Part shown: one piece after another, positions 1-64,000 of the stretch
How positions within the stretch are numbered: the stretch's first letter is position 1
Layout: the number at the start of each line of letters is the position of its first letter
Virus record (IMG/VR): IMGVR_UViG_3300024270_000061
DNA length: 64,000 nucleotides
From: a virus
Direction: 5' to 3' (one strand)
Program-made: the position numbers and the translations under genes
Notes under the pieces: generated by a model
Database searches by the model: none
Told to the model about the DNA's origin: nothing
Seen by the model: the letters and a program-made list of their open reading frames with translations, nothing else

Positions 1-520
1 TTGGCTTACCAACAATAGAAGAACGACCGATGATAACAACATGCTCGCCGCTGAGCGAACATTTGCCGTATGCGCTGACAAGAGCATCCTCAATACCACG
101 AGCGGTGCAAGGTACTGGGTAGAAAGGTTCACCAAGCATCAGCCAGCCCTGAGAACTTGCGGTTATGCCGTCCACATCCTTATCAGGATGAATGTATTGA
201 GGACAGTCCTTCAAATGTTCAGGTAGCGGACACTGAACCATTACGGCATGAACAGAGGAATTTGCATTCAAATCGAGAATATGCTTTCTGAGCTCCGCTC
301 TGGAAATCGTAGCCGGAAAATGTTGATGCAGAAATTGTATTCCGCATTGCTCGCACGCCTTTTGCTTATTGCGAATGTAGATATTGCTGGCAGGATCATC
401 ACCTACCTGAATAACGACAATAGTTGGAATACAACCATGAGAACGAAGGACTGAGGCGGTAATGCGTGCTTCCTCTTTGATAGTAGACGCAATTGCCTTG
501 CAGTCAATGATGTTAGCCAT
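1..520 (-). CDS. folD: Bifunctional methylene-THF dehydrogenase/cyclohydrolase FolD, 5' portion only (gene runs off window start)
   Basis: Minus-strand translation from ATG at 520: [63 protein letters not shown]...HPDKDVDGIT...IIGRSSIVGKP matches FolD hallmarks. GGGGGTGAAGTG precedes the ATG, which overlaps the dut stop (TGATG). Confidence 0.8.
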   Translation of the reverse strand, partial: MANIIDCKAIASTIKEEARITASVLRSHGCIPTIVVIQVGDDPASNIYIRNKQKACEQCGIQFLHQHFPATISRAELRKHILDLNANSSVHAVMVQCPLPEHLKDCPQYIHPDKDVDGITASSQGWLMLGEPFYPVPCTARGIEDALVSAYGKCSLSGEHVVIIGRSSIVGKP

Positions 521-948
521 CACTTCACCCCCGTAGAACCAAATCCTCCGCGATCCACATCTTCCATGTGCTCAACGGTTTTGAAGCTAACAGCATCCAT
601 CTTCTTGACAATTCTGAACTGGCAAATGCGGTCGCCTTCCTCAATGACGGTATCGCGCATTGCGAGCGCAGGGAAACGCCAGATGTCATTCTCACCGCAG
701 TAAGAGTTATCGATGACGCCCATGCTGTTGGTCTGGAGAACACCCCACTTCTTGAAAGTAGAACTGCGCGGCACAACATGCGCCTCATAGCCTTCGGGGA
801 GCTTCATGGAGATGCCCAGAGAGATGAGTTTGAAATCTCCCGCCATCATTGAAACAGTTTCCGCAGCGCGAAGGTCAATCCAGTCGCCATTCTCGATGGC
901 AGTTACCTTTTCCAGATTCTTGTTATGATACTTGATTTTGATTGTCAT
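520..948 (-). CDS. dut: dUTPase
   Basis: C-terminal DRGGFGSTG dUTPase motif 5. Start at internal ATG 948 with GGAGG 7 nt upstream; the ORF track extends to 984. Confidence 0.9.
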
Positions 949-1217
949 GAATGAGCCTCCAGTTTGATACACATATTCTCCCACTTCTTATAAGCATCGA
1001 GGTACACTTCATTCTTATCGCCGTTGAAAGTGATCTCGTAATACATACCGTCAGCAATTCTGGTGCTGAGAAGCGCCTTATTGTTTTGCAGAGTCTTGCA
1101 AGACCAGACGATAAAAATATCGCTGACAGTGATTCTGGGATCAGTGGCATCCCTGTGTGTGTTATAATAATCCTCTACCAGCCGAAAGCAGAGGTCATGA
1201 AAATCCTTACTGCCCAT
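945..1217 (-). CDS. hypothetical protein (about 90 aa)
   Basis: ORF 945..1295 with an AAGGAGG-preceded internal ATG at 1217. ATGA overlap with dut. Confidence 0.4.
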
Positions 1218-1230
1218 TGATGGTTCCTCC

Positions 1231-1863
1231 TTAAGATTCACTGTGACGAGAAATCCATGAAGACGTATGAGGATTCCATACAGCAGTGTCCCCATACGGG
1301 TATTCTCGTCTCAATTCATAGGTGTGCTGAGGTTCAGCCTTTTGCTTTTCCTCAAAAATGATAAGAGCCCTTTCTTCATTGGAAAAGGCTGCTTCAAAAC
1401 CGCGATGCTTGCTTCTAATAACAAACTGAGGTTTGTTCATTGCCGTTAGTTCTGAGCGAAGTCCCATCAGAATGACACCGAGATGGTTTTCTCCCTTCTT
1501 CTTTCGCGTATCAACGCCCCAATATGTATCACCCCATGTATTGCCTTCGATCAATTCTGCGTCGCCGGTAGCAACAAGTTTCTTGGCCAGGTGTACATTC
1601 TGGACAAATTTTGCCCGGACAATTTCCTCCATGATTCTGAGCTTGACTTGTTCCCAGTCAGGGCGGAGTTTAACAAGCTGACCATGATGCTTTGCCTCTG
1701 AGGCAGAATGTTCTTGGAAAGACAGCGCTTCCTCTGCAGAAAGACATTTCATAGCCTGATATGCCGCCTCAGAGTTTTTGAATGTCATTCCATTGTAGTA
1801 AACTTTGCAGTCATAGAAGTTGCTGAGGAATCCATATTCCCCGCGAAAACTATCGATAGTCAT
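1231..1863 (-). CDS. NADAR domain protein (YbiA-like)
   Basis: GEYGFLSNFY...FKNSEAAYQAMK...GNTWGDTYWG motifs are typical of NADAR/DUF1768. GGAGG-preceded ATG at 1863. Confidence 0.75.
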   Translation of the reverse strand: MTIDSFRGEYGFLSNFYDCKVYYNGMTFKNSEAAYQAMKCLSAEEALSFQEHSASEAKHHGQLVKLRPDWEQVKLRIMEEIVRAKFVQNVHLAKKLVATGDAELIEGNTWGDTYWGVDTRKKKGENHLGVILMGLRSELTAMNKPQFVIRSKHRGFEAAFSNEERALIIFEEKQKAEPQHTYELRREYPYGDTAVWNPHTSSWISRHSES

Positions 1864-2050
1864 TCTGACGCCTCCAAGTTGAGTTTTTTGCTTTTGTAAA
1901 CATGGTGGTTGGTGCATGATAAAGCCTGTCGTCATCAGTCCTTATCATCGTCTGCTGGGCACATGCAGTAGGATAATACTGTTTTACCACTACGCCTTTT
2001 ACCCCAGTAGTGCAAACTACTCTATCTCCGATATGAATATCCATTAACAT
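1850..2050 (-). CDS. hypothetical small protein (66 aa)
   Basis: ATG-start ORF in a minus-strand operon; no recognisable domain. Confidence 0.35.
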   Translation of the reverse strand: MLMDIHIGDRVVCTTGVKGVVVKQYYPTACAQQTMIRTDDDRLYHAPTTMFTKAKNSTWRRQNDYR

Positions 2051-2059
2051 GCACCTCGG

Positions 2060-2200
2060 TTAAATATCCCATGGGTCACAGTTGTCACAATCTGGATCGG
2101 CATTATTATACCGGCAAAGAGTACAGCAAAACCTTGCCTCCCATCCATCACAACGATCCCTATCGCAACAGGAATCACAAGGGTAATCGTCATCGAACAT
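2060..2200 (-). CDS. small Cys/Asp-rich peptide (46 aa), absent from the ORF track
   Basis: Manual translation: MFDDDYPCDSCCDRDRCDGWEARFCCTLCRYNNADPDCDNCDPWDI. GGAGG 9 nt upstream of the ATG. Confidence 0.45.
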   Translation of the reverse strand: MFDDDYPCDSCCDRDRCDGWEARFCCTLCRYNNADPDCDNCDPWDI

Positions 2201-2215
2201 AATATTGCCTCCGCA

Positions 2216-2758
2216 TCATAGCCTTGTCCATCGATATATTCTCACAATCGGAGAATCCTGGAGATTAACGCAAAGCAGGACATCTCCTCTTGAGTGCATT
2301 GTGCCATGAAGCCCAATGAGAGAATCTCCGAAATCAATACAATCAACAATTTCTACGAGTTCAAGAATTGTGCGGCTGTCATACTCTGAAGAAATGTATG
2401 CCCAGTCTCCTAATGCAACCGAACCCCAATCAACTTCGGTATTTGCAACAATCCTGCCGCCATTGAATAATCCATAGAAACAACAGGCATTTCCATCGTG
2501 GAAGCGCCAAAGCTCTGTTTCGATGCCGGAATTGGGAATAGATAATGTTCCATAATAGATTGCATCTTCGCTCATCGGAGCCATGCTCATAATCACGTCG
2601 TTATCGCTGCTGCCATTTGTCATTGCAACGGCACCAAGCACTAAAAGAATAGCAACAACGGCAACAACGATGCCTTCGATTATGATTCTTCTACTGCTGA
2701 TAACATGCTCTTCCATTGGTATCATACTGCCTCCTTGTATGTATTTAGCATACTCCAC
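2216..2758 (-). CDS. membrane-anchored hypothetical protein
   Basis: N-terminal hydrophobic helix IIIEGIVVAVVAILLVLGAVAM; no domain recognised. Confidence 0.5.
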   Translation of the reverse strand: MEYAKYIQGGSMIPMEEHVISSRRIIIEGIVVAVVAILLVLGAVAMTNGSSDNDVIMSMAPMSEDAIYYGTLSIPNSGIETELWRFHDGNACCFYGLFNGGRIVANTEVDWGSVALGDWAYISSEYDSRTILELVEIVDCIDFGDSLIGLHGTMHSRGDVLLCVNLQDSPIVRIYRWTRL

Positions 2759-3662
2759 CTAAACCTTCGGTCGCACGGAACTAACCCTTGTTCTTCAAGG
2801 ACAAATCGCAGATCGTAATCATGCACCGTATAGCCGCGAGGGTTAAATGATACAGGAGAATCTGAATCCCATTTCAGCAAAATTCCCCAAAGATCAGGAT
2901 AATTTCTGCGAAGCAGTCTCAGTTGCTCTATGCTCTGATTATGACAAAACCAGCAGCCTCCGCGTGTAGCAGTCGTATAGATAGGCGAAAGCAAATCATT
3001 GTCTTCGCACCACTTACGGCAATCTGCTTCAGTCCAGCCAAGGGCGGCCAGAGGAGAAACTTTTGTCTTGCCGTCCAGCCGAGCCAACCTCTCAGGTTCA
3101 TCGGCGGCTATGCCTAAATAGCTTACGACAATATTTTTATCCGCCCCTTGCCGCTTGGGGCTATTCAAAAAGTCGATAGTGCCGCCATTTTCAGTCGGTC
3201 GTTGCACCAAGCACCCCGTATCATCGGGAACCCGTATATTTGATCCTTGCGAGTTCCCGATGTGCGAGCTTTGTAGAACACGCTCTCGTAAGTTAATCTT
3301 GCTTCCGTATTTGAGCTTCTTGCACCATGCTCCTCGCACCATAGGGAAGCCTCGGATTGAGCCGATGAACTTACCTGATGTGAGCGTTTGATAGAACATG
3401 GACTCGTAGCTCTCTCTCTCTCTCTCTCTCTGCCTTCGGCAGCATAGTGTTCAACCTCAATGCCCCAACGTCTTTTGATGATTTCGTCGGCTTTTGCCTT
3501 GAATTCGACCATCGGAGGTAAATCAGCCGGAATGGTGTCGGTTGCCCATACTTCTGCATGGATAATCCGATCCAGCGGCCAACCAAGTTGTTCTATTGCA
3601 CCGAGACAGGCAAGGCTGTCCTTGCCGTATGAGAGAGACAGGATATGCTCCGTCCTATCCAT
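2722..3662 (-). pseudogene. PAPS reductase-family PP-loop ATPase gene split into two frames at a (CT)11 tract
   Basis: ORF 3165..3662 carries the PP-loop SYGKDS and a DT..P...EF segment. ORF 2722..3399 carries GFPMVRGAW (cf. CysH KVEPMNRAL), GIAADEPER and the RGGCWFC cysteine pair. The two frames meet at the dinucleotide repeat; losing one CT unit would fuse them into a protein of about 300 aa. Confidence 0.65.
3410..3431. repeat. (CT)11 dinucleotide microsatellite inside the PAPS-reductase-like gene
   Basis: Read directly: c tctctctctc tctctctctc t. It is translated as (RE)n in both frames. Confidence 0.95.
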
Positions 3663-3665
3663 ATC

Positions 3666-4085
3666 TCAGATTTCCTTTATTTCAATCAGATCGCTGAATC
3701 GTTCTTTGATTGCTTCATTGAATTGTACTATGACGTTTTGCTCAACCCATTCGTAGACATACTGGTACGCCAAAGCCTTTCTGCGATGATTCTTATATTC
3801 ACGCGAACGCAATCCACGCTTTGCTACTCTGGTCATTGGGAATCCCAATCTGCGCTTGACATTGTTAGGCATCAGAAAAAGAAGCTCCTGCTCGGAGCAT
3901 TTCCTTAATAAAGAGATTCCGAATGGATACTTGAGGAAAAATTTGCAAATCTTTGCTTTGTGCCCATAAGCAAGTTGATATAACAGGTCTGGATGAATAA
4001 TTGTATTATTGCAAGAGAAGGTAGCTGTACTGCACAACTTTATGCTTTTCATCGCAAGATCCACTCCTGCTTGCTGGTATCCCAT
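3666..4085 (-). CDS. hypothetical protein (139 aa) carrying a third copy of the GFPM-R motif
   Basis: Contains NVKRRLGFPMTRVAKRG, resembling the RGFPMVRGAW segment of the neighbouring gene. Confidence 0.4.
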   Translation of the reverse strand: MGYQQAGVDLAMKSIKLCSTATFSCNNTIIHPDLLYQLAYGHKAKICKFFLKYPFGISLLRKCSEQELLFLMPNNVKRRLGFPMTRVAKRGLRSREYKNHRRKALAYQYVYEWVEQNVIVQFNEAIKERFSDLIEIKEI

Positions 4086-4315
4086 TCGTAGGTCAATCCA
4101 TCATAGCTGCGGCATTCGAGGAACAGCTCGCCATACATGCGAAGGTTCTTTGGATCGGAAATAAAGGCCAACGCCTCTGCTTCGTTTCGGAAGGTTTTCA
4201 CCTTGCTGTACGAAGAATGACCGTTAGTGACATCGTAGCTATCCTCACGGAGCACTACATACTTCGATTTCATGGTATCTCTCCTATAAAATGTTCGTTT
4301 TATGAAAGGTATCAA
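4049..4315 (-). CDS. hypothetical protein (88 aa)
   Basis: ORF in the operon; no domain recognised. Confidence 0.4.
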   Translation of the reverse strand: MIPFIKRTFYRRDTMKSKYVVLREDSYDVTNGHSSYSKVKTFRNEAEALAFISDPKNLRMYGELFLECRSYDGLTYEWDTSKQEWILR

Positions 4316-4815
4316 GGTTGATAAAGCACGATTTTTCCAGCTTTTTGACTTTCTTGAATATCGATGATCCGCTGATTGCGGCTTCCGCGATAACTCAGCG
4401 TAATATCTCTCTGATCTAAGATAAACGGCCCGTCAACGAGCACATCACACATGACCAGAAGCTCGCGCATCGAAGGATCTGCGATGATTTCTTCGTAAGT
4501 AAAGCCGCTATATACCCACACCGTAGATGCAGGCGACAGCTCTTTCAGTTCTTTGATGAACGGGATGATAGAATCTGCTGAATACATCGGATCTCCTCCG
4601 CTTAATGTGACGCCCGAAACAAAAGGCGTCTCTCTGACGTATTCTGCAATCTGTTCCTGAATCTCAGAACCAAATGATTTGCCGGTTTTGAAATCGTGAG
4701 ACTCCGGGTTGTGACATCCTTTGCAATGATGATTACATCCGCTGAAGAAAATCACAACCCGAACGCCATCGCCATCAACGATGGATTCAAAGTTGATGCC
4801 GACGATATTTGCCAT
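4312..4815 (-). CDS. nrdG: anaerobic ribonucleotide reductase activating protein (radical SAM)
   Basis: CNHHCKGCHN radical-SAM cluster motif; about 167 aa; TAATG overlap with nrdD. Confidence 0.9.
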   Translation of the reverse strand: MANIVGINFESIVDGDGVRVVIFFSGCNHHCKGCHNPESHDFKTGKSFGSEIQEQIAEYVRETPFVSGVTLSGGDPMYSADSIIPFIKELKELSPASTVWVYSGFTYEEIIADPSMRELLVMCDVLVDGPFILDQRDITLSYRGSRNQRIIDIQESQKAGKIVLYQP

Positions 4816-7061
4816 TAGGCACCGCCTTGCGCGAAGGAGGAATAGTTGCTGTGCTTGACTCTATCCAAGCATTCTGCAATCTTGCCCTGATTGAATCTCC
4901 TGAAATCGCTGGTCAGATAGCCGGTAACACGGCGCAGACGCTGGATTTCGGTGTTGCCACAACGCGGACAGTTATATTCGATTTCTCCTTGATAGCCACA
5001 TTTCAGGCAGGTATCAATCGGGAAATTGAAGGCAAGGTATGGAATATCCAGAGACATTGCGTAATCAACGATGCTTGCAATTGCCTTCTGGTTCTGCATA
5101 ACAGCAGATTCCAATTCGATATATGTAATACAGCCAGCAGTAGCGTACTTGCAGAAGGGCGCTTCAGTTTCCAGTTTCTTATTGATAGAAACCTTCTGCC
5201 ATACAGGCACATGATGGCTGTTGGTGATATACTCCCTGTCAGTGATATGCGGAAGCACACCAAATTCATCTCTGAGAGCTTTCGCATAGGTACGGCACAA
5301 GGATTCTGCCGGGGTTGCATAGCAACCGAAGTTCAGATTGTGGCGCTCAGAAGCATCCTTTGCCCACTGATAAATGTGCGCAACGACAGACAGAGCAAAA
5401 TCGTGAACCTTCGGATCTTCAGAGTGATCTTTTCCGAACAGAGCCTGACACATTTCAGCAATGCCGATATAGCCCATTGCGAGCGTTCCGTGCTTCATAG
5501 ATTCATAGACGCCCTTGAAATTGGCTTCCTTGTAATCCGCAACCGTACCATTCTGATACATGAATGGAGCGCACTGAACGGGCTGGGCGCAGATATGATA
5601 GAAGCGGTCAACCAGAGAGGTTTCGGTTAACGCGAGTACCTCATCCAGCTCCTGCCAGAATCCTGCAATATCCGCAACTTTACGTTCGCCCAAGCAGATG
5701 CCATGACGAATACCGATCTTGGGAAGATTCATGGTAGTCGGGCAAACATTGCCGCGACCGATCTTGGAATATCCAAGGCCGTGACGATCTCTGCCCATCA
5801 TGGTGCGGCATCCCATCGTTGCGCATTCCGTGTCAGGATCACCGGGAGTTTCTTCATTCTGTGAGAAATCGCAGTTGACGATATTAGGGTAGATACGATG
5901 AGACAAAGACTTCTCAGCAAGCTGACGCAGATCATAGTTCGGCGTACCAGGCTTATCGTTAACGCCTTTCTTGTACTTGAAGATAGAGATCGGGAAAATT
6001 GAGGTCAGATTATACTTGCCGATACCTGCGAGGCTTGCCTCCAGCATCCAGCGCGTAACGAGTCTGCCTTCAGGAGAAGTGTCAGTGCCAAAGTTGATAG
6101 AAGAAAAAGGAACCTGACTGCCGGCGCGTGATTCAAGGGTGTTCAGATTATGATACAGTCCCTGAGCGGCCTGCCGTCCTTCCTTCTCCAGCATATCCAT
6201 TGCATACTGCTTTGCCTTGGGGAAAGCGTTGAAGTTCGGATGTTCGATGCTTGCCATCGTCTTAATACAGGTATCGTACCAATCATCGGGGAGACGAATT
6301 GCCTGCTTCTCTTCCTCAGTGACCAGATACTTGACGCCTTCCCTAAAGTGCTTGTAGAAACTCTTCTTCACATAGGGCGCAAGATCATAATCGATATGGG
6401 CGGAAGCAACACCTCCGAACTGAACCTGTGACTGACACTGGAAAATAACAGCGACAAGCTGACAGGCAGTAGAGAAACTATTCGCCGCACGGACATCACC
6501 GTTTCGGGTGCTGAACCCCTGACCCAGTAGTAGCTTCAGATCAGCAAACAGGCAGTTGTGGCTGCCGATGTCGTATTCAGAAAGGTCATGAATGTAGATT
6601 CTTGATTCACGGTGCGCCCGAGAGGTTTCAGGTCGCATAAAGGCATTCAGAGAAATGTTCTTGTGCAGGATATTTGCGCTTTCAAACTTCTTGCCGCTGA
6701 AACTGATTTCATCAATGTTGGCATTGGAGTTCTGGACATTGGTTCCGCAGATTACATTCTCAATCTGCCGATTGATCTTGCTATTGCGTTCTCGATCCTG
6801 ACTGCGCTTTTCACGGTATGTAATGTATTCCTTGGCCGTCTGCTTGAGCGAAGATTTCATCAACTTCATCTCAACCATATCCTGTATCTGCTCAACTTCC
6901 AGAATATCTGCGGGGAAATTTGCAATCTCATCTGCAATTTTCTCAACAATTTCTGGGCTGTTTTGACCAGCACGCTTCATAGCATGACCAATTGCTTCGA
7001 TGATTTTGTGCTTGTTGAATGGCTCAACCCTGCCATCCCTTTTCTTGATTTCAGTTACCAC
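4815..7061 (-). CDS. nrdD: anaerobic ribonucleoside-triphosphate reductase
   Basis: C-terminal glycyl-radical motif RRVTGYLTS; Zn ribbon CLKCGYQGEIEYNCPRCGN; 748 aa. GTG start with AGGAGG 6 nt upstream. Confidence 0.95.
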   Translation of the reverse strand: MVTEIKKRDGRVEPFNKHKIIEAIGHAMKRAGQNSPEIVEKIADEIANFPADILEVEQIQDMVEMKLMKSSLKQTAKEYITYREKRSQDRERNSKINRQIENVICGTNVQNSNANIDEISFSGKKFESANILHKNISLNAFMRPETSRAHRESRIYIHDLSEYDIGSHNCLFADLKLLLGQGFSTRNGDVRAANSFSTACQLVAVIFQCQSQVQFGGVASAHIDYDLAPYVKKSFYKHFREGVKYLVTEEEKQAIRLPDDWYDTCIKTMASIEHPNFNAFPKAKQYAMDMLEKEGRQAAQGLYHNLNTLESRAGSQVPFSSINFGTDTSPEGRLVTRWMLEASLAGIGKYNLTSIFPISIFKYKKGVNDKPGTPNYDLRQLAEKSLSHRIYPNIVNCDFSQNEETPGDPDTECATMGCRTMMGRDRHGLGYSKIGRGNVCPTTMNLPKIGIRHGICLGERKVADIAGFWQELDEVLALTETSLVDRFYHICAQPVQCAPFMYQNGTVADYKEANFKGVYESMKHGTLAMGYIGIAEMCQALFGKDHSEDPKVHDFALSVVAHIYQWAKDASERHNLNFGCYATPAESLCRTYAKALRDEFGVLPHITDREYITNSHHVPVWQKVSINKKLETEAPFCKYATAGCITYIELESAVMQNQKAIASIVDYAMSLDIPYLAFNFPIDTCLKCGYQGEIEYNCPRCGNTEIQRLRRVTGYLTSDFRRFNQGKIAECLDRVKHSNYSSFAQGGA

Positions 7062-7074
7062 TTTGAGCCTCCTG

Positions 7075-7368
7075 TTATGTATTGATATAAGCGCCTTGCC
7101 CCGACAAGAATAGATTTAATCCGCCGATGGCATTCTGCATAGCGCTGATACGATTTTCCATAGAGGCAATTTGTGTTTTCACATGTTCCTCATTACTGGA
7201 AATATAATATCCCTTTTGATCCGAACAGACGGGAATACCAGAGCTTCGCATCTGGTTGATATACCGTCTGACCTCAGCGCCTTTGATTCCAAGTCGCTGA
7301 GAAATTCCTGAAGCCGTGATTCTTTGGTGAATGTCACGCGGAATCAAATTAAGAACCATGTCATACAT
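7075..7368 (-). CDS. putative HTH DNA-binding regulator (97 aa)
   Basis: ASGISQRLGIKGAEVRRYINQM resembles a winged-helix recognition helix. Confidence 0.4.
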   Translation of the reverse strand: MYDMVLNLIPRDIHQRITASGISQRLGIKGAEVRRYINQMRSSGIPVCSDQKGYYISSNEEHVKTQIASMENRISAMQNAIGGLNLFLSGQGAYINT

Positions 7369-7984
7369 GAGCTACTTCCTCCCTGTGTATTGGGGCACTT
7401 GCAAGTTGCTCATAGGCTTCATCGTAATGCTGCGTGATTTTTGAGATTCGTTCATAGACTTCTTTCCATGTATGCACGCGAATCCATTTACTCTCATGAT
7501 TGGCTCGATTATGTGGAGCATCCATCAGGAACGGCTGAGAAATATCGCTATTCCAATTCATGAGGTTATGCGGCGCATCATCGATGATGAAATCACCACG
7601 CACCATGCTCTTGTTATGAGCAACGATTACATCCGTCCATTTGAGAAATGGGAAATGCCGAAATAACGCAAGCTCCATCTTGTCCTGTAAGCCTTTGTAG
7701 TGCGACGCAGTGCAAATGTAAACATGATGCCCATCGTCAATAAGTCTTTTTACATATTCAACCGCGCCTGGCTTTGGCATTACTGTTTTCCAGAATTCTC
7801 TCAAAGACAAAGGAGCAAAAATTTCTTCTTTTGCAAGAGTTGGAAAAGCAATGCTCATATCCCATTCTGTAACAGATTCAGGATCGACATTAAGTCCATG
7901 AGACGTATTGAGCCACTGTACCCAAGCGGGCACAAGCGACTCAAGCGTATCGTCCATGTCGATCAGAATATCGAAACTCCTCAT
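7361..7984 (-). CDS. 5'(3')-deoxyribonucleotidase, HAD superfamily
   Basis: N-terminal DMDDTL (DxDxT) motif, with DDAP and HVYICTASH features of the NT5C family. Confidence 0.7.
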   Translation of the reverse strand: MRSFDILIDMDDTLESLVPAWVQWLNTSHGLNVDPESVTEWDMSIAFPTLAKEEIFAPLSLREFWKTVMPKPGAVEYVKRLIDDGHHVYICTASHYKGLQDKMELALFRHFPFLKWTDVIVAHNKSMVRGDFIIDDAPHNLMNWNSDISQPFLMDAPHNRANHESKWIRVHTWKEVYERISKITQHYDEAYEQLASAPIHREEVAHV

Positions 7985-9297
7985 GCGGCAGGCTCCTGAT
8001 CCTCATGACTCCAGTTGCTGACCATATTGATGACGCACTGATTCAGATCATCAAGGTTGCCATTGTTTACGATAGTCTCGTCGGGAACCACGTCTTTTAG
8101 AGCTGTCTCAGAAGGATGGTTGCGCTGTTCCTCGGTAAGGTCGTTTTCGACAGGACGAGTGATGTGTATATGCTGGACATCAAATCCAGCCTTCTTCAAT
8201 TCACTGATCTCGTTCGGGAATCTTACATCGGGAATAAGCACATAATCCCATTCATTGGGAAACAGCTTCAAAACTTTAATGATAAAGGCAACCCAGAAGT
8301 CAGGTTCCTGCTTACGAATTACGTCAGTACCAACATATTGCAGAACATGACGACCCTTCTCATCTTTCTGACCATCCCAACCGAAGAGGGACTTACACAT
8401 GAATTTGAGAAGATCAGCATTATGAATCGTGAGAACACGATGGTTCCACTCTTCTTCCAGTTCTCTCTTCATCATGTCAGCCGTTGTATCCTTACCGGCT
8501 CTTGCCTGACCAGAGATGCAAACTACCTTTGCGTGCTGCTTCTGAACAGGCTCCTTGACGAAGATCAATTCGTCTACAAGGGGCAGCGTTTTGACCCATG
8601 CCATGAAATGAACCAAGGTCGGATCATCTTTGCCAGACCATTCATTCTGCTTATGGCCTTTGCGCTGACGAGTCATAGCAAAAATATTCTCGTATGTCAG
8701 CGTAACGGTACGCATCTGAAGCCAGGATTCAGGCAGCCAGCGAATCAGCTCCTTCCAATACTTCTTGGCGAGCTTCTTGTCCGTATCTTTATAACGCAGA
8801 TAGAGCTGACGAAGCTGTTCCAGGTCATCGATAAAGTTATCGACTCTCATGCTGAGACTTGCTTCGTCAATCATATCAAGACCTTTGCAGAAGTCATCCG
8901 TTTCAAAGCAATCAATCGTGATGGGAGTCGTATGAATGGTGTGCATTGTTGAGGTGGAATTGGCAGTAGTGCCAACCTTATATGTATCGAATTCCTTCCA
9001 CCAATAAAGAGGTGCCGTAATATCAACAGACACAAAAATCTGGCGGAGGAACTTACGATGCTCACTGCCCCCCTTAATGAGAGTTTGTGCGAGCTTCAAA
9101 TCCTTGGGGCCGATATATGGAATACAGGGCTTACCAAAGCCGTCGAAATAGCTGCAATGTTCGCAATGCTGATTTGGGTCATCGGAGTGACAATCATCCG
9201 AGAAGTTACTGTCACTGAGATGCCAGCTGTTCTTCGGATTTCTCATACCTCGAAAGGCATGTTCAAAACCCCATACTTGGGTTCTTTCAAACTTCAT
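7981..9297 (-). CDS. fusion of a ThyX-like N-terminal domain (RHR motif absent) and a dNMP kinase
   Basis: C-terminal half has the P-loop VVCISGQARAGKDTTAD typical of T4 gp1-like dNMP kinases. N-terminal half shows ThyX-like blocks (WGFEHAFRGMRNP; IFVSVDITAPLYWW; TVTLTYENIFAMTRQRKGHKQNEW) but no RHR-x7-S. Confidence 0.6.
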   Translation of the reverse strand: MKFERTQVWGFEHAFRGMRNPKNSWHLSDSNFSDDCHSDDPNQHCEHCSYFDGFGKPCIPYIGPKDLKLAQTLIKGGSEHRKFLRQIFVSVDITAPLYWWKEFDTYKVGTTANSTSTMHTIHTTPITIDCFETDDFCKGLDMIDEASLSMRVDNFIDDLEQLRQLYLRYKDTDKKLAKKYWKELIRWLPESWLQMRTVTLTYENIFAMTRQRKGHKQNEWSGKDDPTLVHFMAWVKTLPLVDELIFVKEPVQKQHAKVVCISGQARAGKDTTADMMKRELEEEWNHRVLTIHNADLLKFMCKSLFGWDGQKDEKGRHVLQYVGTDVIRKQEPDFWVAFIIKVLKLFPNEWDYVLIPDVRFPNEISELKKAGFDVQHIHITRPVENDLTEEQRNHPSETALKDVVPDETIVNNGNLDDLNQCVINMVSNWSHEDQEPAA

Positions 9298-9310
9298 AAG
9301 TCACCATCTT

Positions 9311-9344
9311 TCTGAAAAGGGCTTGAAAAAGCAGCGCGATATTT
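9311..9344 (-). terminator. Rho-independent terminator candidate
   Basis: 8-bp stem GCAGCGCG/CGCGCTGC with an 8-nt loop, followed on the minus strand by TTTTTC. Confidence 0.55.
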
Positions 9345-9521
9345 CACGCGCTGCAATAACTCAATTCTTCCGGTTCTTTCTGCTGACAACAAGATCTGTG
9401 AAGTTCTTAATTGTCAGAATAAGCCAGTATGCAACGATAAATGCCCACATGTTTTGCTGCTGCAAAAGGCCAGCGAACACAATCGCTGCATCGATACCGA
9501 GAAGGAAGATAAGAAACTGGC

Positions 9522-9749
9522 TCACTTCTTATCACCCGTAATAGGCTGGCCATCGGCAAGCTTAGTGCAGATTTTGCAGAAAGCAATGACGTCTTCCAGT
9601 CTCTGTTCAACGGTTTTGCTTTCGTCGGTTGCCTTATCAAGAACAACCTTACACATAGCATATGCACCCTGCGCGACTCCTGCGGTATGTTGCTTTTGCA
9701 AGCCGCCCGTTACGACGCGCTTGAATACCTGATCGTTATGTTTTGCCAT
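9522..9749 (-). CDS. hypothetical small protein (75 aa)
   Basis: ATG ORF; no domain recognised. Confidence 0.35.
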   Translation of the reverse strand: MAKHNDQVFKRVVTGGLQKQHTAGVAQGAYAMCKVVLDKATDESKTVEQRLEDVIAFCKICTKLADGQPITGDKK

Positions 9750-9778
9750 GAATACCTCCGCAGCCTTATGACTGCTTA

Positions 9779-10144
9779 TTATGTATTATCAAAGTCCTCT
9801 GCAAGAAGTTCTGTCTCACAGAGATCGACTTCTCCTCGGAGCTTGTATTCTCCCTTGTTCGGAGAAACTTTGCATCCGGGAATAAAGCTGTCCATCAGCT
9901 TATCGAAACAGTCAATGCAGATATGCGCTTCAAGATGTGTCAGGTCATACTTGGAACCGTAGCCAACATGATAGTCAAAGCCAAAGTCCTCCTGCTCGTC
10001 CAGTTCATCAAACACCTTTCCGCACACATTACAGACCAATTTTGCCTTAAGCAATGGATTTCGCCTCACTTTCAGCCAATTTGGATTCCTGATCGTCAGG
10101 AGAAATCGCAATGATGTCCTCGAATAAAAACCGCATTTTATCAA
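9779..10144 (-). CDS. zinc-ribbon protein
   Basis: CNVCG ... CIDC cysteine pairs. Confidence 0.45.
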   Translation of the reverse strand: MIKCGFYSRTSLRFLLTIRNPNWLKVRRNPLLKAKLVCNVCGKVFDELDEQEDFGFDYHVGYGSKYDLTHLEAHICIDCFDKLMDSFIPGCKVSPNKGEYKLRGEVDLCETELLAEDFDNT

Positions 10145-10790
10145 TTACCTTATCGGTATGATAGTGGCCGCAGTACCATTTGTGATAATGCGTATTGTCC
10201 TCTATATGATCGAGCCATTCTTCAGTGCTGGTATCCACTGTGCTCTGGTCGATGCCGGAGAGGAACATTTCGGTTGGTATATATTTGAGGGGGCATGTGT
10301 GTGATAAAATCACATCAACATTGTGATTAAGGGAAGCAAGTTTCGCTTCCACTCTCGCCTTAGTTTCGTCATCAGGCTGTTCATCTGAGAACCACAGACG
10401 CCCGTTGCCAAGACGATAATACTTGTCTACGCTATAAGCACCGCCGCAAACAAGACATTTGTGACCAGCAAAGTCATAGATCGAACCATCTTTGGCAAAT
10501 ATGATGTTCGGATAGCTCTTCTGCATGTAGGCCATATCTCCATGGAATTCCACGAGTTCATACCCGAGCTCCACGCTTGGTCTTCGTTCATGATTGCCGT
10601 GAACACAAAAAAGTGTAATAGGCAATTTTGAAAGGCTCTTTTTGAAGTAATCATCCCGGTAATCACCAAGATAATTGATTCCTGCATCCCCAAGGATAAT
10701 CATAACATCGTTTGTGGTTGTATGATGCTTTCTGCAGAACCACTGAATGCGAGAAAAATCCCTGTGAGTATCGCCTGTAATATAGATCAT
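10047..10790 (-). CDS. calcineurin-like metallophosphoesterase
   Basis: GDTHRD, GDAGINY, GNHERR and GHYH motifs. Confidence 0.7.
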   Translation of the reverse strand: MIYITGDTHRDFSRIQWFCRKHHTTTNDVMIILGDAGINYLGDYRDDYFKKSLSKLPITLFCVHGNHERRPSVELGYELVEFHGDMAYMQKSYPNIIFAKDGSIYDFAGHKCLVCGGAYSVDKYYRLGNGRLWFSDEQPDDETKARVEAKLASLNHNVDVILSHTCPLKYIPTEMFLSGIDQSTVDTSTEEWLDHIEDNTHYHKWYCGHYHTDKVIDKMRFLFEDIIAISPDDQESKLAESEAKSIA

Positions 10791-10802
10791 CTGTCATCCC
10801 CC

Positions 10803-11003
10803 TTATTTCCGAGTGGAAGAGAGAACAATCACAGCGATGAGGAGCATAAAAAGAGAAATCCAAGTGGGAATCAAGACTGCCCACCACGACCAGCTGATAA
10901 CGTCAAAGAATTTCAAAACTGCGAGAACAATCTGAAGTACCAGAAGCACATCTGTTCCGCCAGAATCTTGACTTGTTTGATTCGTATTCAAGTTGCATAC
11001 CAT
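10803..11003 (-). CDS. small membrane protein (66 aa)
   Basis: Two hydrophobic helices. Confidence 0.4.
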   Translation of the reverse strand: MVCNLNTNQTSQDSGGTDVLLVLQIVLAVLKFFDVISWSWWAVLIPTWISLFMLLIAVIVLSSTRK

Positions 11004-11011
11004 CCTTTCAA

Positions 11012-14000
11012 TTACGCAGCAGCTTCTTCGTCTGCTCGTATATGTCGATATGAATTCAAGACGAAGTATTGGCCTTTCTCACGATCCCAGTCGATGGCAT
11101 ATATAATGTCATCTTTTTTGATTGGCGCAAGCTCATAGATTCGATTAAAAACGGTAAACCTGCTCTCGATGCCGCTGCCAATGGATTGAGTAAGAATACT
11201 GTAGCCGAATTGCTTTCCGTCTGATCTGCGTTTCAAGGGGTAAACCTCTTTGATGAACAGCTTGGGACGGTCTGCTTCTTTCCCAGATATGTATCCATTC
11301 TGCCCCATAATCTCACTGTAGTTCCTGACCTTTATAACATCATTCACGTCAGGCAGATTTGAAGCACGAATCAGTTCTTCGACTTCAGACAAGATTTCCA
11401 TGACGTTAGTCAAAGTATAGGACTTTGCCTCAGTTCCATCTTTTCTGAGCCATGTAGCATGACTGCGGACAGGATTTTCAAGAATAGTGCCATCTACTGC
11501 TTCTCTCTTCAAAGTTTTAGCAGAGCCTTGCTTAAAGTAATTGAACAGTTCCCACATCTTCATCAGCTCACGCTGATTTCCATACTGCTGGAAATAATCA
11601 ATCTTGATGAGCGGCTCGACTTTTGCCTTGACTCCTCTTTGATCGAGATCGAACAGAAGCGCCATGAAGTCTTTGTGCTGAATCTGAGCAGAGCCCCACA
11701 GATGCTTTCCAATTGATGCAGAAAAACCTTTGATTGTGCTGATGGACTCAGTGATCTGGTTATTATCTGAGGTTGCTACAATCGAACGATTGTCCTGTCC
11801 AAAGCGCATAGGAGGAAATTTGATATTGAAAAAACGCTTTGCTTCAGCCTTCGCTTCTGCAATCTTGTCCTTTTCGCCTCGGGAATCATAGAATTTCAGA
11901 AGAGTTTCATAGAGCTCAAGAGGATAGTGGGCTTTCATCCATGCAATATACAACGAATCGCAACTCACGCAATAGGAATGTGAAGCATTGAAAGAATATC
12001 GCGCAGAGTCTTCGATGATTTGCCAGAGCTTCTCAGCAATCTGCTCAGCCTCTGTCTCTTCTTTTCCTTCGTCTTCGATGATAGCTTTTCTAAAACCAGC
12101 AATGAATTTTTCCTTATAAGCCAGAACCTTCTTGGCTCGCTTCTTGGCAATATCTTTGATGGCGACATAGCATTCGGACATAGGAATACCAGCATAGTTC
12201 AAAGCTGCCATTTCCTGTTCTTGGTACAAGCAGAAAGAAAAAGGAAGTTCATCAGTCTTTAGGATGTTGTCGAATGCTTTTACGCCATACTCAAATGGCT
12301 TGCGCGATTCGAATGTTTTGTACATAGACTTAAAACCAGGTCGGATTGCCGCCACAAAAGCGCACAGCTCAGAAATGTTTCTTGGCTGATATGCCGTACA
12401 TCTCGCGGCAGTTCCTTTGCGCTCTACCTGATTGACCCCCATACAGCAGCCCTTCTGATAAATGTCCCATGCGGGATCTTCAGGAGGACACATGGCAAGA
12501 AGTTCATTGACGGTTGGAACAGCCATCCCTACACGTTCATAAGCCATATTGATGAGTTTGACAACGGATACTTTCAGAAGGTCGTTCTTCAGGAAGTGCC
12601 CTTCCTCTGCCCAGTGACCATCCATCATACAACAGATGTTGTCGTTAATTCGAATGAGGCCGATCTGACGGCGAATACTGCCGTCATAAAGAAGATAGCC
12701 GCATGGAGCAATGCTCCAAGAGTCTGTGATCCCTCGGTAGTCAGCGGACTTCGTAAAGATTTCCTTGTATTCATCGGAAATATAATCCATGATGTCAATA
12801 TCATCTTTGAAGTCTTCATCAGCCTGTTTAACGGCTTCCTCATATCGCCTGATCTGTTCAGAAACCGCATTTGCCTCATCGAATGAAACGCCTTGAGCTT
12901 TTGCATAGAGCTTCCATGCTTTAGAAGTCTTCATAGGATGATAAGAAATCATTGGATACGCATGGTCTTCTCCAAGAATTTCCTGCTGAGCTTTTGCAAA
13001 GGTAGGAGGATCGGCCATATTGAGGTCAATATCAGGAAGTGTACCAGCCTGCAGAATTCTTGTGGCAGTCATAAAGCGGTCAGGATACATCTTGACCTTT
13101 GCAGCAATTCTGTCTACTTCGGTAAAACCAAGAAGCATATTGGTAATGAAACTTACAGCGCTGCCTCTGCCTGTTTTCGTAAGCAGACCGCCCATTTCTT
13201 TTCCTCTTTTGACAATCTCATGGTCAATAAGGAAGTAATCTGCCATATGACATTCTTTAACAGAATCAATCTCACTCTGAATTTCTGATTCATAGTGAGC
13301 ATGAAGCTCTTCAGGCACACTTGGCTTGTATTTTTCCCAGCCTTGCCATACGGTTCGCTCATATGCTTCGTCTCTTTGTTCCTGTGTCCAACCCTTCATT
13401 CTCGGAAGGGTTGGCAGCTTTAGACTCGTATCGAAAATCTCTGAATCATATGTCTCAACGTCCATGAATACGTTTGTATTGGACATTGCTTCATCGATTT
13501 GCGCAGCCGTAAGAACACCCTGTTGTAGGAAACGGTTATACGCCTCATCTCCATCTGGATAATCAAGGAACCACCCTTCTTCATCCTCGTAGCTAATGCC
13601 CTTCGAGAGGAGGAAATCGTCTCTATCTTGACTTTGCTGCGGAAGAATGTAGTGAGAGTCACATCCCATGATAATAGGAATCTTCAGTCTTTCACGAACT
13701 TGAAGAATTCGTTGGTTGAGTTGCTTCTGGGCGTCTGTCAAATGGTACTGCACTTCCAGAAAAAAGTTCTTTCCGAAGTGCTGCGACAGTTCTGCAATGA
13801 TGTTTTCAATGTCAGCATATTTCCAGAAGGCAACGCAAGCACTGGTAACAATGACATCGTTCTTCGGCAGCGATAGGAGCAATGGAATATCGATTCTTGG
13901 GCGCTTGTAGAAGCCCGTCAGATTTGCCTCAGACAGGATGTCATTGATGCACTGGCGGCCATTTTCATTTCGAGCTCCGATATAAATATGGCCGTTTGTT

Positions 14001-14248
14001 GGATCGGGCAGAGTCCTGTCTTTGACCCAATAGGCTTCAGCACCAAAGACAAACTTCAGATTGTGTTGCTGAGCCAGATTGTAACCTTCAATGTAACATC
14101 CCTGATTTCCATGTTCCATGGTAGAGATAATTCCATGGCCGAGCTCCAATGCTCGTTTGGCATAGTCTTCATTTGAAACCGTGGAATCAGGAACTACTAC
14201 ATTCGTTTTGTATGTATGACGATGGTAGTTCTGAAAAATGCGAGCTAT
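11012..14248 (-). CDS. dnaE: DNA polymerase III alpha-type (DnaE-like) replicase with PHP domain; true N-terminus lies upstream of the tracked TTG at 14149
   Basis: About 1045 aa. The pol frame stays open upstream of 14149 and encodes YHRHTYKTNVVVPDSTVSNEDYAKRALELGHGIISTMEHGNQG (PHP motifs HxH, DS, ELG..TDHG-like). There is no ATG/GTG/TTG between the in-frame stop at 14288-14290 and 14149. Confidence 0.85.
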   Translation of the reverse strand: MARIFQNYHRHTYKTNVVVPDSTVSNEDYAKRALELGHGIISTMEHGNQGCYIEGYNLAQQHNLKFVFGAEAYWVKDRTLPDPTNGHIYIGARNENGRQCINDILSEANLTGFYKRPRIDIPLLLSLPKNDVIVTSACVAFWKYADIENIIAELSQHFGKNFFLEVQYHLTDAQKQLNQRILQVRERLKIPIIMGCDSHYILPQQSQDRDDFLLSKGISYEDEEGWFLDYPDGDEAYNRFLQQGVLTAAQIDEAMSNTNVFMDVETYDSEIFDTSLKLPTLPRMKGWTQEQRDEAYERTVWQGWEKYKPSVPEELHAHYESEIQSEIDSVKECHMADYFLIDHEIVKRGKEMGGLLTKTGRGSAVSFITNMLLGFTEVDRIAAKVKMYPDRFMTATRILQAGTLPDIDLNMADPPTFAKAQQEILGEDHAYPMISYHPMKTSKAWKLYAKAQGVSFDEANAVSEQIRRYEEAVKQADEDFKDDIDIMDYISDEYKEIFTKSADYRGITDSWSIAPCGYLLYDGSIRRQIGLIRINDNICCMMDGHWAEEGHFLKNDLLKVSVVKLINMAYERVGMAVPTVNELLAMCPPEDPAWDIYQKGCCMGVNQVERKGTAARCTAYQPRNISELCAFVAAIRPGFKSMYKTFESRKPFEYGVKAFDNILKTDELPFSFCLYQEQEMAALNYAGIPMSECYVAIKDIAKKRAKKVLAYKEKFIAGFRKAIIEDEGKEETEAEQIAEKLWQIIEDSARYSFNASHSYCVSCDSLYIAWMKAHYPLELYETLLKFYDSRGEKDKIAEAKAEAKRFFNIKFPPMRFGQDNRSIVATSDNNQITESISTIKGFSASIGKHLWGSAQIQHKDFMALLFDLDQRGVKAKVEPLIKIDYFQQYGNQRELMKMWELFNYFKQGSAKTLKREAVDGTILENPVRSHATWLRKDGTEAKSYTLTNVMEILSEVEELIRASNLPDVNDVIKVRNYSEIMGQNGYISGKEADRPKLFIKEVYPLKRRSDGKQFGYSILTQSIGSGIESRFTVFNRIYELAPIKKDDIIYAIDWDREKGQYFVLNSYRHIRADEEAAA

Positions 14249-15246
14249 GACAAGCGCCTCCTTTCGCTGTAGAGCTTTTTGAATACTTCAAGTCCTTGGT
14301 CAGTAGGAGAGTCTTTATCTGGCAGCAAATTTCCGATGTTTTTCACCCATTCAACGCGGGCATATTGAGCCAGCTTCATAATGTTCTTATCCTTGGTGAT
14401 GTCTACGTCGGAATCCAAGGCAAAGACGATCCGAATCCCATGCCACGAACTCAGCTTCAACAAAAATTGATATTGATTTGGGCTAAGATGTGAGGTGAGG
14501 ATCGCAGATGTATTCAAATATCCCCACCCGGCCATCTTCAGACAGCTCTTTGCGCCTTCAAACAAGATGATTTCCTTGGATTGCATGATGGCATCTTTGT
14601 TATCTGAAAACCCGTAAAGAGTATCAACAGTACCAATTTCTTGAAAGTATGTATACTTCCGAATTTTCTTCGCTTTGAAATCCGGATCGCAGGTTCGACC
14701 GCAAACGCTGATGATATTGCCGTCATAATCTCTGATAGGATATACAATACGGTTATCAAAAGCATCGTATCGGATACTGTATTTACGCATGATGTCCCAG
14801 CTGATACCTTCATCTGCCCATATCTTGAGCTTGTCTTTACGAAACTCGTACCGATCCATATAGTTCGGAGGCAAAGGCTTGGCCGTCGCAATTGCCCGTG
14901 GCTTTACTCGATTGCGGTATTGCCTGGCGATTCTTGTTGCTTCCAGCCGGTGAGCAATTGTTCCATCCTGCTCGGATATGTTTGCGTACTTTCTCAAAAT
15001 ATTGACTGCGCCTTTTACCGAGACATTTTCATGTCTCATGACGAAATCAATAAGGTTTCCCCCAACCCCTGCGCTGAAGTCATACCAGAATCCTTTCTCG
15101 GGATTCAATGAAAATGAAGGAGTGTTTTCATCCTTAAATGGACTCAATCCCCACAGTTCGCCGCCTTTCTCTTCGAGATCGACGAACTGGGATATATATT
15201 CTGCAATGTCGATAGCCTCGATAATATCGGCGACTTCCATAGGCAT
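14245..15246 (-). CDS. dnaG: DnaG-like primase with Toprim domain and a cysteine-less zinc-ribbon remnant
   Basis: LSPFKDENTPSFSLNPEKGFWYDFSAGVGGNLIDFV matches DnaG CPFHDEKTPSF...CFGCG with Cys replaced. Toprim EIILFEGAKS and ALDSDVD. Confidence 0.8.
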   Translation of the reverse strand: MPMEVADIIEAIDIAEYISQFVDLEEKGGELWGLSPFKDENTPSFSLNPEKGFWYDFSAGVGGNLIDFVMRHENVSVKGAVNILRKYANISEQDGTIAHRLEATRIARQYRNRVKPRAIATAKPLPPNYMDRYEFRKDKLKIWADEGISWDIMRKYSIRYDAFDNRIVYPIRDYDGNIISVCGRTCDPDFKAKKIRKYTYFQEIGTVDTLYGFSDNKDAIMQSKEIILFEGAKSCLKMAGWGYLNTSAILTSHLSPNQYQFLLKLSSWHGIRIVFALDSDVDITKDKNIMKLAQYARVEWVKNIGNLLPDKDSPTDQGLEVFKKLYSERRRLS

Positions 15247-15253
15247 AACCTCC

Positions 15254-16603
15254 TTAGAACGGACTTACGGGACTGTGTTGCTGTGCTTCTTCATAGAGAA
15301 CGATGTCGCCTCTGAACATCATATCGATATATTCTCCGTCGCTCATCTGAGCGCCGTTTCGATTAAACTTCACAACCAACTTCTTGTTTCCACATGCTTC
15401 TCCGTCAGACGCTAATTCCTCTGGAGCTTTATCCTGAAGCATGATGATAGTGGAAGCATTTCTGGCAATTTTAGCACTGTCTGCCAATTTGCCAGTTGAA
15501 GTTGCCTGCGCTGCGCCGATGCCGGCAATGTTCATATCGCCACAAACTTTGTTCTTTATCATATCTACTAATCCACCAAGAGACTGATAGGTGGCAAAAG
15601 CCTCTTTATCGTCTCCGCCTTTGAAATAGTCGATGATGAGAACGTCAATTCCCTGTGTGTGATAAACCTTTTTGATAGTGGTATAGATGCTTTGCTCATC
15701 GAAGATGGGCATATAGATGTGGGTAAAATCCCTCGTCTTAAGCCATGCGATTGCTTCATCAATCTTTCTGGATTCTTCTTCGTCGTAGCGTCCAGATCGG
15801 ACTCTGCGAAATTCAATACCCGTAAGATGGGAAATCATTCGGCAAGTAAACAAACGAGAATTCAATTCGCTGTCCAGATAAAGGACTTTGTGTCCGTTTT
15901 TCATAAGATCAACGGCACAGTTAAGCAACAACATACTCTTGCCTTGCTTTTGTTCTGCACCAAAGATAACAAGCTCGCCACGTTCAATCATGACATAATC
16001 ATTCAGATGTTGAAATTTGAAAGGAAAAACTCCCGCTGCTCCGGGAGTTTGACGAGCTTTTATTTCATCGTAGTATTTTTCAACTACATCTCCATATCGG
16101 GGAATCTCTGATGCAGTTGAAAACTCCATCATTACACCATCGAGCGTGGCATAAATCTGTTGCTCAATGCACCCCTCTGTTCCTTGAACACAGAGACGTT
16201 CACATTCAACGAGTTTTTCATATGTATGTCTGCGGAAAGCCGAATCGAGCACTGCATCAACGATAACCTTATACGCTTCTGGACTCGACCGCGCAATCAA
16301 TTTGGCGTCTTCGATTAGTTCCTGCAGAGATTGTGCGGTAATAATGGCATTTACATCGTCGCCAACATGCTGAGTACCTTTCTTCATATTGAGGAAATTG
16401 ATGATACTGTAAGCGTCTACCGTTTCGACATTCCGCTTTGCCAATTCTCGAACCGCATAATAAACATATGCGTTCTGAGGATTTGTGAAATGATTGGGCT
16501 GGAGCTGTTCTGAATGGAACGTCAGCTCTGGCTTGAGCAAAACTGACGCCACAGCGCCAGCCTCAGCCTCAATATTCCTGATGTCCTTTGCATTCATTGT
16601 CAC
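15254..16603 (-). CDS. dnaB: DnaB-family replicative helicase
   Basis: Walker A GAEQKQGKS, a DnaB N-terminal domain and RecA-like C-terminus. Confidence 0.9.
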   Translation of the reverse strand: MTMNAKDIRNIEAEAGAVASVLLKPELTFHSEQLQPNHFTNPQNAYVYYAVRELAKRNVETVDAYSIINFLNMKKGTQHVGDDVNAIITAQSLQELIEDAKLIARSSPEAYKVIVDAVLDSAFRRHTYEKLVECERLCVQGTEGCIEQQIYATLDGVMMEFSTASEIPRYGDVVEKYYDEIKARQTPGAAGVFPFKFQHLNDYVMIERGELVIFGAEQKQGKSMLLLNCAVDLMKNGHKVLYLDSELNSRLFTCRMISHLTGIEFRRVRSGRYDEEESRKIDEAIAWLKTRDFTHIYMPIFDEQSIYTTIKKVYHTQGIDVLIIDYFKGGDDKEAFATYQSLGGLVDMIKNKVCGDMNIAGIGAAQATSTGKLADSAKIARNASTIIMLQDKAPEELASDGEACGNKKLVVKFNRNGAQMSDGEYIDMMFRGDIVLYEEAQQHSPVSPF

Positions 16604-16636
16604 AGTGCCTCCGTGAGATGCAAAAGCTCACTGATT

Positions 16637-17410
16637 TTAGCTTTGCATCGCGTAATATTCGCAACTGTCATGGACATCACAAATGTGCTTACAGAAGTAA
16701 TAGTCCATGTTCGGGCTAAAATCATCAGCGTGAATGATTTTTTCAATAGATTGATTTGCCCAGTCTTTTGCTGCCTGGAAAGCAGCGGAAGAGAAAGGTT
16801 CACGAATAACCGTACCCGTGCGATAACAGTTAAACATGAGATATGAGGGCAAAACACCGTAGATTTGTTCTACGGGGATTGAATACAGGTAGAGCTGTCT
16901 GAGATAGCGATCCAATTCTTCATCCGACTTTGTGTATTTGCCTCGTGTACTGCGTGTTTTCAAAGATCTGGACTTGTGATCCAGAATGGTTATATCTCCG
17001 TTTTCTTCATCCTGAAGAAGCAGATCGATATATCCGATAAAGGGATAGCCTCCCACCTGAAAGGAAACATGGTTTTCTACGCCAAGAATGTTTTGCTTTG
17101 GTTTGACCAAGCCTTTCAGATGGGATAAGCCCTGTTGAAAATAATTGCTGAAAATCTTTTGATCGGGTGCCTTTCCTACAACATGACTTCTGAACCCCGT
17201 CAGATATTCTCTGATGACTTCCTCCTTCGTTCTCTGGCCACTATAATAAGCAGCAAGCAATTCATGAATAAAGCTGCCGTACCCCGAGAAGAACTGAGGA
17301 ATCTTATCACATGGGTCAATGTACGTCAGGAAAAACTTGTATGGGCAACTATTGAAAGATGAAATCCTCGAATAGCTCCATGTCATCCCCGAAGTTATCA
17401 GCGAGTACAT
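16637..17410 (-). CDS. PD-(D/E)XK nuclease, Cas4/RecB-like with a C-terminal Fe-S cysteine cluster
   Basis: N-terminal SYSRISSFNSCPYKFFL; IDLL..DEENGDITILDHKS; C-terminal CKHICDVHDSC. Confidence 0.65.
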   Translation of the reverse strand: MYSLITSGMTWSYSRISSFNSCPYKFFLTYIDPCDKIPQFFSGYGSFIHELLAAYYSGQRTKEEVIREYLTGFRSHVVGKAPDQKIFSNYFQQGLSHLKGLVKPKQNILGVENHVSFQVGGYPFIGYIDLLLQDEENGDITILDHKSRSLKTRSTRGKYTKSDEELDRYLRQLYLYSIPVEQIYGVLPSYLMFNCYRTGTVIREPFSSAAFQAAKDWANQSIEKIIHADDFSPNMDYYFCKHICDVHDSCEYYAMQS

Positions 17411-17413
17411 TGA

Positions 17414-17785
17414 TTAGAAGGGAGGCTCGCCTTCGTCGTTCTCTCCCTCAATCGGATTACTGGCTACTTGGCCGCCAGCTGGCTTAGCGGAACCAGCAGC
17501 ATCTGCCATTTCAAAGTCAAACACCTTGAAGTTGACATATTCCTTCTGCTTGTCCTTGTCGTAGGAATTGCTGACATCAACATCGCCCAGTTTGATACGA
17601 TCCTTTTCCTTCAGGCGAGCCGCCTTGGCGTGTGCCTGAGAAATGAAGGTACAGTAGCCGGCGAAATCTTGTTCGTACTGACCATCCTTATTCTTACGGC
17701 TGATAGACAGACGAACCTTGGTGAAATTGCCCTTACCGGGCTCAACTGACCAGACTGATGCAAATGCACCATTTCGGAAACCCAT
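17414..17785 (-). CDS. ssb: single-stranded DNA-binding protein (short OB-fold SSB)
   Basis: OB-fold pattern and an acidic C-terminal tail ending DEGEPPF (cf. DDDIPF). Confidence 0.7.
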   Translation of the reverse strand: MGFRNGAFASVWSVEPGKGNFTKVRLSISRKNKDGQYEQDFAGYCTFISQAHAKAARLKEKDRIKLGDVDVSNSYDKDKQKEYVNFKVFDFEMADAAGSAKPAGGQVASNPIEGENDEGEPPF

Positions 17786-17912
17786 AGCTGAATTCTCCTT
17801 TTATGTATTTATTTTCCACCCATGCCGACCCAAACACCCAATAGGAAGTAGGCCGACATCATGAGAAGGAACCATAGAAAATCCCAGTCGCTTTTCTTCA
17901 TGCGCAAGAGGA

Positions 17913-18674
17913 TCACCCTTTACACAAGGCAGTGAGTTCCTCCAGCAACTTGCCAGCCGCGACGGGATCGGTGATGAAATTGTAGTTGACGGAAGCCTTA
18001 CCCTTGGAATCCTTGGCGTACTTCTTGGTGATGTCATAGATCTTCTGACGGTCTTCTTCATGACTGGCGATATGTTCGGAAACCATAGCGTGTACTTGCT
18101 CAATGATCGACTTGGCAATTTCACGATTCTCGGTTTCCTCTGCTTCCTTCTGCAGAGAACGCCAGTTATCGGGATCATCATCAGAGGTTGCAACGTTGAA
18201 ATACTTCAGCATGAAGTAACGCGCAGAATAGGACAGGCCAGAACCAAACGCCTGAGAAGCGTCACCCTGCTGCCCGACCAGCGTCCACGGGACGATGATG
18301 CGGTCGGTAGGATTGTCGTTATTGACCCAGTGCCATTCCATGTCTGCCTTGATAAGGATTTCGTTGACCTTTTCTTCGAAAACCTTGCCATCCTTGGTGG
18401 TTTTTGTTTTCGTGTAGCCATACGGATGAACCTCAGTGCTTCCATGAACAATGTTCGGAATGAGGGAAACACCATATTTCTCCATCAGGCCAGTGATTTT
18501 TGCCAGGATCAGATCTTCGGTGACATACCGATAGCCGTAGCCAGCTTTATTCTTCTGAAGAATCTCAACGGGCTTTCTGATCTTGGCGAGCTTTTGATAG
18601 ATATTCATCTGTTCAGTATGCTCTGCCATATGTACTCCTTTACTCAACAGCAAGCAATGACTTGAAGTTGTCAA
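17913..18674 (-). CDS. erf: ERF-family single-strand annealing protein
   Basis: NIYQKLAKI...YGYRYVTEDLIL and AFGSGLSYSARYFMLKYF resemble P22 Erf. The real start is probably the internal MAEHTEQ. Confidence 0.75.
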   Translation of the reverse strand: MTTSSHCLLLSKGVHMAEHTEQMNIYQKLAKIRKPVEILQKNKAGYGYRYVTEDLILAKITGLMEKYGVSLIPNIVHGSTEVHPYGYTKTKTTKDGKVFEEKVNEILIKADMEWHWVNNDNPTDRIIVPWTLVGQQGDASQAFGSGLSYSARYFMLKYFNVATSDDDPDNWRSLQKEAEETENREIAKSIIEQVHAMVSEHIASHEEDRQKIYDITKKYAKDSKGKASVNYNFITDPVAAGKLLEELTALCKG

Positions 18675-18915
18675 TGACTCGCTGATTTTTACCCTGAGCT
18701 GCTACCAATCCATCCTTGGTAGCATCAAGCTCTTTCTGATAGTCATCGATTTCGCCGATGGTTCTCTGGATATTCGCATCGAGCGCACTCAGACTGTCGA
18801 TGGTCGAAGTAACCAGAGATACGGCTTTGTCAAACTGAGAGGTGTATGAAGCCAATGCCTTGCGCTTTTGCTCAAGAACATCCTTGGCTTCAAGTTTCTT
18901 TGCAGCCAATGCCAT
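18640..18915 (-). CDS. hypothetical coiled-coil protein (91 aa)
   Basis: Heptad-like composition. Confidence 0.4.
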   Translation of the reverse strand: MALAAKKLEAKDVLEQKRKALASYTSQFDKAVSLVTSTIDSLSALDANIQRTIGEIDDYQKELDATKDGLVAAQGKNQRVIDNFKSLLAVE

Positions 18916-18919
18916 TTAC

Positions 18920-19483
18920 TCACTTCCCTTCAATTAAAAATGACGCTGCCTCGTCGGCAACGTGAACCAACCATGCAAGCGGATATTGTTCATAGGCATC
19001 CCGGACGTAAGTGTTCCCGTCCCAGCTGCCCATATGGCAGTTGATAGCAACCGCCTCTTCCGCAGTAAGCCTGATGAAGCGTTCAATGAGGAACACAGAT
19101 TTGCTCCCGTGTCCGCCGTAATGGAATTTTTCTTCGATTGTATAGCAAGGAACACTTGTCCATTTGCCATCCACCTTTACATTCCTCGCATCCTGCTTAT
19201 ACATTCCAATTTTGCAGAAATCGTGGAAGAGGGAAACAATCGCAATAGATTCATTGCTGAATTTGTCTTCCAGCTCATAAGCCTTTACAAGTCTGCAGAG
19301 CTCATCGTATACATTGAGGGAATGCTGAAGCAATCCTCCCGATTCTGAGAGGTGGAATCTGGTGCTCGCAGGTGCAATATAGAAGTCATTCTTTTCAAGA
19401 GCTTCCAGAAGAGCATTGATGCCCTCACGATGAATATGCTCGCGGCAAATTGCCAGGAATCTCTCTTTATTCGTTTCCGACAT
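18920..19483 (-). CDS. HD-domain phosphohydrolase
   Basis: H...LFHDFCKIG HD motif. Confidence 0.6.
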   Translation of the reverse strand: MSETNKERFLAICREHIHREGINALLEALEKNDFYIAPASTRFHLSESGGLLQHSLNVYDELCRLVKAYELEDKFSNESIAIVSLFHDFCKIGMYKQDARNVKVDGKWTSVPCYTIEEKFHYGGHGSKSVFLIERFIRLTAEEAVAINCHMGSWDGNTYVRDAYEQYPLAWLVHVADEAASFLIEGK

Positions 19484-20015
19484 CGGAGCCCTCCTTGTCT
19501 TCCTTATTTGGAATCTCTTCTCTGGAACCGTATATATTAAGCGCCTCTCTCAAAAGGAGTTGAATGGCGCGTGCAACAGTAGTACGCCTGATTTCGTACC
19601 GTTCTCCATTCAAGTGGAGTGGCAAGGCGTAAGCATATTTACGGGTGGCAATGCCGACATAAACTGTACCCACGGGAATTTCGTCAGTTCCTCCGCCCGG
19701 CCCGGCCAAACCAGTGGCTGATACGCCAATATCTGCACCGGACTTTTTCTGGGCGCTTTGAGCCATTTCGATAGCTACCTTGGCACTGACAACATCGAAA
19801 TGTTTAATAATTTTCGGATCTATATCAAGAAGCGCCGTCTTCATTTCCGTCTGGTAGGTTACAAAGCCGCCGCGAATTACTTCGGATGCACCGGGAATAT
19901 CAACCAGAGTTGCAGCAATCAAGCCGCCGGTCAAACTTTCCGCAGTGACAACAGTGAGTTCGGACATCTTAAGCGCATCCACAGTCGTTTGCGCCAAGCA
20001 GTACAGATCAACCAT
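19467..20015 (-). CDS. pncC: CinA C-terminal domain / NMN deamidase (PncC-like)
   Basis: TAESLTGGLIAATLVDIPGASEVIRGGFVTYQTEMK signature. Confidence 0.75.
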   Translation of the reverse strand: MVDLYCLAQTTVDALKMSELTVVTAESLTGGLIAATLVDIPGASEVIRGGFVTYQTEMKTALLDIDPKIIKHFDVVSAKVAIEMAQSAQKKSGADIGVSATGLAGPGGGTDEIPVGTVYVGIATRKYAYALPLHLNGERYEIRRTTVARAIQLLLREALNIYGSREEIPNKEDKEGSDVGNE

Positions 20016-20035
20016 ATCAGAAAACCCTTTCTGAG

Positions 20036-21112
20036 TTACTCGTCGTGTTGGATCAAGAAGAGAGGGTCAACAGCCTTGAAACTCTTTCTGCCATCCTGAG
20101 AACGGAAAACAATACCCTCACGAAGAGTATCGTGTAGGCTACTCTTTCCGTGGGCATATTCAAGAACTTCATCAACCGTCTTAGGAAGCTGCACGGCTGT
20201 ATCGATAATGGGCACAAATTCAAGGCCATGCAGTCCAACTACAGTCTTGGCATAAAGAGAATCCAATCTTCCCTTCGGATAGATCAGGTTAAAGACGTAA
20301 AGACCAAAGTCTGGAACTTTGTACTTATTGCCTTGGATCTTCGGGCCGATGCACTCTCCCTGAATGGCAACCCATTCCCATTCGCCAATCATTCCTTTTA
20401 GAGCATCCTCGATATGGTATTTATCAGCTACTTGCCAATAAGAGGAATTATCTCTGACCGGAAGCTGACGATTGCGAGAGCAAACGATGAAATCAAACTT
20501 ATCCTTGCAGAAAGGCCATTTTGACTTCTTTCTTACCAAGGCAAAAGTACCAGACTGGCCATCGATCTTCTCGGTCGCAATCCACTTTTCATCAGATTCC
20601 AGTATAAAAGGAATGTTTTGTATGCGTGTCTCATCTGTCTTGCTCAAAAACGACGGGAAGCCTCCCGCCGTCTTTTTAGGCAAAACCAGATTGCGGAACC
20701 ATTTCATCCGCATGAGAAATCTCGGATACTTCCGAGCAGGCTTAGCTTCAGGAACAACAGGATCAACATCCATTGTTCCCTCATACTGTTTGACCCCAAT
20801 GAGCTCAGTGACATCTTGGTCGTTTTTGTATTCACCAGGAGGAAGGATGCTCATCGGGAAACAAATTCCCTGAGAGACGACGTTGCCCATCTTCATCGTC
20901 TTGATTCGGAAATTCTTGCTCCGCAGGAATTCGAATTCAGGTTTCTCAGGCAGAACAGAGTCAATCTCTATGTATACGCACTGATCGCCGATTTCGTAAT
21001 CGCCCTTGCGAACAATGACATGCCAGCCATCTACGGTGGCCAGAACGATGCGGTCTTTACCCTCGATGGGCTGAAGACCAGCAATCGTTTTAACGCTGGC
21101 AAGATTACGCAT
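20036..21112 (-). CDS. ATP-dependent RNA ligase of the DraRnl/Rnl5 type (N-terminal OB module plus C-terminal nucleotidyltransferase)
   Basis: Motif I ATEKIDGQSGTF (KxDG) lies near residue 183, after a roughly 170-aa N-terminal domain. Motif IV-like REGIVFR. 358 aa. Confidence 0.7.
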   Translation of the reverse strand: MRNLASVKTIAGLQPIEGKDRIVLATVDGWHVIVRKGDYEIGDQCVYIEIDSVLPEKPEFEFLRSKNFRIKTMKMGNVVSQGICFPMSILPPGEYKNDQDVTELIGVKQYEGTMDVDPVVPEAKPARKYPRFLMRMKWFRNLVLPKKTAGGFPSFLSKTDETRIQNIPFILESDEKWIATEKIDGQSGTFALVRKKSKWPFCKDKFDFIVCSRNRQLPVRDNSSYWQVADKYHIEDALKGMIGEWEWVAIQGECIGPKIQGNKYKVPDFGLYVFNLIYPKGRLDSLYAKTVVGLHGLEFVPIIDTAVQLPKTVDEVLEYAHGKSSLHDTLREGIVFRSQDGRKSFKAVDPLFLIQHDE

Positions 21113-21560
21113 CTTGCTCCACCGCCGTTTCGTCAGCCTTCTTGGCCTTCTTGACCGGCTCTGGCTGGACTACCTTTCGTGCGTCCATGTAGCGAATAGC
21201 CGCCTTTGAAGAACCGAAGAGACGCTTGAGTACAGCCGCAGCAAAACCGCCATACTCGTCGAATTCCTGACCGTCGATACAACCGACAGTCGTTTTCACG
21301 CCATCAGCCCATTCGATTGTGGTATGCTTGTTGTTGAAATAGATTTTCTTGATCTCGGGAATCGCTCTCACAGGAATACCGTGATAGATTCCAAAGATAC
21401 CGTTCGCTTCAGGAAGGCGCACCGGACGAGTCGGAAACATGTCTGAGAGAATTGCATTGAACAGCGCATCTCCCGCCTTCCTTGTGGCACTCGGGTCATA
21501 GCCCCTTTCGTTTGCTTGCATTCTGGTCTTTCCTTTCTTCTTGTTGAAGTATTTCATCAA
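21105..21560 (-). CDS. hypothetical protein (151 aa)
   Basis: ORF with a basic C-terminus. Confidence 0.45.
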   Translation of the reverse strand: MMKYFNKKKGKTRMQANERGYDPSATRKAGDALFNAILSDMFPTRPVRLPEANGIFGIYHGIPVRAIPEIKKIYFNNKHTTIEWADGVKTTVGCIDGQEFDEYGGFAAAVLKRLFGSSKAAIRYMDARKVVQPEPVKKAKKADETAVEQDA

Positions 21561-22071
21561 GTGTAACAGGCTCGTAGTTGCGAACCATGCAGCCTACATT
21601 GAACATGTTGCACTTAATATCAAGTTGCTGGAGCTCGAACTTGTGATTCTCGGTCATGTTCCACTCATGAGAATTATGAACGTGACCGTAGAGCATAAAG
21701 GCTCCATAATGGTGACGGTTGAAGAATACGATAGGATAATGACAAAGAATCACATGAACATTGCCGGGAAGATTGATTTCTTTGTAGAAGCAAATTTCCT
21801 CAAAGCAATCTTTGATCTTGCCATCAACCTTATCGTGGTTGCCCTGAATGAGAATCTTTCTGCCTCGAAGCTGAGAGAAGATTTCATAGGTCTTCTGGTC
21901 ATCATACCAGCTAATATCGCCCAGAATATAGACGGTATCTTCATCCGTCACTTTGTTATTCCAGCGTTCGATCAGTACCTTATCCATTTCTTCAACGCTC
22001 GTAAACGGGCGATTGTCGAAGCGAATAATATTCTTGTGACCGAAGTGGAGATCGGAAGTGAAGTAAATCAT
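21496..22071 (-). CDS. calcineurin-like metallophosphoesterase
   Basis: DLHFGH, GDISWYDD, GNHD and GHVH motifs. Confidence 0.7.
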   Translation of the reverse strand: MIYFTSDLHFGHKNIIRFDNRPFTSVEEMDKVLIERWNNKVTDEDTVYILGDISWYDDQKTYEIFSQLRGRKILIQGNHDKVDGKIKDCFEEICFYKEINLPGNVHVILCHYPIVFFNRHHYGAFMLYGHVHNSHEWNMTENHKFELQQLDIKCNMFNVGCMVRNYEPVTLDEILQQEERKDQNASKRKGL

Positions 22072-22397
22072 GAAACAGACCTTCTTTCGTCAGTAGTCGT
22101 CATGCCGACAACACAACCCTGTCCAGCACGAGTGAGGCCGGAAACAAGGGCATCAAGAACGTCCTGAGACTCATCGACAAGGTATTCTCTGTATGTATGG
22201 GTTCCGTAGAGCTTTCCGCCCAGAAGCTCGTTGGCAATGATCGGCGTCGGAATATAGTATCCGTAATGCCGTGCCATATCAAGGATGTGTCTTCTGTGAG
22301 ATTCGTTCACGCAGATGATGGGAGCGTTTCTGAACTCACTGATTGCAAGAAGTCTGGTGGTTTTACCACCGCCGCGCCGAAGAATCAGGTTTCTCAT
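22068..22397 (-). CDS. small P-loop NTPase-like protein
   Basis: Walker A RRGGGKTT. Confidence 0.45.
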   Translation of the reverse strand: MRNLILRRGGGKTTRLLAISEFRNAPIICVNESHRRHILDMARHYGYYIPTPIIANELLGGKLYGTHTYREYLVDESQDVLDALVSGLTRAGQGCVVGMTTTDERRSVS

Positions 22398-22612
22398 GTT
22401 GCCCTCCTATATGATGTTAGATCGAATAGCGCCTACACTGTGTTGACACCCAGGGCGTTACCCTGAGTTTCTGAAAGGTTTTTACCTTCTGCTCAAAATA
22501 GACTGTTAAAAGAAGCCCAAGGAGACTATCGCTATGCGTGTCTCTTTGGACTTCTAAGAACAGCCGTCGAGTTGGCCAGTACCAAAGTTTCATGGTTCTA
22601 CCTCAAATATGG

Positions 22613-22642
22613 GTACAAAAAAGCAGCGGTGTGTGCCGCTGC
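22613..22642 (-). terminator. Rho-independent terminator
   Basis: Stem GCAGCGG/CCGCTGC with loop TGTGTG, followed on the minus strand by TTTTTTGT. Confidence 0.65.
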
Positions 22643-22655
22643 TTCGGTGGTGAGT

Positions 22656-23693
22656 TTAACTGAAAACGCTCTTCCAGTTATCGTAGTCCTGTTCCATGTC
22701 TCGGATCAGGATATTGAGGAGCTTTCGCTCGGTGTAGTTGCGGGAAAAGTTTGATGCCTTAGCATTCCGTCTTTCATCAAGGACAATATCGCTGAAATTC
22801 GGAGGAATACCCATTCGTTCGCGTTCGTATGTTCGGTAGAAAACACCGGACATGTAGACATGTTTGAAGGTCAGCTTTAGGCTGAGCTCAACTGGAACTT
22901 CGATGCCTTGATCTGCAAACTTGTCGAACGCCGCCTTAAAGGCTCGACTGATCGTGGGACGAAAAGTAAGGTCAACGGCCTCTGCAAGAGTCCGCTTGCT
23001 CTCTTTTCCTCGGAGGATTTCTTTTCCCGCAGCTCGCGGCTTCTTTATCCCTTTCTTGCCACGAGGCTCTTCAAATTCTGTAAGTCCAACCGCTTTTCGT
23101 AAATCTTGCACTGCTTCCGGATAGATGAGGAGATATTTCTTTTTCTCCTTCTTTTCTGAATCCTGCTCAACCTTCGGGAATAGGTTCGGGTCTTGAAAAT
23201 ATGTCAGGTGCATTTTATCAAAATCCAGATGATCCGCTGTGACCTTAATAGCTTCAGACGATTGAAGACCCATGAAGCCAAGCCACAAAAATGAACGATA
23301 GATATACTCTATCTCGTTCTTATCCGGGTTAGGGAAGGCTTCATTCAGAGACTTCAATAGATGTTCCGGGGATGCAACGTAACTCTCGCGGAGTTTGTCG
23401 TGAACGTCAATCCGCAGTTCCTGGATGGCTTTAGTGGCCGGATAGCCATTGGCCACGCACCATCTGACATATGCTTTCAGGATCATCAAGATGGAGCTTG
23501 CTCCATTCACCTTGGTTCCAGAGACACAGCTGAACGTCTCCTGAGCCTGTTCGGCATCCATCTCATAGAAGTCCTTGCCGTACCGCTCCTCAATATCCTT
23601 AGTGCCGTCGAAGATGTGCCGGAGCAGCTTTTTTGTCTGTTTGCTGTCCGTGTACTTCTCGATGAAGGCTAACTTGACTTGCTCGTTATACAT
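22656..23693 (-). CDS. integrase-like protein (phage-integrase SAM-like N-terminal domain; divergent catalytic region)
   Basis: N-terminal domain resembles Phage_int_SAM. The C-terminus has R...KH...Y candidates but not the canonical boxes. GAGGAGGAG RBS. Confidence 0.4.
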   Translation of the reverse strand: MYNEQVKLAFIEKYTDSKQTKKLLRHIFDGTKDIEERYGKDFYEMDAEQAQETFSCVSGTKVNGASSILMILKAYVRWCVANGYPATKAIQELRIDVHDKLRESYVASPEHLLKSLNEAFPNPDKNEIEYIYRSFLWLGFMGLQSSEAIKVTADHLDFDKMHLTYFQDPNLFPKVEQDSEKKEKKKYLLIYPEAVQDLRKAVGLTEFEEPRGKKGIKKPRAAGKEILRGKESKRTLAEAVDLTFRPTISRAFKAAFDKFADQGIEVPVELSLKLTFKHVYMSGVFYRTYERERMGIPPNFSDIVLDERRNAKASNFSRNYTERKLLNILIRDMEQDYDNWKSVFS

Positions 23694-23706
23694 CCGTGAC
23701 TCCTCC

Positions 23707-24144
23707 TCATGCCGCCATGCTGAGCTTGGCAGATTTTCTCTTAATCTCCTGAAACGATTCTTGATCGAGAAGATCCAGAGCGGATGTGGCGAGGAGGCTG
23801 GCGATAGCGATCTTGGCCATGTATTCCTTGGGGAGCTTCGTAATGTAGACGCCGAGCTTATCCTTGGAAACCGATACGGGGTTCTCGCAAATCACCATAC
23901 TATCCCGACGCAACCCGGTATCCTCCGCCTTTACGACCACATGGGTCGGCATATCCATCCTTTTAAGATTGGACGTTAGCGGGAGAACGATGACGTTAGG
24001 GCTATACGCATTGCCGACGTTGTTCTGGAAAATGACAGCAGGCCGCCAACCGGATTGCTCGCTGCCAGTTCCTTCGAAGCGACAGTTATAGACCTCGCCC
24101 CACTTCGGAGCAGGGGCTACTCTCTTGGCGTTGTTGGCTTCCAT
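23707..24144 (-). CDS. MazF/PemK/Kid-family endoribonuclease toxin homologue with a C-terminal extension
   Basis: GEVYNCRF..GSEQSGWRPAVIFQNNVGNAYSPNVIVLPLTSNL...RDSMVICENPVSVSKDKL follows the MazF/PemK pattern; about 35 extra C-terminal residues. Confidence 0.7.
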   Translation of the reverse strand: MEANNAKRVAPAPKWGEVYNCRFEGTGSEQSGWRPAVIFQNNVGNAYSPNVIVLPLTSNLKRMDMPTHVVVKAEDTGLRRDSMVICENPVSVSKDKLGVYITKLPKEYMAKIAIASLLATSALDLLDQESFQEIKRKSAKLSMAA

Positions 24145-24189
24145 GGCTTCTTGACCTCGTTTCTGGATATTTATTCTTGATCGACGAGT

Positions 24190-24220
24190 TCACAATACCA
24201 TAAAAAGTCGGACTTGTCAA
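24190..24220 (-). promoter_or_regulatory. sigma70-like promoter upstream of the MazF-like gene
   Basis: Minus strand: TTGACA, 17-nt spacer, TGgTATTGT (extended -10). RBS GAGGT precedes the ATG at 24144. Confidence 0.5.
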
Positions 24221-24280
24221 GAGGGTTTTCTGCAAATAGGCGGACTTCGGGTGAGCAAAAGGATAAATTTTACGAGATAT

Positions 24281-24634
24281 TTACTGTTGCGGGCAGTCGA
24301 AGTGAACGGTGACGCAGGTTCGAAGCTCATCATTGTCACCGCAGATGATGTTGTAATGGTCGCCTTCGAGCTCAATAGACTGAATCTGAGTGAGCTGCAT
24401 CCTATTGATGCCATCGGTAAACAAAATGACCGCCGGGAACTCTTCCACAGCGATCACTTCGGAGATATGTAACGTTGCCTGCACCGGCAACGCTTTGTCT
24501 TCTTCGCCAAGAGAGGCGTAGCGACAAGTTCGTGATGCAATATCACGCTTAAAATCATTGATGGTCATGATCGGCCTCCTTGTGAGCCTTGAAGATGTAC
24601 TTTGGATAATCGAAGAAAGAGCCTTCTTTGCCAA
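24281..24634 (-). CDS. hypothetical protein
   Basis: ORF; no antitoxin-like fold recognisable. Confidence 0.4.
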   Translation of the reverse strand: MAKKALSSIIQSTSSRLTRRPIMTINDFKRDIASRTCRYASLGEEDKALPVQATLHISEVIAVEEFPAVILFTDGINRMQLTQIQSIELEGDHYNIICGDNDELRTCVTVHFDCPQQ

Positions 24635-25709
24635 TTGCTTTCCCTACACTGTTAAGTCCATTCCAGAGCGCAACGAAGTTATACTTTTGCGGCTGACAGG
24701 CAAAGTCCTTATCAAGTAAACCATTATAGGTTTTTAGCAACGCTGGGAAAATCTCCTCACTTGACAGATTGCGTTTTTCTCGAATAGCAGGGAGGCAAGT
24801 TACTTGAAATTCCTCGACTTTCAGCCATTCGTCTTGCTCTTTTCTTGCCATGGGAATCTGTGCCAGAACATGAACTATCTTTGGCAGGAGAGAAACCCTA
24901 ACTGCAATAACGTCATCCTGCATCCAGTGCAATGTCCAGTCGGATGATTTGTTATATGACTCCAGCATAATCGGATATAGTGTTTCCTCCGTAAGAGGAA
25001 TAGATTTGTCGATCATTCCTCTAACTTTTCTGAAAAATTTAGGTTGATTAAGCCATTGAAGTTTGATCTTTACAGCAAGCTGTTCTACGGCTTTACGGAA
25101 AACTTCAGTATAGCTGATTACTTCCGATTCTTCAGAATTGTTGGCGGACAGTTCAAAGAATTTCATTTCCGATAATTCCCTATCTCCAAATATGCGCTTC
25201 CGTTCTTGCGAATGGATGCCATTCTTTGAATAATAAATCCAAGCAGCTTGCATATCTCTGAAATGATTTGCATCCAGCGGAGGCGTTGTCGTATTTGCTT
25301 CAGCTTTGCGTAGCATTACACGATATTCCAGTTGCTGTTGACTTGGCTCTTCTGTATAGAGAATATCGTCAATGAATTCAGTCATCTGAGAAAGAGTTGG
25401 CATAGGTAAGTCATTTCGAATGATTCGAATTTCGAACAGTTCTTCTTGCCTTGCTTGTTGCCGCTTTTTTGCTTGTTTATTGCTTGCAAAAGCCCAAATA
25501 GGAATGCTAAAAACTCCTACAAAAGCTAAAATGCCAGCAAGCTCCTCAGAAAAGTTTGCAATGGTGGCAAATAGAGTAACAAAAAACACAACAAAAAAGA
25601 CGCAGCCGATGCCTCCCAGTTTTCCTAAGTTGAATTCCTCTTCGCCGATTTTGTAAACAACGTACAAGACGCCGAGAACAACCCATCCAATACCAGCTAA
25701 GATACCCAC
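24555..25709 (-). CDS. membrane protein (two or more N-terminal TM helices)
   Basis: ILAGIGWVVLGVLYVVY and LGGIGCVFFVVFFVTLFATI helices; the rest is unknown. Confidence 0.5.
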   Translation of the reverse strand: MGILAGIGWVVLGVLYVVYKIGEEEFNLGKLGGIGCVFFVVFFVTLFATIANFSEELAGILAFVGVFSIPIWAFASNKQAKKRQQARQEELFEIRIIRNDLPMPTLSQMTEFIDDILYTEEPSQQQLEYRVMLRKAEANTTTPPLDANHFRDMQAAWIYYSKNGIHSQERKRIFGDRELSEMKFFELSANNSEESEVISYTEVFRKAVEQLAVKIKLQWLNQPKFFRKVRGMIDKSIPLTEETLYPIMLESYNKSSDWTLHWMQDDVIAVRVSLLPKIVHVLAQIPMARKEQDEWLKVEEFQVTCLPAIREKRNLSSEEIFPALLKTYNGLLDKDFACQPQKYNFVALWNGLNSVGKAIGKEGSFFDYPKYIFKAHKEADHDHQ

Positions 25710-25725
25710 CTCTCACGCACCAACC

Positions 25726-25959
25726 TTATCCACTTCGTGCGCAGTCAATGTGTTCCATAGCATCGTTGATGGAATCGATGGCCGTCTGGAGTTCATCGAT
25801 GGCTTCTTCCATTATCTCTCCTCGTTCGCTACTTTGGAGATTTTCAGGAAGATTATCAAAACTATCTTGCTCTTCATCCTTGGCACGTTCCACGATAGAA
25901 ACGGCTCTGCCAAGGAGCGAATGAGCTTCTGATAATCTTGCTCGTCTTTGCTTATTCAC
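25726..25959 (-). CDS. hypothetical small helical protein
   Basis: ORF. Confidence 0.35.
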   Translation of the reverse strand: MNKQRRARLSEAHSLLGRAVSIVERAKDEEQDSFDNLPENLQSSERGEIMEEAIDELQTAIDSINDAMEHIDCARSG

Positions 25960-26003
25960 TCATTGCCGCACCTACCTAATTATAGAATATATCGGCTGGA
26001 AAA

Positions 26004-26666
26004 TCAACCCATCGAAATGACGAGTTTGTGTTCCAGAAGGTAGGAGCTCTTCTCGACTTTGGTTACGACAACAGGAGACGGGCCGAACTTGGTGTCCGCA
26101 ATGACGGTAGAACCTGCCCGAACGAACTCATACAGGTCGTAAGGAACACGCCAAGAGAATTCCTGCCCATCAGCGCTGTGCTTGCCATAGGCATACAGGA
26201 AATACGGCTCGTGCATCTCTTGGATTTTGCGAAGCTCATCAATTTGCTTGGTGAGAATCTTGACCTGCTCCTCATGGTGTTGCATCTTCCTCTGAACACA
26301 CTCCAGATTATGCAAAGCGGCTTTGCGAGACAACTGGAGAGCACCAACTTTAGACTCGATGCAAACCTTGGCCGCCAACATATCTGTCTTAGGCGAAACG
26401 CTTAGAACGGACGGCTGGATATTTGCTGGAATAACACAGACAACATAGAAAGGCTTCGTTGGATCTTCGTTGCGCTGAGATTCATCGACCATCGAAGGCT
26501 CAATGGTCATTTCGCTGACACGATTCTGATCGACAAGATGGAACTTCGTCTTTCCATCACTGCCCTTGAGCTTGAGGAACCAGCCACCATCCTTGCCGAG
26601 GAGTTCAGAAAAAGCGGGATCTCGGTTCTCGTGAACCTGAATCTTACAAAGCTGACCTTGGTACAT
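26004..26666 (-). CDS. hypothetical protein (220 aa)
   Basis: ORF. Confidence 0.5.
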   Translation of the reverse strand: MYQGQLCKIQVHENRDPAFSELLGKDGGWFLKLKGSDGKTKFHLVDQNRVSEMTIEPSMVDESQRNEDPTKPFYVVCVIPANIQPSVLSVSPKTDMLAAKVCIESKVGALQLSRKAALHNLECVQRKMQHHEEQVKILTKQIDELRKIQEMHEPYFLYAYGKHSADGQEFSWRVPYDLYEFVRAGSTVIADTKFGPSPVVVTKVEKSSYLLEHKLVISMG

Positions 26667-26707
26667 GACTACATCTCCTTATCTTCTTATAGGTATTGGG
26701 CTGAAAA

Positions 26708-27126
26708 CGAACCGCCCTTTTCAAGGCTGATAGATGGAACAAGGAACATTACCCGAAACATTAAATACATACAGAATTTGTTCTTTCAAACAAGTGCTTA
26801 CGAAGCGATGAGTGAATTGTGAATGACGATTCTGACGAAATCATGTCGATAGAGCGATAGTCCGATTGATGACACTGGCGAAAGCGACTATAGATGAGCG
26901 AAAACTTTAATTAGACGTAATCAGCGTCTCTTCTATTGTTACTTGAAGTCAACTTAGTGGTGTTGACAGCCAGCGGAAAACCGCAGATGCGATCAGCGCT
27001 CTGCCCCGAAACCAACGGCTTCTGGTCACACTGCTGATTGCGAACTCGCAGGCCATACTTCGCTGCGAAAGAAGTGGTAATATCTGTTGTCCCATTTTGT
27101 TTATCAGCCCTGAAGAGGGCGGTTCG
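26708..27126. repeat. 25-bp imperfect inverted repeats (26708-26732 and 27102-27126) flanking a 370-bp non-coding segment
   Basis: cgaaccgcccttttcaaggctgata versus the reverse complement of tatcagccctgaagagggcggttcg: 23 of 25 positions identical. Confidence 0.8.
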
Positions 27127-27137
27127 AAATTCATGGG

Positions 27138-27785
27138 TTAAACGGCGTGGCGTTCAATTTTCTTTTGTGCCGCAAAAGCCTCCAGGGCATCTTCGACAGA
27201 ATCAGAAACATTGAAGGACGGGAAGAAATCCACATTGACATCAATCATGCAGCGGTCAAGTGCAGAGGAAGCCTCGTCTGCTTCTCTGGCAAGATTTTTT
27301 GCCAGTCTCTTAACACCGTTGCGATCAAAGTCGATAGTGGTAATTTCCTTGATGTCGTAGAAGTAACGCACCTGATCGCCTGTTGCATTGAATTTGAAGT
27401 CGCTGCCCTGAGTTTTACATTCAGATGGCTTGATGGCGCAAACATGCTCCAGAGTTGCAGCCATACCTCGACGCAGTGAGTTATGTGCGGCTTCTGCATC
27501 AATATCAATGGCGCAACCTGCCTTGGCCTTGCCAATAGCAATGGCAAGTGCGTGCTTTTCTTCCATGACAGCCTTCATGAACTCAATGATAGTGCCATTG
27601 CTCTGAGCGTATGCTCTTTCCTTAGTGGCATCCACAGTCTCATCCTGAGCTTCTGGATTCGCACTCTTTCGAAGATGTTCCTGTTTGACGCAAACCAGGT
27701 TACGTCTGTCGTTGAGGTACGCGGAGATCGAGGTGAACAGCATAGCCAAGTAGTTCTGGTATCGGAAGGATTCCTTGAGATTCAT
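27138..27785 (-). CDS. hypothetical protein (215 aa)
   Basis: ORF. Confidence 0.5.
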   Translation of the reverse strand: MNLKESFRYQNYLAMLFTSISAYLNDRRNLVCVKQEHLRKSANPEAQDETVDATKERAYAQSNGTIIEFMKAVMEEKHALAIAIGKAKAGCAIDIDAEAAHNSLRRGMAATLEHVCAIKPSECKTQGSDFKFNATGDQVRYFYDIKEITTIDFDRNGVKRLAKNLAREADEASSALDRCMIDVNVDFFPSFNVSDSVEDALEAFAAQKKIERHAV

Positions 27786-27791
27786 GCGTTT

Positions 27792-28280
27792 TCATTCCTT
27801 TCTTTCGGTATTCATCAGCATATCCACAGCATATTGTATATGCTTGGTTTCCAAACCCCACCCATAGAATGAAGTGTGAACTAAATGTGGAAGATGCACA
27901 TTCATATCACTATCGTCATCGAGAATGACGTAGGATTCAACGGAAATATCCCTATGGTGATTAAACCATGCGGAAATATCATCGCCGCGTTCCTTGCCCG
28001 TATAGGGTGTATCGGAGTGAATGGACAGCCCGTATTCAGCAAGCTGCTGGACGAGGTGAGCCCTTGCTTTCGGGATTTTTCTCCATGATGAAGATAGAAC
28101 AATCGTCGCGCCTGTCGCACTAACGATTTGCTTTAGGCAGGCAATCGCTCGTTTATCCAAGATGTCTTCGTAGAAAACGCGGACGCCTTGCTCGCTAAAC
28201 ATCTTTTCGGCAAACGAATTACTGTTCAACACACCGTCAACGTCCAGAAAAATCACGCGCATGTCTGACCCTCCACACAT
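27792..28280 (-). CDS. HAD-family phosphatase
   Basis: VIFLDVDGVLNS (DxDG) and ILDDD motifs. Confidence 0.6.
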   Translation of the reverse strand: MCGGSDMRVIFLDVDGVLNSNSFAEKMFSEQGVRVFYEDILDKRAIACLKQIVSATGATIVLSSSWRKIPKARAHLVQQLAEYGLSIHSDTPYTGKERGDDISAWFNHHRDISVESYVILDDDSDMNVHLPHLVHTSFYGWGLETKHIQYAVDMLMNTERKE

Positions 28281-28466
28281 TCCTGCGGCAATGTGAAAGT
28301 CGGTTTCCAGATAGCGACAATCGTTCTGGATTTCTGATCCACAAAACCGATGCCACCATCGTAGAGTGTCATATTCAAGTCATGCTTAGCACACGCAGCC
28401 TGAATATCTGCTACCAAAGCGGAGACTTTTTTCTGGATTTCAGTTGTTTCCATAGCTATAACCCCC

Positions 28467-29237
28467 TCAATCGATGGTTTTCAGACCCGGATCGTAACTT
28501 GGCGGCATCGAGAGCTTGAAAAGGTTGGCTCGATGCAAACGGTCAATTCGGTTCTTTGTAATCTGGCTTTCGCATTTACCAGTACGGATATAGGTATCCA
28601 GCTCGGCATAGGTAAAACCAAGGTTATCCTCGTCCGTCTTTCCACAGAGTCCGTCACTGGGAACCTTGTCTACCAGCTCAGGCGGCAAACCGCATTCGTA
28701 GCCAACCGCCTTTACCTCTTCAACAGTGAGCTTCGCCAGAGGGCAGAAGTCTCCGGCGCTATCACCGTAGCGTGTAGAGTAACCTACCCAATCCTCCGAC
28801 AGATTGCAAGTGTTGGCTACTCGGCCATTCAAGGACTGAGACACAGCATACAGCGTAGCCATTCGGATTCGAGGAGGCAGATTCACCATTGTCTGGTCAC
28901 TCAACGTGATACCAGCGCCTCCAATAGCATTGAGTACGTCACTCACAGCCAAGGTGACAGGCACCATAAAGTGCTTAATTCCCAGGTGTTCGCAGAGTTT
29001 GAAGCTATCATCGATGTCCAGCTGCGCCAGATTTGGCATCAGGACGCCAATGACCCGCTCTCCTCCGAGGGCTTCCTTGCACAAAGTAGCAACGATATTG
29101 CTATCCTTGCCTCCAGAAATGCCGATGACAGCATTGCAGTCTTTGCCATTGGATTCAAACCACTCTCGAATCCACTGTACAATTTCTTCTTTTATTTTCT
29201 TGGCATCAAACTTGTTCATGTTTACCCCATACTTCAT
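28467..29237 (-). CDS. nadE: NH3-dependent NAD+ synthetase
   Basis: PP-loop GISGGKDS and NadE-like layout; 256 aa. Confidence 0.85.
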   Translation of the reverse strand: MKYGVNMNKFDAKKIKEEIVQWIREWFESNGKDCNAVIGISGGKDSNIVATLCKEALGGERVIGVLMPNLAQLDIDDSFKLCEHLGIKHFMVPVTLAVSDVLNAIGGAGITLSDQTMVNLPPRIRMATLYAVSQSLNGRVANTCNLSEDWVGYSTRYGDSAGDFCPLAKLTVEEVKAVGYECGLPPELVDKVPSDGLCGKTDEDNLGFTYAELDTYIRTGKCESQITKNRIDRLHRANLFKLSMPPSYDPGLKTID

Positions 29238-30030
29238 CGATAATGTAGTCTCTTGCTTCAGAGAAAATCGGAATATTCAGATCAGGTGTCCACTTGGATC
29301 GTTGTGCGCCATTTACTTCATAGCTGCGTTTGACAATGCAAAGACCGGCCTTTTGATTTATGGGCAGACTGTGCCAATCAAACCCTTTCTCTTTCATCAT
29401 CTGCAGCATCTGAGCGCAGTTCTTCTTGTGTAGTTCTTTATGCGAATACATCGATCTTGCACAAGACTCGACACTATTCCGCACGGCATCTTGCTGGCGC
29501 CAAATAAAGTAATTGACGACCTCATGCTCCGGCAACAGGAAAGCTCTGCTATCGAACATAGCCTGATCGATATTGCGGAAGTAGGTGTTATAGTCCTTCT
29601 TGAACTTTTCCTGCTTCTCTTCTGACATAAACTCAAGAGACAAAGGCAAATAGTGATGCTGCTGAACGTAAGACCGGTAGCTGCGATTGAATGCACGAGT
29701 TGCAATTGACGCCGTAACACTGGCAATCTTTTGCAAATTGTTGCCGAACCATGCCTGCGTGGTAAGCTCATCGTCGTTCCTGAGAACGAGCGAAATCTCG
29801 TCGGACTGTGTATAAGCGAGCTTACAGCCCTCCACATTACGGCAAAGTTCAATGGCAACTTCCTTCATGGGCTCAGAAACAGCGCTGTCAAATGGACGCT
29901 TGAACCCCCTGGTAAAAGTATGGAATGCCTTTCCGTCCACACGAACGATGACCGGCATTCTTCTCGGAAGATAGAATCTATAGGCGTTTTCGTATTCTTT
30001 CATACGGTCGCCCAAGGAATCACGAGACAT
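29206..30030 (-). CDS. Thg1-like protein (tRNA 3'-5' nucleotidyltransferase)
   Basis: SLGDRMKEYE...VRVDGKAFHTFTRGFKRPFD...LAYTQSDEISLVL matches Thg1 family signatures. ATG at 30030 is preceded by GGAGGA. Confidence 0.75.
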   Translation of the reverse strand: MSRDSLGDRMKEYENAYRFYLPRRMPVIVRVDGKAFHTFTRGFKRPFDSAVSEPMKEVAIELCRNVEGCKLAYTQSDEISLVLRNDDELTTQAWFGNNLQKIASVTASIATRAFNRSYRSYVQQHHYLPLSLEFMSEEKQEKFKKDYNTYFRNIDQAMFDSRAFLLPEHEVVNYFIWRQQDAVRNSVESCARSMYSHKELHKKNCAQMLQMMKEKGFDWHSLPINQKAGLCIVKRSYEVNGAQRSKWTPDLNIPIFSEARDYIIDEVWGKHEQV

Positions 30031-30424
30031 GATGTCCTCCTTTTCCCGGCCCGCCCATTGGCATTCCGGGGAATATTGTTTTTCCTTGATATTCCTTACA
30101 TTTAGAACCATCAAAGTAATAAGCCCATGTACTGTCGTCCGAACCACGGAAAGTGATATATGAACCGGCTTCAACGAATGGAGCAATTTGATTGAACATC
30201 GCTTCGATCTCATCGCTGTAAAATTTCTGGTACTCATAGCACATTGAAATGATATTGCCGTGCTCATCTATTTCTACAGTAAGCCCAAACTCCGTCATAA
30301 CCTCTGGAAGATCATCTTCCTTTTTGTATTCCGGGTACTTACCATGAAGGGCTTCGAGTGCCTCTGGAAATTTAATTCGCGGGATGTAGAAATCTGACTG
30401 TTCAGAGTTCGCGTAATAACCCAT
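30020..30424 (-). CDS. hypothetical protein (134 aa)
   Basis: ORF. Confidence 0.45.
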   Translation of the reverse strand: MGYYANSEQSDFYIPRIKFPEALEALHGKYPEYKKEDDLPEVMTEFGLTVEIDEHGNIISMCYEYQKFYSDEIEAMFNQIAPFVEAGSYITFRGSDDSTWAYYFDGSKCKEYQGKTIFPGMPMGGPGKGGHHVS

Positions 30425-30436
30425 ATCAATCTCTCC

Positions 30437-31054
30437 TTAATGCTCGTTGAAGCAAACCGCTTCCCCATTTTTCAAATCCCAACAGGAACACCCAGACATA
30501 ACACAGTCCCCGCAATAATTCTGGCATTGGAAGGCGTTTGCCGGTATGCCTGTATTGTCGCCTTTCTTGAATCTGACATAGGCCATTGGGAGGTTGTGAG
30601 GATTTTCGGGAATAAAAGAACCCCACGCACTAAATACCATGCGGAGGTTCTCAGGAAAAACTTTATGTATGTTGAGATACTCATTGACCATCTCAAATTT
30701 CTTGGTGAAGCACAGGAACTTCGTATCAGGAAGCCTCTTCGCGGTATCCACCATCATCTCAAGGTACTTAATATCGGGAATATCGCCCGAGGAGTGCCAG
30801 CGAAAGAAGCGGCTATGGAACGCAGAAATGATGATGTCACGCTGGAACATCGCAGGATCTTCATTCCAAATATCGATGTTCTTCTGGAGAAGAGACTTGT
30901 TGTGGGAAAAGCACCACCGTCCCTTCCTGGCATAACACTTAGCCACGCACGGAGCATCTGGTCTGCATGAGCAGACAGGAGGAAGGCTGACGGATGGAAT
31001 ATCTGCGCCGAGCTTCGTTACTCCTTTGGAAATATGAACATGTTCTGTTACCAT
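30437..31054 (-). CDS. hypothetical Cys-rich protein (205 aa)
   Basis: CSCRPDAPCVAKC and CQNYCGDCVMSGCSC clusters. Confidence 0.45.
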   Translation of the reverse strand: MVTEHVHISKGVTKLGADIPSVSLPPVCSCRPDAPCVAKCYARKGRWCFSHNKSLLQKNIDIWNEDPAMFQRDIIISAFHSRFFRWHSSGDIPDIKYLEMMVDTAKRLPDTKFLCFTKKFEMVNEYLNIHKVFPENLRMVFSAWGSFIPENPHNLPMAYVRFKKGDNTGIPANAFQCQNYCGDCVMSGCSCWDLKNGEAVCFNEH

Positions 31055-31072
31055 AGCTTACCTCTTTCTTGA

Positions 31073-31567
31073 TTACATCTTGGGCAATTCGTAGAGCGTT
31101 ACGTCCAAGCCCCCGAGTTCTTCTTCGATGATTGTATAGACGGTATCCCAGTTGCCGCCTCCTCGGTCGCAGCCAATTCGATAAGGCAATGCGATTTGAG
31201 GTTCTTTGCCCGATTTTTGCCGGATGGCATCAGCAAAAATGCTCAGCTGAGCCAAGCAACTTCTGAATGCCCCATAGTCCGTATATTGCTTGCCATCATA
31301 TCCGTACTTATTCTGAGCGAACATATTGGCGATATAAATCCGCTTGCCATCCGGAAGATTCTCGGATGATAGCTGCGTGTTTCCCAGCAAGCTCTCTGTC
31401 TTTCCTTTGACACTTCGGCAAGCACTTTGATAGTTGGCGTATGCGCCTGGAAATAACATCCGAACCTGCTTGGCAACGCCGGAACCCATCACTCCCTGGC
31501 AATTTACCTGATGAGCAATGATGTCGGCATTACTTGCGAATAAATCTCCGATTTTATGTTGTATCAT
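31073..31567 (-). CDS. macro-domain protein (ADP-ribose binding/processing)
   Basis: IIAHQVNCQGVMGSGVAKQ and the macro-domain core. Confidence 0.8.
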   Translation of the reverse strand: MIQHKIGDLFASNADIIAHQVNCQGVMGSGVAKQVRMLFPGAYANYQSACRSVKGKTESLLGNTQLSSENLPDGKRIYIANMFAQNKYGYDGKQYTDYGAFRSCLAQLSIFADAIRQKSGKEPQIALPYRIGCDRGGGNWDTVYTIIEEELGGLDVTLYELPKM

Positions 31568-31721
31568 TGGACTTCCTCACTCTTCAACAGATGGATTTTT
31601 CGCGTCTTTCTCATTTCGTTCGGAATCTCCGCTTGCTTTACAACAGCAATACATGAGAATACCGGCGAAAAGAACGAGAACCATCGAGATTGCAAACAGC
31701 AAAAGTCTTCCTGACATCTAA

Positions 31722-32153
31722 TCACTTCTTTCCGTCTGCGATAATAGAGTTTTCTCCGGCATCGCAAGCTCGCTTGTAGTAGACGCGACCTTCCATTTTG
31801 CTTTCCGCCTTCCTCATCGCTCCAAGACACTGCTTTAGCTGATTGACCGCATTGGTTTGAGACGCAATCCAGTTCATCAATGGTGTCAGCGTATCAATAA
31901 TGTCTTTGGCGACTCGGCGGCGTTGGCGAATTTTTCGAAGCTCCACCGCCGCATGAGCACGTTCATGATACGTCCACTCGCAAAGTTCAATTTCATGAAG
32001 CAGATCCTGCGTCTTTTTATCGCAGTAATCCAATTCATTTTGAGCCATTTTGAGGGACTCATTAGCCAAAGAAAACATATTCAGTGTCTCTTCAATGGAC
32101 TGGCTCGTTACTTGAGGAGTGAGCTTATCCAGATCGTCAAGCACTGCGTTCAT
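31722..32153 (-). CDS. hypothetical coiled-coil protein
   Basis: ORF; internal ATG start after the Pnkp stop. Confidence 0.4.
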   Translation of the reverse strand: MNAVLDDLDKLTPQVTSQSIEETLNMFSLANESLKMAQNELDYCDKKTQDLLHEIELCEWTYHERAHAAVELRKIRQRRRVAKDIIDTLTPLMNWIASQTNAVNQLKQCLGAMRKAESKMEGRVYYKRACDAGENSIIADGKK

Positions 32154-34344
32154 TGACTGCCTCCTGATAATACTTGTTTCGGAGTTCGACAATGTTGGTA
32201 GAAGGATTACTCTCGGCATACTTTCTGACGAAAGCATAGAAATAATTCGTCAACGGAGTTTGCAAAGCGCCGGTGTTACGGAACTGTCCATAGTTGAATA
32301 CGCTTTGGGCTACTCCGCGAAGAAGTTTCCATGTGGCGTAATAATCCGTCTTGATCTTGAGCATGAATCCGACAGCATCTCTGATGACATATCCTTCAAA
32401 GGGAATGGCATCGGGACGGGCAAGAAGATTCTGAGAATTCTGATACAGGGAAAGGAATTCTTCCCAGTTATTGATGACACAGGCTCTCTTTTTCACTTCC
32501 AGTCCAAGCTCTTCTGCGGCACTGACGAGTTGAACATAGCTGCAAGCCGAGAATTCCAGTTGGTTTTCCACCATGTCCAGAAGATAGAGATGCTTCTCTC
32601 GGTATTCAATGATGTGTGGATCATTGACGGGATCAACCGCCTCGAACAGGAGCGTTACATCATGTTTCTTCAGGTACTCTGTCAGCCTCTGCTTCTGCTC
32701 ATCAGTGAACATGGAACGGAAAAGTTCTGCCATCGCACCGTCAACAGAAGACTTGGTGGTCATGAACAAGGAGCCCGTAGACTGGTCATAAGAAACCAGC
32801 CCGAGGAAACCATTCTCTTTTTCGAAGACTTCAACAGGGAACACGAGTTTCTTCTGAAGCACAGACAGCTTGGTGTTCTGTCTTTCGTTGACTGCGAAGA
32901 ATTTTTCATATCCACGAGCCACAACCTTCATGTTGGTGGTGTCGATATACAAACCGCGAGCACGAACTGTAAGCGAATTCCACTTCTTATCCATAAAGGC
33001 TGCCCGAGTGAAGTTGAAGGAAGAAATATGACCGAAGGACTTTTCATGAATGAGGGGACTCTGCCGCATCCTCGCAACGAGATCGGAAATGATCTCTCTT
33101 TCAGTAGATGCAACGGGTTGCGCATCTTTGGGTGGCTGAACAACGGGCTGTTCGGCGGAGGGATAATTAACCACCTTCCAGCCTTCTTCAGACAGGACGA
33201 CGGTTCTCAGCTCTCCTCCACGTTCTACAGCGCCTTCGAGACAGAAACAATGTTCCGAAACATGAGTCGGCAAACCGGAAACATTGCGATGACCGAACAC
33301 CTGATAATACATGGGCGGAGCGGATTTTTCAAAGGACTCAACACATTCCTCCATCTGCTCGTAAAAGCCAACGCCGGAAATCATCTGGCAGGCAGGAACA
33401 AAGTCGAGATGGCCGAGAGAAGACCAGTCTGAAATACCTCCATGAGTGCAGAGTACAGTGCGACCACGATATGTATAATAGGAACACTGTCGGATACGGC
33501 GGTAGAATTTTCTTATTTCTACCATGGAAATGCCGGCTGCATCAAGCTGGAATCCAGTCTTCGAATTGAACTCCCTTGAAGCAGATTGGCGACCGTTCGC
33601 CCACTCCCACAGATGAACCTCGTGATTTCCTTCAAGGAAACACACATTGGGGCGTTCTGAAATATCCATGAGGAACTGAAGAACCTTCGGAGAATCCGGG
33701 CCGCGATCAGCATAATCTCCGCAGAAAATATAGGCGGTCTTATCATCGATGCCATCCACAGGATTTTCCCCGAACACCTTCTGGAGAGTGGAGTAGCATC
33801 CGTGAATATCACCGATGTGTACGACCTTATCATATTCGCTCAAATCGAAAGGAGTAGTAAATATCTGCTCCCAATCATCGACGGTGATTCTCTTGATTCC
33901 GGCTGGAATATTCTGTGTCTGGAAACGTGAGTATACCTTTTCAATGTAGTCCTGTGGAACGATTTTGAGCGGAGGCCGCTGGGCGTTACGGCGGAGGGTT
34001 TCCTCCAGAGGAATATCCGTCATGTCCAGGCAATAGATCCGATAGCGGTATTGATGCGCCAATTCTTTGTAGCGCGTCATTTCGCTCGTCTTGGAATTGC
34101 AGGCATCGATAATCGTGAAATCACCGCGCTGCATCCTGCGTTCAAGCATGGCAAACAAGGTATCCCAGACAATTCTATCGTTCTTCTGGGATATGACGGG
34201 CTTACCTTGTGGATCAAGTGCCGGGGAGGCAAAAAGGGAACGAATCTTATCAGACGAAAGTGCATGGTCAGACAGGCCGTTCTTCTCAATCCAAGTGGAT
34301 TTGCCGCAACCTGGAGCACCGCGCATCAAAATGAGAATTCGCAA
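32137..34344 (-). CDS. Pnkp-like RNA repair enzyme: P-loop kinase, binuclear metallophosphatase and ligase-like adenylyltransferase
   Basis: N-terminal GAPGCGKST; central GDIHG, GDYADRG, GNHE; C-terminal KENG (KxNG) lysine motif. 735 aa. Confidence 0.75.
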   Translation of the reverse strand: MRILILMRGAPGCGKSTWIEKNGLSDHALSSDKIRSLFASPALDPQGKPVISQKNDRIVWDTLFAMLERRMQRGDFTIIDACNSKTSEMTRYKELAHQYRYRIYCLDMTDIPLEETLRRNAQRPPLKIVPQDYIEKVYSRFQTQNIPAGIKRITVDDWEQIFTTPFDLSEYDKVVHIGDIHGCYSTLQKVFGENPVDGIDDKTAYIFCGDYADRGPDSPKVLQFLMDISERPNVCFLEGNHEVHLWEWANGRQSASREFNSKTGFQLDAAGISMVEIRKFYRRIRQCSYYTYRGRTVLCTHGGISDWSSLGHLDFVPACQMISGVGFYEQMEECVESFEKSAPPMYYQVFGHRNVSGLPTHVSEHCFCLEGAVERGGELRTVVLSEEGWKVVNYPSAEQPVVQPPKDAQPVASTEREIISDLVARMRQSPLIHEKSFGHISSFNFTRAAFMDKKWNSLTVRARGLYIDTTNMKVVARGYEKFFAVNERQNTKLSVLQKKLVFPVEVFEKENGFLGLVSYDQSTGSLFMTTKSSVDGAMAELFRSMFTDEQKQRLTEYLKKHDVTLLFEAVDPVNDPHIIEYREKHLYLLDMVENQLEFSACSYVQLVSAAEELGLEVKKRACVINNWEEFLSLYQNSQNLLARPDAIPFEGYVIRDAVGFMLKIKTDYYATWKLLRGVAQSVFNYGQFRNTGALQTPLTNYFYAFVRKYAESNPSTNIVELRNKYYQEAVNERSA

Positions 34345-35696
34345 GAGAACACCTCCTTGTTTTCATTCAAGTAATTGACAATATGGACACGTTCATTTTT
34401 CAAAGAGCCATCAATTACAGCATCAAGAACCTTGTTCAGAACAAAGCCGACTCTTTTCCCTTCCGCTATATTGAGCAACTCCATTACATCTTTTCCGCTG
34501 ATTTCCAAATCTTTCAGACTAAAGCATTGGTTTTGCTCGACAATCTCATAGGCAATAGCTGCCAGAGATACGCAGCGTTCAATTCGAGACTGCTGAGTGC
34601 TCTCCTTATGAGCGAGAATATCAGCCATTCTGATTTCAACCAGTCTTGAAAATTGGAGTTCACCGATTTTGTTCAACCATCGGCGCACTGTCTTCGGGGT
34701 AGGCTCAATAACGGCATCGTGGAACAACACAAGTTCGAGTACGTCATGCTTGGTTTTGTTGTCAAAACGCAATCTGTCAAGAACCTTTTCGGCAAGATCT
34801 CGACTGTATACTCCGTGACCATAGAAGTGCCCTCCGTTTTCATCCGTGGTATAGCAACATGGCTTGCCAATATCATGAAGGAATAACGAGAGCTTTATAA
34901 CAATGTCATTTAATCCGCAGTTTTCTACGGCATGACAAATGTGATCGTATACGGTGTACTCGTGATACCTGTTATTTTGGTCAAATCCAATGCAGGGACT
35001 CATTTCTGGAATGATGACAGAGATAACATCGCTATACTCCAGTAAGATTTGAAGAACTCCTCGACCACAGAGCATCTTGCATAGCTCGGTCTGAATTCTC
35101 TCTGCTGCAATGTTCAGGAGCTTTTCTTTATTCCTATGGATTGCCTGAGATGTTTTCTCTTCAATGGCAAAACCATATGTAGAAGCAAAGCGCATTGCTC
35201 TCAGGATTCGAAGCGCATCTTCTCCGAATCTGTCATCTGGATTTCCAACGCATGAAATGATTCTTCTATTCAGGTCGTCCTGACCATGAAAAGGATCGAT
35301 AATTCTTTCTCCGTCATAGGCCATTGCATTAACAGTGAAATCACGGCGTGCTAAATCCAGCTCTATGTTTTTCACGAATTCTACACTATCAGGATGTCGG
35401 CTATCAGAATAAAGTCCGTCAATTCTGAAAGTCGTAACCTCATACTGCTCAGAATCCCCGAGATTAACCGTGATTGTTCCGTGCTGTAAGCCTGTATCAA
35501 TCGTCTTGATATTGCGTTTTGCGAAGAAAGCCTTCATTTCAAGAGGAGTGGCTGATGTGCAAATATCCCAGTCTTTCGGTTCAAGGTCAAGCAAGCTGTC
35601 TCGCACGCATCCACCAACGACATAGGCATCAAACCCGGCCTTGCGCAAATCCTGTATGATGAAATTGGCGCCGTGCGGGATTTGGATATTACGCAT
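34326..35696 (-). CDS. cca: CCA-adding tRNA nucleotidyltransferase with HD domain
   Basis: GGCVRDSLL head motif; RRDFTVNAMA; HD LFLHDIGK. Confidence 0.85.
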   Translation of the reverse strand: MRNIQIPHGANFIIQDLRKAGFDAYVVGGCVRDSLLDLEPKDWDICTSATPLEMKAFFAKRNIKTIDTGLQHGTITVNLGDSEQYEVTTFRIDGLYSDSRHPDSVEFVKNIELDLARRDFTVNAMAYDGERIIDPFHGQDDLNRRIISCVGNPDDRFGEDALRILRAMRFASTYGFAIEEKTSQAIHRNKEKLLNIAAERIQTELCKMLCGRGVLQILLEYSDVISVIIPEMSPCIGFDQNNRYHEYTVYDHICHAVENCGLNDIVIKLSLFLHDIGKPCCYTTDENGGHFYGHGVYSRDLAEKVLDRLRFDNKTKHDVLELVLFHDAVIEPTPKTVRRWLNKIGELQFSRLVEIRMADILAHKESTQQSRIERCVSLAAIAYEIVEQNQCFSLKDLEISGKDVMELLNIAEGKRVGFVLNKVLDAVIDGSLKNERVHIVNYLNENKEVFSCEFSF

Positions 35697-36711
35697 CGAT
35701 AGCTCTCCTGTTCACTTCGATAACAAATTCCTCGACCTTCTTCATGTCCGGATGCTTTGGGAGGTTGGTATTTGCCTTCGCATATTCCAGACGCTTCTCG
35801 TATTCGCTCACCATCTCAAAGAATTCAGGCGCATATGAACCGTCTTCGCGCTGAAATTTACCGTTTCGGATACTGAGCAGAAAATCTCTGTCGTTGTATC
35901 GATAGGTGTTGATTTCGCCTTTCTCCAAGATGTCCAGACACAGAAGATAGAGACGAATCAGGTGCATGGCGTGCTTGTTGAGATGATCGTCGTCCTTCTT
36001 ATGATTGCGATGGTGCAACTTCTCGTAATCTCGAAGTACACTGGACAGGGTGTTAAGCATGATGCTGAACTCTCTGGCAGGATACTTTTCAAGGTGAATG
36101 TTGCAGAACACTTCCTTATCAAGATCGTCACGAGAACTCTCGTCGGTAAAGAGGCTGATACAACCCTGATCGAAATCGGAATACTTGGAAGCGAATTCCC
36201 GAAGGGCTCGTTCCAGTGCCCCTCTGATGTGTTCCTCTTTCTTTGCCTGCGGCAACCTGTCTCTGGCGAGCGCGTTTTCCAAACGGCGAAGCTGCTGAGT
36301 AGCATATCCTCCGAACGAACTGACCGCTCTTTGCGAAAGGAACAGGCTTGCGTTGTCGATCATCATGCGGCCTGCATCGGAAACATAAAAATAATGCTCC
36401 GGTTTGCAGCCGAGCATTTCAATCGTATTGGGATTGCAGTTCAGAAGCAAGCTGACCAGTTTGTTGAAGCCATAGATGGTAGTGTCGGTCTGCGTGTTTA
36501 CGACCTGTTCAAAATTTGAGAGGCCGAGAAGATCACTCTTGCTGTTCATTGCACAGCCTCTTACATCTACATCCGATGTTTCAATGTTGGTTCCATAGGC
36601 ATGACTTCCGCCAAGCGTAAGGAACATAAGTCGGCCTGCGAGGTGAGGATTGGTTCGCAAGAAGTCATATTCCTCTCCGTTTACCATTTCTTTGATTTGC
36701 TCAAGAGTCAT
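35689..36711 (-). CDS. Pol-beta superfamily nucleotidyltransferase of unknown specificity
   Basis: LGGSHAYGTNIETSDVDVRG (GS...DxD) motif. Confidence 0.55.
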   Translation of the reverse strand: MTLEQIKEMVNGEEYDFLRTNPHLAGRLMFLTLGGSHAYGTNIETSDVDVRGCAMNSKSDLLGLSNFEQVVNTQTDTTIYGFNKLVSLLLNCNPNTIEMLGCKPEHYFYVSDAGRMMIDNASLFLSQRAVSSFGGYATQQLRRLENALARDRLPQAKKEEHIRGALERALREFASKYSDFDQGCISLFTDESSRDDLDKEVFCNIHLEKYPAREFSIMLNTLSSVLRDYEKLHHRNHKKDDDHLNKHAMHLIRLYLLCLDILEKGEINTYRYNDRDFLLSIRNGKFQREDGSYAPEFFEMVSEYEKRLEYAKANTNLPKHPDMKKVEEFVIEVNRRAIDA

Positions 36712-36723
36712 ATACTCGCTCCT

Positions 36724-37158
36724 TTACCACATCTCATTGCCGATTTTGACACGAGGAATATTCCGTTGAATAGCTGCAAGCTCGTTCATCAGTAATCCGA
36801 TCTTCTGGAAAGGGACACAGACAGTGCCCTCTCCTACTTTCATAGTCAGAATGTCTTCGGCACAATCCAGAGAATACTCGGCCAAATCTCCCATAAGAGA
36901 AACATTGCGGCTCAGAACCGCAAGACATGCTTCCGGTTCCTCTTTTTCATGAATGGGCGCTGCGTTCATCGGCGCAGCAAAATTGCGAACGGCTGGTTTG
37001 CGCAGATTGGAAGGCTGTTTGCCAATCACTCGAAGCACCGTCTGATAGGAAACATCAAGGGCTTTGGCAATTTCCTGGTTGCTCATTCCATCTTCACGCA
37101 TGTGGAGCAGTTCGCCAGGGGATACTTCACGCATTAAGCTCATATGCGCTACCTCCAT
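36724..37158 (-). CDS. HTH protein (sigma-70 region 4 / LuxR-like)
   Basis: MSNQEIAKALDVSYQTVLRVI. Confidence 0.45.
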   Translation of the reverse strand: MEVAHMSLMREVSPGELLHMREDGMSNQEIAKALDVSYQTVLRVIGKQPSNLRKPAVRNFAAPMNAAPIHEKEEPEACLAVLSRNVSLMGDLAEYSLDCAEDILTMKVGEGTVCVPFQKIGLLMNELAAIQRNIPRVKIGNEMW

Positions 37159-37168
37159 ATGTATTGGT

Positions 37169-38662
37169 TCAGAAATTGCCGAACCACAAGATGTTGCGAA
37201 TATCCGACAGAGAATACTCTTTCAGCATCTTGCCATCGCGGAAAACAGGAATCAGAAGATTCATGGGGTCGTCGTTGTGTTCAGCAAAGGTCAGGCCATC
37301 AACGCAGGAAAAATCCTTTCCATCGAAATGCACGGCGCAGCATCCTCGCTGAGATTTCTTGAAGTGCGCGTTATCCGTCTTGGGATTTTTGAAAATCATG
37401 ATGGGGGTTCCATTCTCGTCTTCTGCATAAGTTGCCTTAATGGCAATGCCAAAGGTATCACGAGTAAATGGATCGAAGTGACGGACACCGTTCTGGTCAT
37501 AATGTTCAAGGCACTGCATTGAGAAAGAGCCGACGCCAAGAGAAACATTATTACATGCAAAACCATTCTGCGTCAGGATTTCATAGATCTTTTCGCAGCG
37601 TTCCGGTGTAATGGAATCACCGTAAATGGCTTTGACGTGAGGATCAAGAACCTTATAGCCCTTGGAATTGACCGTACCACCAAACGTTTCCCAAAGATGG
37701 AAGACAGTCTGGGTAACAATCTCAACAGGATCACCGCTGTCTCCGCGAACCAGAAGGCATCCATCATGATTCATGATCTCATCCTTCAGCTGAGGAAGAA
37801 TGTTATCCACCAGATTCCAGTAATCATAAGAATCGGATACCATCGAGAAAGAATGATGAGGATAGATTTCCGTAAGCAGTCGGCGAACGAAAGTAATTTC
37901 GTCTCCATCGACAGCGTAATTTGAACACATTACACTGTGTTCGGTAGAAATCGCGCCGAATGCAACGGGTTCCTTGGTACAATCGCAGTTGTAATACTTC
38001 TCAAGCCATGGAAGAGTCGGAACGGTTGCAGTATTCAGGAACGAAAGGCAGAAACCAGCGCTGGACATTACCGCACTTTCGATACTCTCCTGACCTCTCA
38101 TGGAGAAATCACCAAGAGCTTTGGCACGAGGAAAAGAATCATCGACGGTCTTATCGTAATACTTATTGACGATGTTTCGATACATAACACCAACGTTTGC
38201 ACTTACCATAGCGTGCCAAAGCGTGGCAGAGATCGCTGATTCAATGGTATTGACCAGCCATGCAAACTTAGGATGAGTATTGGAAATCTCGAACATAGGA
38301 ACCTTGATGTTCACACGGCAACCTTCGGGCAGTGCCCGAATCTCAAGAGGCAAATAGCCCAGATCGTAAAGCTCCTCGATCTTTTTGAGATTGTAGGAAT
38401 TCTTTCCGAGGCCGTTGTCAACGATGCGAGCATATTCTGCCAACACCTCATCCTTCGGACGAGAGAAAAAGAAATCATCAAAGCATTCGATGAGATACGT
38501 TTTGATGAATGCCTGCAGGCCAAACATAACGAGCTTATTTTGACCTTCCAGGCGGGACATCCTGGGCGTAAAATACGATACCAGCTTCGTGACATTCTTA
38601 GGGTACATGTCGGAATGTACCACCTTGTACCAGTCACACAGCAAAAGCGGATTAAGTTTCAT
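37169..38662 (-). CDS. nadV: nicotinamide phosphoribosyltransferase (Nampt/NadV)
   Basis: N-terminal LCDWYKVVHSDMYP; 497 aa; family-typical length. Confidence 0.85.
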   Translation of the reverse strand: MKLNPLLLCDWYKVVHSDMYPKNVTKLVSYFTPRMSRLEGQNKLVMFGLQAFIKTYLIECFDDFFFSRPKDEVLAEYARIVDNGLGKNSYNLKKIEELYDLGYLPLEIRALPEGCRVNIKVPMFEISNTHPKFAWLVNTIESAISATLWHAMVSANVGVMYRNIVNKYYDKTVDDSFPRAKALGDFSMRGQESIESAVMSSAGFCLSFLNTATVPTLPWLEKYYNCDCTKEPVAFGAISTEHSVMCSNYAVDGDEITFVRRLLTEIYPHHSFSMVSDSYDYWNLVDNILPQLKDEIMNHDGCLLVRGDSGDPVEIVTQTVFHLWETFGGTVNSKGYKVLDPHVKAIYGDSITPERCEKIYEILTQNGFACNNVSLGVGSFSMQCLEHYDQNGVRHFDPFTRDTFGIAIKATYAEDENGTPIMIFKNPKTDNAHFKKSQRGCCAVHFDGKDFSCVDGLTFAEHNDDPMNLLIPVFRDGKMLKEYSLSDIRNILWFGNF

Positions 38663-38675
38663 ATTTCCCTTCCTT

Positions 38676-39485
38676 TCATTTGTTCAGGGGGAAAACGGTG
38701 ATCTTCTCGTGTTCTTTGTGGAAGATACTGTCCGTGGTATAGACATGATCCACAAAATCCGTCGTCAGCAAATCACCCTCAAAGATTGCATGTTCGCAGT
38801 GGGAACAGAAAACCGAAACGCTTTTCGCGCCAAGTTCTTTAAGGGCTTTTGCGGAATGAAAAAACGTGCCGCCGCGACAACAGATGTCATCCACGATCAG
38901 CACGTTCTTGCCCTTGATGTCGGCATTACAAACAACATCGAGGCCGGTAATCTTTCCAGTTTCCCAGCAGCGACGTTTAATGCCGAATCCGTATGGAGTT
39001 TTAATCATATCAGAATAGCGCTTCATAGCGCCTTCATCCGGGTAGAACAGAAGCAAATCGGGATCATCCATATTTCCCATCGCCTTGCGAATATAAGGCT
39101 CTGGGGACAGGATCTTGCAGTTGTTGATGAGCGCAGTTGCAACATTGGAATGAGGATCGAGGATATACACCGCCTTAAAGCCCAGCATGTTGATAAAGTC
39201 GGCAAAATACTTCAGCGTAAAGACTTCATAATCATGATGCGTTCTGTCCATTCTGGCATTCGGACAATACGGAAGAACGAGCGAGACGCCCTTAAAAGCG
39301 GAATGCTGCCAAAGATGACGGACAATGTAGTAAAGCGCTGTCATTTCATCTTCGCTCTCATAATGCCAGCGGATTACTGCCTCGCCTCCATTGTAGGCAA
39401 CATCGGGGCTGGAAACTCCAAACGCGAAAGTTCCGTCTGGAAACCGGCTGTCCAGCTGGATGCGGTAATTGTTCAGCCAAATCAT
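38676..39485 (-). CDS. prs: ribose-phosphate pyrophosphokinase (PRPP synthetase)
   Basis: PRPP-binding VLIVDDICCRGGTFFHSAKAL. Confidence 0.8.
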   Translation of the reverse strand: MIWLNNYRIQLDSRFPDGTFAFGVSSPDVAYNGGEAVIRWHYESEDEMTALYYIVRHLWQHSAFKGVSLVLPYCPNARMDRTHHDYEVFTLKYFADFINMLGFKAVYILDPHSNVATALINNCKILSPEPYIRKAMGNMDDPDLLLFYPDEGAMKRYSDMIKTPYGFGIKRRCWETGKITGLDVVCNADIKGKNVLIVDDICCRGGTFFHSAKALKELGAKSVSVFCSHCEHAIFEGDLLTTDFVDHVYTTDSIFHKEHEKITVFPLNK

Positions 39486-39500
39486 AGCTAACCCCTCCGT

Positions 39501-40130
39501 TTAGCCGTTGATGATCTTGATGTTACAGGGAGCCATAGCGTCGAGCGCCGTTTTGTGAGATTCGGGAGATACACAAGCGCAGCAAGCTGCGTCCACGATG
39601 ATCTCTGCCTCGGGAAGCACAGCGCGAAGCAGCATGGCGTTGCTCAGCACGCAAATGCCCGTACAGACTCCGCAAAGAACGATACGGTCATACTGTTCAT
39701 CGCTTGCTACATTAGAGAGAACAACGCTTCCGAAGGTGGGCTTATTGAGCATGGCGAAAAAATGACCAGAGCCAGCACAGTTCATCTTCGAATAGGATTT
39801 TTGTACGTCCTCGTTGATCTGCCAACCATCACTGTTCTGAATACAGTGAGGAACCGGGAGCATTTTGCCTTCAGCCGTGTCCATGTAGTTGTCTTGGTGC
39901 GTGTCTCTGGTCATGATGATGTCGCCCTGCCAGCCTTCGATTTTCTCGCAGACCTTGGGCACGATTGCCTTGGCCTCGTCTGTGCCAAGGACACCTGTTA
40001 CGAAGTCGTTTTGCATGTCAACGACTACAAGAAGTTCCTTCAAATTCCTTTCCTCCTTGATATGTTTTAGATGATGTTCGTCATCTATGACCTCGGCTTT
40101 TCTTGTCGAAACTGCCAGGGTCATGCCCAA
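39501..40130 (-). CDS. pncA: isochorismatase-family nicotinamidase (PncA-like)
   Basis: VVDMQNDF, DTH, and catalytic Cys in VLCGVCTGICV. Confidence 0.75.
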   Translation of the reverse strand: MGMTLAVSTRKAEVIDDEHHLKHIKEERNLKELLVVVDMQNDFVTGVLGTDEAKAIVPKVCEKIEGWQGDIIMTRDTHQDNYMDTAEGKMLPVPHCIQNSDGWQINEDVQKSYSKMNCAGSGHFFAMLNKPTFGSVVLSNVASDEQYDRIVLCGVCTGICVLSNAMLLRAVLPEAEIIVDAACCACVSPESHKTALDAMAPCNIKIING

Positions 40131-40144
40131 CGAATCGTGAGGCG

Positions 40145-40725
40145 AAGCGGCAAATAATAATTCGGTGCCCTGTGTGCGAGGAACTTAGGGGAAGTTCAGC
40201 CTTGGCTGAAGTTCATCCGAAGTTTCGAGCGCACAGCCTGCGGAGGATCTTTGATCCGAAGCAGGATTTGCCGCGAGCCGAACGAAAGGAGCATTGGGTT
40301 TCACTTTCGATTACACCAGAAAGTCACAATCTCCAGAAATTATGTATTCATGTTTACTGGTGATTGGTATCTTCATGACGAACTGTGATTGTGAATGCTT
40401 CGCAATCTGCATTGTATGGATGAGCTTGAGGATGACAGTGCGGGCCCTGGATACCGGTCGGCGAAGAGTCGTCAGCTCGTGCTATGACGTGTTGAGATGT
40501 CTAACGACCATGCCGGATCTGCTCGGGATGGGCGGATGCTGCAGACTCGACGTTATAAATAGCGCGATGGCCGCGTTCATCGCCTGATCGCTGAGCGCCT
40601 GAAGCCGGGCTGCCGGCTCGCAGGTGCCTCTGGGGCGGGGTACGTCATCCTAACCTTTTGATACTCCGGATTACACCTCGAAGCACTTAATCCTTAGAAA
40701 TAAGAACCAAGTTATACATTGCGAA
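40145..40725 (-). other. 580-nt GC-rich non-coding region; paralogue of the RT leader, ending in a conserved 60-nt hairpin element
   Basis: No ORF with an RBS. Shares blocks with 52194-52559 (GACGTGTyGAG, CTCGGGA, GAGCsCCTGAAGsC, GTCrTCCTrACCTTTTG-TAC-CCGGATTACACCTCGA-GCA). Confidence 0.5.
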
Positions 40726-40736
40726 GTTAAAGGGAA

Positions 40737-40827
40737 TGGCGGAGAGAGTGGGATTCGAACCCACGGACGGCGCGGAGCCGTCGGCGGTTTTCAAGACCGC
40801 TGCCTTAAGCCGCTCGGCCATCTCTCC
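40737..40827 (-). tRNA. tRNA-Ser (anticodon UGA), class II, CCA encoded
   Basis: RC: GGAGAGATGGCCGAGCGG...CTTGAAA...GGTTCGAATCC...CGCCA. Confidence 0.8.
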
Positions 40828-40835
40828 ATTACGGG

Positions 40836-41042
40836 TCAGTTTTTTGTAAAAGGTATAACCACTTCTTTAAGAGCTTGAATTCTATCGAAACGGTCATTGC
40901 GGCCATCAACCCAGCGTTCTTTACCACAGCGTTTACAGCGATATTTCCGCATTGAGAATCGAACATTGCCGTCAGTAGATTCAAACCAACTTACTTTAAC
41001 GAACTTATGTCTGCAGAATAATGAGATAAGCCATTTTTTCAT
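40836..41042 (-). CDS. small zinc-ribbon protein
   Basis: CKRCGK; basic. Confidence 0.35.
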   Translation of the reverse strand: MKKWLISLFCRHKFVKVSWFESTDGNVRFSMRKYRCKRCGKERWVDGRNDRFDRIQALKEVVIPFTKN

Positions 41043-41053
41043 ACTGCGTCTCC

Positions 41054-41353
41054 TTAGAACTTTCCAAGTATAACGGCCTTATCGGATATGTATTCGCCGT
41101 TAATGGTATTGAAGTATTGACCGATCGGGCGAACAAGATAGACGATTGGATTTCCTCCGTACTTAATACAGGCTTTCTTGGCAAATTTCTGAGCAGTAGC
41201 AAGAGACGTTGTGAAGAAAACCTTATCTTCGTACTTCTTCCTCCAATGTTCACGCTTGCAATTCGTGATGATGGGAGGCAAGAGAATTTTGTGAATTTGG
41301 AGAGAATCCGTAGTTCCATGATAGAAAACTTTAGTATTCGCCGGAAAATTCAT
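41054..41353 (-). CDS. mini ART-fold protein resembling the C-terminal NAD-binding lobe of Tpt1/KptA
   Basis: VFYHGTTDSLQIHKIL ... KVFFTTSLATAQKFAKKACIKYGGNPIVYLV resembles KptA LYHGTASRFLDEI...YVHLSAD...GSPVIL. No N-terminal RNA-binding lobe is present. Confidence 0.4.
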   Translation of the reverse strand: MNFPANTKVFYHGTTDSLQIHKILLPPIITNCKREHWRKKYEDKVFFTTSLATAQKFAKKACIKYGGNPIVYLVRPIGQYFNTINGEYISDKAVILGKF

Positions 41354-41609
41354 GTTCAATGACCTCGCATCCGTGGGCGGCGTCTTCGATGAGCCCAATC
41401 AAAAGAGCTTCTACGTCATCAAGAAGGTTTGCATAGGTACTCCCGTAAAGCCCAACCATATTGTCCGAATCTCTTTCTTCGTCCTCCGGACTGGGGATAC
41501 GGACATTATGCTGCTCAAGAATTTCTTCGAACATATCGATAATTCTTGCCGCTTCGTCATGCGTATAGATGGTCTTTCTATCCGAATCAGATTTGACTAT
41601 ACCCGTCAT
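41331..41609 (-). CDS. acidic hypothetical protein
   Basis: ORF. Confidence 0.35.
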   Translation of the reverse strand: MTGIVKSDSDRKTIYTHDEAARIIDMFEEILEQHNVRIPSPEDEERDSDNMVGLYGSTYANLLDDVEALLIGLIEDAAHGCEVIEHEFSGEY

Positions 41610-41838
41610 CGTACTCCTCCTTGATGATTTCTTGTCCTCTGCATCCTCTTTCGAGTCAAGCGGCTTGGAACGCTTCTTGCTGCATTACAAGCGGCAGACA
41701 GCCCAGTCCTACTATCTGCCGGATGTCCAGCTGTACTGGTTGGAGGGAACGCGATACTCCTGGCAAGCGCGAGCCTGTCTCCATCAAGCTCGTAAATGCG
41801 CTTTCATGCCCTGTCAATAACCAAGTGTATCGCAGCAG

Positions 41839-41914
41839 TGGTCTTCCTGGCGGGACTCGAACCCGCGACTCCTTGATTAAAAGTCAAGTGCTCTACCAAC
41901 TGAGCTACAGGAAG
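41839..41914 (-). tRNA. tRNA-Lys (UUU), CCA encoded
   Basis: RC: CTTCCTGTAGCTCAGTTGGTAGAGCACTTGACTTTTAATCAAG...GGTTCGAGTCCCGCCAGGAAGACCA. Confidence 0.85.
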
Positions 41915-41918
41915 GTAA

Positions 41919-41993
41919 TGGCGGCTCGTCAGGGATTCGAACCCCGAACCTATCGGTTAACAGCCGAGTGCTCTACCTTTGAGCTAACGAGCC
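41919..41993 (-). tRNA. tRNA-Asn (GUU), CCA encoded
   Basis: Anticodon loop CTGTTAA; T arm GGTTCGAATCC. Confidence 0.8.
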
Positions 41994-42031
41994 ATGATGC
42001 CACCGCCATTGTCGTAGAGGTGGCAAACAGA

Positions 42032-42223
42032 TTAGAATAACCGCTTTCCGCAAGTCGGGCAGCGGTAGATGGTGAAATTTCCGATCTTATAATCGGTTCC
42101 ATTGGTTTTGCAGTTGATCGGAAGATATTCGTTATCCCATTTCAGGCGATGGATTTCTCTTCCGTTCTTATCGACTTCGGCAACATATGGAACATAGCCT
42201 TTCGGATTGCATACACTGCACAT
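42032..42223 (-). CDS. zinc-ribbon small protein
   Basis: CSVCN ... CPTCGK. Confidence 0.35.
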   Translation of the reverse strand: MCSVCNPKGYVPYVAEVDKNGREIHRLKWDNEYLPINCKTNGTDYKIGNFTIYRCPTCGKRLF

Positions 42224-42536
42224 AAATCACGCACCTTCTTCCAGAAGATCGTCTTCAGTCATTTCATCCATGTCGCTTCTCATCGCCTGAAGTTTTCTCT
42301 GATCCGAAATCTTGTTGCTGGACATAGAATTCGGGCTACCTCCCCATGACTTGCGGGGATTGCACATACAGCAGGAGCAGTGAATCTTGTTCTTGGAATA
42401 TTGATGAAGATTGTCATACCAGTCTCCACCCATAATGTTCCTGACGATGGAACGCTTGCGTTTTGCATGTTTCCAATCCATCTTTCTGGAACGACCTCTG
42501 TTATTCGGCTTCATGCTATCACTCCTTGCTAAAGAA

Positions 42537-42629
42537 TGGCGGAAGGTGTGAGATTCGAACTCACGGTGCCCGAATTTCAGGCACGCCTGATTAGCAATCA
42601 GGTGCATTAAGCCACTCTGCCAACCTTCC
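42537..42629 (-). tRNA. tRNA-Ser (GCU), class II, CCA encoded
   Basis: Anticodon loop TTGCTAA; long variable arm. Confidence 0.8.
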
Positions 42630-42632
42630 AGA

Positions 42633-42707
42633 TGGAGCTCCCATTCGGATTTGAACCGAAAACCAATCGCTTACGATGCGATTGCTCTGCCGTTGAGCTA
42701 TAGGAGC
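42633..42707 (-). tRNA. tRNA-Thr (CGU), CCA encoded
   Basis: Anticodon loop ATCGTAA; T arm GGTTCAAATCC. Confidence 0.75.
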
Positions 42708-42975
42708 ACTTGTGTCTACAATTTCAATCGAACTTCCGATTTCTTCTCCAGCGCCTGCACCAACAGAAATCGCAATCCAGATACCCGACACGATGCCCGT
42801 CGATTTTGCACACCGAAGAACCATGCGCCACATGTTCTCGATTGCCACAACTTCCGCAGCAGCGCCCTTCTCTTACGTCGTCTGAAGCGTATACTTTCAG
42901 GCCGTTGTTGCTATTGCGAGTATCATAAGAAAGACATATGAGCAACGAGAACACCTCCTAAAATGATTGATGAAA

Positions 42976-43052
42976 TGGAGCCGGATATGGGACTCGAACC
43001 CATGACCCTGCGCTTACAAAACGCACGCTCTGGCCATCTGAGCTAATCCGGC
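42976..43052 (-). tRNA. tRNA-Thr (UGU), CCA encoded
   Basis: Anticodon loop TTTGTAA; T arm GGTTCGAGTCC. Confidence 0.75.
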
Positions 43053-43057
43053 ATGTG

Positions 43058-43133
43058 TGGTGGCCTCTGCTGGTAACGATCCAGCCTCCGTAGATTTTCA
43101 GTCTACTGCTTTCACCATGTAAGCTAAAAGGCC
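43058..43133 (-). tRNA. tRNA-Phe (GAA) candidate with atypical T-loop ATCGTTA
   Basis: RC: GGCCTTTTAGCTTACATGGTGAAAGCAGTAGACTGAAAATCTAC...GCTGGATCGTTACCAGCAGAGGCCACCA. Confidence 0.5.
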
Positions 43134-43140
43134 AAGTAAA

Positions 43141-43217
43141 TGGTGCCGAGGGTGGGACTTGAACCCACAAATCGCAGATTTTGAGGCTGCTTCCTATGCC
43201 ATTTCGGATACCCCGGC
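43141..43217 (-). tRNA. class-I tRNA with a CAA anticodon in loop CTCAAAA (identity ambiguous), CCA encoded
   Basis: RC: GCCGGGGTATCCGAAATGGCATAGGAAGCAGCCTCAAAATCTGCGATTTGTGGGTTCAAGTCCCACCCTCGGCACCA. Short variable arm. Confidence 0.55.
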
Positions 43218-43380
43218 TTGTGTGTTTCCCGCTTAGATTGAACATTGTATCCTTTGGGTCACGGCTACTCAGATCAAGCCGAACATTTGCAACTGTCCAG
43301 TTCCAATGCTTTTCAGCGGACATTTTCATTCTCTGTGAGGAATCCACAACGCTCACATCAGCAGGGAGCGACCCTGCATT

Positions 43381-43463
43381 TGGTATGGATGAAGGGATTC
43401 GAACCCTTACGCTTACGCACTGGGACTTAAAACCAGCGTGCCTGCCAATTACACCACATCCAC
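43381..43463 (-). tRNA. tRNA-Leu (UAA) candidate, class II, CCA encoded
   Basis: Anticodon region CTGGTTTTAAGTCCCAG; variable-arm hairpin TGCGTAAGCGTA; T arm GGTTCGAATCC. Confidence 0.6.
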
Positions 43464-43739
43464 TTAGTCTATTTTGTTGCGCCATTCATCATAGCTGGGA
43501 GGAGACATACCCTCATACTCATCGCTGTTATGGTCAATTGCCCATTGTACGAGGAACAAAAGATACCGCTCCCAACGCACGTCATAATCGTCCAGCAATG
43601 CACAATTGGTCAACCTCATGCCACTTTGTTCGAGCCATCCGAATTCATGCTCAAGCATTTCTATCGGAGGAAGCTCGGCTGTTGGCTCCTCTTGATAATT
43701 GATAATTGCAACGAAGGTTCTTTCATCCACCGCTATCAA
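43464..43739 (-). CDS. hypothetical protein (91 aa)
   Basis: ORF. Confidence 0.4.
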   Translation of the reverse strand: MIAVDERTFVAIINYQEEPTAELPPIEMLEHEFGWLEQSGMRLTNCALLDDYDVRWERYLLFLVQWAIDHNSDEYEGMSPPSYDEWRNKID

Positions 43740-43806
43740 CCTTTCCTATGGAAAGGCACCCCGCCACAATGAACGGGGTGCCAAGAGAATATGTGTTTAT
43801 GTACAA

Positions 43807-45300
43807 TTAGTGCTTGTCGGCAATAGCTCCACCAAGCATACCGGACAGCAGAGCCATCAGATCCAGACCGGTTGCATCCTTGAAGCCGTCTTGCACCTGC
43901 TTCATACCGGTCGTAACCGTGCCGGTCAGATTGGAGGTGCCGCCCTCGTAGATGGTCATGTTGTCGATGCTTTCCATGGGCTTCGCAATTGCCGCTGCAA
44001 TGTCCGGCATGGTCTTGACGTATTCCAACGCGACGTCCAGAACCATCTGCTGCTTCGCGGCATCGTCGTATTCCTTCATGGCTTCCGCCTTCTTCAGAAT
44101 ACCAACAGCTTCAGCCTCCGCTTTAGCCTGGATGGCTTCGGCTTCAGCGCGACCCTTTGCGGCAACGCCTGCCGCCTCGTTCTCCATAGCAATACGCTCT
44201 GCTTCGGAACGCGCCTTTTCGGCGGCGGCTCTTTGTTCAGCTTCGAACAGCTCAGCGTCTGCCTTCTTCTGTCGCTGGAAAAGCTCAGCCTCTGATGCCT
44301 TCTGAAGTTCGTACAGACGAGCGTCGGCTCTCTGCTGAGCAGCATACTTGTCTGCTTCAGCCTTCTTCTTGATCTCGGCATCCAGAGCGCGTTCACGGAT
44401 GGCGACTTCACGTTCCTTCAGCTCAATCTCCTTTTCCAGACGAGCCAAGTTAGCCTCGGCAGTCTTAGTTTCGATAGAAGCACGCTGTTCCTGCTCCTGA
44501 ATGGAATAAGCAGCATCGGCTTCTGCTCGCTTGGCATCCTCGATCTTTTTCAGTTCGGCTCTCTGGATTGCCAATTCGTTCTTGCGCTTAGCAATCTCTT
44601 GCTCAGACTTGACCTGAGCTTCGTTGGCAGCCATAGCGGCCTGCGCTCTGGCAATGGCAATTTCCTTTTCGGCCTGAGCCTTGGAAACAGCCGCATCCTT
44701 GGAAATCTGAACCGTGTTTTCCAGACCCAGATTATCAATGACGCCGTTGCGATCCTTGAAGTTCTGGATGTTGAAGGTGGTCAGCTCCAAGCCCATATCA
44801 CGCAGATTGGGCGTTACGTTCTCAATGATGCGTTCAGCGAAAGTCTTCTTGTCGCCCTGAATGAGTTCTTTCAGAGTGGTCTGAGAAATAATTTCGCGGA
44901 TGTTGCCTTCGAGAACGGGAGTGATGATTTCCTTGATTTGCTCGGGCTTATAGCCAAGGAACTTGGATGCTGCAATCTTCAGCAGTTCGGGTTCTTTGGA
45001 AATCGCCACGTTGGCCACCGCATCAACCATAATATTGATTGCGTCCTTGGTGGGAATCTCATCGCGGGAAGTAAAGTCGGACTGAATGTTTTCGAGCGAC
45101 ATGTAGTCAACTCGCTGGATAATGGGGATGACAAGAGCGCCCTGACCAATGATGGTTCTCGAACCACGCGGGCCGGTGATGACCATTGCAATGTTCGGGG
45201 GAGCCTTCTTGTACATAACCTTGCCGATGAAGACAACCAAGAGGACTGCGGCGATGAAACAACCAACAAAAACAGCGGCAGACATGATAGATTCGAGCAT
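43807..45300 (-). CDS. flotillin/SPFH (band 7) family membrane protein with a long EA-rich coiled coil
   Basis: N-terminal TM helix, an SPFH-like core (ITGPRGSRTIIGQGALVIPIIQ...) and a roughly 200-aa A/E/K-rich coiled coil. AAAGGAGA RBS. Confidence 0.75.
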   Translation of the reverse strand: MLESIMSAAVFVGCFIAAVLLVVFIGKVMYKKAPPNIAMVITGPRGSRTIIGQGALVIPIIQRVDYMSLENIQSDFTSRDEIPTKDAINIMVDAVANVAISKEPELLKIAASKFLGYKPEQIKEIITPVLEGNIREIISQTTLKELIQGDKKTFAERIIENVTPNLRDMGLELTTFNIQNFKDRNGVIDNLGLENTVQISKDAAVSKAQAEKEIAIARAQAAMAANEAQVKSEQEIAKRKNELAIQRAELKKIEDAKRAEADAAYSIQEQEQRASIETKTAEANLARLEKEIELKEREVAIRERALDAEIKKKAEADKYAAQQRADARLYELQKASEAELFQRQKKADAELFEAEQRAAAEKARSEAERIAMENEAAGVAAKGRAEAEAIQAKAEAEAVGILKKAEAMKEYDDAAKQQMVLDVALEYVKTMPDIAAAIAKPMESIDNMTIYEGGTSNLTGTVTTGMKQVQDGFKDATGLDLMALLSGMLGGAIADKH

Positions 45301-45409
45301 TCTGATTCTCCTTTGGTTCTATTTAAGTTCCCGCTGATACCAGCTCCGAGGATCACCCATCGCCCTGATAAGACTAATGCGAAAACCTTGAATCGGAGAT
45401 TTGATATAG

Positions 45410-45502
45410 CTTTAACCCTTGACCCTTAACGCTTGAGCTTTATTGCGTATAAACTTTAATGCCTAAGCCTTACACTTTGAGCTTTATGCTTTGAGCTTTG
45501 AG
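45410..45502. repeat. degenerate tandem heptamers (CTCAAAG on the minus strand; GCTTTGAG / CCTTAAC on plus) upstream of the flotillin gene
   Basis: Plus strand: ...cccttgacccttaacgcttgagctttatt...ctttgagctttatgctttgagctttgag. Confidence 0.7.
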
Positions 45503-45530
45503 ACAAAAAACAAGCGCTCCTGGCTTGTTT
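45501..45530 (-). terminator. Rho-independent terminator
   Basis: Stem AACAAGC/GCTTGTT with loop GCTCCTG, followed on the minus strand by TTTTTTGT. Confidence 0.7.
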
Positions 45531-45673
45531 CTCTATGCTTTGCATAGCATCTTCATATTATATCGCAACCCAAATGCGTTTCCCTGTTTACATTTATTTG
45601 GCATTCGTCCAAACAGGGGAAAGTGTCGAATGAGCCTATCGTTTAGGGTTTTCAGTAACAGCGGAATCTTATT

Positions 45674-46321
45674 TTACTTGGTATCGTAGCTGACAGTGAT
45701 GGTAGTCAGCGCATTGCTTACGCTCAGCGCAGCATCAATTTCAGCATCGAAAGCATCGATCTGCTCACTGAGCTGTTCGACCTTGGCTTTGATGTCAAGG
45801 GGATCGACCATATCCAGAGAGTTCATTTCGATGTATGCTTCACGGGTCTTAATGGCTTCGTCACTCTTTGCCTTTTCACTGTTGGCAAACAGGCCGGAAA
45901 CATAGGCGTCTGCCTTAGCCTGAAGCTCATCTCCGTTGGTGCGCTTGAAGTCCAGCGTTGCGGCAGCGAACTGCACTGTCATCTGCTTGACAAGCAGACG
46001 CAGGTTTTCCATGCCGGTCTTCTTCATCTCAATGGCTTCTGCAACCGTATAGGACTTGCCGCCAATGGTCACTTTGGTCTGGGCATTGGAGATGGACAGC
46101 GCATTACGGATCGCCGCTCTGCGATTGATACGAGCAATGATGCTTTCATAATCGCTCTTCATGCCATCCTTGTAGTCACCGACAGGCTTGCCGGCAATCT
46201 TATCATTAGAATGCTTGTTCGTGGTAATAAAAGTCGTGCCACGAATCTGATTCTGGATTCGATCATCCAGAATCTTGAGGGTGCTGAGAGCCTGATGGAC
46301 AGTCATGGTTTCCGTAGTCAT
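45674..46321 (-). CDS. hypothetical protein (215 aa)
   Basis: ORF. Confidence 0.5.
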   Translation of the reverse strand: MTTETMTVHQALSTLKILDDRIQNQIRGTTFITTNKHSNDKIAGKPVGDYKDGMKSDYESIIARINRRAAIRNALSISNAQTKVTIGGKSYTVAEAIEMKKTGMENLRLLVKQMTVQFAAATLDFKRTNGDELQAKADAYVSGLFANSEKAKSDEAIKTREAYIEMNSLDMVDPLDIKAKVEQLSEQIDAFDAEIDAALSVSNALTTITVSYDTK

Positions 46322-46349
46322 GTAAATACCCCTTCCTTTTCTTCTGAGT

Positions 46350-46424
46350 TGGCTGTGGCGGTTGGGTTCGAACCAACGAATGCGGGAGTCAAAGTCCCGT
46401 GCCTTACCGCTTGGCTACGCCACA
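46350..46424 (-). tRNA. tRNA-Gln (UUG), CCA encoded
   Basis: U1-A72; anticodon loop CTTTGAC; T arm GGTTCGAACC. Confidence 0.8.
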
Positions 46425-46427
46425 ATG

Positions 46428-46502
46428 TGGTGGAGGATAAGGGGCTCGAACCCTCAACCTTCCGCTTGCAAAGCGGATGCTCTACCTTTGAGCTAATCCC
46501 CC
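46428..46502 (-). tRNA. tRNA-Ala (UGC), CCA encoded
   Basis: G3-U70 identity pair; anticodon loop TTTGCAA. Confidence 0.85.
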
Positions 46503-46783
46503 AGGTTGCACAGCGACCAATCTTCATCTCCAATGTCATGCTGAATTAAGGTGGACATGGAACAAGCGTCCTTGCGTGAGCTCCCACAGGCCAAGTGCCA
46601 TATCTCTCAATGTTCTATTAGCCCTTAATCCCTCTGCGTAATTCGTCTTATGAGTGCATTCCATCAGTTAGAAAAACCGATCCTGCGCATGGCGGCTTCT
46701 ATTCAGTTTTGAAAGGACGTATAAAGCCGCAACGGTAGTCCGTTTTCGCAGCTACGGATGTCTAATTTGTGCTGCGTCAGCGT

Positions 46784-46857
46784 TGCGCCCGAAGGGAATC
46801 GAACCCTTGACCACGCAGTTTCCCCTGCGTGACTCTACCAACTGAGTTACGAGGCGC
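46784..46857 (-). tRNA. tRNA-like gene with an aberrant 6-nt anticodon loop (GGGAAA) and no encoded CCA; possible pseudo-tRNA
   Basis: RC: GCGCCTCGTAACTCAGTTGGTAGAGTCACGCAGGGGAAACTGCGTGGTCAAGGGTTCGATTCCCTTCGGGCGCA. Good D and T arms; 7-bp anticodon stem with a 6-nt loop. Confidence 0.45.
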
Positions 46858-47044
46858 ATAGAAACCTCTGATACTTTTTCATCGCTTGTTTTCACAACCC
46901 TGAATCAATTAACAGGAAACGGTTTAATGTTATCAGAGGCGAGACGACCTAAGCCTTTTTGCCGTTAGAAAGCATTATCTTGTCGCCTGGAGGGGCGGAT
47001 TTTCTCATGCTCCGCCATACAAGGAACCCTGAATCTAACTGGGT

Positions 47045-47121
47045 TGGCAGGGGAAGAAGGATTTGAACCCTCATCTACATCTGATTTGGAATCAGGAGTT
47101 TTTCCGTTAAACTATTCCCCT
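47045..47121 (-). tRNA. tRNA-Trp (CCA), CCA encoded
   Basis: Anticodon loop TTCCAAA; T arm GGTTCAAATCC. Confidence 0.8.
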
Positions 47122-47179
47122 TCGTAAGCGACTGCCGAAACAACCGCTACTTTTGATAGACTTACGCCTTTATGATGGC

Positions 47180-47256
47180 TGGCGCACCAAGAGGGACTCG
47201 AACCCCCGACACATGGCTTAGAAGGCCAATGCTCTATCCATCTGAGCTACTGGTGC
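47180..47256 (-). tRNA. tRNA-Arg (UCU), CCA encoded
   Basis: Anticodon loop CTTCTAA; T arm GGTTCGAGTCC. Confidence 0.8.
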
Positions 47257-47261
47257 AGAAG

Positions 47262-47335
47262 TGGAGCACCGTGCGGGAATCGAACCCGCGACACATACTT
47301 GGAAGGAACGTGTTTTGCCACTAAACTAACGGTGC
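47262..47335 (-). tRNA. tRNA-Gly (UCC), CCA encoded
   Basis: Anticodon loop CTTCCAA; T arm GGTTCGATTCC. Confidence 0.75.
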
Positions 47336-48123
47336 GCAGTTATGATGTCAACCACAGGAATTCTAAGTTTCCTGCACCATTTTTTAACTGAGTTGCCCGT
47401 TACGTTATATTTGCGACCAACTGCGCACAGGCTCTTCAGCTGTAAAATATCTTTAATTAGATCGTCTCTGGTAGGAATACATCCATTTTTCATTTGTGCA
47501 ATATGAGAACACTTTATGGAACAATACTTCTGACCTTTGGAGCGACTTTGAAATACTGAAGAACACACTCCGCATACTCTTTTACCGCACTGGATATTGC
47601 TATCGATTGGCCTCAGTTTGTCTTTACTGACCAACTTTCTATATACGGATTGAGTTCTTATCGGGTATTCAATGTCATCCATCACCCAGCTATCGCCTCG
47701 ATTGATCGAACGTACCATACTACCTGAAATGCCAACAATATCGCCAATCTCATCCGTAGAATACGAAGTAGTTTTCAGCATATCGACTATTTTGCTGTAT
47801 AGCTCATTCGTCATAATATTACTGTGGCCATCTTGTCCTCCCGGAGTCGAATTGTAACCATTCGGAACCATGCTGTTGTAATACGAAATCCAGTATCTTT
47901 CCTTTTCATTGAGTTCGGACGTTAAACAGCTTTCTACCACCTCAAACGAGAAATTTTCTATCCCGTATTTTGCAAAGGCCTTATATAGTGGAAGATGCAG
48001 CAATCTTTCTTCATGCGCCGACTTATGATTATTCCATCTTTTTGATATACACCTGGATTGTCCTATGTATATCTTACCGTTAATCCGATTTTGAATCTTA
48101 TAGATCCCAATTTCTTTCGCCAT
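47326..48123 (-). mobile_element. GIY-YIG homing endonuclease gene inside the tRNA cluster
   Basis: GIYKIQNRINGKIYIGQS ... NGYN motifs. Its 3' end overlaps the 5' end of tRNA-Gly by about 10 nt. Confidence 0.8.
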
Positions 48124-48154
48124 TTCGTTATCCTACTCATAATGAATTGCTATT

Positions 48155-48231
48155 TGGTCTGGCTGACAGGATTTGAACCTGCGACCTCGTGATCCCAAAT
48201 CACGCCATCTACCAAACTGATATACAGCCAG
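48155..48231 (-). tRNA. tRNA-Pro (UGG), CCA encoded
   Basis: Anticodon loop TTTGGGA; T arm GGTTCAAATCC. Confidence 0.8.
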
Positions 48232-48237
48232 ATACTG

Positions 48238-48322
48238 TGGTGGGCGGAGGTGGATTTGAACCACCGCATCCAGAGGAGCCTGATTTACAGTCAGGTGCCT
48301 TTGACCGCTCGGCCATCCGCCC
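48238..48322 (-). tRNA. tRNA-Tyr (GUA), class II, CCA encoded
   Basis: Anticodon loop CTGTAAA; long variable arm. Confidence 0.8.
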
Positions 48323-48335
48323 ATGAATTGCGGTG

Positions 48336-49019
48336 TTACCCGCAAATCTTATTTGTTACAAGGTCGAAATCAAAAGAATCTCGATGGCCATCCGTGCTAC
48401 ACAGAGATTCATCACCAGTAATAACACGGACAACTTTATGGTCATCGTTCCATGTTTCAGATTTGAGGAACACCGGGAAAGAATCGAGAATCTTCTTTTC
48501 ACGAAAGCCGCCATTGCGGTCAACGATTTCACAAATACGGCTTGTATGTCGGGATTCAATATACGGGTCAATACGAAGAACGGAAGCGTAACGAATGCTT
48601 CTTTTCTTGTGATGAGAAATCCATTCCCGAATCGATGCCAAGTCCTCATACTTTTCAAAGTAAGAACACTGGAGTTTCTTCTCCATGCCGACTCTTTCAT
48701 AAGCAATGAAGTTGAATCGACCAGGGTAGTTTTCATCCGTAAAAGGATAATGCATCGAACTCTGGATGCAGAAGATATACCCTCTGTACATGAAGGTGAC
48801 ATAATAAGTTGCATAGCCTATATGTGTTTCACCTGTCCTGTGGCACACACTGCTATGCCCTATCATTTCACAGTTCATATGATGGATGACACGCTTTTCA
48901 GGGCAGGTGAGGAGCAAAACTTGAGGATTCTTTTCGAGTTCTCGTATAATGCCGCAAAACTCCAGATCTTTCTGAAGCATTACATCGCTATAAAAGAGCT
49001 GTTTCATGATGTGTTTCAC
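48336..49019 (-). CDS. hypothetical protein (227 aa)
   Basis: ORF; His/Cys-rich segment HHMNCEMIGHSSVCH. Confidence 0.45.
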   Translation of the reverse strand: MKHIMKQLFYSDVMLQKDLEFCGIIRELEKNPQVLLLTCPEKRVIHHMNCEMIGHSSVCHRTGETHIGYATYYVTFMYRGYIFCIQSSMHYPFTDENYPGRFNFIAYERVGMEKKLQCSYFEKYEDLASIREWISHHKKRSIRYASVLRIDPYIESRHTSRICEIVDRNGGFREKKILDSFPVFLKSETWNDDHKVVRVITGDESLCSTDGHRDSFDFDLVTNKICG

Positions 49020-49021
49020 TC

Positions 49022-49408
49022 CTATTCAACCTCAGTCCAACCGTTTCGCTGAATGATGCGTCGCATGTTTCCCGCACCGACTGGGTTCATACTGTGAATC
49101 CTGATGGGATAGTTACGACCAGTTTCTTCGAGCCAGTCAAGGAGCTTGATATAATCTCCCCCATTTACGGCAAAAGTGCCCGCATCATGATCTATGTCAA
49201 TAACTTCGATTTTAAGAAGGTTCTTCAATAATGATAGAGCGTTTGCTCTGTGGAGAGGCGCTTCCGCGAACATTTCTTTGTGTGCATAAATACCACATTT
49301 CGCATATTGAGTTTCTAACTCAATTATTGCTGCCTTTGCAACATTCACGCTTCTGATCCACAAATACCCATCTGGAGCAGGACGAGTATCGTCAATCCAT
49401 AGCTTCAT
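49022..49408 (-). CDS. CheY-like receiver (REC)-like domain protein
   Basis: KLWIDDTRP ... IEVIDIDHD ... GGDYIKLLDW pattern. Confidence 0.4.
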   Translation of the reverse strand: MKLWIDDTRPAPDGYLWIRSVNVAKAAIIELETQYAKCGIYAHKEMFAEAPLHRANALSLLKNLLKIEVIDIDHDAGTFAVNGGDYIKLLDWLEETGRNYPIRIHSMNPVGAGNMRRIIQRNGWTEVE

Positions 49409-49646
49409 CGGCCATCGCAACCCCTCTCGAACACCTTTGAATTAACCCCATCGGAAATCAAAACCCGAGTTCCTTGGGAGAAAAAGCATTTCTGAGAATT
49501 CCATACGGCATCAAGGCTCGTCTCCTTGTCTCCATGCACTTCGTAAGTCGGACACTTGTTTATCAGCGAAACTGTAAACTTCTTTTCTTCGTTTACCATA
49601 CGCATTCTCCTATATAGAATTTCCCTGAAGAGGAGGCGCGGCAACA

Positions 49647-50306
49647 TTAAGTCGCCGCTTCCTCCTCGGAGCTCTGATTTTTAGATTGGATACGGAAGCC
49701 GAAACACACGCCATGCGTGCCGCTCGCGCCGCTGCTGCCGCTGCCGCCACCCGAATGGACAAGGCCGAAGTTCGCCGTGGAGCCGGTACCCGGAGAACGA
49801 AGCCAATAATAACAGTAATCGTTATTATCCACGCCGTATCCCTTTACCCGATTCCGGCGGAGCTTGTAGATGTCCAGCTGAGTATCTTCAGGCTCCATGT
49901 CTTTGATGCGCTGGTTCTTACCGAACATCTGCGTGTAGGACAAGCAAAAGAGCTTGTCTTCGCATTCAATGCGTTCACCATTGATACACTGGACAATAGT
50001 AGTAGGAATAATGACCGCCTGCAGATCGTCGGGAAGGAGCTCGAAAACCTCCTGGGCATACTTGCGCATCTTGCAATCACGCCAACCGCCGCGATTGGTA
50101 TCGCGGTCGTTCATATTGTGAGGTTCTTTCAGACAATCACGGAAAACAATGAACTGTTCTCCCTTTTCATCATGGGCAACTTCGAGATCGACTCGCTCAT
50201 CATTCTTGAGCGTAATCGAAATGACGTCTCCGCTCGCAAGAGAATCGAACTCTACGATGTCCGCCCAAGACACCGTTCTTCCAATCTTGGAAATGACAGA
50301 AACCAT
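49647..50306 (-). CDS. hypothetical protein with a Gly/Ser-rich C-terminus
   Basis: ORF. Confidence 0.45.
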   Translation of the reverse strand: MVSVISKIGRTVSWADIVEFDSLASGDVISITLKNDERVDLEVAHDEKGEQFIVFRDCLKEPHNMNDRDTNRGGWRDCKMRKYAQEVFELLPDDLQAVIIPTTIVQCINGERIECEDKLFCLSYTQMFGKNQRIKDMEPEDTQLDIYKLRRNRVKGYGVDNNDYCYYWLRSPGTGSTANFGLVHSGGGSGSSGASGTHGVCFGFRIQSKNQSSEEEAAT

Positions 50307-50330
50307 TATCCATACCTCCCATTATCAGTA

Positions 50331-50579
50331 TCAGGCGGCAACTACGCGATAGACATCGACAGAACTGGGAATAGCACCGCCAGCGTCATTGACGAGGAAC
50401 ATCTCATCATTGAAATCCAGCGCGGCATACATGACGCCAATGATGGACTTGGCGTTGACTCGATGATCTCCATTGAAGTTTTCAATGGAAAAATCATCAC
50501 TGTGACTACACAGAGCCTGAACCAGACCCATAGCGTCATTTTGATTATTCAGTCGAATATGAGCTCGAATATGAGCCAT
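50331..50579 (-). CDS. HPr-like protein lacking the phospho-acceptor His (82 aa)
   Basis: MAHIRAHIRLNNQNDAMGLVQALCSHS...VNAKSIIGVM...NDAGGAIPS resembles HPr, but GLH(T/A)RP is replaced by GLVQAL. AAAGGAGAG RBS. Confidence 0.5.
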   Translation of the reverse strand: MAHIRAHIRLNNQNDAMGLVQALCSHSDDFSIENFNGDHRVNAKSIIGVMYAALDFNDEMFLVNDAGGAIPSSVDVYRVVAA

Positions 50580-51050
50580 TGAATATCTCTCCTTTATCTG
50601 TATGATGGAAATGCGCATATTTCCATCTTTCTTGTATATTAGCAAAAGTGACAGGGGTGCCAAACAGATGGAAAAATCGCGCTTTTCAGGCATGGTCAGA
50701 ATCAAACAGTTGGATTTTTCGCATCAGAAGGACGGTCATCAGGTTGTTCGATATACTCAAGGTAATCTTGTTCAGATGCAAAGAGGATCATGTTATCCTG
50801 AACTCTTCCCATATATCCATGCTGCGTGAAGTATCCGTAAGGCATGATTGCACCTCCGATTTAGAACCAACTCGGTTCTAAAATTGAGTTCTGACACCTC
50901 GAAAAGCCTTGAAATACGGGACTTTTCAAGATTTGCCCCGTAAGGAAAAATGGTCACATTTCTTGTTCCTTTAGTAGACCATAGAAAGCCGAAGTTACGA
51001 GCTTCTTATAAGATCGTTTATCCAGCTTTCTTATGGCCAGAAGGAGGAAA

Positions 51051-52193
51051 TCACGGGTCGCCACGAAGGTCTGCTCGAATCATTCGGACAAGATTCACCT
51101 CGTACTTCTTGTTCAGATGATCGATGACGTAGGTGATGTAGTCCTTCTCGACCATCTTGTAATACGACTTGAGTCCATTTAGTGCGCAGACATCGTGCAG
51201 ATCCCATTTGATTCCGCGTTTTCTGTCCTGAATGTAATTGGTACACATTGCTTTGAAACGTTTCTTGGCCTGATACCCTACGGTAATCTGGTTATTCCTG
51301 TTCAGCATCAATCCAAGATTCCAGTTACGACCGGAGCTGGAACCGTACCTCGTCTTAGCAGACTTGATCTTGAACGGAGCATTGAATCGTGCAAGGGTCG
51401 CATCGATTTCCTTCACCATTCCCAAAGGGTCAAATTCGTATCTGCTGGAAATCTGAATATCGTCTGCGAAACGGGTATAAATAAAGCCCTTCTTGCGAAG
51501 AGCGTTGAAAAGGGCATGGTCGATGGGGATCATCATCAGGTTTGTCAGCATTGGAGAAATCGGAGTGCCTTGCGGAAGACCTCCATTCAGGAAACATAAG
51601 TCCATCGCTTTGCTGAGCACCTGCTTTCCCTTTTCGTCCTTCATGATTTCGCTGAAAGGAAAGATGATGTCCATCATTCCGAGGATAAACTCGATGGTCG
51701 TACTTCCGAAGAAATCGGAGAAGTCTGTCTTTTCGAACCACTTGCTTTCATTCGCCTGATGTTTCTTCATTGCATCAAGTGTATTGCGATGCTTCACATA
51801 GGCAAAAGCGGACGTGTGATACAACGCAAACATCTTATCTTCGAAGATGGACTTGAGTTCCCTCAGTGCTTCCATCAAAGGTTCATGCGGTGCATTGATC
51901 CAGCGAAGGCCGCCAGACTTCTTGGGAATTGGAAAGGTTTCGTAAAGAGAAGCACGCTTTGCGCCATACAGAGCTTCGTGCTTCTTTACAAACTCCTCTA
52001 AGACACGAATCATCGAAGGAATATCCGACCGGCGAACGACATCCTCATTGACTGTTTCATAGAACCTGGTGACTGTGGCTGAAACATCCTTTGACTCGGG
52101 TGAAATGTTATCGACGTTGACTTCACCCTTCAGGATTTCCTCCAGTGTTATCTGATGGGTTCTGGGAGTTTGCATTATAGTAATGTAAGGCAA
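51051..52193 (-). CDS. compact reverse transcriptase (380 aa), not of the DGR type
   Basis: RT motifs IPKKSGGLRWINAP, SAFAYVKHRNTLDA, GLPQGTPISP, RFADD. TTG start with AGGAGG 9 nt upstream. Confidence 0.85.
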   Translation of the reverse strand: MPYITIMQTPRTHQITLEEILKGEVNVDNISPESKDVSATVTRFYETVNEDVVRRSDIPSMIRVLEEFVKKHEALYGAKRASLYETFPIPKKSGGLRWINAPHEPLMEALRELKSIFEDKMFALYHTSAFAYVKHRNTLDAMKKHQANESKWFEKTDFSDFFGSTTIEFILGMMDIIFPFSEIMKDEKGKQVLSKAMDLCFLNGGLPQGTPISPMLTNLMMIPIDHALFNALRKKGFIYTRFADDIQISSRYEFDPLGMVKEIDATLARFNAPFKIKSAKTRYGSSSGRNWNLGLMLNRNNQITVGYQAKKRFKAMCTNYIQDRKRGIKWDLHDVCALNGLKSYYKMVEKDYITYVIDHLNKKYEVNLVRMIRADLRGDP

Positions 52194-52559
52194 TGCAAAT
52201 ACCTCCTTTACTCTTCATGATCTGCAATCTAACATATGTGGTGTGCCTGCTGCGCCAGCTGCTGAGGAGGTGTCTTCCAGGGACTGGGGAGCTTGGGAAC
52301 TCTGATGCAGGGCGTGCAGGTCTGGGGAGGTCAGGGTTTTGACGTGTCGAGGCGTTCGTTTGCCTGTGAGATCTTGGTTCTGAGATTGTGCGATGAGCCT
52401 CGGGACGTTGTGTGGCGTGAGTGTTCGAGCTGGAGTCGAGCCCTGAAGGCGCCATGGCCACTGGGAGGCAGGCCTCCGTCGTCCTGACCTTTTGTTACGC
52501 CGGATTACACCTCGACGCATTCAATCAAGAGATTGAATTATACATTGCAGATTTAGGTT
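52194..52559 (-). ncRNA. 366-nt GC-rich structured leader / candidate ncRNA upstream of the RT
   Basis: C-rich on the coding strand; no RBS-bearing ORF. Begins (minus sense) with TATAAT and the hairpin TCAATC-tctt-GATTGA inside the conserved element 52478-52538. Paralogous to 40145-40725. Confidence 0.5.
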
Positions 52560-53312
52560 TTACTTCAAGAGCTGATGAAGTTCATCAGTAATCTCTTTTA
52601 CCACTTCTTCAGGCGGAAGAACATAATAGTATCCGTCCAGCGGACTGAATTCAACGGAACACTCGCCATCGAGACGCAGGAAAGGAACGATGTTGCACTC
52701 TGAGGCAGGACAGTGATTAGCGAACCTTCCGCGACGATCTACGGCGCAGAGTCCAGTATTCACCGCAGTTCTGAACAGAAGGTTTACAGGTGTAACAGCA
52801 CCGCGAACGAAAAGAGCCAGCTGTTCGCCCTCGGTCAGATCTTCGCCACCATACAGCTGACTTCTGGACAGCATACTGACTTTGAGCGTTGTCTTGACCT
52901 GTTCCCCATACTTCCGCTTAAATCCGACGGGCACAGAAGTAACGATTTCATGGGGCGTAATCATCTTGCGCTCCCATGCTTCGAACAAACTCAGGAAACC
53001 GGGGCGATTCTTCAGAGTGTTATCAGCCACATCCGTTTCGTGCTGAGGCTTGAACCAGTCATTTTCACTGGCATTCAGGAACTGGCAGATATTCGTCTGA
53101 GGGAAGAAGTTACTTCCGCGTTCACGGCGGTCACGGCTTTCATTCTCAGGCTCCTGGGCATCAGCGCAGAACTTTCCAATGCCATCATTCACATAGAAAT
53201 CGTTCTGCTCAGATGCTTTTCTCCAAAGGAGGTTGATGGGTGTCCGCTCGCCGCTTCGGAGAAACTGACCAAAGACCAGATATTCTCCAACGGGAATTTC
53301 GGAAATCTTCAT
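52560..53312 (-). CDS. hypothetical Cys-containing protein (250 aa)
   Basis: AAGGAGG RBS; C-terminal FANHCPASECNIVPFLRLDGECS; no confident family. Confidence 0.5.
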   Translation of the reverse strand: MKISEIPVGEYLVFGQFLRSGERTPINLLWRKASEQNDFYVNDGIGKFCADAQEPENESRDRRERGSNFFPQTNICQFLNASENDWFKPQHETDVADNTLKNRPGFLSLFEAWERKMITPHEIVTSVPVGFKRKYGEQVKTTLKVSMLSRSQLYGGEDLTEGEQLALFVRGAVTPVNLLFRTAVNTGLCAVDRRGRFANHCPASECNIVPFLRLDGECSVEFSPLDGYYYVLPPEEVVKEITDELHQLLK

Positions 53313-53323
53313 GACTTACCTCC

Positions 53324-53995
53324 TTAAAAAGCGTCGATTGCGTAGCTAAACGCATCGGCCAGGATCAGCTTGCGAAGCGGGCCGCCCTTTGCAAAGTTGA
53401 TAAAGTTGGACACACCCGCCGCTACGATCATTCGAACCGTAGGCGCAACAGACAGGGTGATATTGCAGGCGGAAACCGGAGTCTCCTTCTTGGCTTCCTC
53501 GTGGGAGAATGCCATAGACTTCAGGAAGGCGTCCACCATTTTTTCATCATTCCATGCGGCAGCGTAGTGCTGAGCATCGGTCAGACGCATACGGAAATCG
53601 AACATGCCTTTGATGAAAGGATTGCCAACGCAAGCCTTGGCGATGTCGCGGCGGAGGTCGATATTATCCACACAGAGGAATACATAGCCAGAAAGGCGCT
53701 GGTTGGTATAGCCCTTATGTACCAGAACGAGGTCATCCTTCATTTCCGGATTGATCTTGAGCAGATATTCTGCGACTGCATCAACCTTCATCTTACCAAT
53801 GTCATCCTGCGTGAACATCTGATTGGCGATATTGTGAGCTTCGACCTTATCGAAGTCGTAAAGAGTGATCTTCGTCAGGCCAAAGCGAGCCAGGTTTTCA
53901 GCGACCGTGGAGCCGATAGCTCCACAGCCGATAATATGAATGCGCTCACGGCACATTTCGGGTTTGAAGAATTCATAAGACTTGGAAAGATCCAT
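53324..53995 (-). CDS. ThiF/MoeB/E1-like adenylyltransferase
   Basis: Rossmann IHIIGCGAIGSTVAENLARFGLTKITLYDFDKVEAHN; ATG 53995 preceded by GGGAGG. Confidence 0.7.
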   Translation of the reverse strand: MDLSKSYEFFKPEMCRERIHIIGCGAIGSTVAENLARFGLTKITLYDFDKVEAHNIANQMFTQDDIGKMKVDAVAEYLLKINPEMKDDLVLVHKGYTNQRLSGYVFLCVDNIDLRRDIAKACVGNPFIKGMFDFRMRLTDAQHYAAAWNDEKMVDAFLKSMAFSHEEAKKETPVSACNITLSVAPTVRMIVAAGVSNFINFAKGGPLRKLILADAFSYAIDAF

Positions 53996-54008
53996 GACTA
54001 AACCTCCC

Positions 54009-54281
54009 TTAGTTTTCTTCGTTGATGATGATACCACCTTGGATGATAACGCGCTTGCCGTTGATGTCGAAATATACTTCATCGGTGCTATCGCTAACAT
54101 CAAACTTGCCCGACCATGATTTAATCATGTCTCCGTCGTAGCTATAGACAGAAACGGTACGATTGAGGCCGCCGCCCCAGTTGCTTTCATACGACTTGAC
54201 AGTGCGCTTCCATCCTTCCGTGCAACCGGTAAGGCAAAAGAGCATCACGATCAGGACGGCAACGAGAATGATCTTTTTCAT
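54009..54281 (-). CDS. small lipoprotein
   Basis: Signal peptide MKKIILVAVLIVMLFCLTGC with lipobox LTGC. Confidence 0.6.
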   Translation of the reverse strand: MKKIILVAVLIVMLFCLTGCTEGWKRTVKSYESNWGGGLNRTVSVYSYDGDMIKSWSGKFDVSDSTDEVYFDINGKRVIIQGGIIINEEN

Positions 54282-54300
54282 GTGACTCATTCCCCTTTTC

Positions 54301-55287
54301 TTAAGTGTCAAATCGATGGTCGCCGAAAATTTCCTTATCCCAGTCTACGGAAGCATTGTTGCCGCCAAAGTATCCGGGATAGCCCGCCATGCTCATCTGG
54401 CTGGGTTCGGCACTGGCCTTTTCGGGATTCTTCGGAGGACGCCCCTTCTTACCCTTGGGCTTCTCTTCCCCTTTTTCCTTACCCTTGGGCGTGACATTGC
54501 CTTTCACGGGCTCGATCTTGGCAGGCTGCTTCACAGGCTCGTCATCATCCATATAGGCCAAACGGCTTCCGCCGTAGTTGCCGCCGTAATTACCACCGTA
54601 GCTTCCGCCATAGTTTCCTCCATATGCACTGCCCGGAGTATAGGTCTTGCGAGTGACCACATGGTCGGATTCGGCAATGAAAGATTCGACATCGAATTCA
54701 TCATTGGCAATGCTGACAACGATGTCCTTATCCTCGTACATGACATTGTTGGCGTAATCGTAAATCTTGATGGTGTGATCCAGACGCTTGTTCCAGATCA
54801 TGAAAATGTAGTAGTCATCATCCTTGAGCTGGGCAAGAATCTGCTGCTGGTGGTTGGTGTCAACACCGGAAGGAGAAGTTCCCATGTTGACGTGGGAATG
54901 ACCCTGCATACGCATGGCGTTATAGTAATCGTCATCCAGAGTCATCATCCACTTCTGATACTCTTCCTGGTCAGTGTTGACCGTAGAACCGGTGACGGTC
55001 TGAGGATAGACCACCACATCGGTAATGATGAAGGTATCTTCGTCTTCGCGCTTAACGGTGCCATGCCATGCGACCTCGGAATCGAAATGCTTCAGGAGAG
55101 TCAGCATCTTGACATAGGCCATCGGCGTGAAAACCACATATGCCTTCGTATCATCCTCACCGGTGTAATCAAAGCTCTTGGTAAAGGTAATCTTGCCATC
55201 GGACATCTTCGCATCCGTGACATTCTTGCGGAACTCCTCGACCATATTGTCGATATATTCCTTGGTCAGAAAAATCGGCTTAGACAT
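54301..55287 (-). CDS. JAB/MPN+ (JAMM) metalloprotease-domain protein with a G/Y-rich and K-rich low-complexity tail
   Basis: Exact JAMM spacing HSHVNMGTSPSGVD (HxH-x7-S-x2-D) with an upstream Glu (EVAWHG). GGNYGG repeats and lysine-rich C-terminus. AAGGAGG RBS at ATG 55287. Confidence 0.7.
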   Translation of the reverse strand: MSKPIFLTKEYIDNMVEEFRKNVTDAKMSDGKITFTKSFDYTGEDDTKAYVVFTPMAYVKMLTLLKHFDSEVAWHGTVKREDEDTFIITDVVVYPQTVTGSTVNTDQEEYQKWMMTLDDDYYNAMRMQGHSHVNMGTSPSGVDTNHQQQILAQLKDDDYYIFMIWNKRLDHTIKIYDYANNVMYEDKDIVVSIANDEFDVESFIAESDHVVTRKTYTPGSAYGGNYGGSYGGNYGGNYGGSRLAYMDDDEPVKQPAKIEPVKGNVTPKGKEKGEEKPKGKKGRPPKNPEKASAEPSQMSMAGYPGYFGGNNASVDWDKEIFGDHRFDT

Positions 55288-56743
55288 TTTCTTCCTCCTT
55301 CTTGGCATCCAAGCTGTTGAGATATTCGAGAGCTTCGACAGGAGTCACGTCTCGACCATCGGGCAGTCGGATGATGCGGTGGGTACTGGTAAATACATCG
55401 TTCAGGAAATAGCGGACAGTGTGAGCTTCGGCAAAATTCAAGCTCTTTGCGGAAGCCATGCACTGCTCGATGGCACCTATGAGATTTCCGTCCCGGATCA
55501 TCCTGTTGATGTACGATCTGTAATTACCCAAGCAGGCAAAATGCTGGATATGCGGATTCGGGATATAATCGATGAACTCGTCTCCATACTCGTAGAAACG
55601 ATGGGCCGATGCTTCTCCGCGCAGATCGATAATGTAGTTCGCGCACATCTTAACCTTCAGGATGGGTTCGTCCGAGAAAATGGCATCCAGCATCTTGCGT
55701 CGAACCGCAATATCCTCAAACTGAGGAAGGTAATCGTACCCGGTGTACAAGCAAGAACCGGTTTTGCGAATGTAGGTATTGTATTGTTCGGGGTCGAATA
55801 TTTCGAAGAAGGTTTTGACAGTAAACTCCATCTGACGCCCCCGCACACGAACGGGCATCAGGTTTCGGTTGCAGACAAAATAGTCGATCAGTTCAGATTC
55901 ATCAGATGCAGCTTCGATTGCCATTTCCTGGCCGGCCAGACGGATGTTCAAGTCATCGAGCATGGTCAGATATTCATGATACCTTCTATTCAGATTATCA
56001 ATCTGATTCTGGTAATCAGTGATCTGATCTTTAGTGCGCTGCATTTCTTCACGGCGACCGATCTTATCAAAATCGCCGATAACGTTCTTAATCATGTGCT
56101 CACGGAAATCGATTCGATCCGCCAGCAGGGAGAGAATACGCTCATACTCAGTAGCATTACGGAATGTAAGCGCATCAAGCAGGGAACCTTCCACTTCATC
56201 AAGCGGAATATCGGAGAAAAACCAGGGAAAAAGACGAGGAGTCAGGGACTGGAGGAGATGGAAGTTACAGAGCGTCAGGCCTTCGCACACAATGAAAGTT
56301 TCCTTGTCCTGCTCATTGATGTAAAAGCGGGCATTGAGCTTTCCACGATTCTGTACAAAAACCTGAAGGTCTTTTGCTTCATGGTAATTAGGGAATACCT
56401 TGGTAAAGCCGGATTCAGTGTTATCGTACAGGCTCAGGATGGCGGCATTGTCATTGGACGGGCCTACAAGATAACGAATCGAGAGGGTGTTGGCACCAAA
56501 GGGCACCGGAGAGATGCGCGTAAAAACGCCTGCGAGATTGGTAAAGGTATGCGAACCATATCCATAGGAATCGAAACTGCGAATAGACAGGTTTATGTCC
56601 GCACCGTTGGAGCGTCTATGAAGCAGGGCTCTCAGCGTTGCCAGAAAAGACCTGTCGTCATTAAAGTAATCGCCGTGAATCTTAAAGAATTCATTGGCGA
56701 TACCCCGTACCAACGGAGTCTCTCTGATCTTCTTATTAAACAT
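55280..56743 (-). CDS. hypothetical protein (487 aa)
   Basis: RBS AAGGTGGGTG; no family recognised. Confidence 0.5.
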   Translation of the reverse strand: MFNKKIRETPLVRGIANEFFKIHGDYFNDDRSFLATLRALLHRRSNGADINLSIRSFDSYGYGSHTFTNLAGVFTRISPVPFGANTLSIRYLVGPSNDNAAILSLYDNTESGFTKVFPNYHEAKDLQVFVQNRGKLNARFYINEQDKETFIVCEGLTLCNFHLLQSLTPRLFPWFFSDIPLDEVEGSLLDALTFRNATEYERILSLLADRIDFREHMIKNVIGDFDKIGRREEMQRTKDQITDYQNQIDNLNRRYHEYLTMLDDLNIRLAGQEMAIEAASDESELIDYFVCNRNLMPVRVRGRQMEFTVKTFFEIFDPEQYNTYIRKTGSCLYTGYDYLPQFEDIAVRRKMLDAIFSDEPILKVKMCANYIIDLRGEASAHRFYEYGDEFIDYIPNPHIQHFACLGNYRSYINRMIRDGNLIGAIEQCMASAKSLNFAEAHTVRYFLNDVFTSTHRIIRLPDGRDVTPVEALEYLNSLDAKKEEENV

Positions 56744-56841
56744 ATTGCACCCACCTTAATGTAGCGACTCCCTCCCGACACATCGCCGAGAGGGAGTCTA
56801 AATCTATTTGGGGATATGAAGGAAACCCGGAGAGGGAAGGA

Positions 56842-57462
56842 TTACATCACAGTGATGGTGTCGCTGATGGCCTTCTTCTCTTCCTTGACTTCGGTCAGAG
56901 CAGCTTCGAACTGCTTCTCAACCTTGTTCAGGTTCAGAACGGCGACGCCGATATGCTCTTCCGCCCACTTCTTCGCATCCTCGGTGCCATCGGGGATCAT
57001 CATGGTGATGGTCGCCTTGCCGTCCTTGGAAGACTGCGGGCCGAAAGCAGCGCCGTAGGCGTTGATGGAACCGGTGCCCTTCGCGGTAGTACCGATGCGG
57101 AAAACCTCCTCCTTCTTGCCGGCTTCACCTTCGAACAGGCTCAGGGTCTTGGGACGATACTTTTCCAGAGTCTTGATGTCGGCCAGGGAATGAGCAGACT
57201 CGATGACACAGGCAGAACCCGCAATCTTGATGTAGGCGGCGTTGTCAGCCTTGACGACGTTCAACAGGTAGCACTTCTCGGTGATACCGAAATCAGCGAA
57301 GGTCTTGTCCAGATCGCCGGCGCCCAGAGTGGAGCCATCCAGAGAGGTCATGCCGACGGTGTAGTCGATATTGTTGTTCTCCAGGGCGGTACGCAGGGTG
57401 GTGTTTTCGTCGATGATAACAGACTGGCGGGACAGATTGTTGCCGATAGTAACCTTAATCAT
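56842..57462 (-). CDS. hypothetical protein with a possible N-terminal beta-grasp (ubiquitin-like) region
   Basis: MIKVTIGNNLSRQSVIIDENTTLRTALEN...VGMTSLDGSTLGAGDLDKTFADFGI pattern. AAAGGAGA RBS. Confidence 0.35.
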   Translation of the reverse strand: MIKVTIGNNLSRQSVIIDENTTLRTALENNNIDYTVGMTSLDGSTLGAGDLDKTFADFGITEKCYLLNVVKADNAAYIKIAGSACVIESAHSLADIKTLEKYRPKTLSLFEGEAGKKEEVFRIGTTAKGTGSINAYGAAFGPQSSKDGKATITMMIPDGTEDAKKWAEEHIGVAVLNLNKVEKQFEAALTEVKEEKKAISDTITVM

Positions 57463-57838
57463 GGTGAAATCTCCTTTACTTCATGCAGATTATGTAGTGA
57501 TGCCCTTCATGGGCTTTAGAGGCAGGGGCAGAACCTTGGGCTGAAAACCGGGCTGGCTGGTGGGAGAACGAGAACGCTGCTTCATGTCAGTTCCTTTCTG
57601 GACATCTTGTCCGTAGATGGAGAAAACAGTGTCGTGATTACAGACGGTGTGGATACCTCTGTAACCTTGGCTCTGCGTTTTTCACGGGCTTGCCACCGTC
57701 TGCTCATGCAGGCCGCATTAAGGCTGAAAAATCAGAGGGATTCAGCCTGATTGGCGAACCCCTCTGAACCACAAACGTCATTTATTCATATATACCAGCG
57801 GAATAGAGCCGCCAGTTCGCAACAGCAATCTTAGGCAT

Positions 57839-58033
57839 CTACTTGCCAGTAGCCGATACAAACCAGCGCATTTTGAAAACCCTACAGGGAGAAAAGCTCT
57901 CCACCTGGCGGAAAGGTCGCAGGCTTTCCATGTCCTTGCAGGCATCGAGTCTGTTGATGGCGTCCGCCCGCCAGCTACAGCCGAAACCATAAGGATCATA
58001 AGAATCCCAGCAGAAGCACCAGTTATTTAACAT
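57839..58033 (-). CDS. small Cys/Trp-rich protein (64 aa)
   Basis: MLNNWCFCWDSYDPYGFGCSW...; GGGAGGTG RBS 6 nt upstream of the ATG. Confidence 0.4.
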   Translation of the reverse strand: MLNNWCFCWDSYDPYGFGCSWRADAINRLDACKDMESLRPFRQVESFSPCRVFKMRWFVSATGK

Positions 58034-58376
58034 CACGTTCACCTCCCTTCGAATTCTTTTCTCTCTGCGTTTCACCTGAACTACACCGGCTCGTCCAGGA
58101 TTTGTTCGGCTTGAGACGAACCTTGGCCGCATTACGAAGGGGTAAGCGAGACGGGAAAACCGCTTACCCGCTCCCGGTCAATGGAAGAAAGCAACAAAAA
58201 CCGGGAGGAAGAAAATGACAGCAAGAAACCAGACGGTTCCCAAGAGGGCTTCGCCCGCACATGCCATCACATGCTTGAAATTCTTACGGAAGAAATACCT
58301 CAGATCCATGCGAAAACGCTCCAAAGGCGATGCGCAATAGCGGCGACGATACATGCAATTCACAGGAACCTTCCTT

Positions 58377-58751
58377 TCATTCACTGACCTCGTAGAGACT
58401 ATTGACGATGACTTCATTGCCGTTCGAGTCTTCCACGATTGTGGGACGATGAATGGTAATGCCATGATTTGCCAGAACCTCTTCAAACTCGTCTTTCAGA
58501 GATTCAAGCTCGTCCTGCAGAGCATAGCCTACCAGATCCTTCTCTTCAGGGGTATCTGCACCGACTAAAGCGCAGATGAATTCCGTCATAAGCTCATCGA
58601 TTTCACCTTCGCGCTGTTCGATGATCTCATAATCAACTTCCTCTTCATGCTTCGGAGGAAGATATGTCGGACGAGGATGAATTTCCTCGGGGATTTCGGG
58701 CTGTTGAACTACGGGCTGTGCATCCATAACGATGCTAATTTTTCGTGCCAT
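58377..58751 (-). CDS. acidic hypothetical protein (124 aa)
   Basis: ORF. Confidence 0.45.
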   Translation of the reverse strand: MARKISIVMDAQPVVQQPEIPEEIHPRPTYLPPKHEEEVDYEIIEQREGEIDELMTEFICALVGADTPEEKDLVGYALQDELESLKDEFEEVLANHGITIHRPTIVEDSNGNEVIVNSLYEVSE

Positions 58752-58844
58752 TGCGTCACCTCCGTGAAAATTGGCAGAAAAAAGACGCTGTACGAAAATC
58801 GTCAGCGTCTTTCCATGAAACTATTCTTTTATTGCGGATTCGGC

Positions 58845-59201
58845 TTACTTGTGAACAAAAACATTGGGAACCGTACAGGAGATACAGACATCGCCTTCGG
58901 AGGTGGTGTCAATAGTGATGGCGGAGCAAGCCTTCATAACCTCGCAGAACCTCAGAACCTTCTGATCGTATAGGTCGAAAACCAGGAAAGTTGCGGTAAC
59001 TCCCCCATGCTCTTCCTTGGGTTTGAGCTTGACCGGCTCAACCTGACCGTCAAGGTCTTTTGCGGCATCCAGGAAAAACTCCAGGACTGCGATCAGCTTA
59101 TCCATCTGGGGTTGATTGACAATATAGTCGGTATCCTTTCGGAAGCTGAGAACCTTGTTGTACAGGATGTTCAGCCGCTGAATGTATTCTTCGTTGGTCA
59201 A
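58845..59201 (-). CDS. hypothetical protein (118 aa)
   Basis: ORF. Confidence 0.45.
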   Translation of the reverse strand: MTNEEYIQRLNILYNKVLSFRKDTDYIVNQPQMDKLIAVLEFFLDAAKDLDGQVEPVKLKPKEEHGGVTATFLVFDLYDQKVLRFCEVMKACSAITIDTTSEGDVCISCTVPNVFVHK

Positions 59202-59213
59202 AACTTCACCTCC

Positions 59214-60410
59214 TCATGTCGTTGCCGCTGCCATGTTGGCGCGGATCTGCCGTGCAAATCTATAGATTGTGCCGTCCGATACACCAAATTCCTTTGCAAG
59301 TGTTACGGCTTTGTCGTTTCCGCCGAAGCCGCGCAGACGAGTCTTGATTGCCTCGAAAATCTTCTCCCTCTTTTCTACATCAATGGGGACAGAAACATTG
59401 CCGGAATTATGATGAACCTCGGCATACTTATTGGCGCCGGATTCCTGATCTTTCCTTACCTTGATTCTGTGAACCCTTTGACATATTGCATGTCTGGTTA
59501 ATCCAGTATCATCAGCAATTTTCTGGGCAGTATCACTACCGCCAAAGCGAGAATAGTGAGCTTCGATATAGGAATCGATTTCTCTGCTCAGTTCAGGAGT
59601 TAACTGAGATCGACCTTCTGCGGCAAACCTCGGAACGGCAGCAACAACCGGATTGCGACGCTGCTTCGGAACCTCAACTACCTTGGGAACCTCGGCAACC
59701 TTCGGAATCTCGGGTTCTGCGGACTTAGGAACATCAATCGAAACGCAAGCGCTTTCAGGAACCTGCAGAACGACTTTCTTCTGAGGAGTCTTGCGTTGCC
59801 TGGGCTTGATGGTAAGCGGCTTAGGAACCTTAACCGTCGGCTTGAGACAGTCCTCAAGGTCAGCGGCCTTAATGAAGAACGCTTCAGCAATGTACTCAGC
59901 AAGCTCGCTCGAATGGTGGAAAATGATAGCCAGACGAAGAACCTGTGAAGGACTATAGTAGTTGGCAGTTCCACCGAGCGGTAACAAACACCAATACCGT
60001 TTGTCCACACATTTCTTCACATAGTCGGTTCGGTAAGGAATGGGCTCGATTCTGGTGCTCTTCTGGACGTATTCTCCAAAGGTTGCGCACCTGTCCATGG
60101 AATACCTCATATTGCTCGGCAGATCACCAAACATGAGGTAATTGGCAACTTCTTCCGTCCACATCAAACCCATATCAGGAATGAACGGAGCTTCTCTTAC
60201 GGAGTCGAGAAACTCTTTGCATTCATCTTCGGACATGAGGTCAATGTAGGCAAAAAGTTCTTCTCGGCAATCTACACCGCTTTTTGCTTGATCTTTCCAA
60301 ATGGAATTCTGTACCGTGCGCTTACGAAGCGCGGTACGAATCTCTTCCGGGGTGGTCAGGGGATAAACTTTCTTAATGCTCATAGAAACCTCAGTGTTGC
60401 CAAGCAACAT
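59214..60410 (-). CDS. DNA-binding protein with two C-terminal HTH motifs
   Basis: GGSDTAQKIADDTGLTRHAICQRV and GGNDKAVTLAKEFGVSDGTIYRF. Confidence 0.5.
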   Translation of the reverse strand: MLLGNTEVSMSIKKVYPLTTPEEIRTALRKRTVQNSIWKDQAKSGVDCREELFAYIDLMSEDECKEFLDSVREAPFIPDMGLMWTEEVANYLMFGDLPSNMRYSMDRCATFGEYVQKSTRIEPIPYRTDYVKKCVDKRYWCLLPLGGTANYYSPSQVLRLAIIFHHSSELAEYIAEAFFIKAADLEDCLKPTVKVPKPLTIKPRQRKTPQKKVVLQVPESACVSIDVPKSAEPEIPKVAEVPKVVEVPKQRRNPVVAAVPRFAAEGRSQLTPELSREIDSYIEAHYSRFGGSDTAQKIADDTGLTRHAICQRVHRIKVRKDQESGANKYAEVHHNSGNVSVPIDVEKREKIFEAIKTRLRGFGGNDKAVTLAKEFGVSDGTIYRFARQIRANMAAATT

Positions 60411-60438
60411 GCGTGTTTAATAACCGCAAACTTTCTCT

Positions 60439-60759
60439 CTATTCCTCTTCCGCCATCGCTTTCTCAATTTGATGGATTCCTCGGCGAGCAAGAGAATAAT
60501 TGAAATCAGGTTTTTCGTTGGAATTATCGCGCAAGTGTTCCCACTTCGCATAGATGCGCTTCATAGACTCGCACACAACCCGATTATCTATCGCTTCTTT
60601 GTTGTCCAACCTGGCAAGCATTTCCGCTTCAAACTCAGGAAGCATCAGCCAATATACCAAGGACATCTTAGAAACCGAAATCTTTTTGAACATGAAGTTC
60701 AATCTATAATTGACGACTGGCTTGTTTACATCTGTGTTGAAAACCTTTTCGCCTTCCAT
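60439..60759 (-). CDS. hypothetical protein (about 106 aa)
   Basis: Internal ATG at 60759 with GGAGGTG RBS; the upstream part of the tracked ORF overlaps another frame. Confidence 0.4.
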   Translation of the reverse strand: MEGEKVFNTDVNKPVVNYRLNFMFKKISVSKMSLVYWLMLPEFEAEMLARLDNKEAIDNRVVCESMKRIYAKWEHLRDNSNEKPDFNYSLARRGIHQIEKAMAEEE

Positions 60760-60835
60760 GTGGTACACCTCCAAACTTTTAGCGGTAGGAGTATTATACC
60801 ACATGGGGAAGAAAAAGTACAGACGAGAACTGACC

Positions 60836-61096
60836 TTAAATGGTCGTGGGAACAGTAAGCGCCATGCGCTTCTGAGCTTTGACACTTTCAACCTCCCGCT
60901 TCCGGTATTCTTCTTCGGCATCGCGGATAGCGGCAACGACATTTTCATGAGTGACCGCAATTGCGCATCGGTCGCAGGAAATCCTAACTCCTTTGTTGCA
61001 GCAAACCTTGCAGGAATACGCAAAGTTTTTAACGGCTTCAGAAACCGTTCTGGAATCCATCTGGAATTCACAGCCCCTGCGTTCAAAACCTGTCAT
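60836..61096 (-). CDS. Cys-rich zinc-finger-like small protein
   Basis: CKVCCNKGVRISCDRC. Confidence 0.4.
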   Translation of the reverse strand: MTGFERRGCEFQMDSRTVSEAVKNFAYSCKVCCNKGVRISCDRCAIAVTHENVVAAIRDAEEEYRKREVESVKAQKRMALTVPTTI

Positions 61097-61305
61097 ATGC
61101 TCATCTCCTTCTAATGGGATAACCTGCATTAACGTAGCGGTATCCGCGCTTAGGTTGCGGATGCCGCTTACGTTTGAGCGAATCTTTGGCGAGGCGAGTA
61201 ATGTTCCGATCAGCCTGCCATTCGGGATCTTCAATGCGCATCAAAACCGCCAACGCGCAGAACGTAAGAATAGCCAGGAAGATGAAGGCTTCCATAATCA
61301 ATTCC

Positions 61306-61644
61306 TCAGATGGTCGGGAAAGCGCCGCTTCTCTGCTTCATGGAAAACCAGCGCTTGAACAGGCAGGCGATCACGTCTTCGAGCTTCGTGCCATCATCCG
61401 GCAACCCGATTTCTTCACACATCTCGGAATCAGCGTAGACAGCCTTCAGGAAAACCGCACCGGGCTTCACACCAGTGAGATTCGCATGAGAAATAACCAC
61501 AGCCTTCAGATTGTTGGAATCCTCAAGCCACTCCTTGACGGCGCTCTTGTCATCGAACTCAATGCCGAAAACCTTGGGTTCAAAACCCTTCGCATTGTTG
61601 CCGCAATCGGCATAGACGACGTGCAGGTAAAAAGCCTTATTCAT
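61306..61644 (-). CDS. hypothetical protein (112 aa)
   Basis: ORF. Confidence 0.45.
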   Translation of the reverse strand: MNKAFYLHVVYADCGNNAKGFEPKVFGIEFDDKSAVKEWLEDSNNLKAVVISHANLTGVKPGAVFLKAVYADSEMCEEIGLPDDGTKLEDVIACLFKRWFSMKQRSGAFPTI

Positions 61645-61660
61645 TCAGAAGCTCCTTTTC

Positions 61661-61990
61661 TTACCGCCAAACCGCCACATCAAAGCGTTCGGCAATATCG
61701 TCACAGTAGTTGTTCAAGGGGTCATAAACCATCAGGGAAAGAACCTTATCCCCGATTTCTACATCAGAACGAAAACCGATGTACTCACCGTGCTGGTCAT
61801 ATCCAAACTTGTGATCGGGCGAATCAATGCCTTCGACTTCTGAAAAAGCTACATCGACCAGGACAAACGGTGCTCTATGCACAATGAGTTCCCATCTGAA
61901 AACCCCTATGGAAACCAGAAGGGAAAGCGCCATTGAAATCAGGATATACCCGATCACAATGGCGCGGAAAGTGCGGCTCACGACCTTCAT
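61661..61990 (-). CDS. membrane-anchored hypothetical protein
   Basis: N-terminal TM helix. Confidence 0.45.
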   Translation of the reverse strand: MKVVSRTFRAIVIGYILISMALSLLVSIGVFRWELIVHRAPFVLVDVAFSEVEGIDSPDHKFGYDQHGEYIGFRSDVEIGDKVLSLMVYDPLNNYCDDIAERFDVAVWR

Positions 61991-61999
61991 CGAAAAACC

Positions 62000-63136
62000 T
62001 TAAGCAACCTCATCGGCAGGAATCTCGTCGATGGCGGGAAGCTCCTCATTGACTTCGGGAGCAGAAACCTCAACGGGTTCAGCTTCAGCCTTCTTCCGGG
62101 CAGGGCGCGGAATGGAAACCGTTTCACCTTCGGAAGCCACGAGCTTCTTGCCCTTCTTGGGCGCAGTGGCTTCTGCATTCTTGGCTTCGGTGGGCTCTTC
62201 CTTGCGCATCTGATACTTCAGATCGTAGGTGGCGCCGGTCACGATGCGGTGCATCACGTCCATCACCAGGCGGTGAACGAAGGAGTTCTTGGCGACCTCG
62301 ATAGTCAGCTTCTTCTTGCCATTCCTCTTGGTGTAAGCCATCAGGAGGTAAGCCACATCATGAGAGTTACAGCGGTACTTGGACTTGCCGGTTTCGGCAT
62401 CCAGGGGCAGAACCGCGTCGATCACCTGCTGGAGCAGCTTCACGATCTGGTTGTTGGAAGTGGGAACCGTGCCCATATCTTCCTTGCGGGACAGAGCATT
62501 GCAGTAGTACAGGCGTTCGATCTGCTTGATCTGGGCATCAGACCATCCCAGCTCTTTAGCAGCCCTCATGCAGAGCAGGTTGCCGAACTTCTCAACCTTG
62601 TACTCCCACAGGTGGGCGATACCGAGAGCCTTGCACAGCTTCACCAGGTCGATCTGCTTGGTGCGATCTTCAACCAGCACCATTTCGGTAACGACGCCCT
62701 CTTCGCGGTTCAGGCGATGGGCAAGAACCGGGTAATCATACCGCTCAACGGCATAGAGAATGGGATGAGGCCACTTCTTGCACTCGTCAAAGACTTCGCG
62801 CATCTGCTGTTCGGCATAAGCCGCTTCAGCATCCCGGATTTCACCTTCAAGCCGGTTCATTTCGGCAAAGTCGCCCTTCTTGGCGATCAGACCGTTGTAC
62901 GCATTGATGCGCACTTCAATGTCTTTACGCAGACTTTCAAGCACCTTAGACATTGACATTCCCTCCATGTTTCTTGATTTATGGACTTGAGCCCATACTA
63001 CACGGCACCTGCCCTTCAGCCGATGCCGTGGGTGTATGGGTTCAAAAAGGACGCACACACCTTGCGGCATATGCGTCCTGGAACTTCTATTCTTTTCACG
63101 TCTACAAACCTTCAAGATAAGCCCATCAAAGTGCAT
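62000..63136 (-). CDS. hypothetical protein (likely starts at internal MSMSKVLESL)
   Basis: ORF; K/E-rich C-terminus. Confidence 0.45.
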   Translation of the reverse strand: MHFDGLILKVCRREKNRSSRTHMPQGVCVLFEPIHPRHRLKGRCRVVWAQVHKSRNMEGMSMSKVLESLRKDIEVRINAYNGLIAKKGDFAEMNRLEGEIRDAEAAYAEQQMREVFDECKKWPHPILYAVERYDYPVLAHRLNREEGVVTEMVLVEDRTKQIDLVKLCKALGIAHLWEYKVEKFGNLLCMRAAKELGWSDAQIKQIERLYYCNALSRKEDMGTVPTSNNQIVKLLQQVIDAVLPLDAETGKSKYRCNSHDVAYLLMAYTKRNGKKKLTIEVAKNSFVHRLVMDVMHRIVTGATYDLKYQMRKEEPTEAKNAEATAPKKGKKLVASEGETVSIPRPARKKAEAEPVEVSAPEVNEELPAIDEIPADEVA

Positions 63137-63825
63137 TTCCTCTCCATTGGAGCACCCATGCCATTACCCTTCAGCCCATTACATACCTTCATTGAAGGCT
63201 ACGCAATGTTTGTGGCTTAAGGCAATGTTTTGCGGCACCTTTTGGGCACCTTCTAAGCCGCACCATTCAGCTTGCTTTCGCATATCTCCTGCCTAAGAGC
63301 ATTCGACCGTCACTCCCGGTAAAGAGTGCATCTGTTGCCGTCCTATACGCCCGGCACGCCGTCCGTCTACACCAGACGACACCACCCATACTTGTCTTGC
63401 TTCGCTCAAGGGTTCCTCATGGAGTCTGCAAGAGTCCTTTGGGTAACTGGCGTCCACATTTAGAGTGTGGCACTCCCATCTGCGTTTGCACAGGCTTTGG
63501 ACTGTTTCGTGCGATCACTCACACGAAGCCGCATTAGAGTAATGGGCGGAAATTTTGCTCGCTTCGCCTTCGCTCAGTCGTGCCGATGCCGCCCTTCACC
63601 GGCTAACCGAATGAAGGTTGTAGCACATCCGATATGGTGCCTTACGCACACTCAAGCAGTACGCGCATCAGGTGTACCCAGGTTGCCCCTCAAGGGGTTG
63701 AGGCTCACCCTTCAGGACGATCACGAAAAGTTACACCGGAGGAGATGGACAGCCCATCGCAACTGCGGGTTACTGCATCCATCAATGCTTGGGGGTGGTC
63801 GTTCGTGCCGTTCCTGTGTTGGGCG

Positions 63826-64000
63826 GCGTTGCCGTCCTACCGCCTTATGAGCGGCGGCGTTGTGTCGTGACGGCTTGCCGTGGGGCGCGTGTGCGCCGTG
63901 GGGCGTTGCCGTCCTACCGCCTTATGAGCGGCGGCGTTGTGTCGTGACGGCTTGCCGTGGGGCGCGTGTGCGCCGTGGGGCGTTGCCGTCCTACCGCCTT
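63826..64000. repeat. 77-nt GC-rich tandem direct repeat, at least 2.3 copies, truncated by the window edge
   Basis: Unit gcgttgccgtcctaccgccttatgagcggcggcgttgtgtcgtgacggcttgccgtggggcgcgtgtgcgccgtgggg begins at 63826, 63903 and 63980; copies are identical. Confidence 0.9.

Follow-up and report, generated by a model that had tools for sequence, protein, structure and literature searches.

The region analysed here lies in a 64,000-nt stretch of viral DNA (IMG/VR record IMGVR_UViG_3300024270_000061), referred to below as the window. All genes in the region are on the minus strand. A helicase gene (DnaB by Pfam) lies upstream of a DnaG-like primase gene, and the 3' end of the latter overlaps the frame of a DnaE-type polymerase. 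The two closest relatives are L150 (P0002, 90% identical) and L151 (P0003, 88% identical), which come from independent assemblies. The features of the region are as follows:

14245-15246, minus strand: coding sequence of a DnaG-like primase (Pfam Zn_ribbon_DnaG and DNAG_N), whose actual start is likely ATG 15240, preceded at 8 nt by AAGGAGGT (SD scan)
14288-14290, minus strand: TGA closing the polymerase frame upstream, kept in L150 and L151
14275-14281, minus strand: C-AAA-AAG in the primase frame, a proposed slippery site, judged non-functional
14257-14265, minus strand: extended Shine-Dalgarno (SD) sequence GAAAGGAGG, complementary over 9 nt to the 3' end of the 16S rRNA
14246-14248, minus strand: ATA (AUA), proposed non-canonical initiation codon 8 nt after GGAGG, also ATA in L150 and L151
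14245-14247, minus strand: primase stop TAG overlapping the ATA (ATAG), with a geometry as in ATGA coupling, kept in L150 and L151
14237-14239, minus strand: in-frame ATT, 17 nt behind the SD and a minor candidate for the start
14216-14224, minus strand: His-Arg-His codons (cat cgt cat) of PHP motif I, aligned and conserved in all homologues
14147-14149, minus strand: TTG, first canonical start in the polymerase frame and the gene-caller choice, which loses the HxH and DS motifs; rejected as the start
11012-14248, minus strand: coding sequence of a DnaE-type (Pol III alpha-like) polymerase, re-annotated from the ATA start at 14248 to a stop ending at 11012 (1078 codons)

The product of this last gene is a C-family replicative polymerase (DnaE / Pol III alpha-like) with an N-terminal PHP domain. 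Pfam assigns PHP (PF02811, 1.1e-13), DNA_pol3_alpha (PF07733, 6.8e-27) and finger (PF17657, 4.3e-14) domains in that order, and the protein matches Taq DnaE (2hpi), in nearly the same N-terminal register, as well as G. kaustophilus PolC (3f2b). The same domain set is found in other phage-encoded C-family polymerases, for example those of Lactococcus phage 949, Geobacillus virus E3 and Bacillus phage pW2, which are 41-49% identical over the N-terminal 296 aa and begin a few residues before NxHxH. Unlike the window gene, these annotated genes have ATG, GTG or TTG starts. An alignment to pW2 that begins at query residue 4 passes through a stop codon and was discarded as spurious. The polymerase clade of the window is associated with Clostridia MAGs.

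After the TGA at 14290-14288, the polymerase frame translates as SIQKALQRKEALVIARIFQNYHRHTYKTNVVVPDSTVSNEDYAKRALELGHG. It holds no ATG, GTG or TTG before the TTG at 14149-14147, with the HxH and DS motifs inside this stretch, so that the PHP motifs do precede any canonical start, as the initial annotation had observed. Since homologues align to the polymerase from NYHRH onward, this startless stretch is real coding sequence. An alternative genetic code with TGA or TAG reassigned was also weighed and set aside; under table 11 the ORFs for helicase, primase and polymerase are all complete and of normal length.

The primase frame covers the same DNA, as had also been noted, and ends as ...GLEVFKKLYSERRRLS* with the TAG at 14247-14245. 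Relative to it the polymerase frame is -1, with an overlap of 42 nt (14 codons). At the junction, tcATAGct, the ATA overlaps the primase stop, an arrangement that the initial annotation had not described. By its layout, the primase-polymerase junction is an overlapping stop/start pair (4 nt, same strand) of the translational-coupling type, the coupling itself being putative. It shares with AUGA/UAAUG coupling the four-nucleotide start/stop overlap and an SD inside the 3' end of the upstream gene; relatives have ATGA or TAATG at this place, and the closer ones with ATG use TAATG or ATGA overlaps. Here, the overlapping start is AUA instead (AUAG, with AUAA in the relative L085), and the possible overlaps listed in the literature consulted are AUGA, UAAUG and UGAUG only (PMC3592434). 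An exact-protein look-up of the window primase returned no record, and in tblastn comparisons the primase is poorly conserved and in most relatives not adjacent to the polymerase. Because of this, primase-polymerase synteny is usable for L150 and L151 only.

The SD of the polymerase lies within this overlap. AAGGAGG occupies 14263-14257 (with GAAAGGAGG starting at 14265) and is followed by the 8-nt spacer cgcttgtc and the in-frame ATA at 14248-14246. In the SD scan, the score of GAAAGGAGG ties for the strongest among the long ORFs of the window. All other genes in the window with a strong SD start at ATG, GTG or TTG. The ATA is the sole SD-spaced start candidate in the polymerase ORF. None of the window's 17 tRNAs is an initiator-like or Ile tRNA able to decode AUA, and an Rfam scan of 10.5-17.5 kb returned no RNA element at E <= 0.1.

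Both closest relatives retain the SD (GAAGGAGG in L150, GAAAGGAGG in L151) and, 8 nt behind it, the ATA with its overlapping TAG, despite many substitutions around them; the exact ATAG arrangement is common to these three sequences only. To compare selection on the two frames, variable columns and codons in the window, L150 and L151 were scored upstream and downstream of the ATA. Over the 60 nt before the ATA, third positions of the primase frame make up 13 of the 20 variable columns, and variable codons of that frame are synonymous-only in 11 cases and amino-acid-changing in 3. Read in the polymerase frame, the same interval has 1 synonymous-only codon vs 14 that change the amino acid, stops included. 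Downstream of the ATA there are 45 variable columns, of which 37 fall on third positions of the polymerase frame; in that frame, 31 variable codons are synonymous-only and 7 change the amino acid. Judged by these substitutions, the frame under selection switches at the ATA, and purifying selection on the polymerase frame starts there.

Homologous proteins begin at a matching position. In all homologues the start lies 2-10 codons before NYHxH. Among those with an ATG, the nearest have the N-terminus MKIFQNYHRH or MRVYQNYHRH, which places their start one codon from the position of the ATA in the window. This answers the suggestion that homologues be searched for an ATG at this position.

To examine the start region more widely, polymerase N-termini in relatives were located by tblastn anchoring on the HxH motif. 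About 8% of ~105 distinct homologous junctions lack a canonical start altogether; in a count over 113 distinct junctions, 12 are devoid of ATG, GTG and TTG from the in-frame stop to the motif. These 12 obligate non-canonical junctions have ATA, ATC or CTG 4-9 nt after an SD, 8 of them at 7-9 nt; examples are L037 (GGAGGTGgattaaATA), L086 (GGGGGTGATatcATA), L155 (GGGTGATttagATA), L165 (GGAGGTGAgatcATA) and L157 (CTG). Across the family, starts are spaced 4-11 nt from the SD, with a mode of 8 nt. The obligate non-canonical cases also have the stronger SDs, with a median score of 11.5 vs 9 (one-sided Mann-Whitney p = 0.011). Another 10 junctions are probable AUH starts by an SD-based, heuristic classification, and up to ~15% of junctions probably use ATA, ATT or ATC. 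In a control on AUH starts of other genes in the relatives' loci, a conserved ATT was found on the neighbouring primase-helicase gene. Given this, the idea of a pattern specific to the polymerase was dropped for one at the level of the replication module or clade. In the library of literature searched, we came upon no account of a phage DnaE gene with a non-AUG start.

Taken together, we consider it highly probable, on sequence evidence, that the polymerase is made as a protein of its own, with translation beginning at the AUA at 14248-14246, and is not the product of a frameshift. The initial annotation had offered a start at this ATA, driven by the AAGGAGG 8 nt before it, as a fallback. It is strongly supported by the conservation of SD, spacing and ATA in both closest relatives, by the onset of polymerase-frame constraint at the ATA, and by the recurrence of SD-spaced ATA, ATT, ATC or CTG in many independent relatives.

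A weak non-AUG start behind an extended SD is a known type, to which the polymerase start belongs together with those of infC and ccpN. Experimental precedent exists in Bacillota: in S. aureus, AUA is the start codon of infC, ccpN and citZ and AUU that of cvfC1, each behind an extended SD, and reporters of such starts gave ~10% of AUG expression, ccpN reaching ~30% in rich medium (PMC13009471). These genes, like E. coli infC and pcnB (AUU), share with the window polymerase a weak AUH start, canonical spacing and an unusually long or strong SD, and in them, as here, the non-canonical codon is kept among orthologues. For them as for the polymerase, attenuated and IF3-sensitive translation would be the expected consequence. 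They differ in encoding a host regulator or translation factor, whereas the window gene encodes a phage replicative polymerase. Furthermore, in the window the AUA overlaps an upstream stop (AUAG), and within the family ATG, GTG, TTG, ATA, ATT, ATC and CTG interchange at one position.

In the mechanism that we propose, the 9-nt extended SD, ending 8 nt before the AUA, would position the ribosomes, and ribosomes ending on the primase UAG probably also deliver initiation through the AUAG overlap, in analogy to AUGA. The initiator tRNA would pair with the AUA with a mismatch at the third position. The predicted product, (f)Met-Ala-Arg-Ile-Phe-Gln-Asn-Tyr-His-Arg-His at its N-terminus ((f)Met-ARIFQNYHRHT..., 1078 aa translated length), would retain the whole PHP domain. 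The weak AUA presumably limits polymerase synthesis to a fraction of the AUG level and would make it sensitive to IF3 proofreading, while the strong SD and the coupling may keep it from falling to zero.

Initiation could also be placed at the ATT at 14239-14237 (MFQNYHRH...), reached by ribosomes that shift a few nucleotides downstream from the primase UAG. Bacterial starts at this codon are documented for infC and pcnB, and this ATT is conserved in the window, L150 and L151 and lies just 5 nt past the primase stop. However, its 17-nt distance from the SD is far beyond the 4-11 nt of every start in the family, and the relatives L086, L155 and L091 lack an AUH at this position yet have one close to the SD. 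The Ala codon between the ATA and the ATT varies only synonymously in the polymerase frame (gct, gcg, gca), and the Ile encoded by the ATT simply fills a position that homologues keep hydrophobic (I, V, L or Y). We therefore regard a start at the ATT as improbable.

It is very improbable that the startless N-terminus is an artefact or a sign of decay, whether through a sequencing or assembly error (an ATG misread as ATA, or the 1-nt indel that the initial annotation had named as a possible refutation), through pseudogenization, or through a polymerase that starts at TTG 14149 and lacks HxH. The exact sequence is known from one copy, with the primase protein off record and no near-identical DNA among 50,697 phage genomes, and gene callers place the starts of relatives downstream of the motif. 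Against this, the identical ATA/ATAG and frame relation recurs in two independent assemblies at 88-90% identity, L150 and L151; with the SD and its spacing retained there as well, a sequencing error is ruled out. The 33 codons from ATA to TTG are under strong purifying selection, with motifs conserved in all homologues, and the rest of the ORF is intact over 1078 codons with all polymerase domains. Homologues that start at the TTG without HxH had likewise been named as a refutation; the homologue starts found precede NYHxH.

The AUA start of the polymerase was finally weighed against the principal proposal of the initial annotation, a programmed -1 slip at C-AAA-AAG (14281-14275) that would fuse primase to polymerase through the peptide EVFKK-ALQRKEALVIAR. 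In dnaX, -1 frameshifting involves A-AAA-AAG, an upstream SD-like element and a downstream hairpin. The site resembles that of dnaX in that a replication gene carries the Lys-Lys dicodon AAA-AAG and the -1 frame is open behind it. The heptamer is present in the window, although it does not directly adjoin the polymerase-frame stop, as had been stated, but lies 6 nt past the TGA. Over the 42-nt overlap the polymerase frame is -1 to that of the primase, a relation that any start/stop overlap of the type ATGA, TAATG or ATAG brings with it. The window has 15 in-frame AAA-AAG per 21,468 codons, and the a priori chance of one of falling inside the 14-codon overlap is ~1%, a coincidence that we note and do not explain. 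A weak SD-like AAGGA lies ~11 nt upstream of the heptamer; it reads AGGGG in relatives and encodes the conserved primase residues QGLE.

The heptamer itself does not conform to X-XXY-YYZ. Its first base is C, so that the first X is lacking and the P-site Lys tRNA would have to re-pair on CAA; only the A-site tRNA can re-pair. The site is not conserved, being CGC-AAG in L150 and CGA-AAG in L151, and in L151 a polymerase-frame TAG stands between the slip site and the ATA. No hairpin or other stable structure follows: folding of the next 70 nt gives an MFE of -6.7 kcal/mol, which is weaker than the -8.1 kcal/mol that shuffled sequences reach on average (z = +0.62). The polymerase frame upstream of the ATA, which the slip would translate, shows no coding constraint, and relatives differ both in the gene that lies upstream and in its relative frame. 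Moreover, in L037, L155 and L157 a frameshift could not supply the N-terminus because an in-frame stop directly precedes the AUH (CTG in L157). A single fused ORF, which the initial annotation had proposed to look for in homologous phages, was absent from ~170 homologous loci and from 120 database proteins. We thus give next to no credence to the frameshift, a tempting yet false candidate that the analysis removes. The result is of use chiefly for annotation.

In a broader context, we entertain, with more doubt than confidence, the reading that this clade of large Clostridia-associated phages deliberately sets weak AUH (occasionally CUG) starts behind extended SDs on replisome genes. These would comprise the DnaE polymerase in ~8-15% of lineages and the primase-helicase of a whole subclade, with its conserved AUU, and would act as a throttle, under selection and sensitive to IF3, by which the stoichiometry or timing of the replisome is tied to the translational state of the infected cell. 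The data give a modest hint that these Clostridia-associated phages throttle replisome genes by a non-AUG start combined with an SD. Bacillota phages may set the levels of replisome proteins by start-codon weakness and SD strength. The polymerase, and by extension the primase-helicase, would extend the short list of genes in which a non-AUG start is conserved, and current phage gene callers would, if the throttle exists, be truncating such proteins systematically.

Callers that allow only ATG, GTG and TTG (Prodigal-type) start the polymerase at TTG 14149 and thereby delete the HxH metal ligands of the PHP domain. The database relatives P0002, P0003 and P0005 are truncated in the same way. Such truncated relatives begin 'MLVPDST...' or 'MSNEDYA...' and have lost HxH. 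Truncated N-termini were found in 25 of the 120 best database cluster representatives, and among the truncated representatives checked at the DNA level (n=7), five have ATA, ATC or CTG at the SD-spaced position.

The primase-polymerase junction is laid out on the minus strand as follows:

16603-15254, minus strand, DnaB helicase
15246/15240-14245, minus strand, DnaG-like primase
14290-14288, minus strand, TGA in the polymerase frame
14281-14275, minus strand, C-AAA-AAG
14263-14257, minus strand, AAGGAGG, part of GAAAGGAGG, which begins at 14265
14248-14246, minus strand, in-frame ATA, 8 nt past AAGGAGG
ending at 11012, minus strand, Pol III alpha/DnaE-like polymerase ORF

The polymerase frame, which is -1 relative to the primase frame, translates after the TGA as SIQKALQRKEALVIARIFQNYHRHTYKTNVVVPDSTVSNEDYAKRALELGHG, and TTG 14149 is its first ATG, GTG or TTG codon. 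Codon reading and translation thereby bear out the initial annotation, which had described a polymerase frame devoid of canonical starts before this TTG, with the HxH motif upstream of it. The primase terminates as ...GLEVFKKLYSERRRLS*, with its TAG at 14247-14245. Its ORF offers two ATGs, at 15246 and 15240; because AAGGAGGT lies 8 nt from the second and only 2 nt from the first, the primase probably starts at ATG 15240 (MEVADII...) and not at the first ATG given by the ORF finder.

By comparison with its homologues, the startless stretch is genuine coding sequence. A tblastn search against phage genomes matched 452 records, with alignments starting at about residues 14-18 of the translated stretch, right before NYHRH. 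Annotated homologues begin MRYNNYHKHT (Perkons), VRYENLHKHT (pW2), LRYNNYHKHT (E3) and MTDLNALTYQNIHSHS (949). More specifically, the start lies 2-10 codons ahead of the Asn of NYHxH in 84 tblastn-anchored loci, and the motif is offset from the N-terminus by 2-10 residues, most commonly 5, in the best 120 database proteins. The N-terminal register of the alignment with Taq DnaE is almost identical. TTG 14149 was rejected as the start, since it would delete both the HxH and DS motifs, which every homologue retains.

The nearest polymerases in a large protein database, P0002 (90% identical), P0003 (88%) and P0005 (77%), have gene-caller starts ('MLVPDST...' or 'MSNADYA...') past the HxH motif. 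The contigs of these relatives derive from different assemblies, and the gene order PD-(D/E)XK, DnaB, DnaG, polymerase is common to the window and L150, the locus carrying P0002. The junctions of the window, L150 and L151 (carrying P0003) read:

Window: ttcAAAAAGctctacagcgAAAGGAGGcgcttgtcATAGctcgc
L150: ttcCGCAAGctctacagcgGAAGGAGGcggctgtcATAGcgcac
L151: tttCGAAAGctgtatagcgAAAGGAGGaggctgtcATAGcacgt

The Shine-Dalgarno sequence (SD) and the ATA are kept in all three, as are the 8 nt between them and the overlap with the TAG, and the frame of their substitution pattern changes exactly at the ATA. Of the 20 variable columns in the 60 nt upstream, 13 are third positions of the primase frame; codons with synonymous-only versus amino-acid-changing differences number 11 versus 3 in the primase frame and 1 versus 14 in the polymerase frame, where stops also occur. 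Over the 147 nt downstream, polymerase-frame third positions account for 37 of 45 variable columns (31 synonymous-only versus 7 amino-acid-changing codons). This comparison places the beginning of polymerase coding at the ATA or no more than a couple of codons away. Junction conservation and substitution patterns therefore exclude both a sequencing error as the origin of the startless stretch and a conserved trans-frame product.

The initial annotation had offered AAGGAGG, 8 nt upstream of the ATA, as a fallback explanation through a non-canonical start. Conservation, the frame switch at the ATA and recurrence in the family support this reading, which we consider very likely to be correct. The SD would direct initiation at AUA, probably coupled to termination, yielding a full-length polymerase of 1078 residues. 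The primase stop shares bases with the ATA (tcATAGct), an overlap absent from the initial annotation, and this ATAG has a geometry like that of ATGA-type translational coupling. At overlapping stop/start junctions, reinitiation and de novo initiation contribute roughly equally (PMC3592434). No SD in the window is stronger than that of the polymerase, which ties for first and is the only strong one there with a non-canonical codon. Retapamulin profiling and reporters have demonstrated AUA starts in S. aureus infC, ccpN and citZ and an AUU start in cvfC1, all four with extended SDs; reporter output was ~10% of that of AUG, and in rich medium ccpN reached ~30% (PMC13009471). In E. coli, infC and pcnB start at AUU (PMC3592434). 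By analogy, AUA might throttle polymerase output and confer IF3 sensitivity. The practical value of the ATA start lies in annotation.

A minor alternative is initiation at ATT 14239; however, this codon lies 17 nt from the SD, and its counterpart is missing in relatives that retain an SD-proximal AUA, AUU or AUC (AUH). The main proposal of the initial annotation, a -1 slip at C-AAA-AAG fusing primase to polymerase, is rejected. In its favor, an in-frame AAA-AAG (15 per 21,468 minus-strand ORF codons) had a prior chance of only ~1% within the 14-codon overlap, a coincidence outweighed by the comparative data. The heptamer does not fit X-XXY-YYZ, and the 70 nt that follow it form no more stable a fold than shuffled sequences do (MFE -6.7 kcal/mol, z = +0.62). 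Whereas the dnaX stimulator lies upstream of its site, the strong SD here lies downstream. Furthermore, the supposed slippery site is not conserved across the window, L150 and L151, and L151 carries a polymerase-frame TAG between its position and the ATA. Selection on a trans-frame product is likewise lacking, and no primase-polymerase fusion was found among the homologous loci and database proteins. The suggested homologue check did reveal an ATG at the junction in some relatives, as TAATG or ATGA, and the upstream gene differs in identity and relative frame from one relative to another; the -1 relation is thus a by-product of overlapping start/stop arrangements.

Across 113 distinct junctions, an SD-spaced canonical start is present in 91 (ATG 67, GTG 12, TTG 12). 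Twelve form an obligate class, without any ATG, GTG or TTG between the in-frame stop and NYHxH, and have ATA, ATC or CTG 4-9 nt past the SD (7-9 nt in 8 of the 12). Ten more have a properly spaced ATT, ATA or ATC, and their only canonical codons fall within the SD or far upstream of it. Apparent truncation of the protein was the reason for including five of the 113 loci; the obligate class accounts for ~8% in the unbiased scans (8/105 in one, 1/13 distinct junctions in another). Its SD scores are higher (median 11.5 versus 9; one-sided Mann-Whitney p = 0.011). Example junctions are:

L037: GGAGGTGgattaaATA
L086: GGGGGTGATatcATA
L085: ...GGTGAatctacATAA
L155: GGGTGATttagATA
L165: GGAGGTGAgatcATA
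L152: GGAGGtgttgatcATC
L033: GGAGGTGAttatcATT
L157: GGGGttgattaaCTG

A stop codon directly precedes the AUH in several of these, and the N-terminus is therefore obtainable only by initiation at that codon. At ~350-400 in L157/L158, a polymerase-frame TAA followed by CTG 8 nt past GGGG suggests a CTG start. L130 and L137, near 2900-3010, share a conserved polymerase-frame peptide, PYS..D.LE..Y.ENYH, that reaches back >30 codons from the motif; this stretch contains no ATG, GTG or TTG and no obvious SD.

As a control for polymerase specificity, the remaining long ORFs at the same loci were scanned for AUH starts, and these ORFs refuted it. Relatives with 60-65% identity encode a ~650-aa primase-helicase (Zn_ribbon_DnaG, Toprim_2, DnaB_C) upstream of the polymerase. 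Its N-terminus, IFVDKE..., starts at a conserved ATT 8-9 nt past GGAGGT in eight distinct loci (L006, L007, L011, L012, L016, L018, L036 and L063), ~1 kb into each, e.g. 1028 in L012. Most of these have no canonical start; in L018 an in-frame GTG falls within the SD. The aligned start is ATA in L027, ACG in L013 and L026, and ATG, TTG or GTG in more distant relatives. Since the primase-helicase also shows an AUH start with a strong SD, weak start codons combined with strong SDs look like a replication-module trait of this clade, a moderately interesting clade-level lead. Related sequences occur in MAGs labelled Christensenella, Acutalibacter, Lawsonibacter and other Clostridia, consistent with Bacillota-type SD usage.

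Relatives' proteins upstream of the polymerase (e.g. in L007, L012, L036, L037, L052 and L057) have short acidic/aromatic C-terminal tails, ...DEEEIYG... or ...EEEVYG... in primase-helicases and ...DDDLF* in a ~380-aa protein, which may be a conserved protein-interaction tail. The primase tail in the window contains ...GLEVFKK....

Seventeen tRNA genes cluster at 40737-48322 on the minus strand; ARAGORN found no tRNA-Met or tRNA-Ile among the tRNAs in the window and returned 'tRNA-???', anticodon 'ga', at 46782-46858. In most relatives the polymerase ORF breaks off after ~403 aa, precisely at the catalytic ...TLPD|IDLN motif. Inserts of ~270-290 nt split the L150 gene at 3661-3926 and 4384-4671, scoring 34 and 46 bits against Rfam Intron_gpI (E 1e-6 and 3e-10), under the gathering score. 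A group I intron is clear in L152 (76.8 bits, 225-505), just past the called DnaB ORF ending at 237. The window polymerase, 11012-14248, is uninterrupted.

Follow-up and report, generated by a model that had tools for sequence, protein, structure and literature searches.

A large phage of gut Clostridia carries an accessory island, flanked by an NAD+-reconstitution module and by the tRNA genes of the phage, with a set of tRNA-mending enzymes that is unusually full. The ligase of its central member, a kinase-phosphatase-ligase fusion (KPL), resembles the fungal tRNA-splicing ligase and not the bacterial Pnkp/Hen1 type. In the window, the whole 64,000-nucleotide stretch of viral DNA analysed here, profile or structure tests identified five named repair enzymes, all on the minus strand: an Rnl5-family RNA ligase, KPL, a CCA-adding enzyme, a Thg1-like protein (TLP), and RlaP (Table 1). 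An earlier note on this DNA had proposed these five at the same open reading frames, and the motifs it quoted are indeed present. It had envisaged that the first ligase might be an ATP-dependent DNA ligase, that the C-terminal domain of the second might lack adenylyltransferase motifs, and that the Thg1 assignment might fail a profile search. Instead, the first is an Rnl5-type RNA ligase, the KPL ligase has all of these motifs, and the TLP matches Pfam Thg1. The enzymes themselves are identified here; for their substrates and biological role we offer an inference.

Table 1. Features of the island and its surroundings (positions in the window).
Feature	Position	Strand	Evidence
Rnl5-family (DraRnl/NgrRnl) nick-sealing RNA ligase	20036-21112	-	PHA02142 OB, E 6.7e-28; PF09414 RNA_ligase, E 1.6e-18
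Metallophosphoesterase, stand-alone	21496-22071	-	phrog_547 'phosphoesterase', E 6.9e-49; motifs DLHFGH, GD, GNHD, GHVH
MazF/PemK endoribonuclease toxin	23707-24144	-	PF02452, E 8e-23
HAD_SAK_2 phosphatase ('Swiss-army-knife' RNA-repair HAD)	27792-28262	-	PF18143, E 9.5e-26; DVDG nucleophile motif
TLP, templated 3'-5' nucleotidyltransferase	29206-30030	-	Pfam Thg1, E 5.5e-31
DarG-like macro domain, ADP-ribose-processing	31073-31567	-	NCBIfam DarG, E 9.2e-18; PADLOC DarG, 5.5e-19; phrog_335, E 2.2e-45
KPL, trifunctional end-healing/sealing enzyme	32137-34344	-	AAA_33, Metallophos, RNA_lig_T4_1; start codon TTG
Class II CCA-adding tRNA nucleotidyltransferase with HD domain	34326-35696	-	Pfam PolyA_pol, PolyA_pol_RNAbd, tRNA_NucTran2_2, HD
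RlaP, RNA-ligase-associated Pol-beta nucleotidyltransferase	35689-36711	-	PF10127, 65.9 bits (cut-off 23)
NARP1-like NAD+ reconstitution pair (Adps-like 38676-39485, then Namat-like 37169-38662)	37169-39485	-	PF14572, PF00156, PF13793; PF18127, PF04095
tRNA cluster (16 canonical tRNAs, one aberrant tRNA-like gene)	40737-48322	-	ARAGORN; Rfam tRNA, 50-76 bits
SPFH/Band-7-flotillin protein, within tRNA cluster	43807-45300	-	Pfam Band_7 and Flot
Aberrant tRNA-like RNA	46782-46858	-	Rfam tRNA, 34.9 bits
cRec, cyclic-phosphate-processing receiver domain protein	49022-49420	-	PF20274, 57.7 bits (cut-off 27)

The tight array comprises 16 genes (27138-39485) that overlap or are separated by at most 18 nt; RlaP overlaps the CCA gene by 8 nt, the latter overlaps KPL by 19 nt, and KPL overlaps the next gene by 17 nt. 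The repair genes are interleaved with the NARP1-like pair, other NAD salvage genes, and the MazF toxin. We rejected the interval 20036-36711 (16.7 kb) as a single repair operon: Rnl5 lies outside the tight array, separated from it by integrase-like, MazF, and unknown genes. Each repair family matched just 162-514 of 50,697 phage records (tblastn), and under independence the expected number of records with KPL, TLP, RlaP, and Rnl5 together would be about 4e-5. Their grouping is not due to chance.

KPL consists of an N-terminal P-loop polynucleotide 5'-kinase (GAPGCGKST), a central binuclear metallophosphatase (GDIHG, GDYADRG, GNHE), and a C-terminal ATP-dependent RNA ligase (KENG, EGYVIR, LKIK), and the catalytic motifs of all three modules are invariant among 34 homologs (46-93% identity). 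SPbeta-like Bacillus phages have a KPL of 39% identity. Its description as Pnkp-type holds for the kinase and phosphatase, but not for the ligase, which is closest to Trl1/Rnl6, with Rnl1 second, and whose searches retrieved no Rnl4 ligase chains. In line with this, the bacter_Pnkp model TIGR04075 scores 80.7 bits (cut-off 750) and covers profile positions 10-324 only. The earlier note had also remarked on a Pnkp lacking its Hen1 partner. We found no Hen1 in the window or at 80 bacterial KPL loci, which is to be expected rather than puzzling since the ligase is Trl1/Rnl6-like and not Rnl4. Nor was any other conserved partner gene found across these 80 loci.

The alignment to the Trl1 ligase extends through the C-terminal helical domain, which the literature has termed unique to Trl1. 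The Trl1 2'-PO4 triad H227/R334/R337 is aligned with H576 (invariant), K672 (at least 90% conserved), and R675 (invariant) of KPL. The freshest point of this analysis is that the KPL ligase retains both the Trl1 C-domain and this putative 2'-phosphate-binding triad, with a lysine where Trl1 has R334. KPL differs from fungal Trl1 (Rnl6 clade) in its reversed domain order, the ligase being C-terminal, and in healing with a metallophosphatase instead of a 2H cyclic phosphodiesterase; no Tpt1 was found. It also differs from bacterial Pnkp/Hen1 (Clostridium thermocellum Pnkp, Rnl4 clade) in its ligase module. In phage T4, Pnkp and Rnl1 undo the cleavage of tRNA-Lys by PrrC. Compared with that pair, KPL unites the three activities in one polypeptide and uses a binuclear metallophosphoesterase in place of a HAD phosphatase. 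Its ligase C-domain does not align with that of T4 Rnl1, and in T4 Rnl1 the histidine nine positions past motif III is missing.

Three further enzymes could restore lost nucleotides. The CCA-adding enzyme scores 300 bits with the NCBIfam equivalog PRK13299, above the cut-off of 290, and its translation contains the motifs GGCVRD..DWD, RRD, EDALR, and HD. RlaP, with the motif GGS...DVD, is directly upstream of the CCA gene here and in four other loci (L006, L047, L060, L067). Members of its family extend damaged RNA at the 3'-OH by 1-2 nucleotides (PMC12776372), and RlaP restores the aminoacylation of over-damaged tRNA. The TLP matches that of Bacillus thuringiensis (4kgk, E 1.3e-73) and shares its catalytic VDG and SDE motifs, but has an insert of about 35 residues (121-155), and its gene is a phage one, with NadE and a tRNA cluster lacking tRNA-His as neighbours. 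A start at 30267 was rejected in favour of the ATG at 30030, which is preceded by a GGAGG ribosome-binding site and gives 274 aa, as does a metagenome gene call. Thg1-like proteins, described in the earlier note as rare in phages, are uncommon but well known: we matched 162 phage records, many annotated as tRNA-His guanylyltransferase.

The toolkit as listed in that note was accurate for the five enzymes, but missed five other proteins. The stand-alone metallophosphoesterase may be an extra 2',3'-end phosphoesterase; 10 of the 80 bacterial loci have a homolog no further than 10 kb from KPL, and in five of these it follows the KPL match at a distance of about 50-170 bp. The role of the HAD_SAK_2 family in RNA repair has been set out previously, and cRec, encoded here directly upstream of the tRNA cluster, is predicted to clear 2',3'-cyclic ends (PMC7824862). 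The link of the DarG-like macro domain to RNA repair is uncertain. The Band-7 protein is a possible RNA-repair scaffold. Among 19 loci with Band-7 homologs, we found within about 6 kb TLP (7), Rnl5 (4), metallophosphoesterase (2), and HAD_SAK (1). A repair cofactor made up of Band-7 plus a tRNA-like part was predicted by Burroughs & Aravind, according to its citation in bioRxiv 10.1101/312249.

The genes directly upstream of the repair enzymes provide context that points to a counter-defence island. NARP1 (Adps and Namat) is a phage NAD+ reconstitution and counter-defence operon demonstrated experimentally (Osterman et al., bioRxiv 10.1101/2024.02.11.579819). The pair found here has the same Pfam families and the same gene order (Prs-like then Nampt-like). 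Unlike NARP1 as described, it is accompanied by genes of the PncA-like, NadE, and CinA/PncC-like kinds and runs on directly into RNA-repair genes. A NADAR domain is also present.

We suggest that the kit acts on tRNAs, and perhaps on further RNAs, that RNA-targeting immunity of the host has damaged: it would heal their ends, restore lost nucleotides, and seal the breaks. To this reading we give a probability of roughly 0.6. A host effector would cut a tRNA, leaving 2',3'-cyclic-phosphate and 5'-OH ends. The phosphatase module of KPL would remove the cyclic phosphate, possibly helped by HAD_SAK_2, the separate metallophosphoesterase, cRec, or the CCA enzyme's HD domain, and the KPL kinase module would phosphorylate the 5'-OH. 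RlaP could put back one or two lost nucleotides on the 3'-OH before the KPL ligase sealed the break. Clipped 3'-CCA tails would be rebuilt by the CCA-adding enzyme, 5'-truncated acceptor stems refilled by the TLP with the 3' strand as template, and nicks in duplex regions sealed by Rnl5, while the 16 phage tRNAs might serve as parallel replacements. Cleavage of tRNA tails is an established immune mechanism (PMC12851939), and jumbo-phage sets of tRNAs, Rnl1/Rnl2, kinases, phosphoesterases, RlaP, CCA, and Thg1 have been read as a response to tRNA-cleaving immunity (Iyer et al. 2021, PMC7824862). The counter-defence proposal of the earlier note agrees with that view and with the NARP1-like pair, and it is likewise what we infer.

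Every part of the kit is of a kind already described. Its list matches the phage sets of Burroughs & Aravind 2016 (NAR 44:8525) and Iyer et al. 2021 (Viruses 13:63, PMC7824862) in tRNAs, ATP-dependent RNA ligases, polynucleotide kinase, RlaP, CCA-adding enzyme, Thg1, macro domains, NAD+ salvage, and phosphoesterases (HAD of the Swiss-army-knife type, calcineurin-like, HD, cRec), as well as in the counter-immunity interpretation. It differs from these sets in coming from an uncultured gut Clostridia phage with contigs of 123-173 kb and in fusing healing and sealing in one protein with an Rnl6-like ligase. This phage also gathers more of the parts in one place than most of its relatives.

Some observations count against the immunity reading. 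The kit is mosaic across related phages, with KPL only in L014 and KPL, TLP, and Rnl5 in L016. In many Lachnospiraceae, moreover, KPL stands alone on the chromosome among genes of housekeeping type, and therefore the repair enzymes also act outside the context of phage defence. Housekeeping or quality control for the tRNAs that the phage encodes (their maturation, the upkeep of their ends, their turnover) would fit these ordinary chromosomal homologs, the closeness of the kit to the tRNA cluster, and the routine repair of tRNA 3' ends by CCA-adding enzymes. We nevertheless consider it unlikely. All 16 canonical tRNAs have an encoded CCA and fully paired acceptor stems, and no introns or inserts were found in the window's tRNAs; their maturation therefore needs neither kinase, phosphatase, nor ligase, and neither the TLP nor CCA addition is required for making them. 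Moreover, the NARP1-like pair, the DarG-like macro domain, and the nearby NADAR domain all belong to families linked to counter-defence. Less probable still is that the kit mends self-inflicted cuts, with the phage MazF cleaving RNAs of host or phage, and with KPL and its partners rejoining selected targets or limiting collateral damage to tRNA and rRNA. MazF could indeed be an internal source of RNA breaks, which again weighs against the immunity reading: it leaves ends of the type that a kinase-phosphatase-ligase can repair, and it is kept near KPL in relatives, a few kb away in L014 and L016 and at up to 10 kb in L008, L032, L036, and L038. A precedent exists in the repair of MazF-cut 16S rRNA by E. 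coli RtcB (Temmel et al. 2017, as cited in bioRxiv 10.1101/312249). However, a MazF homolog is near KPL in just 2 of the 80 bacterial loci, and MazF with the 65-aa ORF upstream of it (24217-24414) resembles an ordinary toxin-antitoxin pair.

Two narrower alternatives concern parts of the kit. Of the roles assigned here, that of Rnl5 in mending tRNAs is the least certain. The protein has an N-terminal OB and an NTase domain, lacks a C-terminal domain, and aligns end to end with Naegleria NgrRnl (5cot, E 1.7e-35), its KIDG lysine facing that of KLDG; TIGR02306 scores 146.7 bits (cut-off 151.15). Rnl5 enzymes require RNA solely in the strand that supplies the 3'-OH, and they have been proposed to act in the repair of RNA-patched DNA (PMC4408790). 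The Rnl5 gene adjoins genes for replication and recombination both in the window (CinA, ERF, PD-(D/E)XK, DnaB, DnaG, PolIII-alpha) and in L016 (between PD-(D/E)XK and DnaB), a position that also tells against the immunity reading. That Rnl5 lies outside the kit and closes nicks at RNA-DNA junctions when the phage replicates or recombines is conceivable, if doubtful, given that it is close to the Band-7 gene in the four IMG/VR loci counted above, that Band-7 homologs accompany TLP (seven loci) and tRNA genes (nine) at other loci within about 6 kb, and that jumbo-phage surveys placed ligases assigned to Rnl2 with RNA repair. We find it rather improbable that the tRNA cluster mainly serves phage codon usage instead of replacing cleaved tRNAs. 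Codon matching is the classical explanation of phage tRNAs, and most anticodons of the cluster have U34 or G34; against it, weakly, several of the tRNAs read codons rare in the window genes (13,953 codons), such as TTA (5% of Leu), TCA (12% of Ser), and CCA (18% of Pro).

The cluster comprises tRNAs for Ser (two), Lys, Asn, Thr (two), Phe, Leu (two), Gln, Ala, Trp, Arg, Gly, Pro, and Tyr. The earlier note had seen classic anticodon-nuclease targets among them, but the anticodon set cannot separate insurance against nucleases from other readings. The cluster lies outside the coordinates given in that note (20036-36711), 4 kb past their end. The note's count of 17 genes agrees with ARAGORN and Rfam, except that one gene is aberrant. 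The D and T arms of this tRNA-like RNA are intact, but the anticodon arm consists of 7 bp closed by a 6-nt loop (GGGAAA), and the RNA has neither anticodon nor CCA. Four strain variants retain the gene; among them one pair has changed in a compensatory way (C:G to A:U), and twice a Watson-Crick pair has become a G.U wobble.

An earlier note, made from the sequence alone, had described a complete tRNA-repair toolkit of five enzymes beside 17 tRNA genes in this phage. All five were confirmed by domain and profile searches, four of them as named: an Rnl5/DraRnl-type RNA ligase, a CCA-adding enzyme, a Thg1-like protein (TLP), and an additional Pol-beta nucleotidyltransferase, which is RlaP (RNA-ligase-associated Pol-beta nucleotidyltransferase). 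In the Rnl5 ligase (358 aa), the KIDG motif does follow an OB module: PHA02142 (OB domain) matches residues 4-87, RNA_ligase matches residues 175-348, and there is no C-terminal appendage. An N-terminal OB-like domain preceding the NTase domain, without a C-terminal appendage, is the hallmark of Rnl5 (PMC4408790). The alignment with Naegleria NgrRnl, the Rnl5 exemplar, covers residues 5-338 of 340 (E 1.7e-35) and places KIDG on the KLDG of NgrRnl, at the motif I lysine; the DraRnl model TIGR02306 gives 146.7 bits, just below its equivalog cut-off of 151.15. By analogy, the protein is a putative sealer of 3'-OH(RNA)/5'-PO4 duplex nicks. The CCA enzyme reaches 300 bits on the NCBIfam equivalog PRK13299 (cut-off 290) and has the class II head-domain motifs A-E in its translation, CCA-adding (as opposed to A-adding or CC-adding) being the predicted specificity. 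TLP scores 107.6 bits on the Thg1 family PF04446 (cut-off 29.2, E 5.5e-31), matches the TLP of Bacillus thuringiensis (BtTLP) with E 1.3e-73, carries its catalytic carboxylates in VDG and SDE motifs, and has its true start at 30030, preceded by a GGAGG site. RlaP lies 1.3 kb upstream of the ligase of the fifth enzyme, a kinase-phosphatase-ligase fusion (KPL), with the overlapping CCA gene alone in between, and RlaP and CCA are found together again as a pair at other loci.

Features of the proposed repair island and its surroundings, with selected features of other phages
Feature	Position	Strand	Remarks
NADAR domain	1231-1935	-	ADP-ribosyl hydrolase family
CinA/PncC-like gene	19467-20015		NAD-related
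Rnl5 ligase	20036-21112	-	OB and RNA_ligase NTase domains, NgrRnl-like
Stand-alone metallophosphoesterase	21496-22071	-	
MazF/PemK endoribonuclease toxin	23707-24144	-	
Small ORF upstream of MazF	24217-24414	-	likely antitoxin
HAD_SAK_2 phosphatase	27792-28262	-	
NadE gene	28467-29237		NAD-related
GP88-family protein	30437-31054	-	PF17338, Cys-rich
DarG-like macro domain	31073-31567	-	ADP-ribosyl hydrolase family
KPL	32137-34344	-	735 aa: P-loop kinase, lambda-phosphatase-type metallophosphatase, ligase
CCA-adding enzyme	34326-35696	-	class II motifs and HD domain
RlaP	35689-36711	-	PF10127, 65.9 bits (cut-off 23); GS..DxD motif
Prs-like and Nampt-like genes	37169-39485	-	PF14572; PF18127 and PF04095
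PncA-like gene	39501-40130		NAD-related
Small Arr-like ADP-ribosyltransferase	41054-41398	-	25.4 bits (Pfam threshold 25)
tRNA-Leu(CAA)	43141-43217	-	77 nt only, without long variable arm
SPFH/Band-7-flotillin gene	43807-45300	-	embedded in tRNA cluster
Aberrant tRNA-like gene	46782-46858	-	Rfam tRNA, 34.9 bits; seventeenth "tRNA"
GIY-YIG homing-endonuclease gene	47326-48123	-	between tRNA genes
cRec protein	49022-49420	-	PF20274; directly upstream of tRNA cluster
Retron-type reverse transcriptase	51051-52193	-	PADLOC RT_II-A, E 1.1e-42; conserved in related locus L014 (1-499)
ThiF/E1-like gene	53324-54103		near the reverse transcriptase
tRNA-Thr(UGU), related phage L099	12231-12318		88 nt, long variable arm
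tRNA-Lys(UUU), related phage L099	12534-12621		88 nt, long variable arm
KPL homolog, Bacillus phage SPbetaL2 (L116)	9001-11199		~9 kb from anti-Gabija gene gad1

KPL had been called a Pnkp-type fusion, which holds for its kinase and phosphatase and not for its ligase, which is Rnl6-like and not of the Rnl4 clade. The order of the modules (kinase, binuclear metallophosphatase, ligase) is that of bacterial Pnkp, the full set of catalytic motifs is present and invariant among 34 homologs, and the first two modules are of the CthPnkp type. The bacterial Pnkp model TIGR04075 matches only residues 1-305, the kinase and phosphatase region, with 80.7 bits (cut-off 750), and the ligase chain of CthPnkp was never retrieved by phmmer (E <= 10), by profile search (E <= 1), or among the top 50 Foldseek matches. 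The ligase-domain profile matches Trl1-LIG instead (E 2.4e-25 and E 2.3e-20). In the profile search, the alignment with Trl1 extends through the C-terminal helical domain, as in Rnl6, while that with T4 Rnl1 is confined to the NTase domain; the structural literature describes this C-domain as found in no ligase but Trl1-LIG and as conserved in the fungal enzymes. The Rnl1-like adenylyltransferase motifs I, III, IV, and V are found at K508 (KENG), E567, E649-G650, and K662/K664, all of which are invariant among homologs and aligned with Trl1. Since the match to the Pnkp model is limited to the first 305 residues and the ligase is of the Trl1 type, KPL is a chimera of Pnkp-like healing modules and an Rnl6-like sealing module.

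The 2'-PO4 specificity of Trl1 is enforced by the triad H227/R334/R337 (PMC11404444). In the alignment, H227 falls on H576 of KPL, which is invariant and nine residues beyond the motif III Glu E567, R334 to K672 (conserved in at least 90% of homologs, with Lys in place of the first Arg), and R337 to the invariant R675. T4 Rnl1 has a gap where KPL has the triad His. If this triad were functional, 3'-OH,2'-PO4 ends would be sealed by KPL much as by the eukaryal tRNA-splicing ligase, a fungal-type "healing with 2'-phosphate mark" pathway would be active in phage counter-defence, and the family would suggest that the eukaryotic tRNA ligase came from prokaryotes. Such a route would call for a further step that strips the 2'-phosphate, for which the co-encoded HAD, metallophosphoesterase, or macro enzymes, working with the NAD+ genes, are possible candidates. 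However, fungal Trl1 (Rnl6) pairs its ligase with a 2H cyclic phosphodiesterase and Tpt1, whereas KPL pairs it with a metallophosphatase holding every CthPnkp monoesterase and diesterase ligand. Tpt1/KptA 2'-phosphotransferase was not found in the scanned ORFs of the window, where the sole ART-like match is the small Arr-like protein, at the Pfam threshold; we thus dropped it as support for a 2'-PO4 pathway. That KPL represents the Rnl6 (fungal Trl1) clade in prokaryotes and phages, and might work as a 2'-PO4-dependent ligase, we regard as unlikely. The phosphatase has the ligands for full phosphate removal, and no Tpt1 was found. A role of the Trl1-like ligase in tRNA splicing, raised by the 88-nt tRNA-Thr and tRNA-Lys of some relatives, was rejected: these have long variable arms and not introns, and inserts are absent from the tRNAs of the window. 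The Trl1-like domain of KPL bears on the origin of the fungal tRNA ligase, which is an antifungal drug target.

The earlier note had pointed out the lack of a Hen1 partner. No methyltransferase was found among the scanned ORFs of the window, and at 80 bacterial KPL loci no partner gene is conserved up to 4 kb from KPL. The absence of Hen1 is the norm across the family and no peculiarity of this phage, and the ligase clade and the missing partner together led us to reject KPL as a true Pnkp/Hen1 enzyme. The architecture is common to more than 3,000 homologs. Many Lachnospiraceae and Oscillospiraceae, including gut members, have the gene on the chromosome, where it stands alone, and members of this uncharacterised family abound in Clostridia of the human and animal gut and in the phages of these bacteria. 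Others are found in staphylococcal Kayvirus-type phages and in SPbeta-like Bacillus phages, the latter providing a tractable genetic model for the family. At the protein level, the nearest isolate is Alicyclobacillus phage KKP_3916 (42% for KPL). In SPbeta-like phages of Bacillus subtilis, the KPL (39% identical) is annotated merely as "hypothetical protein".

Several parts of the island had been missed in the earlier note: the HAD_SAK_2 phosphatase, the stand-alone metallophosphoesterase, the DarG-like macro domain, the Band-7 gene, and the "cyclic-phosphate processing receiver" protein cRec, predicted to be a further RNA-end or ADP-ribose-derivative processing enzyme. The count of 17 tRNA genes was reproduced by both ARAGORN and Rfam, and the cluster spans 40737-48322, outside the interval of 20036-36711 in which it had been placed. 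Sixteen of the genes are canonical, with an encoded CCA, intact acceptor stems, and no introns. The content differs among strain variants, L118 lacking Trp and L119 having an extra Met, and the GIY-YIG gene is present in some variants and absent from others. The unusual architectures of tRNA-Leu(CAA) and of the long-armed tRNAs of the related phage might alter recognition by nucleases or synthetases.

The seventeenth gene has intact D and T arms, an anticodon arm made of a closed 7-bp stem and a 6-nt loop GGGAAA, and neither anticodon nor CCA. Four strain variants retain it, and between them one change is compensatory (C:G to A:U) and two are Watson-Crick-to-G.U changes; an exact-pattern search of IMG/VR gave no match. 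Instead of being a pseudogene, it may serve as a decoy or as a cofactor RNA. The Band-7 gene lies 1.5 kb from it, both within the tRNA cluster. Of the 19 viral contigs that have Band-7 homologs (L097-L115), 7 have TLP within ~6 kb, 4 have Rnl5 (one or the other in 11), 9 have tRNA genes, 2 have the metallophosphoesterase, and 1 has HAD_SAK; no aberrant tRNAs were called near these homologs. This linkage echoes a proposal of Burroughs & Aravind, cited in bioRxiv 10.1101/312249, that Band-7 proteins work with a tRNA-like RNA as cofactors of repair beside an RNA ligase.

The window comes from a phage with a large genome, ~47% GC, and almost every gene on the minus strand, and also encodes NrdD, PolIII-alpha, DnaG, DnaB, a PD-(D/E)XK nuclease, and an ERF recombinase. 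Sixteen genes between 39485 and 27138 either follow one another with gaps of at most 18 nt or overlap (RlaP/CCA by 8 nt, CCA/KPL by 19 nt, KPL and the next gene by 17 nt). When 20001-40000 was scanned for promoters and terminators, the number of promoter-like sites did not exceed that in shuffles. The array starts with the Prs-like and then the Nampt-like gene, 13 nt apart. In Pfam signature and gene order, the pair matches NARP1 (Adps and Namat), an experimentally proven counter-defence system, and is by this signature a candidate for it, the Pfam scores of the Adps-like gene being near or below the cut-offs. Together with the PncA-like, NadE, and CinA/PncC-like genes scattered through the island, it suggests an extended NAD+ salvage set, in which no adenylyltransferase was found.

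Cleavage of tRNAs and clipping of their tails are being recognised more and more as outputs of bacterial immunity, as in PrrC/RloC, PARIS, retron-Eco7, Cas13a, and Cas12a3. To our knowledge, the phage answers studied by experiment are essentially T4 Pnkp/Rnl1 and replacement tRNAs. The genomic context and the literature lead us to infer a counter-defence role for the island. Following the biochemistry of homologs (T4 Pnkp/Rnl1, CthPnkp (PMC2190708, PMC3675462), Trl1-LIG, NgrRnl, BtTLP, and RlaP (PMC12776372)), KPL would heal and seal breaks with 2',3'>P/5'-OH ends, RlaP would put back nucleotides lost at the break, the CCA enzyme would remake 3' tails, TLP would fill in 5'-truncated acceptor stems, and Rnl5 would join nicks within duplex regions. 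The extra phosphoesterases would allow more kinds of ends to be cleared, and the phage tRNAs would serve as spares.

The same enzymes could be explained as housekeeping of the phage's own tRNAs. However, the 16 canonical tRNAs encode their CCA, have intact stems, and lack introns, so that their biogenesis needs none of the enzymes, which favours repair; a requirement for the CCA enzyme and TLP to finish these tRNAs was rejected, since in all 16 the CCA is encoded and the 5' end is paired. The damage could also be self-inflicted, the kit repairing the cuts of the phage's own MazF, which lies a few kb from KPL in the related loci L014 and L016 and is also near it in L008, L032, L036, and L038. 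For Rnl5, a role in replication is an alternative: the gene adjoins recombination and replication genes, and its natural substrates are not known. Finally, the tRNAs might serve codon supply rather than act as spares; several of the supplied codons are seldom used by the phage genes of the window, which lends codon supply no support but does not settle the matter.

By tblastn against 50,697 phage records, each of the five families is uncommon: KPL has matches in 305, RlaP in 298, Rnl5 in 333, CCA in 514, and TLP, whose repair activity had been described as rare in phages, in 162. The genus lists of the five families barely overlap and the combination is thus unusually complete. Comparable multi-part kits exist elsewhere: Prevotella Lak phages and Caulobacter phages are both in the TLP, RlaP, and CCA lists, and DraRnl/Rnl5 homologs were described in Caulobacter phages by Unciuleac & Shuman (PMC4408790). 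The concept and the parts list of such kits have already been published (PMC7824862, and Burroughs & Aravind 2016 as cited there). Here, one uncultured gut phage gathers nearly every predicted repair activity: healing of 5' and 3' ends with several phosphoesterase folds, 3'-nucleotide restoration by RlaP, rebuilding of CCA, refilling of 5' ends, and two ligase types. Being contiguous with an NAD+-reconstitution module, the island offers a compact test bed for the cooperation of repair activities.

The region 29000-36800 had no nucleotide match among known phages by megablast, and no near-identical isolate was found. An identical RlaP protein in the same gene order is present on metagenome contigs of 83-173 kb, and a second protein of the window on contigs as long as 358 kb. 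Within the window, no family scored above threshold for ORFs 24555-25709 (PHROG, Pfam, NCBIfam, and PADLOC), 27138-27785 (Pfam, PHROGs, and NCBIfam), and 26004-26666 and 21105-21560 (Pfam and PHROGs). The DarG-like macro, NADAR, and Arr-like proteins have possible anti-DarT or ADP-ribosylation functions. Linkage of the GP88-family gene with KPL and NadE recurs in several relatives (L014, L016, L060, and L069). Relatives carry different subsets of the genes in the same region (PncA-like, Prs-like, GP88, KPL, and MazF in L014; GP88, NadE, TLP, NADAR, KPL, MazF, and Rnl5 in L016; RlaP, CCA, and KPL in L006), which shows that the island is mosaic.

Follow-up and report, generated by a model that had tools for sequence, protein, structure and literature searches.

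Depletion of NAD+ is among the commonest bacterial antiphage strategies, and of the phage responses known so far NARP1 is the principal one. NARP1 consists of Adps and Namat and is found in phages Bas63, SPbetaL1, Fado, and ICP1 (bioRxiv 10.1101/2024.02.11.579819); structures have been reported (PMC12774641, PMC13586617). The system joins the pyridine base to ADPR-pyrophosphate (ADPR-PP) directly (Osterman et al., bioRxiv 10.1101/2024.02.11.579819). NARP1-AP is NARP1 accompanied, within two genes, by the Macro phosphatase Adpp (bioRxiv 10.64898/2026.01.28.702374). NARP2 consists of Nampt and Nmnat, exemplified by NadV/NatV of Vibrio phage KVP40, and NARP3 consists of PnuC and NadR (PMC13464706).

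The window analyzed here is a 64,000-nucleotide stretch of viral DNA. An earlier note had read in it a contiguous nadV-prs-pncA cluster, with nadE at 28467 and a pncC-like gene at 19467, and had assigned the set a role in rebuilding NAD+ from NADase breakdown products to counter NAD-depleting defenses. All five genes lie at these coordinates on the minus strand, and Pfam and NCBIfam matches bear out their family-level identities. We retain the role proposed for the set and infer the antidefense phenotype.

The salvage genes and the Adps/Namat pair

The operon's first gene encodes a PncA-like nicotinamidase (39501..40130, minus strand, 209 aa; Pfam PF00857, isochorismatase family, 1.6e-20). It is followed after 15 nt by the Prs-like gene, assigned here as an Adps-type ADP-ribose pyrophosphokinase (38676..39485, minus strand, 269 aa; weak Prs-family Pfam matches), and after a further 13 nt by the Nampt-like gene, assigned as a variant-type Namat-family pyridine-base ADPR-transferase (37169..38662, minus strand, 497 aa; PF04095 6.9e-22, NAMPT_N 2e-08). 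The gene for NadE, an NH3-dependent NAD+ synthetase (28467..29237, minus strand, 256 aa; Pfam NAD_synthase 6.7e-48), is separated from the Namat gene by 7.9 kb, and that for a PncC/CinA-domain NMN deamidase (19467..20015, minus strand, 182 aa; Pfam CinA 2.1e-50) lies 17 kb away, distances that weaken the case for co-expression and so for the explanation favored below. Clustering of the salvage genes is not due to chance, as they recur together in roughly 100 related but independent loci. No match to the region was returned by megablast from 50,697 phage records, and relatives were seen only at the protein level. A promoter and terminator scan of 36.5-40.9 kb returned counts not above those of shuffled sequence and is uninformative on operon boundaries. 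A reverse transcriptase at 51051-52193 was considered as a possible part of a diversity-generating retroelement; template and variable repeats were searched for, and none were found.

The PncA-like reading frame opens at its first TTG and homology begins at about residue 31, so the true start may be further downstream. Its best solved relative is P. horikoshii pyrazinamidase/nicotinamidase (1ILW/1IM5, 1.2e-13), and the D38/K130/C160 triad and the D76/H78/H95 metal site show conservation of at least 93% across 93 unique homologues encoded in related operons. The NCBIfam equivalog score is 24 against a 174-bit cut-off, and the protein is therefore read as a divergent nicotinamidase. NadE is a single-domain ATP pyrophosphatase of the N type, with no glutaminase domain; it scores 171.7 bits with TIGR00552 (cut-off 63.65) and conserves the SGGKDS P-loop (S41-G-G-K-D-S46). 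Its best PDB matches are NH3-dependent NAD synthetases (2E18, 7.4e-33), and the second-best is Francisella 3FIU, which we take to be an NMN synthetase. These features assign NadE to the NH3-dependent type, predicted to convert NaAD to NAD+ in the last step.

The 269-aa protein matches PHROG 619 (1.8e-70) and falls under the NCBIfam Prs cut-offs, its TIGR01251 score of 110.5 bits being slightly below the cut-off of 113. Its blastp identity to SPbetaL1 Adps, an enzyme with published biochemistry, is 43% (E 2.6e-45), compared to 28% for E. coli Prs; canonical Adps proteins resemble one another to the same degree as they resemble the window protein, and the similarity to E. coli Prs is far lower. 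The catalytic Lys, K170, corresponds to SPbetaL1 K162 and ICP1 K185 and is Lys in all 99 of 99 related Adps sequences. ICP1 F92, which contacts the ADPR adenine, was dropped as an Adps marker; it is absent from the window protein and also from SPbetaL1 Adps. Two hallmarks distinguish Adps from PRPS: its PP loop is remodelled, and the C-terminal a11-a12 module has been lost (PMC13586617). The window protein has the PP loop DDIC..GGTF (DDICCRGGTF in the alignment), in which F208 corresponds to F221, and it has no Prs N-terminal helix, no C-terminal a11-a12 module, and no C-terminal extension. Its sequence places this protein in the Adps family, not Prs, and the predicted reaction is ADPR + ATP to ADPR-PP + AMP. 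The order adps then namat, with the short gap between them, matches the described NARP1 operon.

The closest PDB sequence match of the 497-aa protein is SPbetaL1 Namat (9W5X/9W5W, 6.3e-118), with human NAMPT at 2.9e-48. An AF2 model (pLDDT 91) returned the same SPbetaL1 structures as top Foldseek matches (TM 0.89-0.92). The core that Namat shares with Nampt consists of F189, R192, R306, D13', and Y15' plus the catalytic His (SPbetaL1 numbering), and the window core residues D10, Y12, F186, R189, and R306 and the catalytic H242 are invariant in 60 close homologues. Clamp residues R37, F380, T400, R401, and D402 are conserved. The SCL stacking residue is kept, window R37 aligning with R40, and the clamp residues R40 and F392 are both retained, the latter position being occupied by G in human NAMPT and by A in HdNadV. 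The selectivity-clamp helix region (residues 381-399) contains a 14-aa insertion, which the model shows as a beta-hairpin. The SCH motif GSX-phi-X-phi-X-phi-TRD (GSXphiXphiXphiTRD) is broken, and the window reads GSFSMQ-CLEHYDQNGVRHFDPF-TRD. The SCH aromatic at position 3 (F380) is kept and the second, at position 7 (Y396), is lost; some variant sub-lineages, such as Phass-1, have the canonical motif intact. The hairpin interruption and the lost Y396 could alter ADPR-PP recognition, which counts against the explanation favored below. Sequence and modelled fold together identify the Nampt-like and Prs-like proteins as an Adps/Namat pair of the NARP1 type. Another 497-aa ORF, at 43807-45300, was considered as a possible NadV paralogue and rejected as an SPFH/flotillin protein.

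The window contains no detectable NMN adenylyltransferase (NMNAT), as had been reported before. Pfam matched no cytidylyltransferase-like NMNAT family in 67 window ORFs (all minus-strand ORFs of at least 120 aa plus long plus-strand ORFs), and a six-frame search of the window found no GxFxPxHxxH motif. The earlier note took NadV and Prs to make NMN and left the adenylylation to the host, to an NMNAT outside the window, or to the nucleotidyltransferase at 35689. The Pfam and NCBIfam names alone do point to Nampt and Prs, and the NMNAT searches covered the window only, but the same annotations were found misleading for NARP1, and no phage with both NARP1 and NARP2 was found by Osterman et al. 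(bioRxiv 10.1101/2024.02.11.579819). The two proteins group with Adps and Namat, and NARP1 chemistry attaches the pyridine base directly to ADPR-PP, so on this assignment the missing adenylylation step does not exist. The route proposed below would have no NMN intermediate, which makes an NMNAT unnecessary, and the Adps/Namat identity thus resolves the seeming contradiction of salvage genes that lack one. The candidate at 35689 is an RlaP-family RNA-repair enzyme instead (PF10127, 5.9e-18). Its gene is flanked by a CCA-adding enzyme and a Pnkp/RNA-ligase, and this RNA-repair block is absent from the closest syntenic relative of the window, L004; a cryptic NMNAT at this site was rejected. An NMN-making pathway is barely credible for this locus.

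Pyridine pocket and operon linkage

Nicotinamide is contacted by seven residues in 9W5X, F189, R192, D215, A242, R306, D13', and Y15' (PMC12774641). Five of the seven are invariant in the variant lineage; D215 and A242 are the only ones changed. The window protein has A212 at the position of D215 and S239 at that of A242, unambiguously in three independent alignments; this loss of the nicotinamide-specific Asp was not noticed in the earlier note. The 215/242 pair is D/A in 90 of 150 family representatives, A/S in 35, S/S in 19, and something else in a few, and the two positions covary across the Namat family. D215 corresponds to human NAMPT D219, a determinant of nicotinamide versus nicotinate specificity. 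D219 fixes nicotinamide specificity in the human enzyme, D219S switches substrate affinity, and D219A is among the loss-of-activity mutations (PMC7096376, PMC4919578, PMC9322656). The D215A mutation lowers the activity of SPbetaL1 Namat about 8-fold.

Pocket type was compared with gene content across unique loci whose flanks extend for 4 kb or more on each side. In all 80 loci with A or S at 215 and S at 242, a single co-directional cluster encodes Adps, PncA, and NadE. The 28 loci with D (or E) at 215 all have Adps, whereas none has PncA or NadE (Fisher 1.6e-26). The association persists after clustering at 70% identity (15 variant and 26 canonical clusters) and is also present in distant sub-lineages such as Phass-1 (33-36% identical). 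At 50% identity the variant sequences collapse to 2 clusters, so the linkage may stem from only one or two ancient events, which counts against a functional reading. One A/S-type lineage (L077/L078) also counts against it, with no Adps, PncA, or NadE within its available flanks. All genes are co-directional in the 96 variant operons, 90 of which have the order PncA-Adps-Namat-NadE. In 86 of the 96, no more than 1 kb separates NadE from the end of the Namat gene, and L004 has the order Namat-Macro-GP88-x-NadE. A search for additional conserved partners (e.g., NadD, PncB, or a niacin transporter) found no family in more than 30 of 102 variant neighborhoods. These data establish PncA and NadE as integral, contiguous members of the operon in the relatives, a point the earlier note had missed.

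The two pocket substitutions and the gene linkage lead us to predict that the window Namat uses nicotinate. An alternative is a canonical NARP1 that makes NAD+ from nicotinamide and ADPR-PP, with PncA, NadE, and PncC boosting host salvage or serving other ends such as lowering nicotinamide levels. The protein is closest overall to a characterized nicotinamide-using Namat, its catalytic core is intact, and in the window nadE and pncC lie apart from the pair, all as this alternative would have it. The Asp that bonds nicotinamide is missing, however, and the corresponding Ala substitutions are the damaging ones in SPbetaL1 Namat and human NAMPT. A co-encoded nicotinamidase would also destroy Namat's own substrate, and functional independence of the genes would leave the 80/80 versus 0/28 association unaccounted for. 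We consider nicotinamide use by this enzyme improbable.

The variant lineage makes up about one-third of the 50%-identity Namat-family clusters nearest the window protein and is found chiefly in phages of Clostridia from gut and rumen. Judged from sequence, the case is evenly balanced that a large and diverse NARP1 lineage switched its Namat specificity from nicotinamide to nicotinate, with a PncA-Adps-Namat-NadE operon containing the switched Namat in place of PncB and NadD.

A predicted route through nicotinate

For the window itself, we lean toward the reading that PncA-Adps-Namat and the displaced nadE form a four-enzyme NARP1 variant that works via deamidated intermediates. The trigger would be a host NADase effector of the SIR2, TIR, or SEFIR type that splits NAD+ to ADPR and nicotinamide. 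PncA would convert nicotinamide to nicotinate and NH3, and Adps would convert ADPR and ATP to ADPR-PP. The Namat variant would then combine nicotinate, not nicotinamide, with ADPR-PP to give NaAD, from which NH3-dependent NadE would make NAD+. The Macro protein, acting on ADPR-1''-P to release ADPR, and the NADAR protein probably enlarge the ADPR supply, and PncC may channel stray NMN to the deamidated branch.

This route costs 1 ATP more than canonical NARP1 and removes nicotinamide without obvious benefit to the phage, which counts against it. Candidates for what selected the costlier route are a host nicotinamidase, nicotinamide scarcity, irreversibility, and a host counter-measure against NARP1.

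The accessory Macro-domain protein (31073..31567, minus strand) is a candidate Adpp-like ADPR-1''-phosphate phosphatase. It matches PHROG 335 'phosphatase' (2.2e-45) and, weakly, Pfam Macro; the nearest NCBIfam model is DarG, under its cut-off, and phosphatases and Appr-1''-p processing proteins are among its weak PDB matches. In another locus (L111), a Macro gene that adjoins a canonical NARP1 pair encodes a protein with 33% identity to it (E 1.5e-20). The window gene is 5.6 kb downstream of the Adps/Namat pair with the RNA-repair block inserted between, and its counterpart in L004 is inside the operon. A Macro homologue is present in 40 of the 96 variant operons, in 35 of them between Namat and NadE. 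These 35 NARP1-AP-type Macro genes and the retained R40 and F392 support kept ADPR chemistry. The accessory NADAR-domain protein (1231..1935, minus strand; Pfam NADAR 1.8e-26) is encoded far from the operon in the window; a homologue lies within 10 kb in 34 of 96 variant loci, with a NadE fusion in 10 of these, and it is a possible source of free ADPR. PncC scores 142 bits with TIGR00199 PncC_domain (cut-off 68.9). Of 167 related loci, just one has a PncC homologue within 10 kb of Namat. PncC is thus a loosely associated accessory gene, not a conserved module member.

The ribosyl donor is the point on which a Preiss-Handler pathway would differ. In that case the Nampt-like enzyme would be a nicotinate phosphoribosyltransferase that makes NaMN from PRPP, provided by the host or the Prs-like protein, the essential host NadD would convert NaMN to NaAD, and phage NadE would finish, with PncA supplying nicotinate and PncC supplying NaMN from NMN. 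The pocket switch and the PncA/NadE linkage are equally compatible with either donor, and window PncC would supply the same NaMN pool. SPbetaL1 Namat accepts PRPP if ADPR-PP is absent, human NAMPT has been crystallized both with NaMN and with nicotinic acid and PRPP together (6TA0, 6TA2), and the insertion disrupts the SCH clamp in the window type. The Prs-like gene, however, belongs to the Adps family by its Adps-specific structural features, and SPbetaL1 Adps formed product only with ADPR and ATP, with none measurable from ribose-5-phosphate and ATP (Fig. 2D). The Namat-specific F392 and R40 are kept, many variant operons contain Macro or NADAR genes that act on ADPR derivatives, and no NadD or other conserved partner appeared in the 102 neighborhoods. 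We judge a PRPP-dependent route rather unlikely and continue to prefer transfer of nicotinate onto ADPR-PP.

Relation to described systems

The literature searched contained no description of a NARP1 variant with PncA, NadE, or nicotinate, and the predicted reaction, nicotinate + ADPR-PP to NaAD, would be new. If true, it would add an enzyme activity, nicotinate ADPR-transferase, and NARP1 would have diversified in its substrate chemistry and not in accessory genes alone. Phages called "NARP1" by homology would split into two functionally distinct classes, and the residues at 215 and 242 would provide the sequence rule, D/A for one and A/S plus S for the other. Gut viromes of humans and animals, from which few phages have been cultured, are rich in the variant class.

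Like NARP1, the window has an Adps-family gene directly upstream of a Namat-family gene, conserves the Adps catalytic Lys, the Namat core, and most adenine-clamp residues, and is predicted to restore the dinucleotide from ADPR with no need for NMN or NMNAT. It differs from NARP1 in the exchange of D215 for A (or S) and of A242 for S, in the SCH hairpin insertion of the window type, and in the nicotinamidase and NAD synthetase that are obligatory in the variant operon. The variant is predicted to use nicotinate as the base and to yield NaAD, and it would need four steps and two ATP compared to two steps and one ATP. The resemblance to NARP1-AP lies in the 35 of 96 related operons that enclose a Macro gene homologous to the ones beside canonical NARP1 pairs, whereas the window Macro gene is 5.6 kb from the pair and its ADPR-1''-P phosphatase role is a candidate one. 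NARP2 shares a Nampt-superfamily enzyme and the purpose of countering NAD+ depletion, but it starts from PRPP, produces NMN, and depends on a phage Nmnat; the window has Adps, an enzyme that groups with Namat, and no Nmnat found within its bounds. NARP3 likewise restores phage NAD+ against NADase defense, but with unrelated components, a nicotinamide riboside transporter and a bifunctional kinase/adenylyltransferase. The bacterial Preiss-Handler pathway (PncA, PncB, NadD, NadE) has the same first enzyme, PncA, and the same last enzyme, NadE, and also passes through nicotinate and NaAD. Unlike that pathway, the variant is predicted to replace PncB (nicotinate to NaMN) and NadD (NaMN to NaAD) with one transfer onto Adps-made ADPR-PP.

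Identity of the Prs-like and Nampt-like proteins

Every gene of the 64-kb window lies on the minus strand. Pfam and the coordinates bear out the five family-level gene identities and positions in the earlier note. The PncA-like protein (40130..39501; 209 residues; Pfam isochorismatase family, 1.6e-20), the Prs-like protein (39485..38676; 269 residues; a weak match to the Pfam Prs family), and the Nampt-like protein (38662..37169; 497 residues; Pfam NAPRTase, 6.9e-22, and NAMPT_N, 2e-08) are encoded as a trio with intergenic gaps of 15 and 13 nt. NadE (29237..28467; NAD_synthase, 6.7e-48) and a CinA/PncC-domain protein (20015..19467; 2.1e-50) are encoded elsewhere in the window, and NCBIfam agrees with both assignments. 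The absence of an NMNAT from the window also stands. A Pfam scan of 67 window ORFs (all minus-strand ORFs of at least 120 residues plus the long plus-strand ORFs) gave no match to the NMNAT-type cytidylyltransferase family, and the GxFxPxHxxH motif is absent from the six frames of the window. The nucleotidyltransferase at 35689, suggested as a stand-in NMNAT, was rejected because it is an RlaP-family RNA-repair enzyme with a Pnkp/RNA-ligase fusion and a CCA-adding enzyme as its neighbors.

The best solved-structure matches of the 497-residue protein are 9W5X and 9W5W (6.3e-118, 398 bits), which are SPbetaL1 phage Namat with nicotinamide and with NAD+ (PMC12774641); human NAMPT matches at 2.9e-48. 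Its AlphaFold2 model (pLDDT 91, pTM 0.91) superposes best on the same two structures (TM 0.89-0.92), followed by Haemophilus NadV (9KE8) and human NAMPT. The 269-residue protein falls under every NCBIfam Prs cut-off, and the biochemically characterized SPbetaL1 Adps is among its best phage matches; its blastp identity is 43% to SPbetaL1 Adps (E 2.6e-45) versus 28% to E. coli Prs. The Adps catalytic lysine is K170 (SPbetaL1 K162, ICP1 K185), the DDIC..GGTF PP loop is present, and the Prs N-terminal helix and C-terminal a11-a12 module are absent. In the ICP1 Adps structures, the PP loop and the missing N-terminal helix and a11-a12 module set Adps apart from PRPS (PMC13586617). Operons of just this 'Prs + Nampt' kind were identified as NARP1 by Osterman et al.; in NARP1, Adps converts ADPR and ATP to ADPR-pyrophosphate (ADPR-PP) and Namat combines this product with nicotinamide to form NAD+, without NMN or NMNAT (bioRxiv 10.1101/2024.02.11.579819). 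Judged by sequence and predicted structure, the 'nadV-prs' pair is an Adps/Namat pair of the NARP1 type, which resolves the puzzle of a salvage set without an NMNAT. The NMN route requiring adenylylation that had been proposed for the pair was not upheld, and we regard it as highly improbable. The 547-position PHROG profile phrog_12872 has a first half that matches the window Adps-like protein and a second half that matches the window Namat-like protein, a layout that implies Adps-Namat fusion proteins in some phages.

Namat pocket and partner genes

The nicotinamide contacts in 9W5X are F189, R192, D215, A242, R306, D13', and Y15', and D215 hydrogen-bonds the nicotinamide amide (PMC12774641). 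Five of these seven residues are unchanged in the window Namat. The two substitutions, D215 to A212 and A242 to S239, are the same in three independent alignments. The D215A mutation lowers SPbetaL1 Namat activity about 8-fold. The equivalent human NAMPT residue, D219, defines substrate specificity; D219S switched substrate affinity, and D219A is a loss-of-activity mutation (PMC7096376, PMC4919578, PMC9322656). Positions 215 and 242 covary among 150 wider-family representatives picked at 50% identity, with 90 D/A, 35 A/S, and 19 S/S pairs. A neighbor-joining tree made without the pocket and clamp columns places the canonical proteins in one clade of 90 and divides the variants between a clade of 37 and four small basal groups. 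On these tree groups and pair counts, the variant Namat is a major branch of the family and not a curiosity.

The ADPR-PP adenine clamp is mostly kept in the window Namat (R40, F392, T398, R399, and D400 in SPbetaL1 numbering). The kept R40 and F392 speak against a Preiss-Handler-like alternative, in which PRPP would be used to make NaMN and host NadD would complete the pathway, and the insertion described below speaks for it; we consider this alternative possible but unlikely. At the F392 position, human NAMPT has Gly and HdNadV has Ala. The second clamp aromatic, Y396, is replaced by a 14-residue insertion, modeled as a beta-hairpin (residues 384-398) that contains a conserved P-[F/Y]. Three family representatives (P0168, P0196, and P0204) carry insertions of ~300 residues right within the selectivity-clamp motif (GS[FY]C...SHNTYQ.NTRD) that look like inteins. 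Many other Namat homologs are 550-1100 residues long, with at least two matching stretches and a break near residue 317.

Partner genes were located by iterative HMM searches in 167 related loci from IMG/VR, GTDB genomes, and GenBank phages, with flanks of up to 10 kb per side. To enter the linkage count, a unique Namat-family gene had to have 4 kb or more of flank on each side. Adps and homologs of PncA and NadE are nearby in 80/80 loci with [A/S]215 and S242. At the D215 (or E215) loci, Adps is present in 28/28 and PncA or NadE in 0/28 (Fisher p 1.6e-26 for pocket type against PncA/NadE, uncorrected for phylogeny). The split persists at 70% identity, where the variants form 15 clusters and the canonical proteins 26. 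At 50% identity the variants make up only 2 clusters, and as few as one or two ancient events may lie behind the linkage. The split also extends to distant sub-lineages such as the code-15 gut phage Phass-1 (OQ749652), which has a canonical clamp motif and whose trio is annotated as nicotinamidase, ribose-phosphate pyrophosphokinase, and nicotinamide phosphoribosyltransferase. The exception to an otherwise perfect linkage is L077 and L078 (IMG/VR 3300045988_136913 and _155743), two loci of the A215/S242 type with no Adps, PncA, or NadE found in the available flanks; their Namat homolog also has H in place of R40, E in place of G360, and a very long insertion in the clamp.

In each of the 96 unique variant operons, the four genes run in the same direction. 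Of these operons, 90 have the order PncA-Adps-Namat-NadE, and in 86 the NadE gene is at most 1 kb past the Namat gene end. A canonical, nicotinamide-using NARP1 accompanied by unrelated helper genes has the five unchanged pocket residues to set beside this arrangement, and we think it rather doubtful. No other gene family occurs in more than 30 of 102 variant neighborhoods, which leaves no room in them for a hidden conserved NadD, PncB, or NMNAT.

Genes surrounding the NAD operon

In the closest syntenic relative, L004, the PncA-Adps-Namat trio is followed after ~1 kb by Macro-GP88-x-NadE. The window has a ~5.5-kb block between Namat and Macro, encoding an HTH protein, the RlaP nucleotidyltransferase, the CCA-adding enzyme, and Pnkp/RNA ligase; NadE is therefore 7.9 kb from the Namat gene, compared to a maximum of 3.9 kb in relatives. 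A dense RNA/tRNA-repair set occupies 27792-36711 and 20036-21112 on the minus strand: HAD_SAK_2 (27792-28280), a Thg1-like protein (29206-30267), the kinase-phosphatase-RNA ligase fusion (32137-34344), the CCA-adding enzyme with an HD domain (34326-35696), the RlaP nucleotidyltransferase (35689-36711), and, at 20036-21112, a second RNA ligase that has a PHA02142 OB-fold. Comparison with L004 suggests that part of this set was inserted into the NAD operon. The RNA-repair and ADPR-cyclic-phosphate theme may also take in a protein with a cREC_REC 'cyclic-phosphate processing receiver' domain (49022-49420, minus strand; 1.9e-15).

With a homolog nearby in only 1/167 related loci, PncC falls outside the core of the module. 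Homologs of the window NADAR protein (1231-1935, minus strand) are near 34/96 variant operons, and 10 of these homologs appear to be fused with NadE. NadE and NADAR were matched in the same ORF in L093-L100, L102, and L154, ~1.2-1.5 kb downstream of the Namat ORF match start. This suggests a NadE-NADAR fusion in those loci and ties NADAR to the pathway.

The window also encodes replication genes and 17 tRNA genes. The tRNA array (40737-48322, minus strand) is just upstream of the NAD operon and includes an ARAGORN call at 46782-46858 with an unassignable two-base anticodon, 'ga'. A large tRNA array, with a suppressor tRNA among its members, also adjoins the PncA-Adps-Namat trio of Phass-1. Among the window tRNA genes is a 497-residue SPFH/Band-7 and flotillin-domain protein (43807-45300, minus strand); an unannotated membrane-anchored family of ~290 residues, SPFH/band-7-like by eye, occurs near 29/102 variant operons. 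A reverse transcriptase (51051-52193, minus strand; RVT_1, 1.8e-16) has DUF6273 proteins on either side (49647-50306 and 52560-53312). A search of 48.8-54.2 kb for a template/variable repeat pair found none, which leaves a diversity-generating retroelement unsupported there. A PemK/MazF-like toxin (23707-24144, minus strand; 8e-23) is conserved in L004 and the related locus L013. Long overlapping ORFs on both strands (335/334 and 487/528 residues) lie in a higher-GC stretch at 54301-56764; none of them has a Pfam match, and either strand may be the coding one there. The relatives comprise viral contigs from IMG/VR and contigs that were binned with MAGs of Ruminococcus, Oscillospiraceae, Christensenella, and Herbinix, and the nearest GenBank record is a human-fecal phage scaffold. 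Together with the replication and tRNA genes, this fits a large phage of gut Clostridia.

Proposed pathway and comparison with NARP systems

The D-K-C triad of PncA-like proteins is kept (D38, K130, and C160), as is their D/H/H metal site (D76, H78, and H95). The nicotinamidase metal site binds a free pyridine nitrogen, and its retention argues for free nicotinamide as the predicted substrate. NadE is a single-domain enzyme of the NH3-dependent type, and its SGGKDS loop is intact. We mildly favor a four-step nicotinate/NaAD scheme. PncA would convert nicotinamide to nicotinate, Adps would convert ADPR to ADPR-PP, the variant Namat would combine nicotinate with ADPR-PP to form NaAD, and NadE would convert NaAD to NAD+. 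The fourth step could draw on ammonia that the first releases. The first, second, and fourth steps are assigned by the family membership of PncA, Adps, and NadE, and we infer the third from the pocket switch and the obligatory PncA and NadE.

Full-text searches of literature outside subscription journals turned up no account of a NARP1 that is linked to PncA/NadE or uses nicotinate. PnuC plus NadR constitutes NARP3. The window Macro protein matches PHROG 335 'phosphatase' (2.2e-45) and is homologous to Macro genes beside canonical NARP1 pairs. It is a candidate for the role that Adpp has in NARP1-AP (bioRxiv 10.64898/2026.01.28.702374). Compared to NARP1, the D215/A242 pocket of SPbetaL1 Namat is Ala/Ser in the window Namat, and the insertion stands where SPbetaL1 has its second clamp aromatic.
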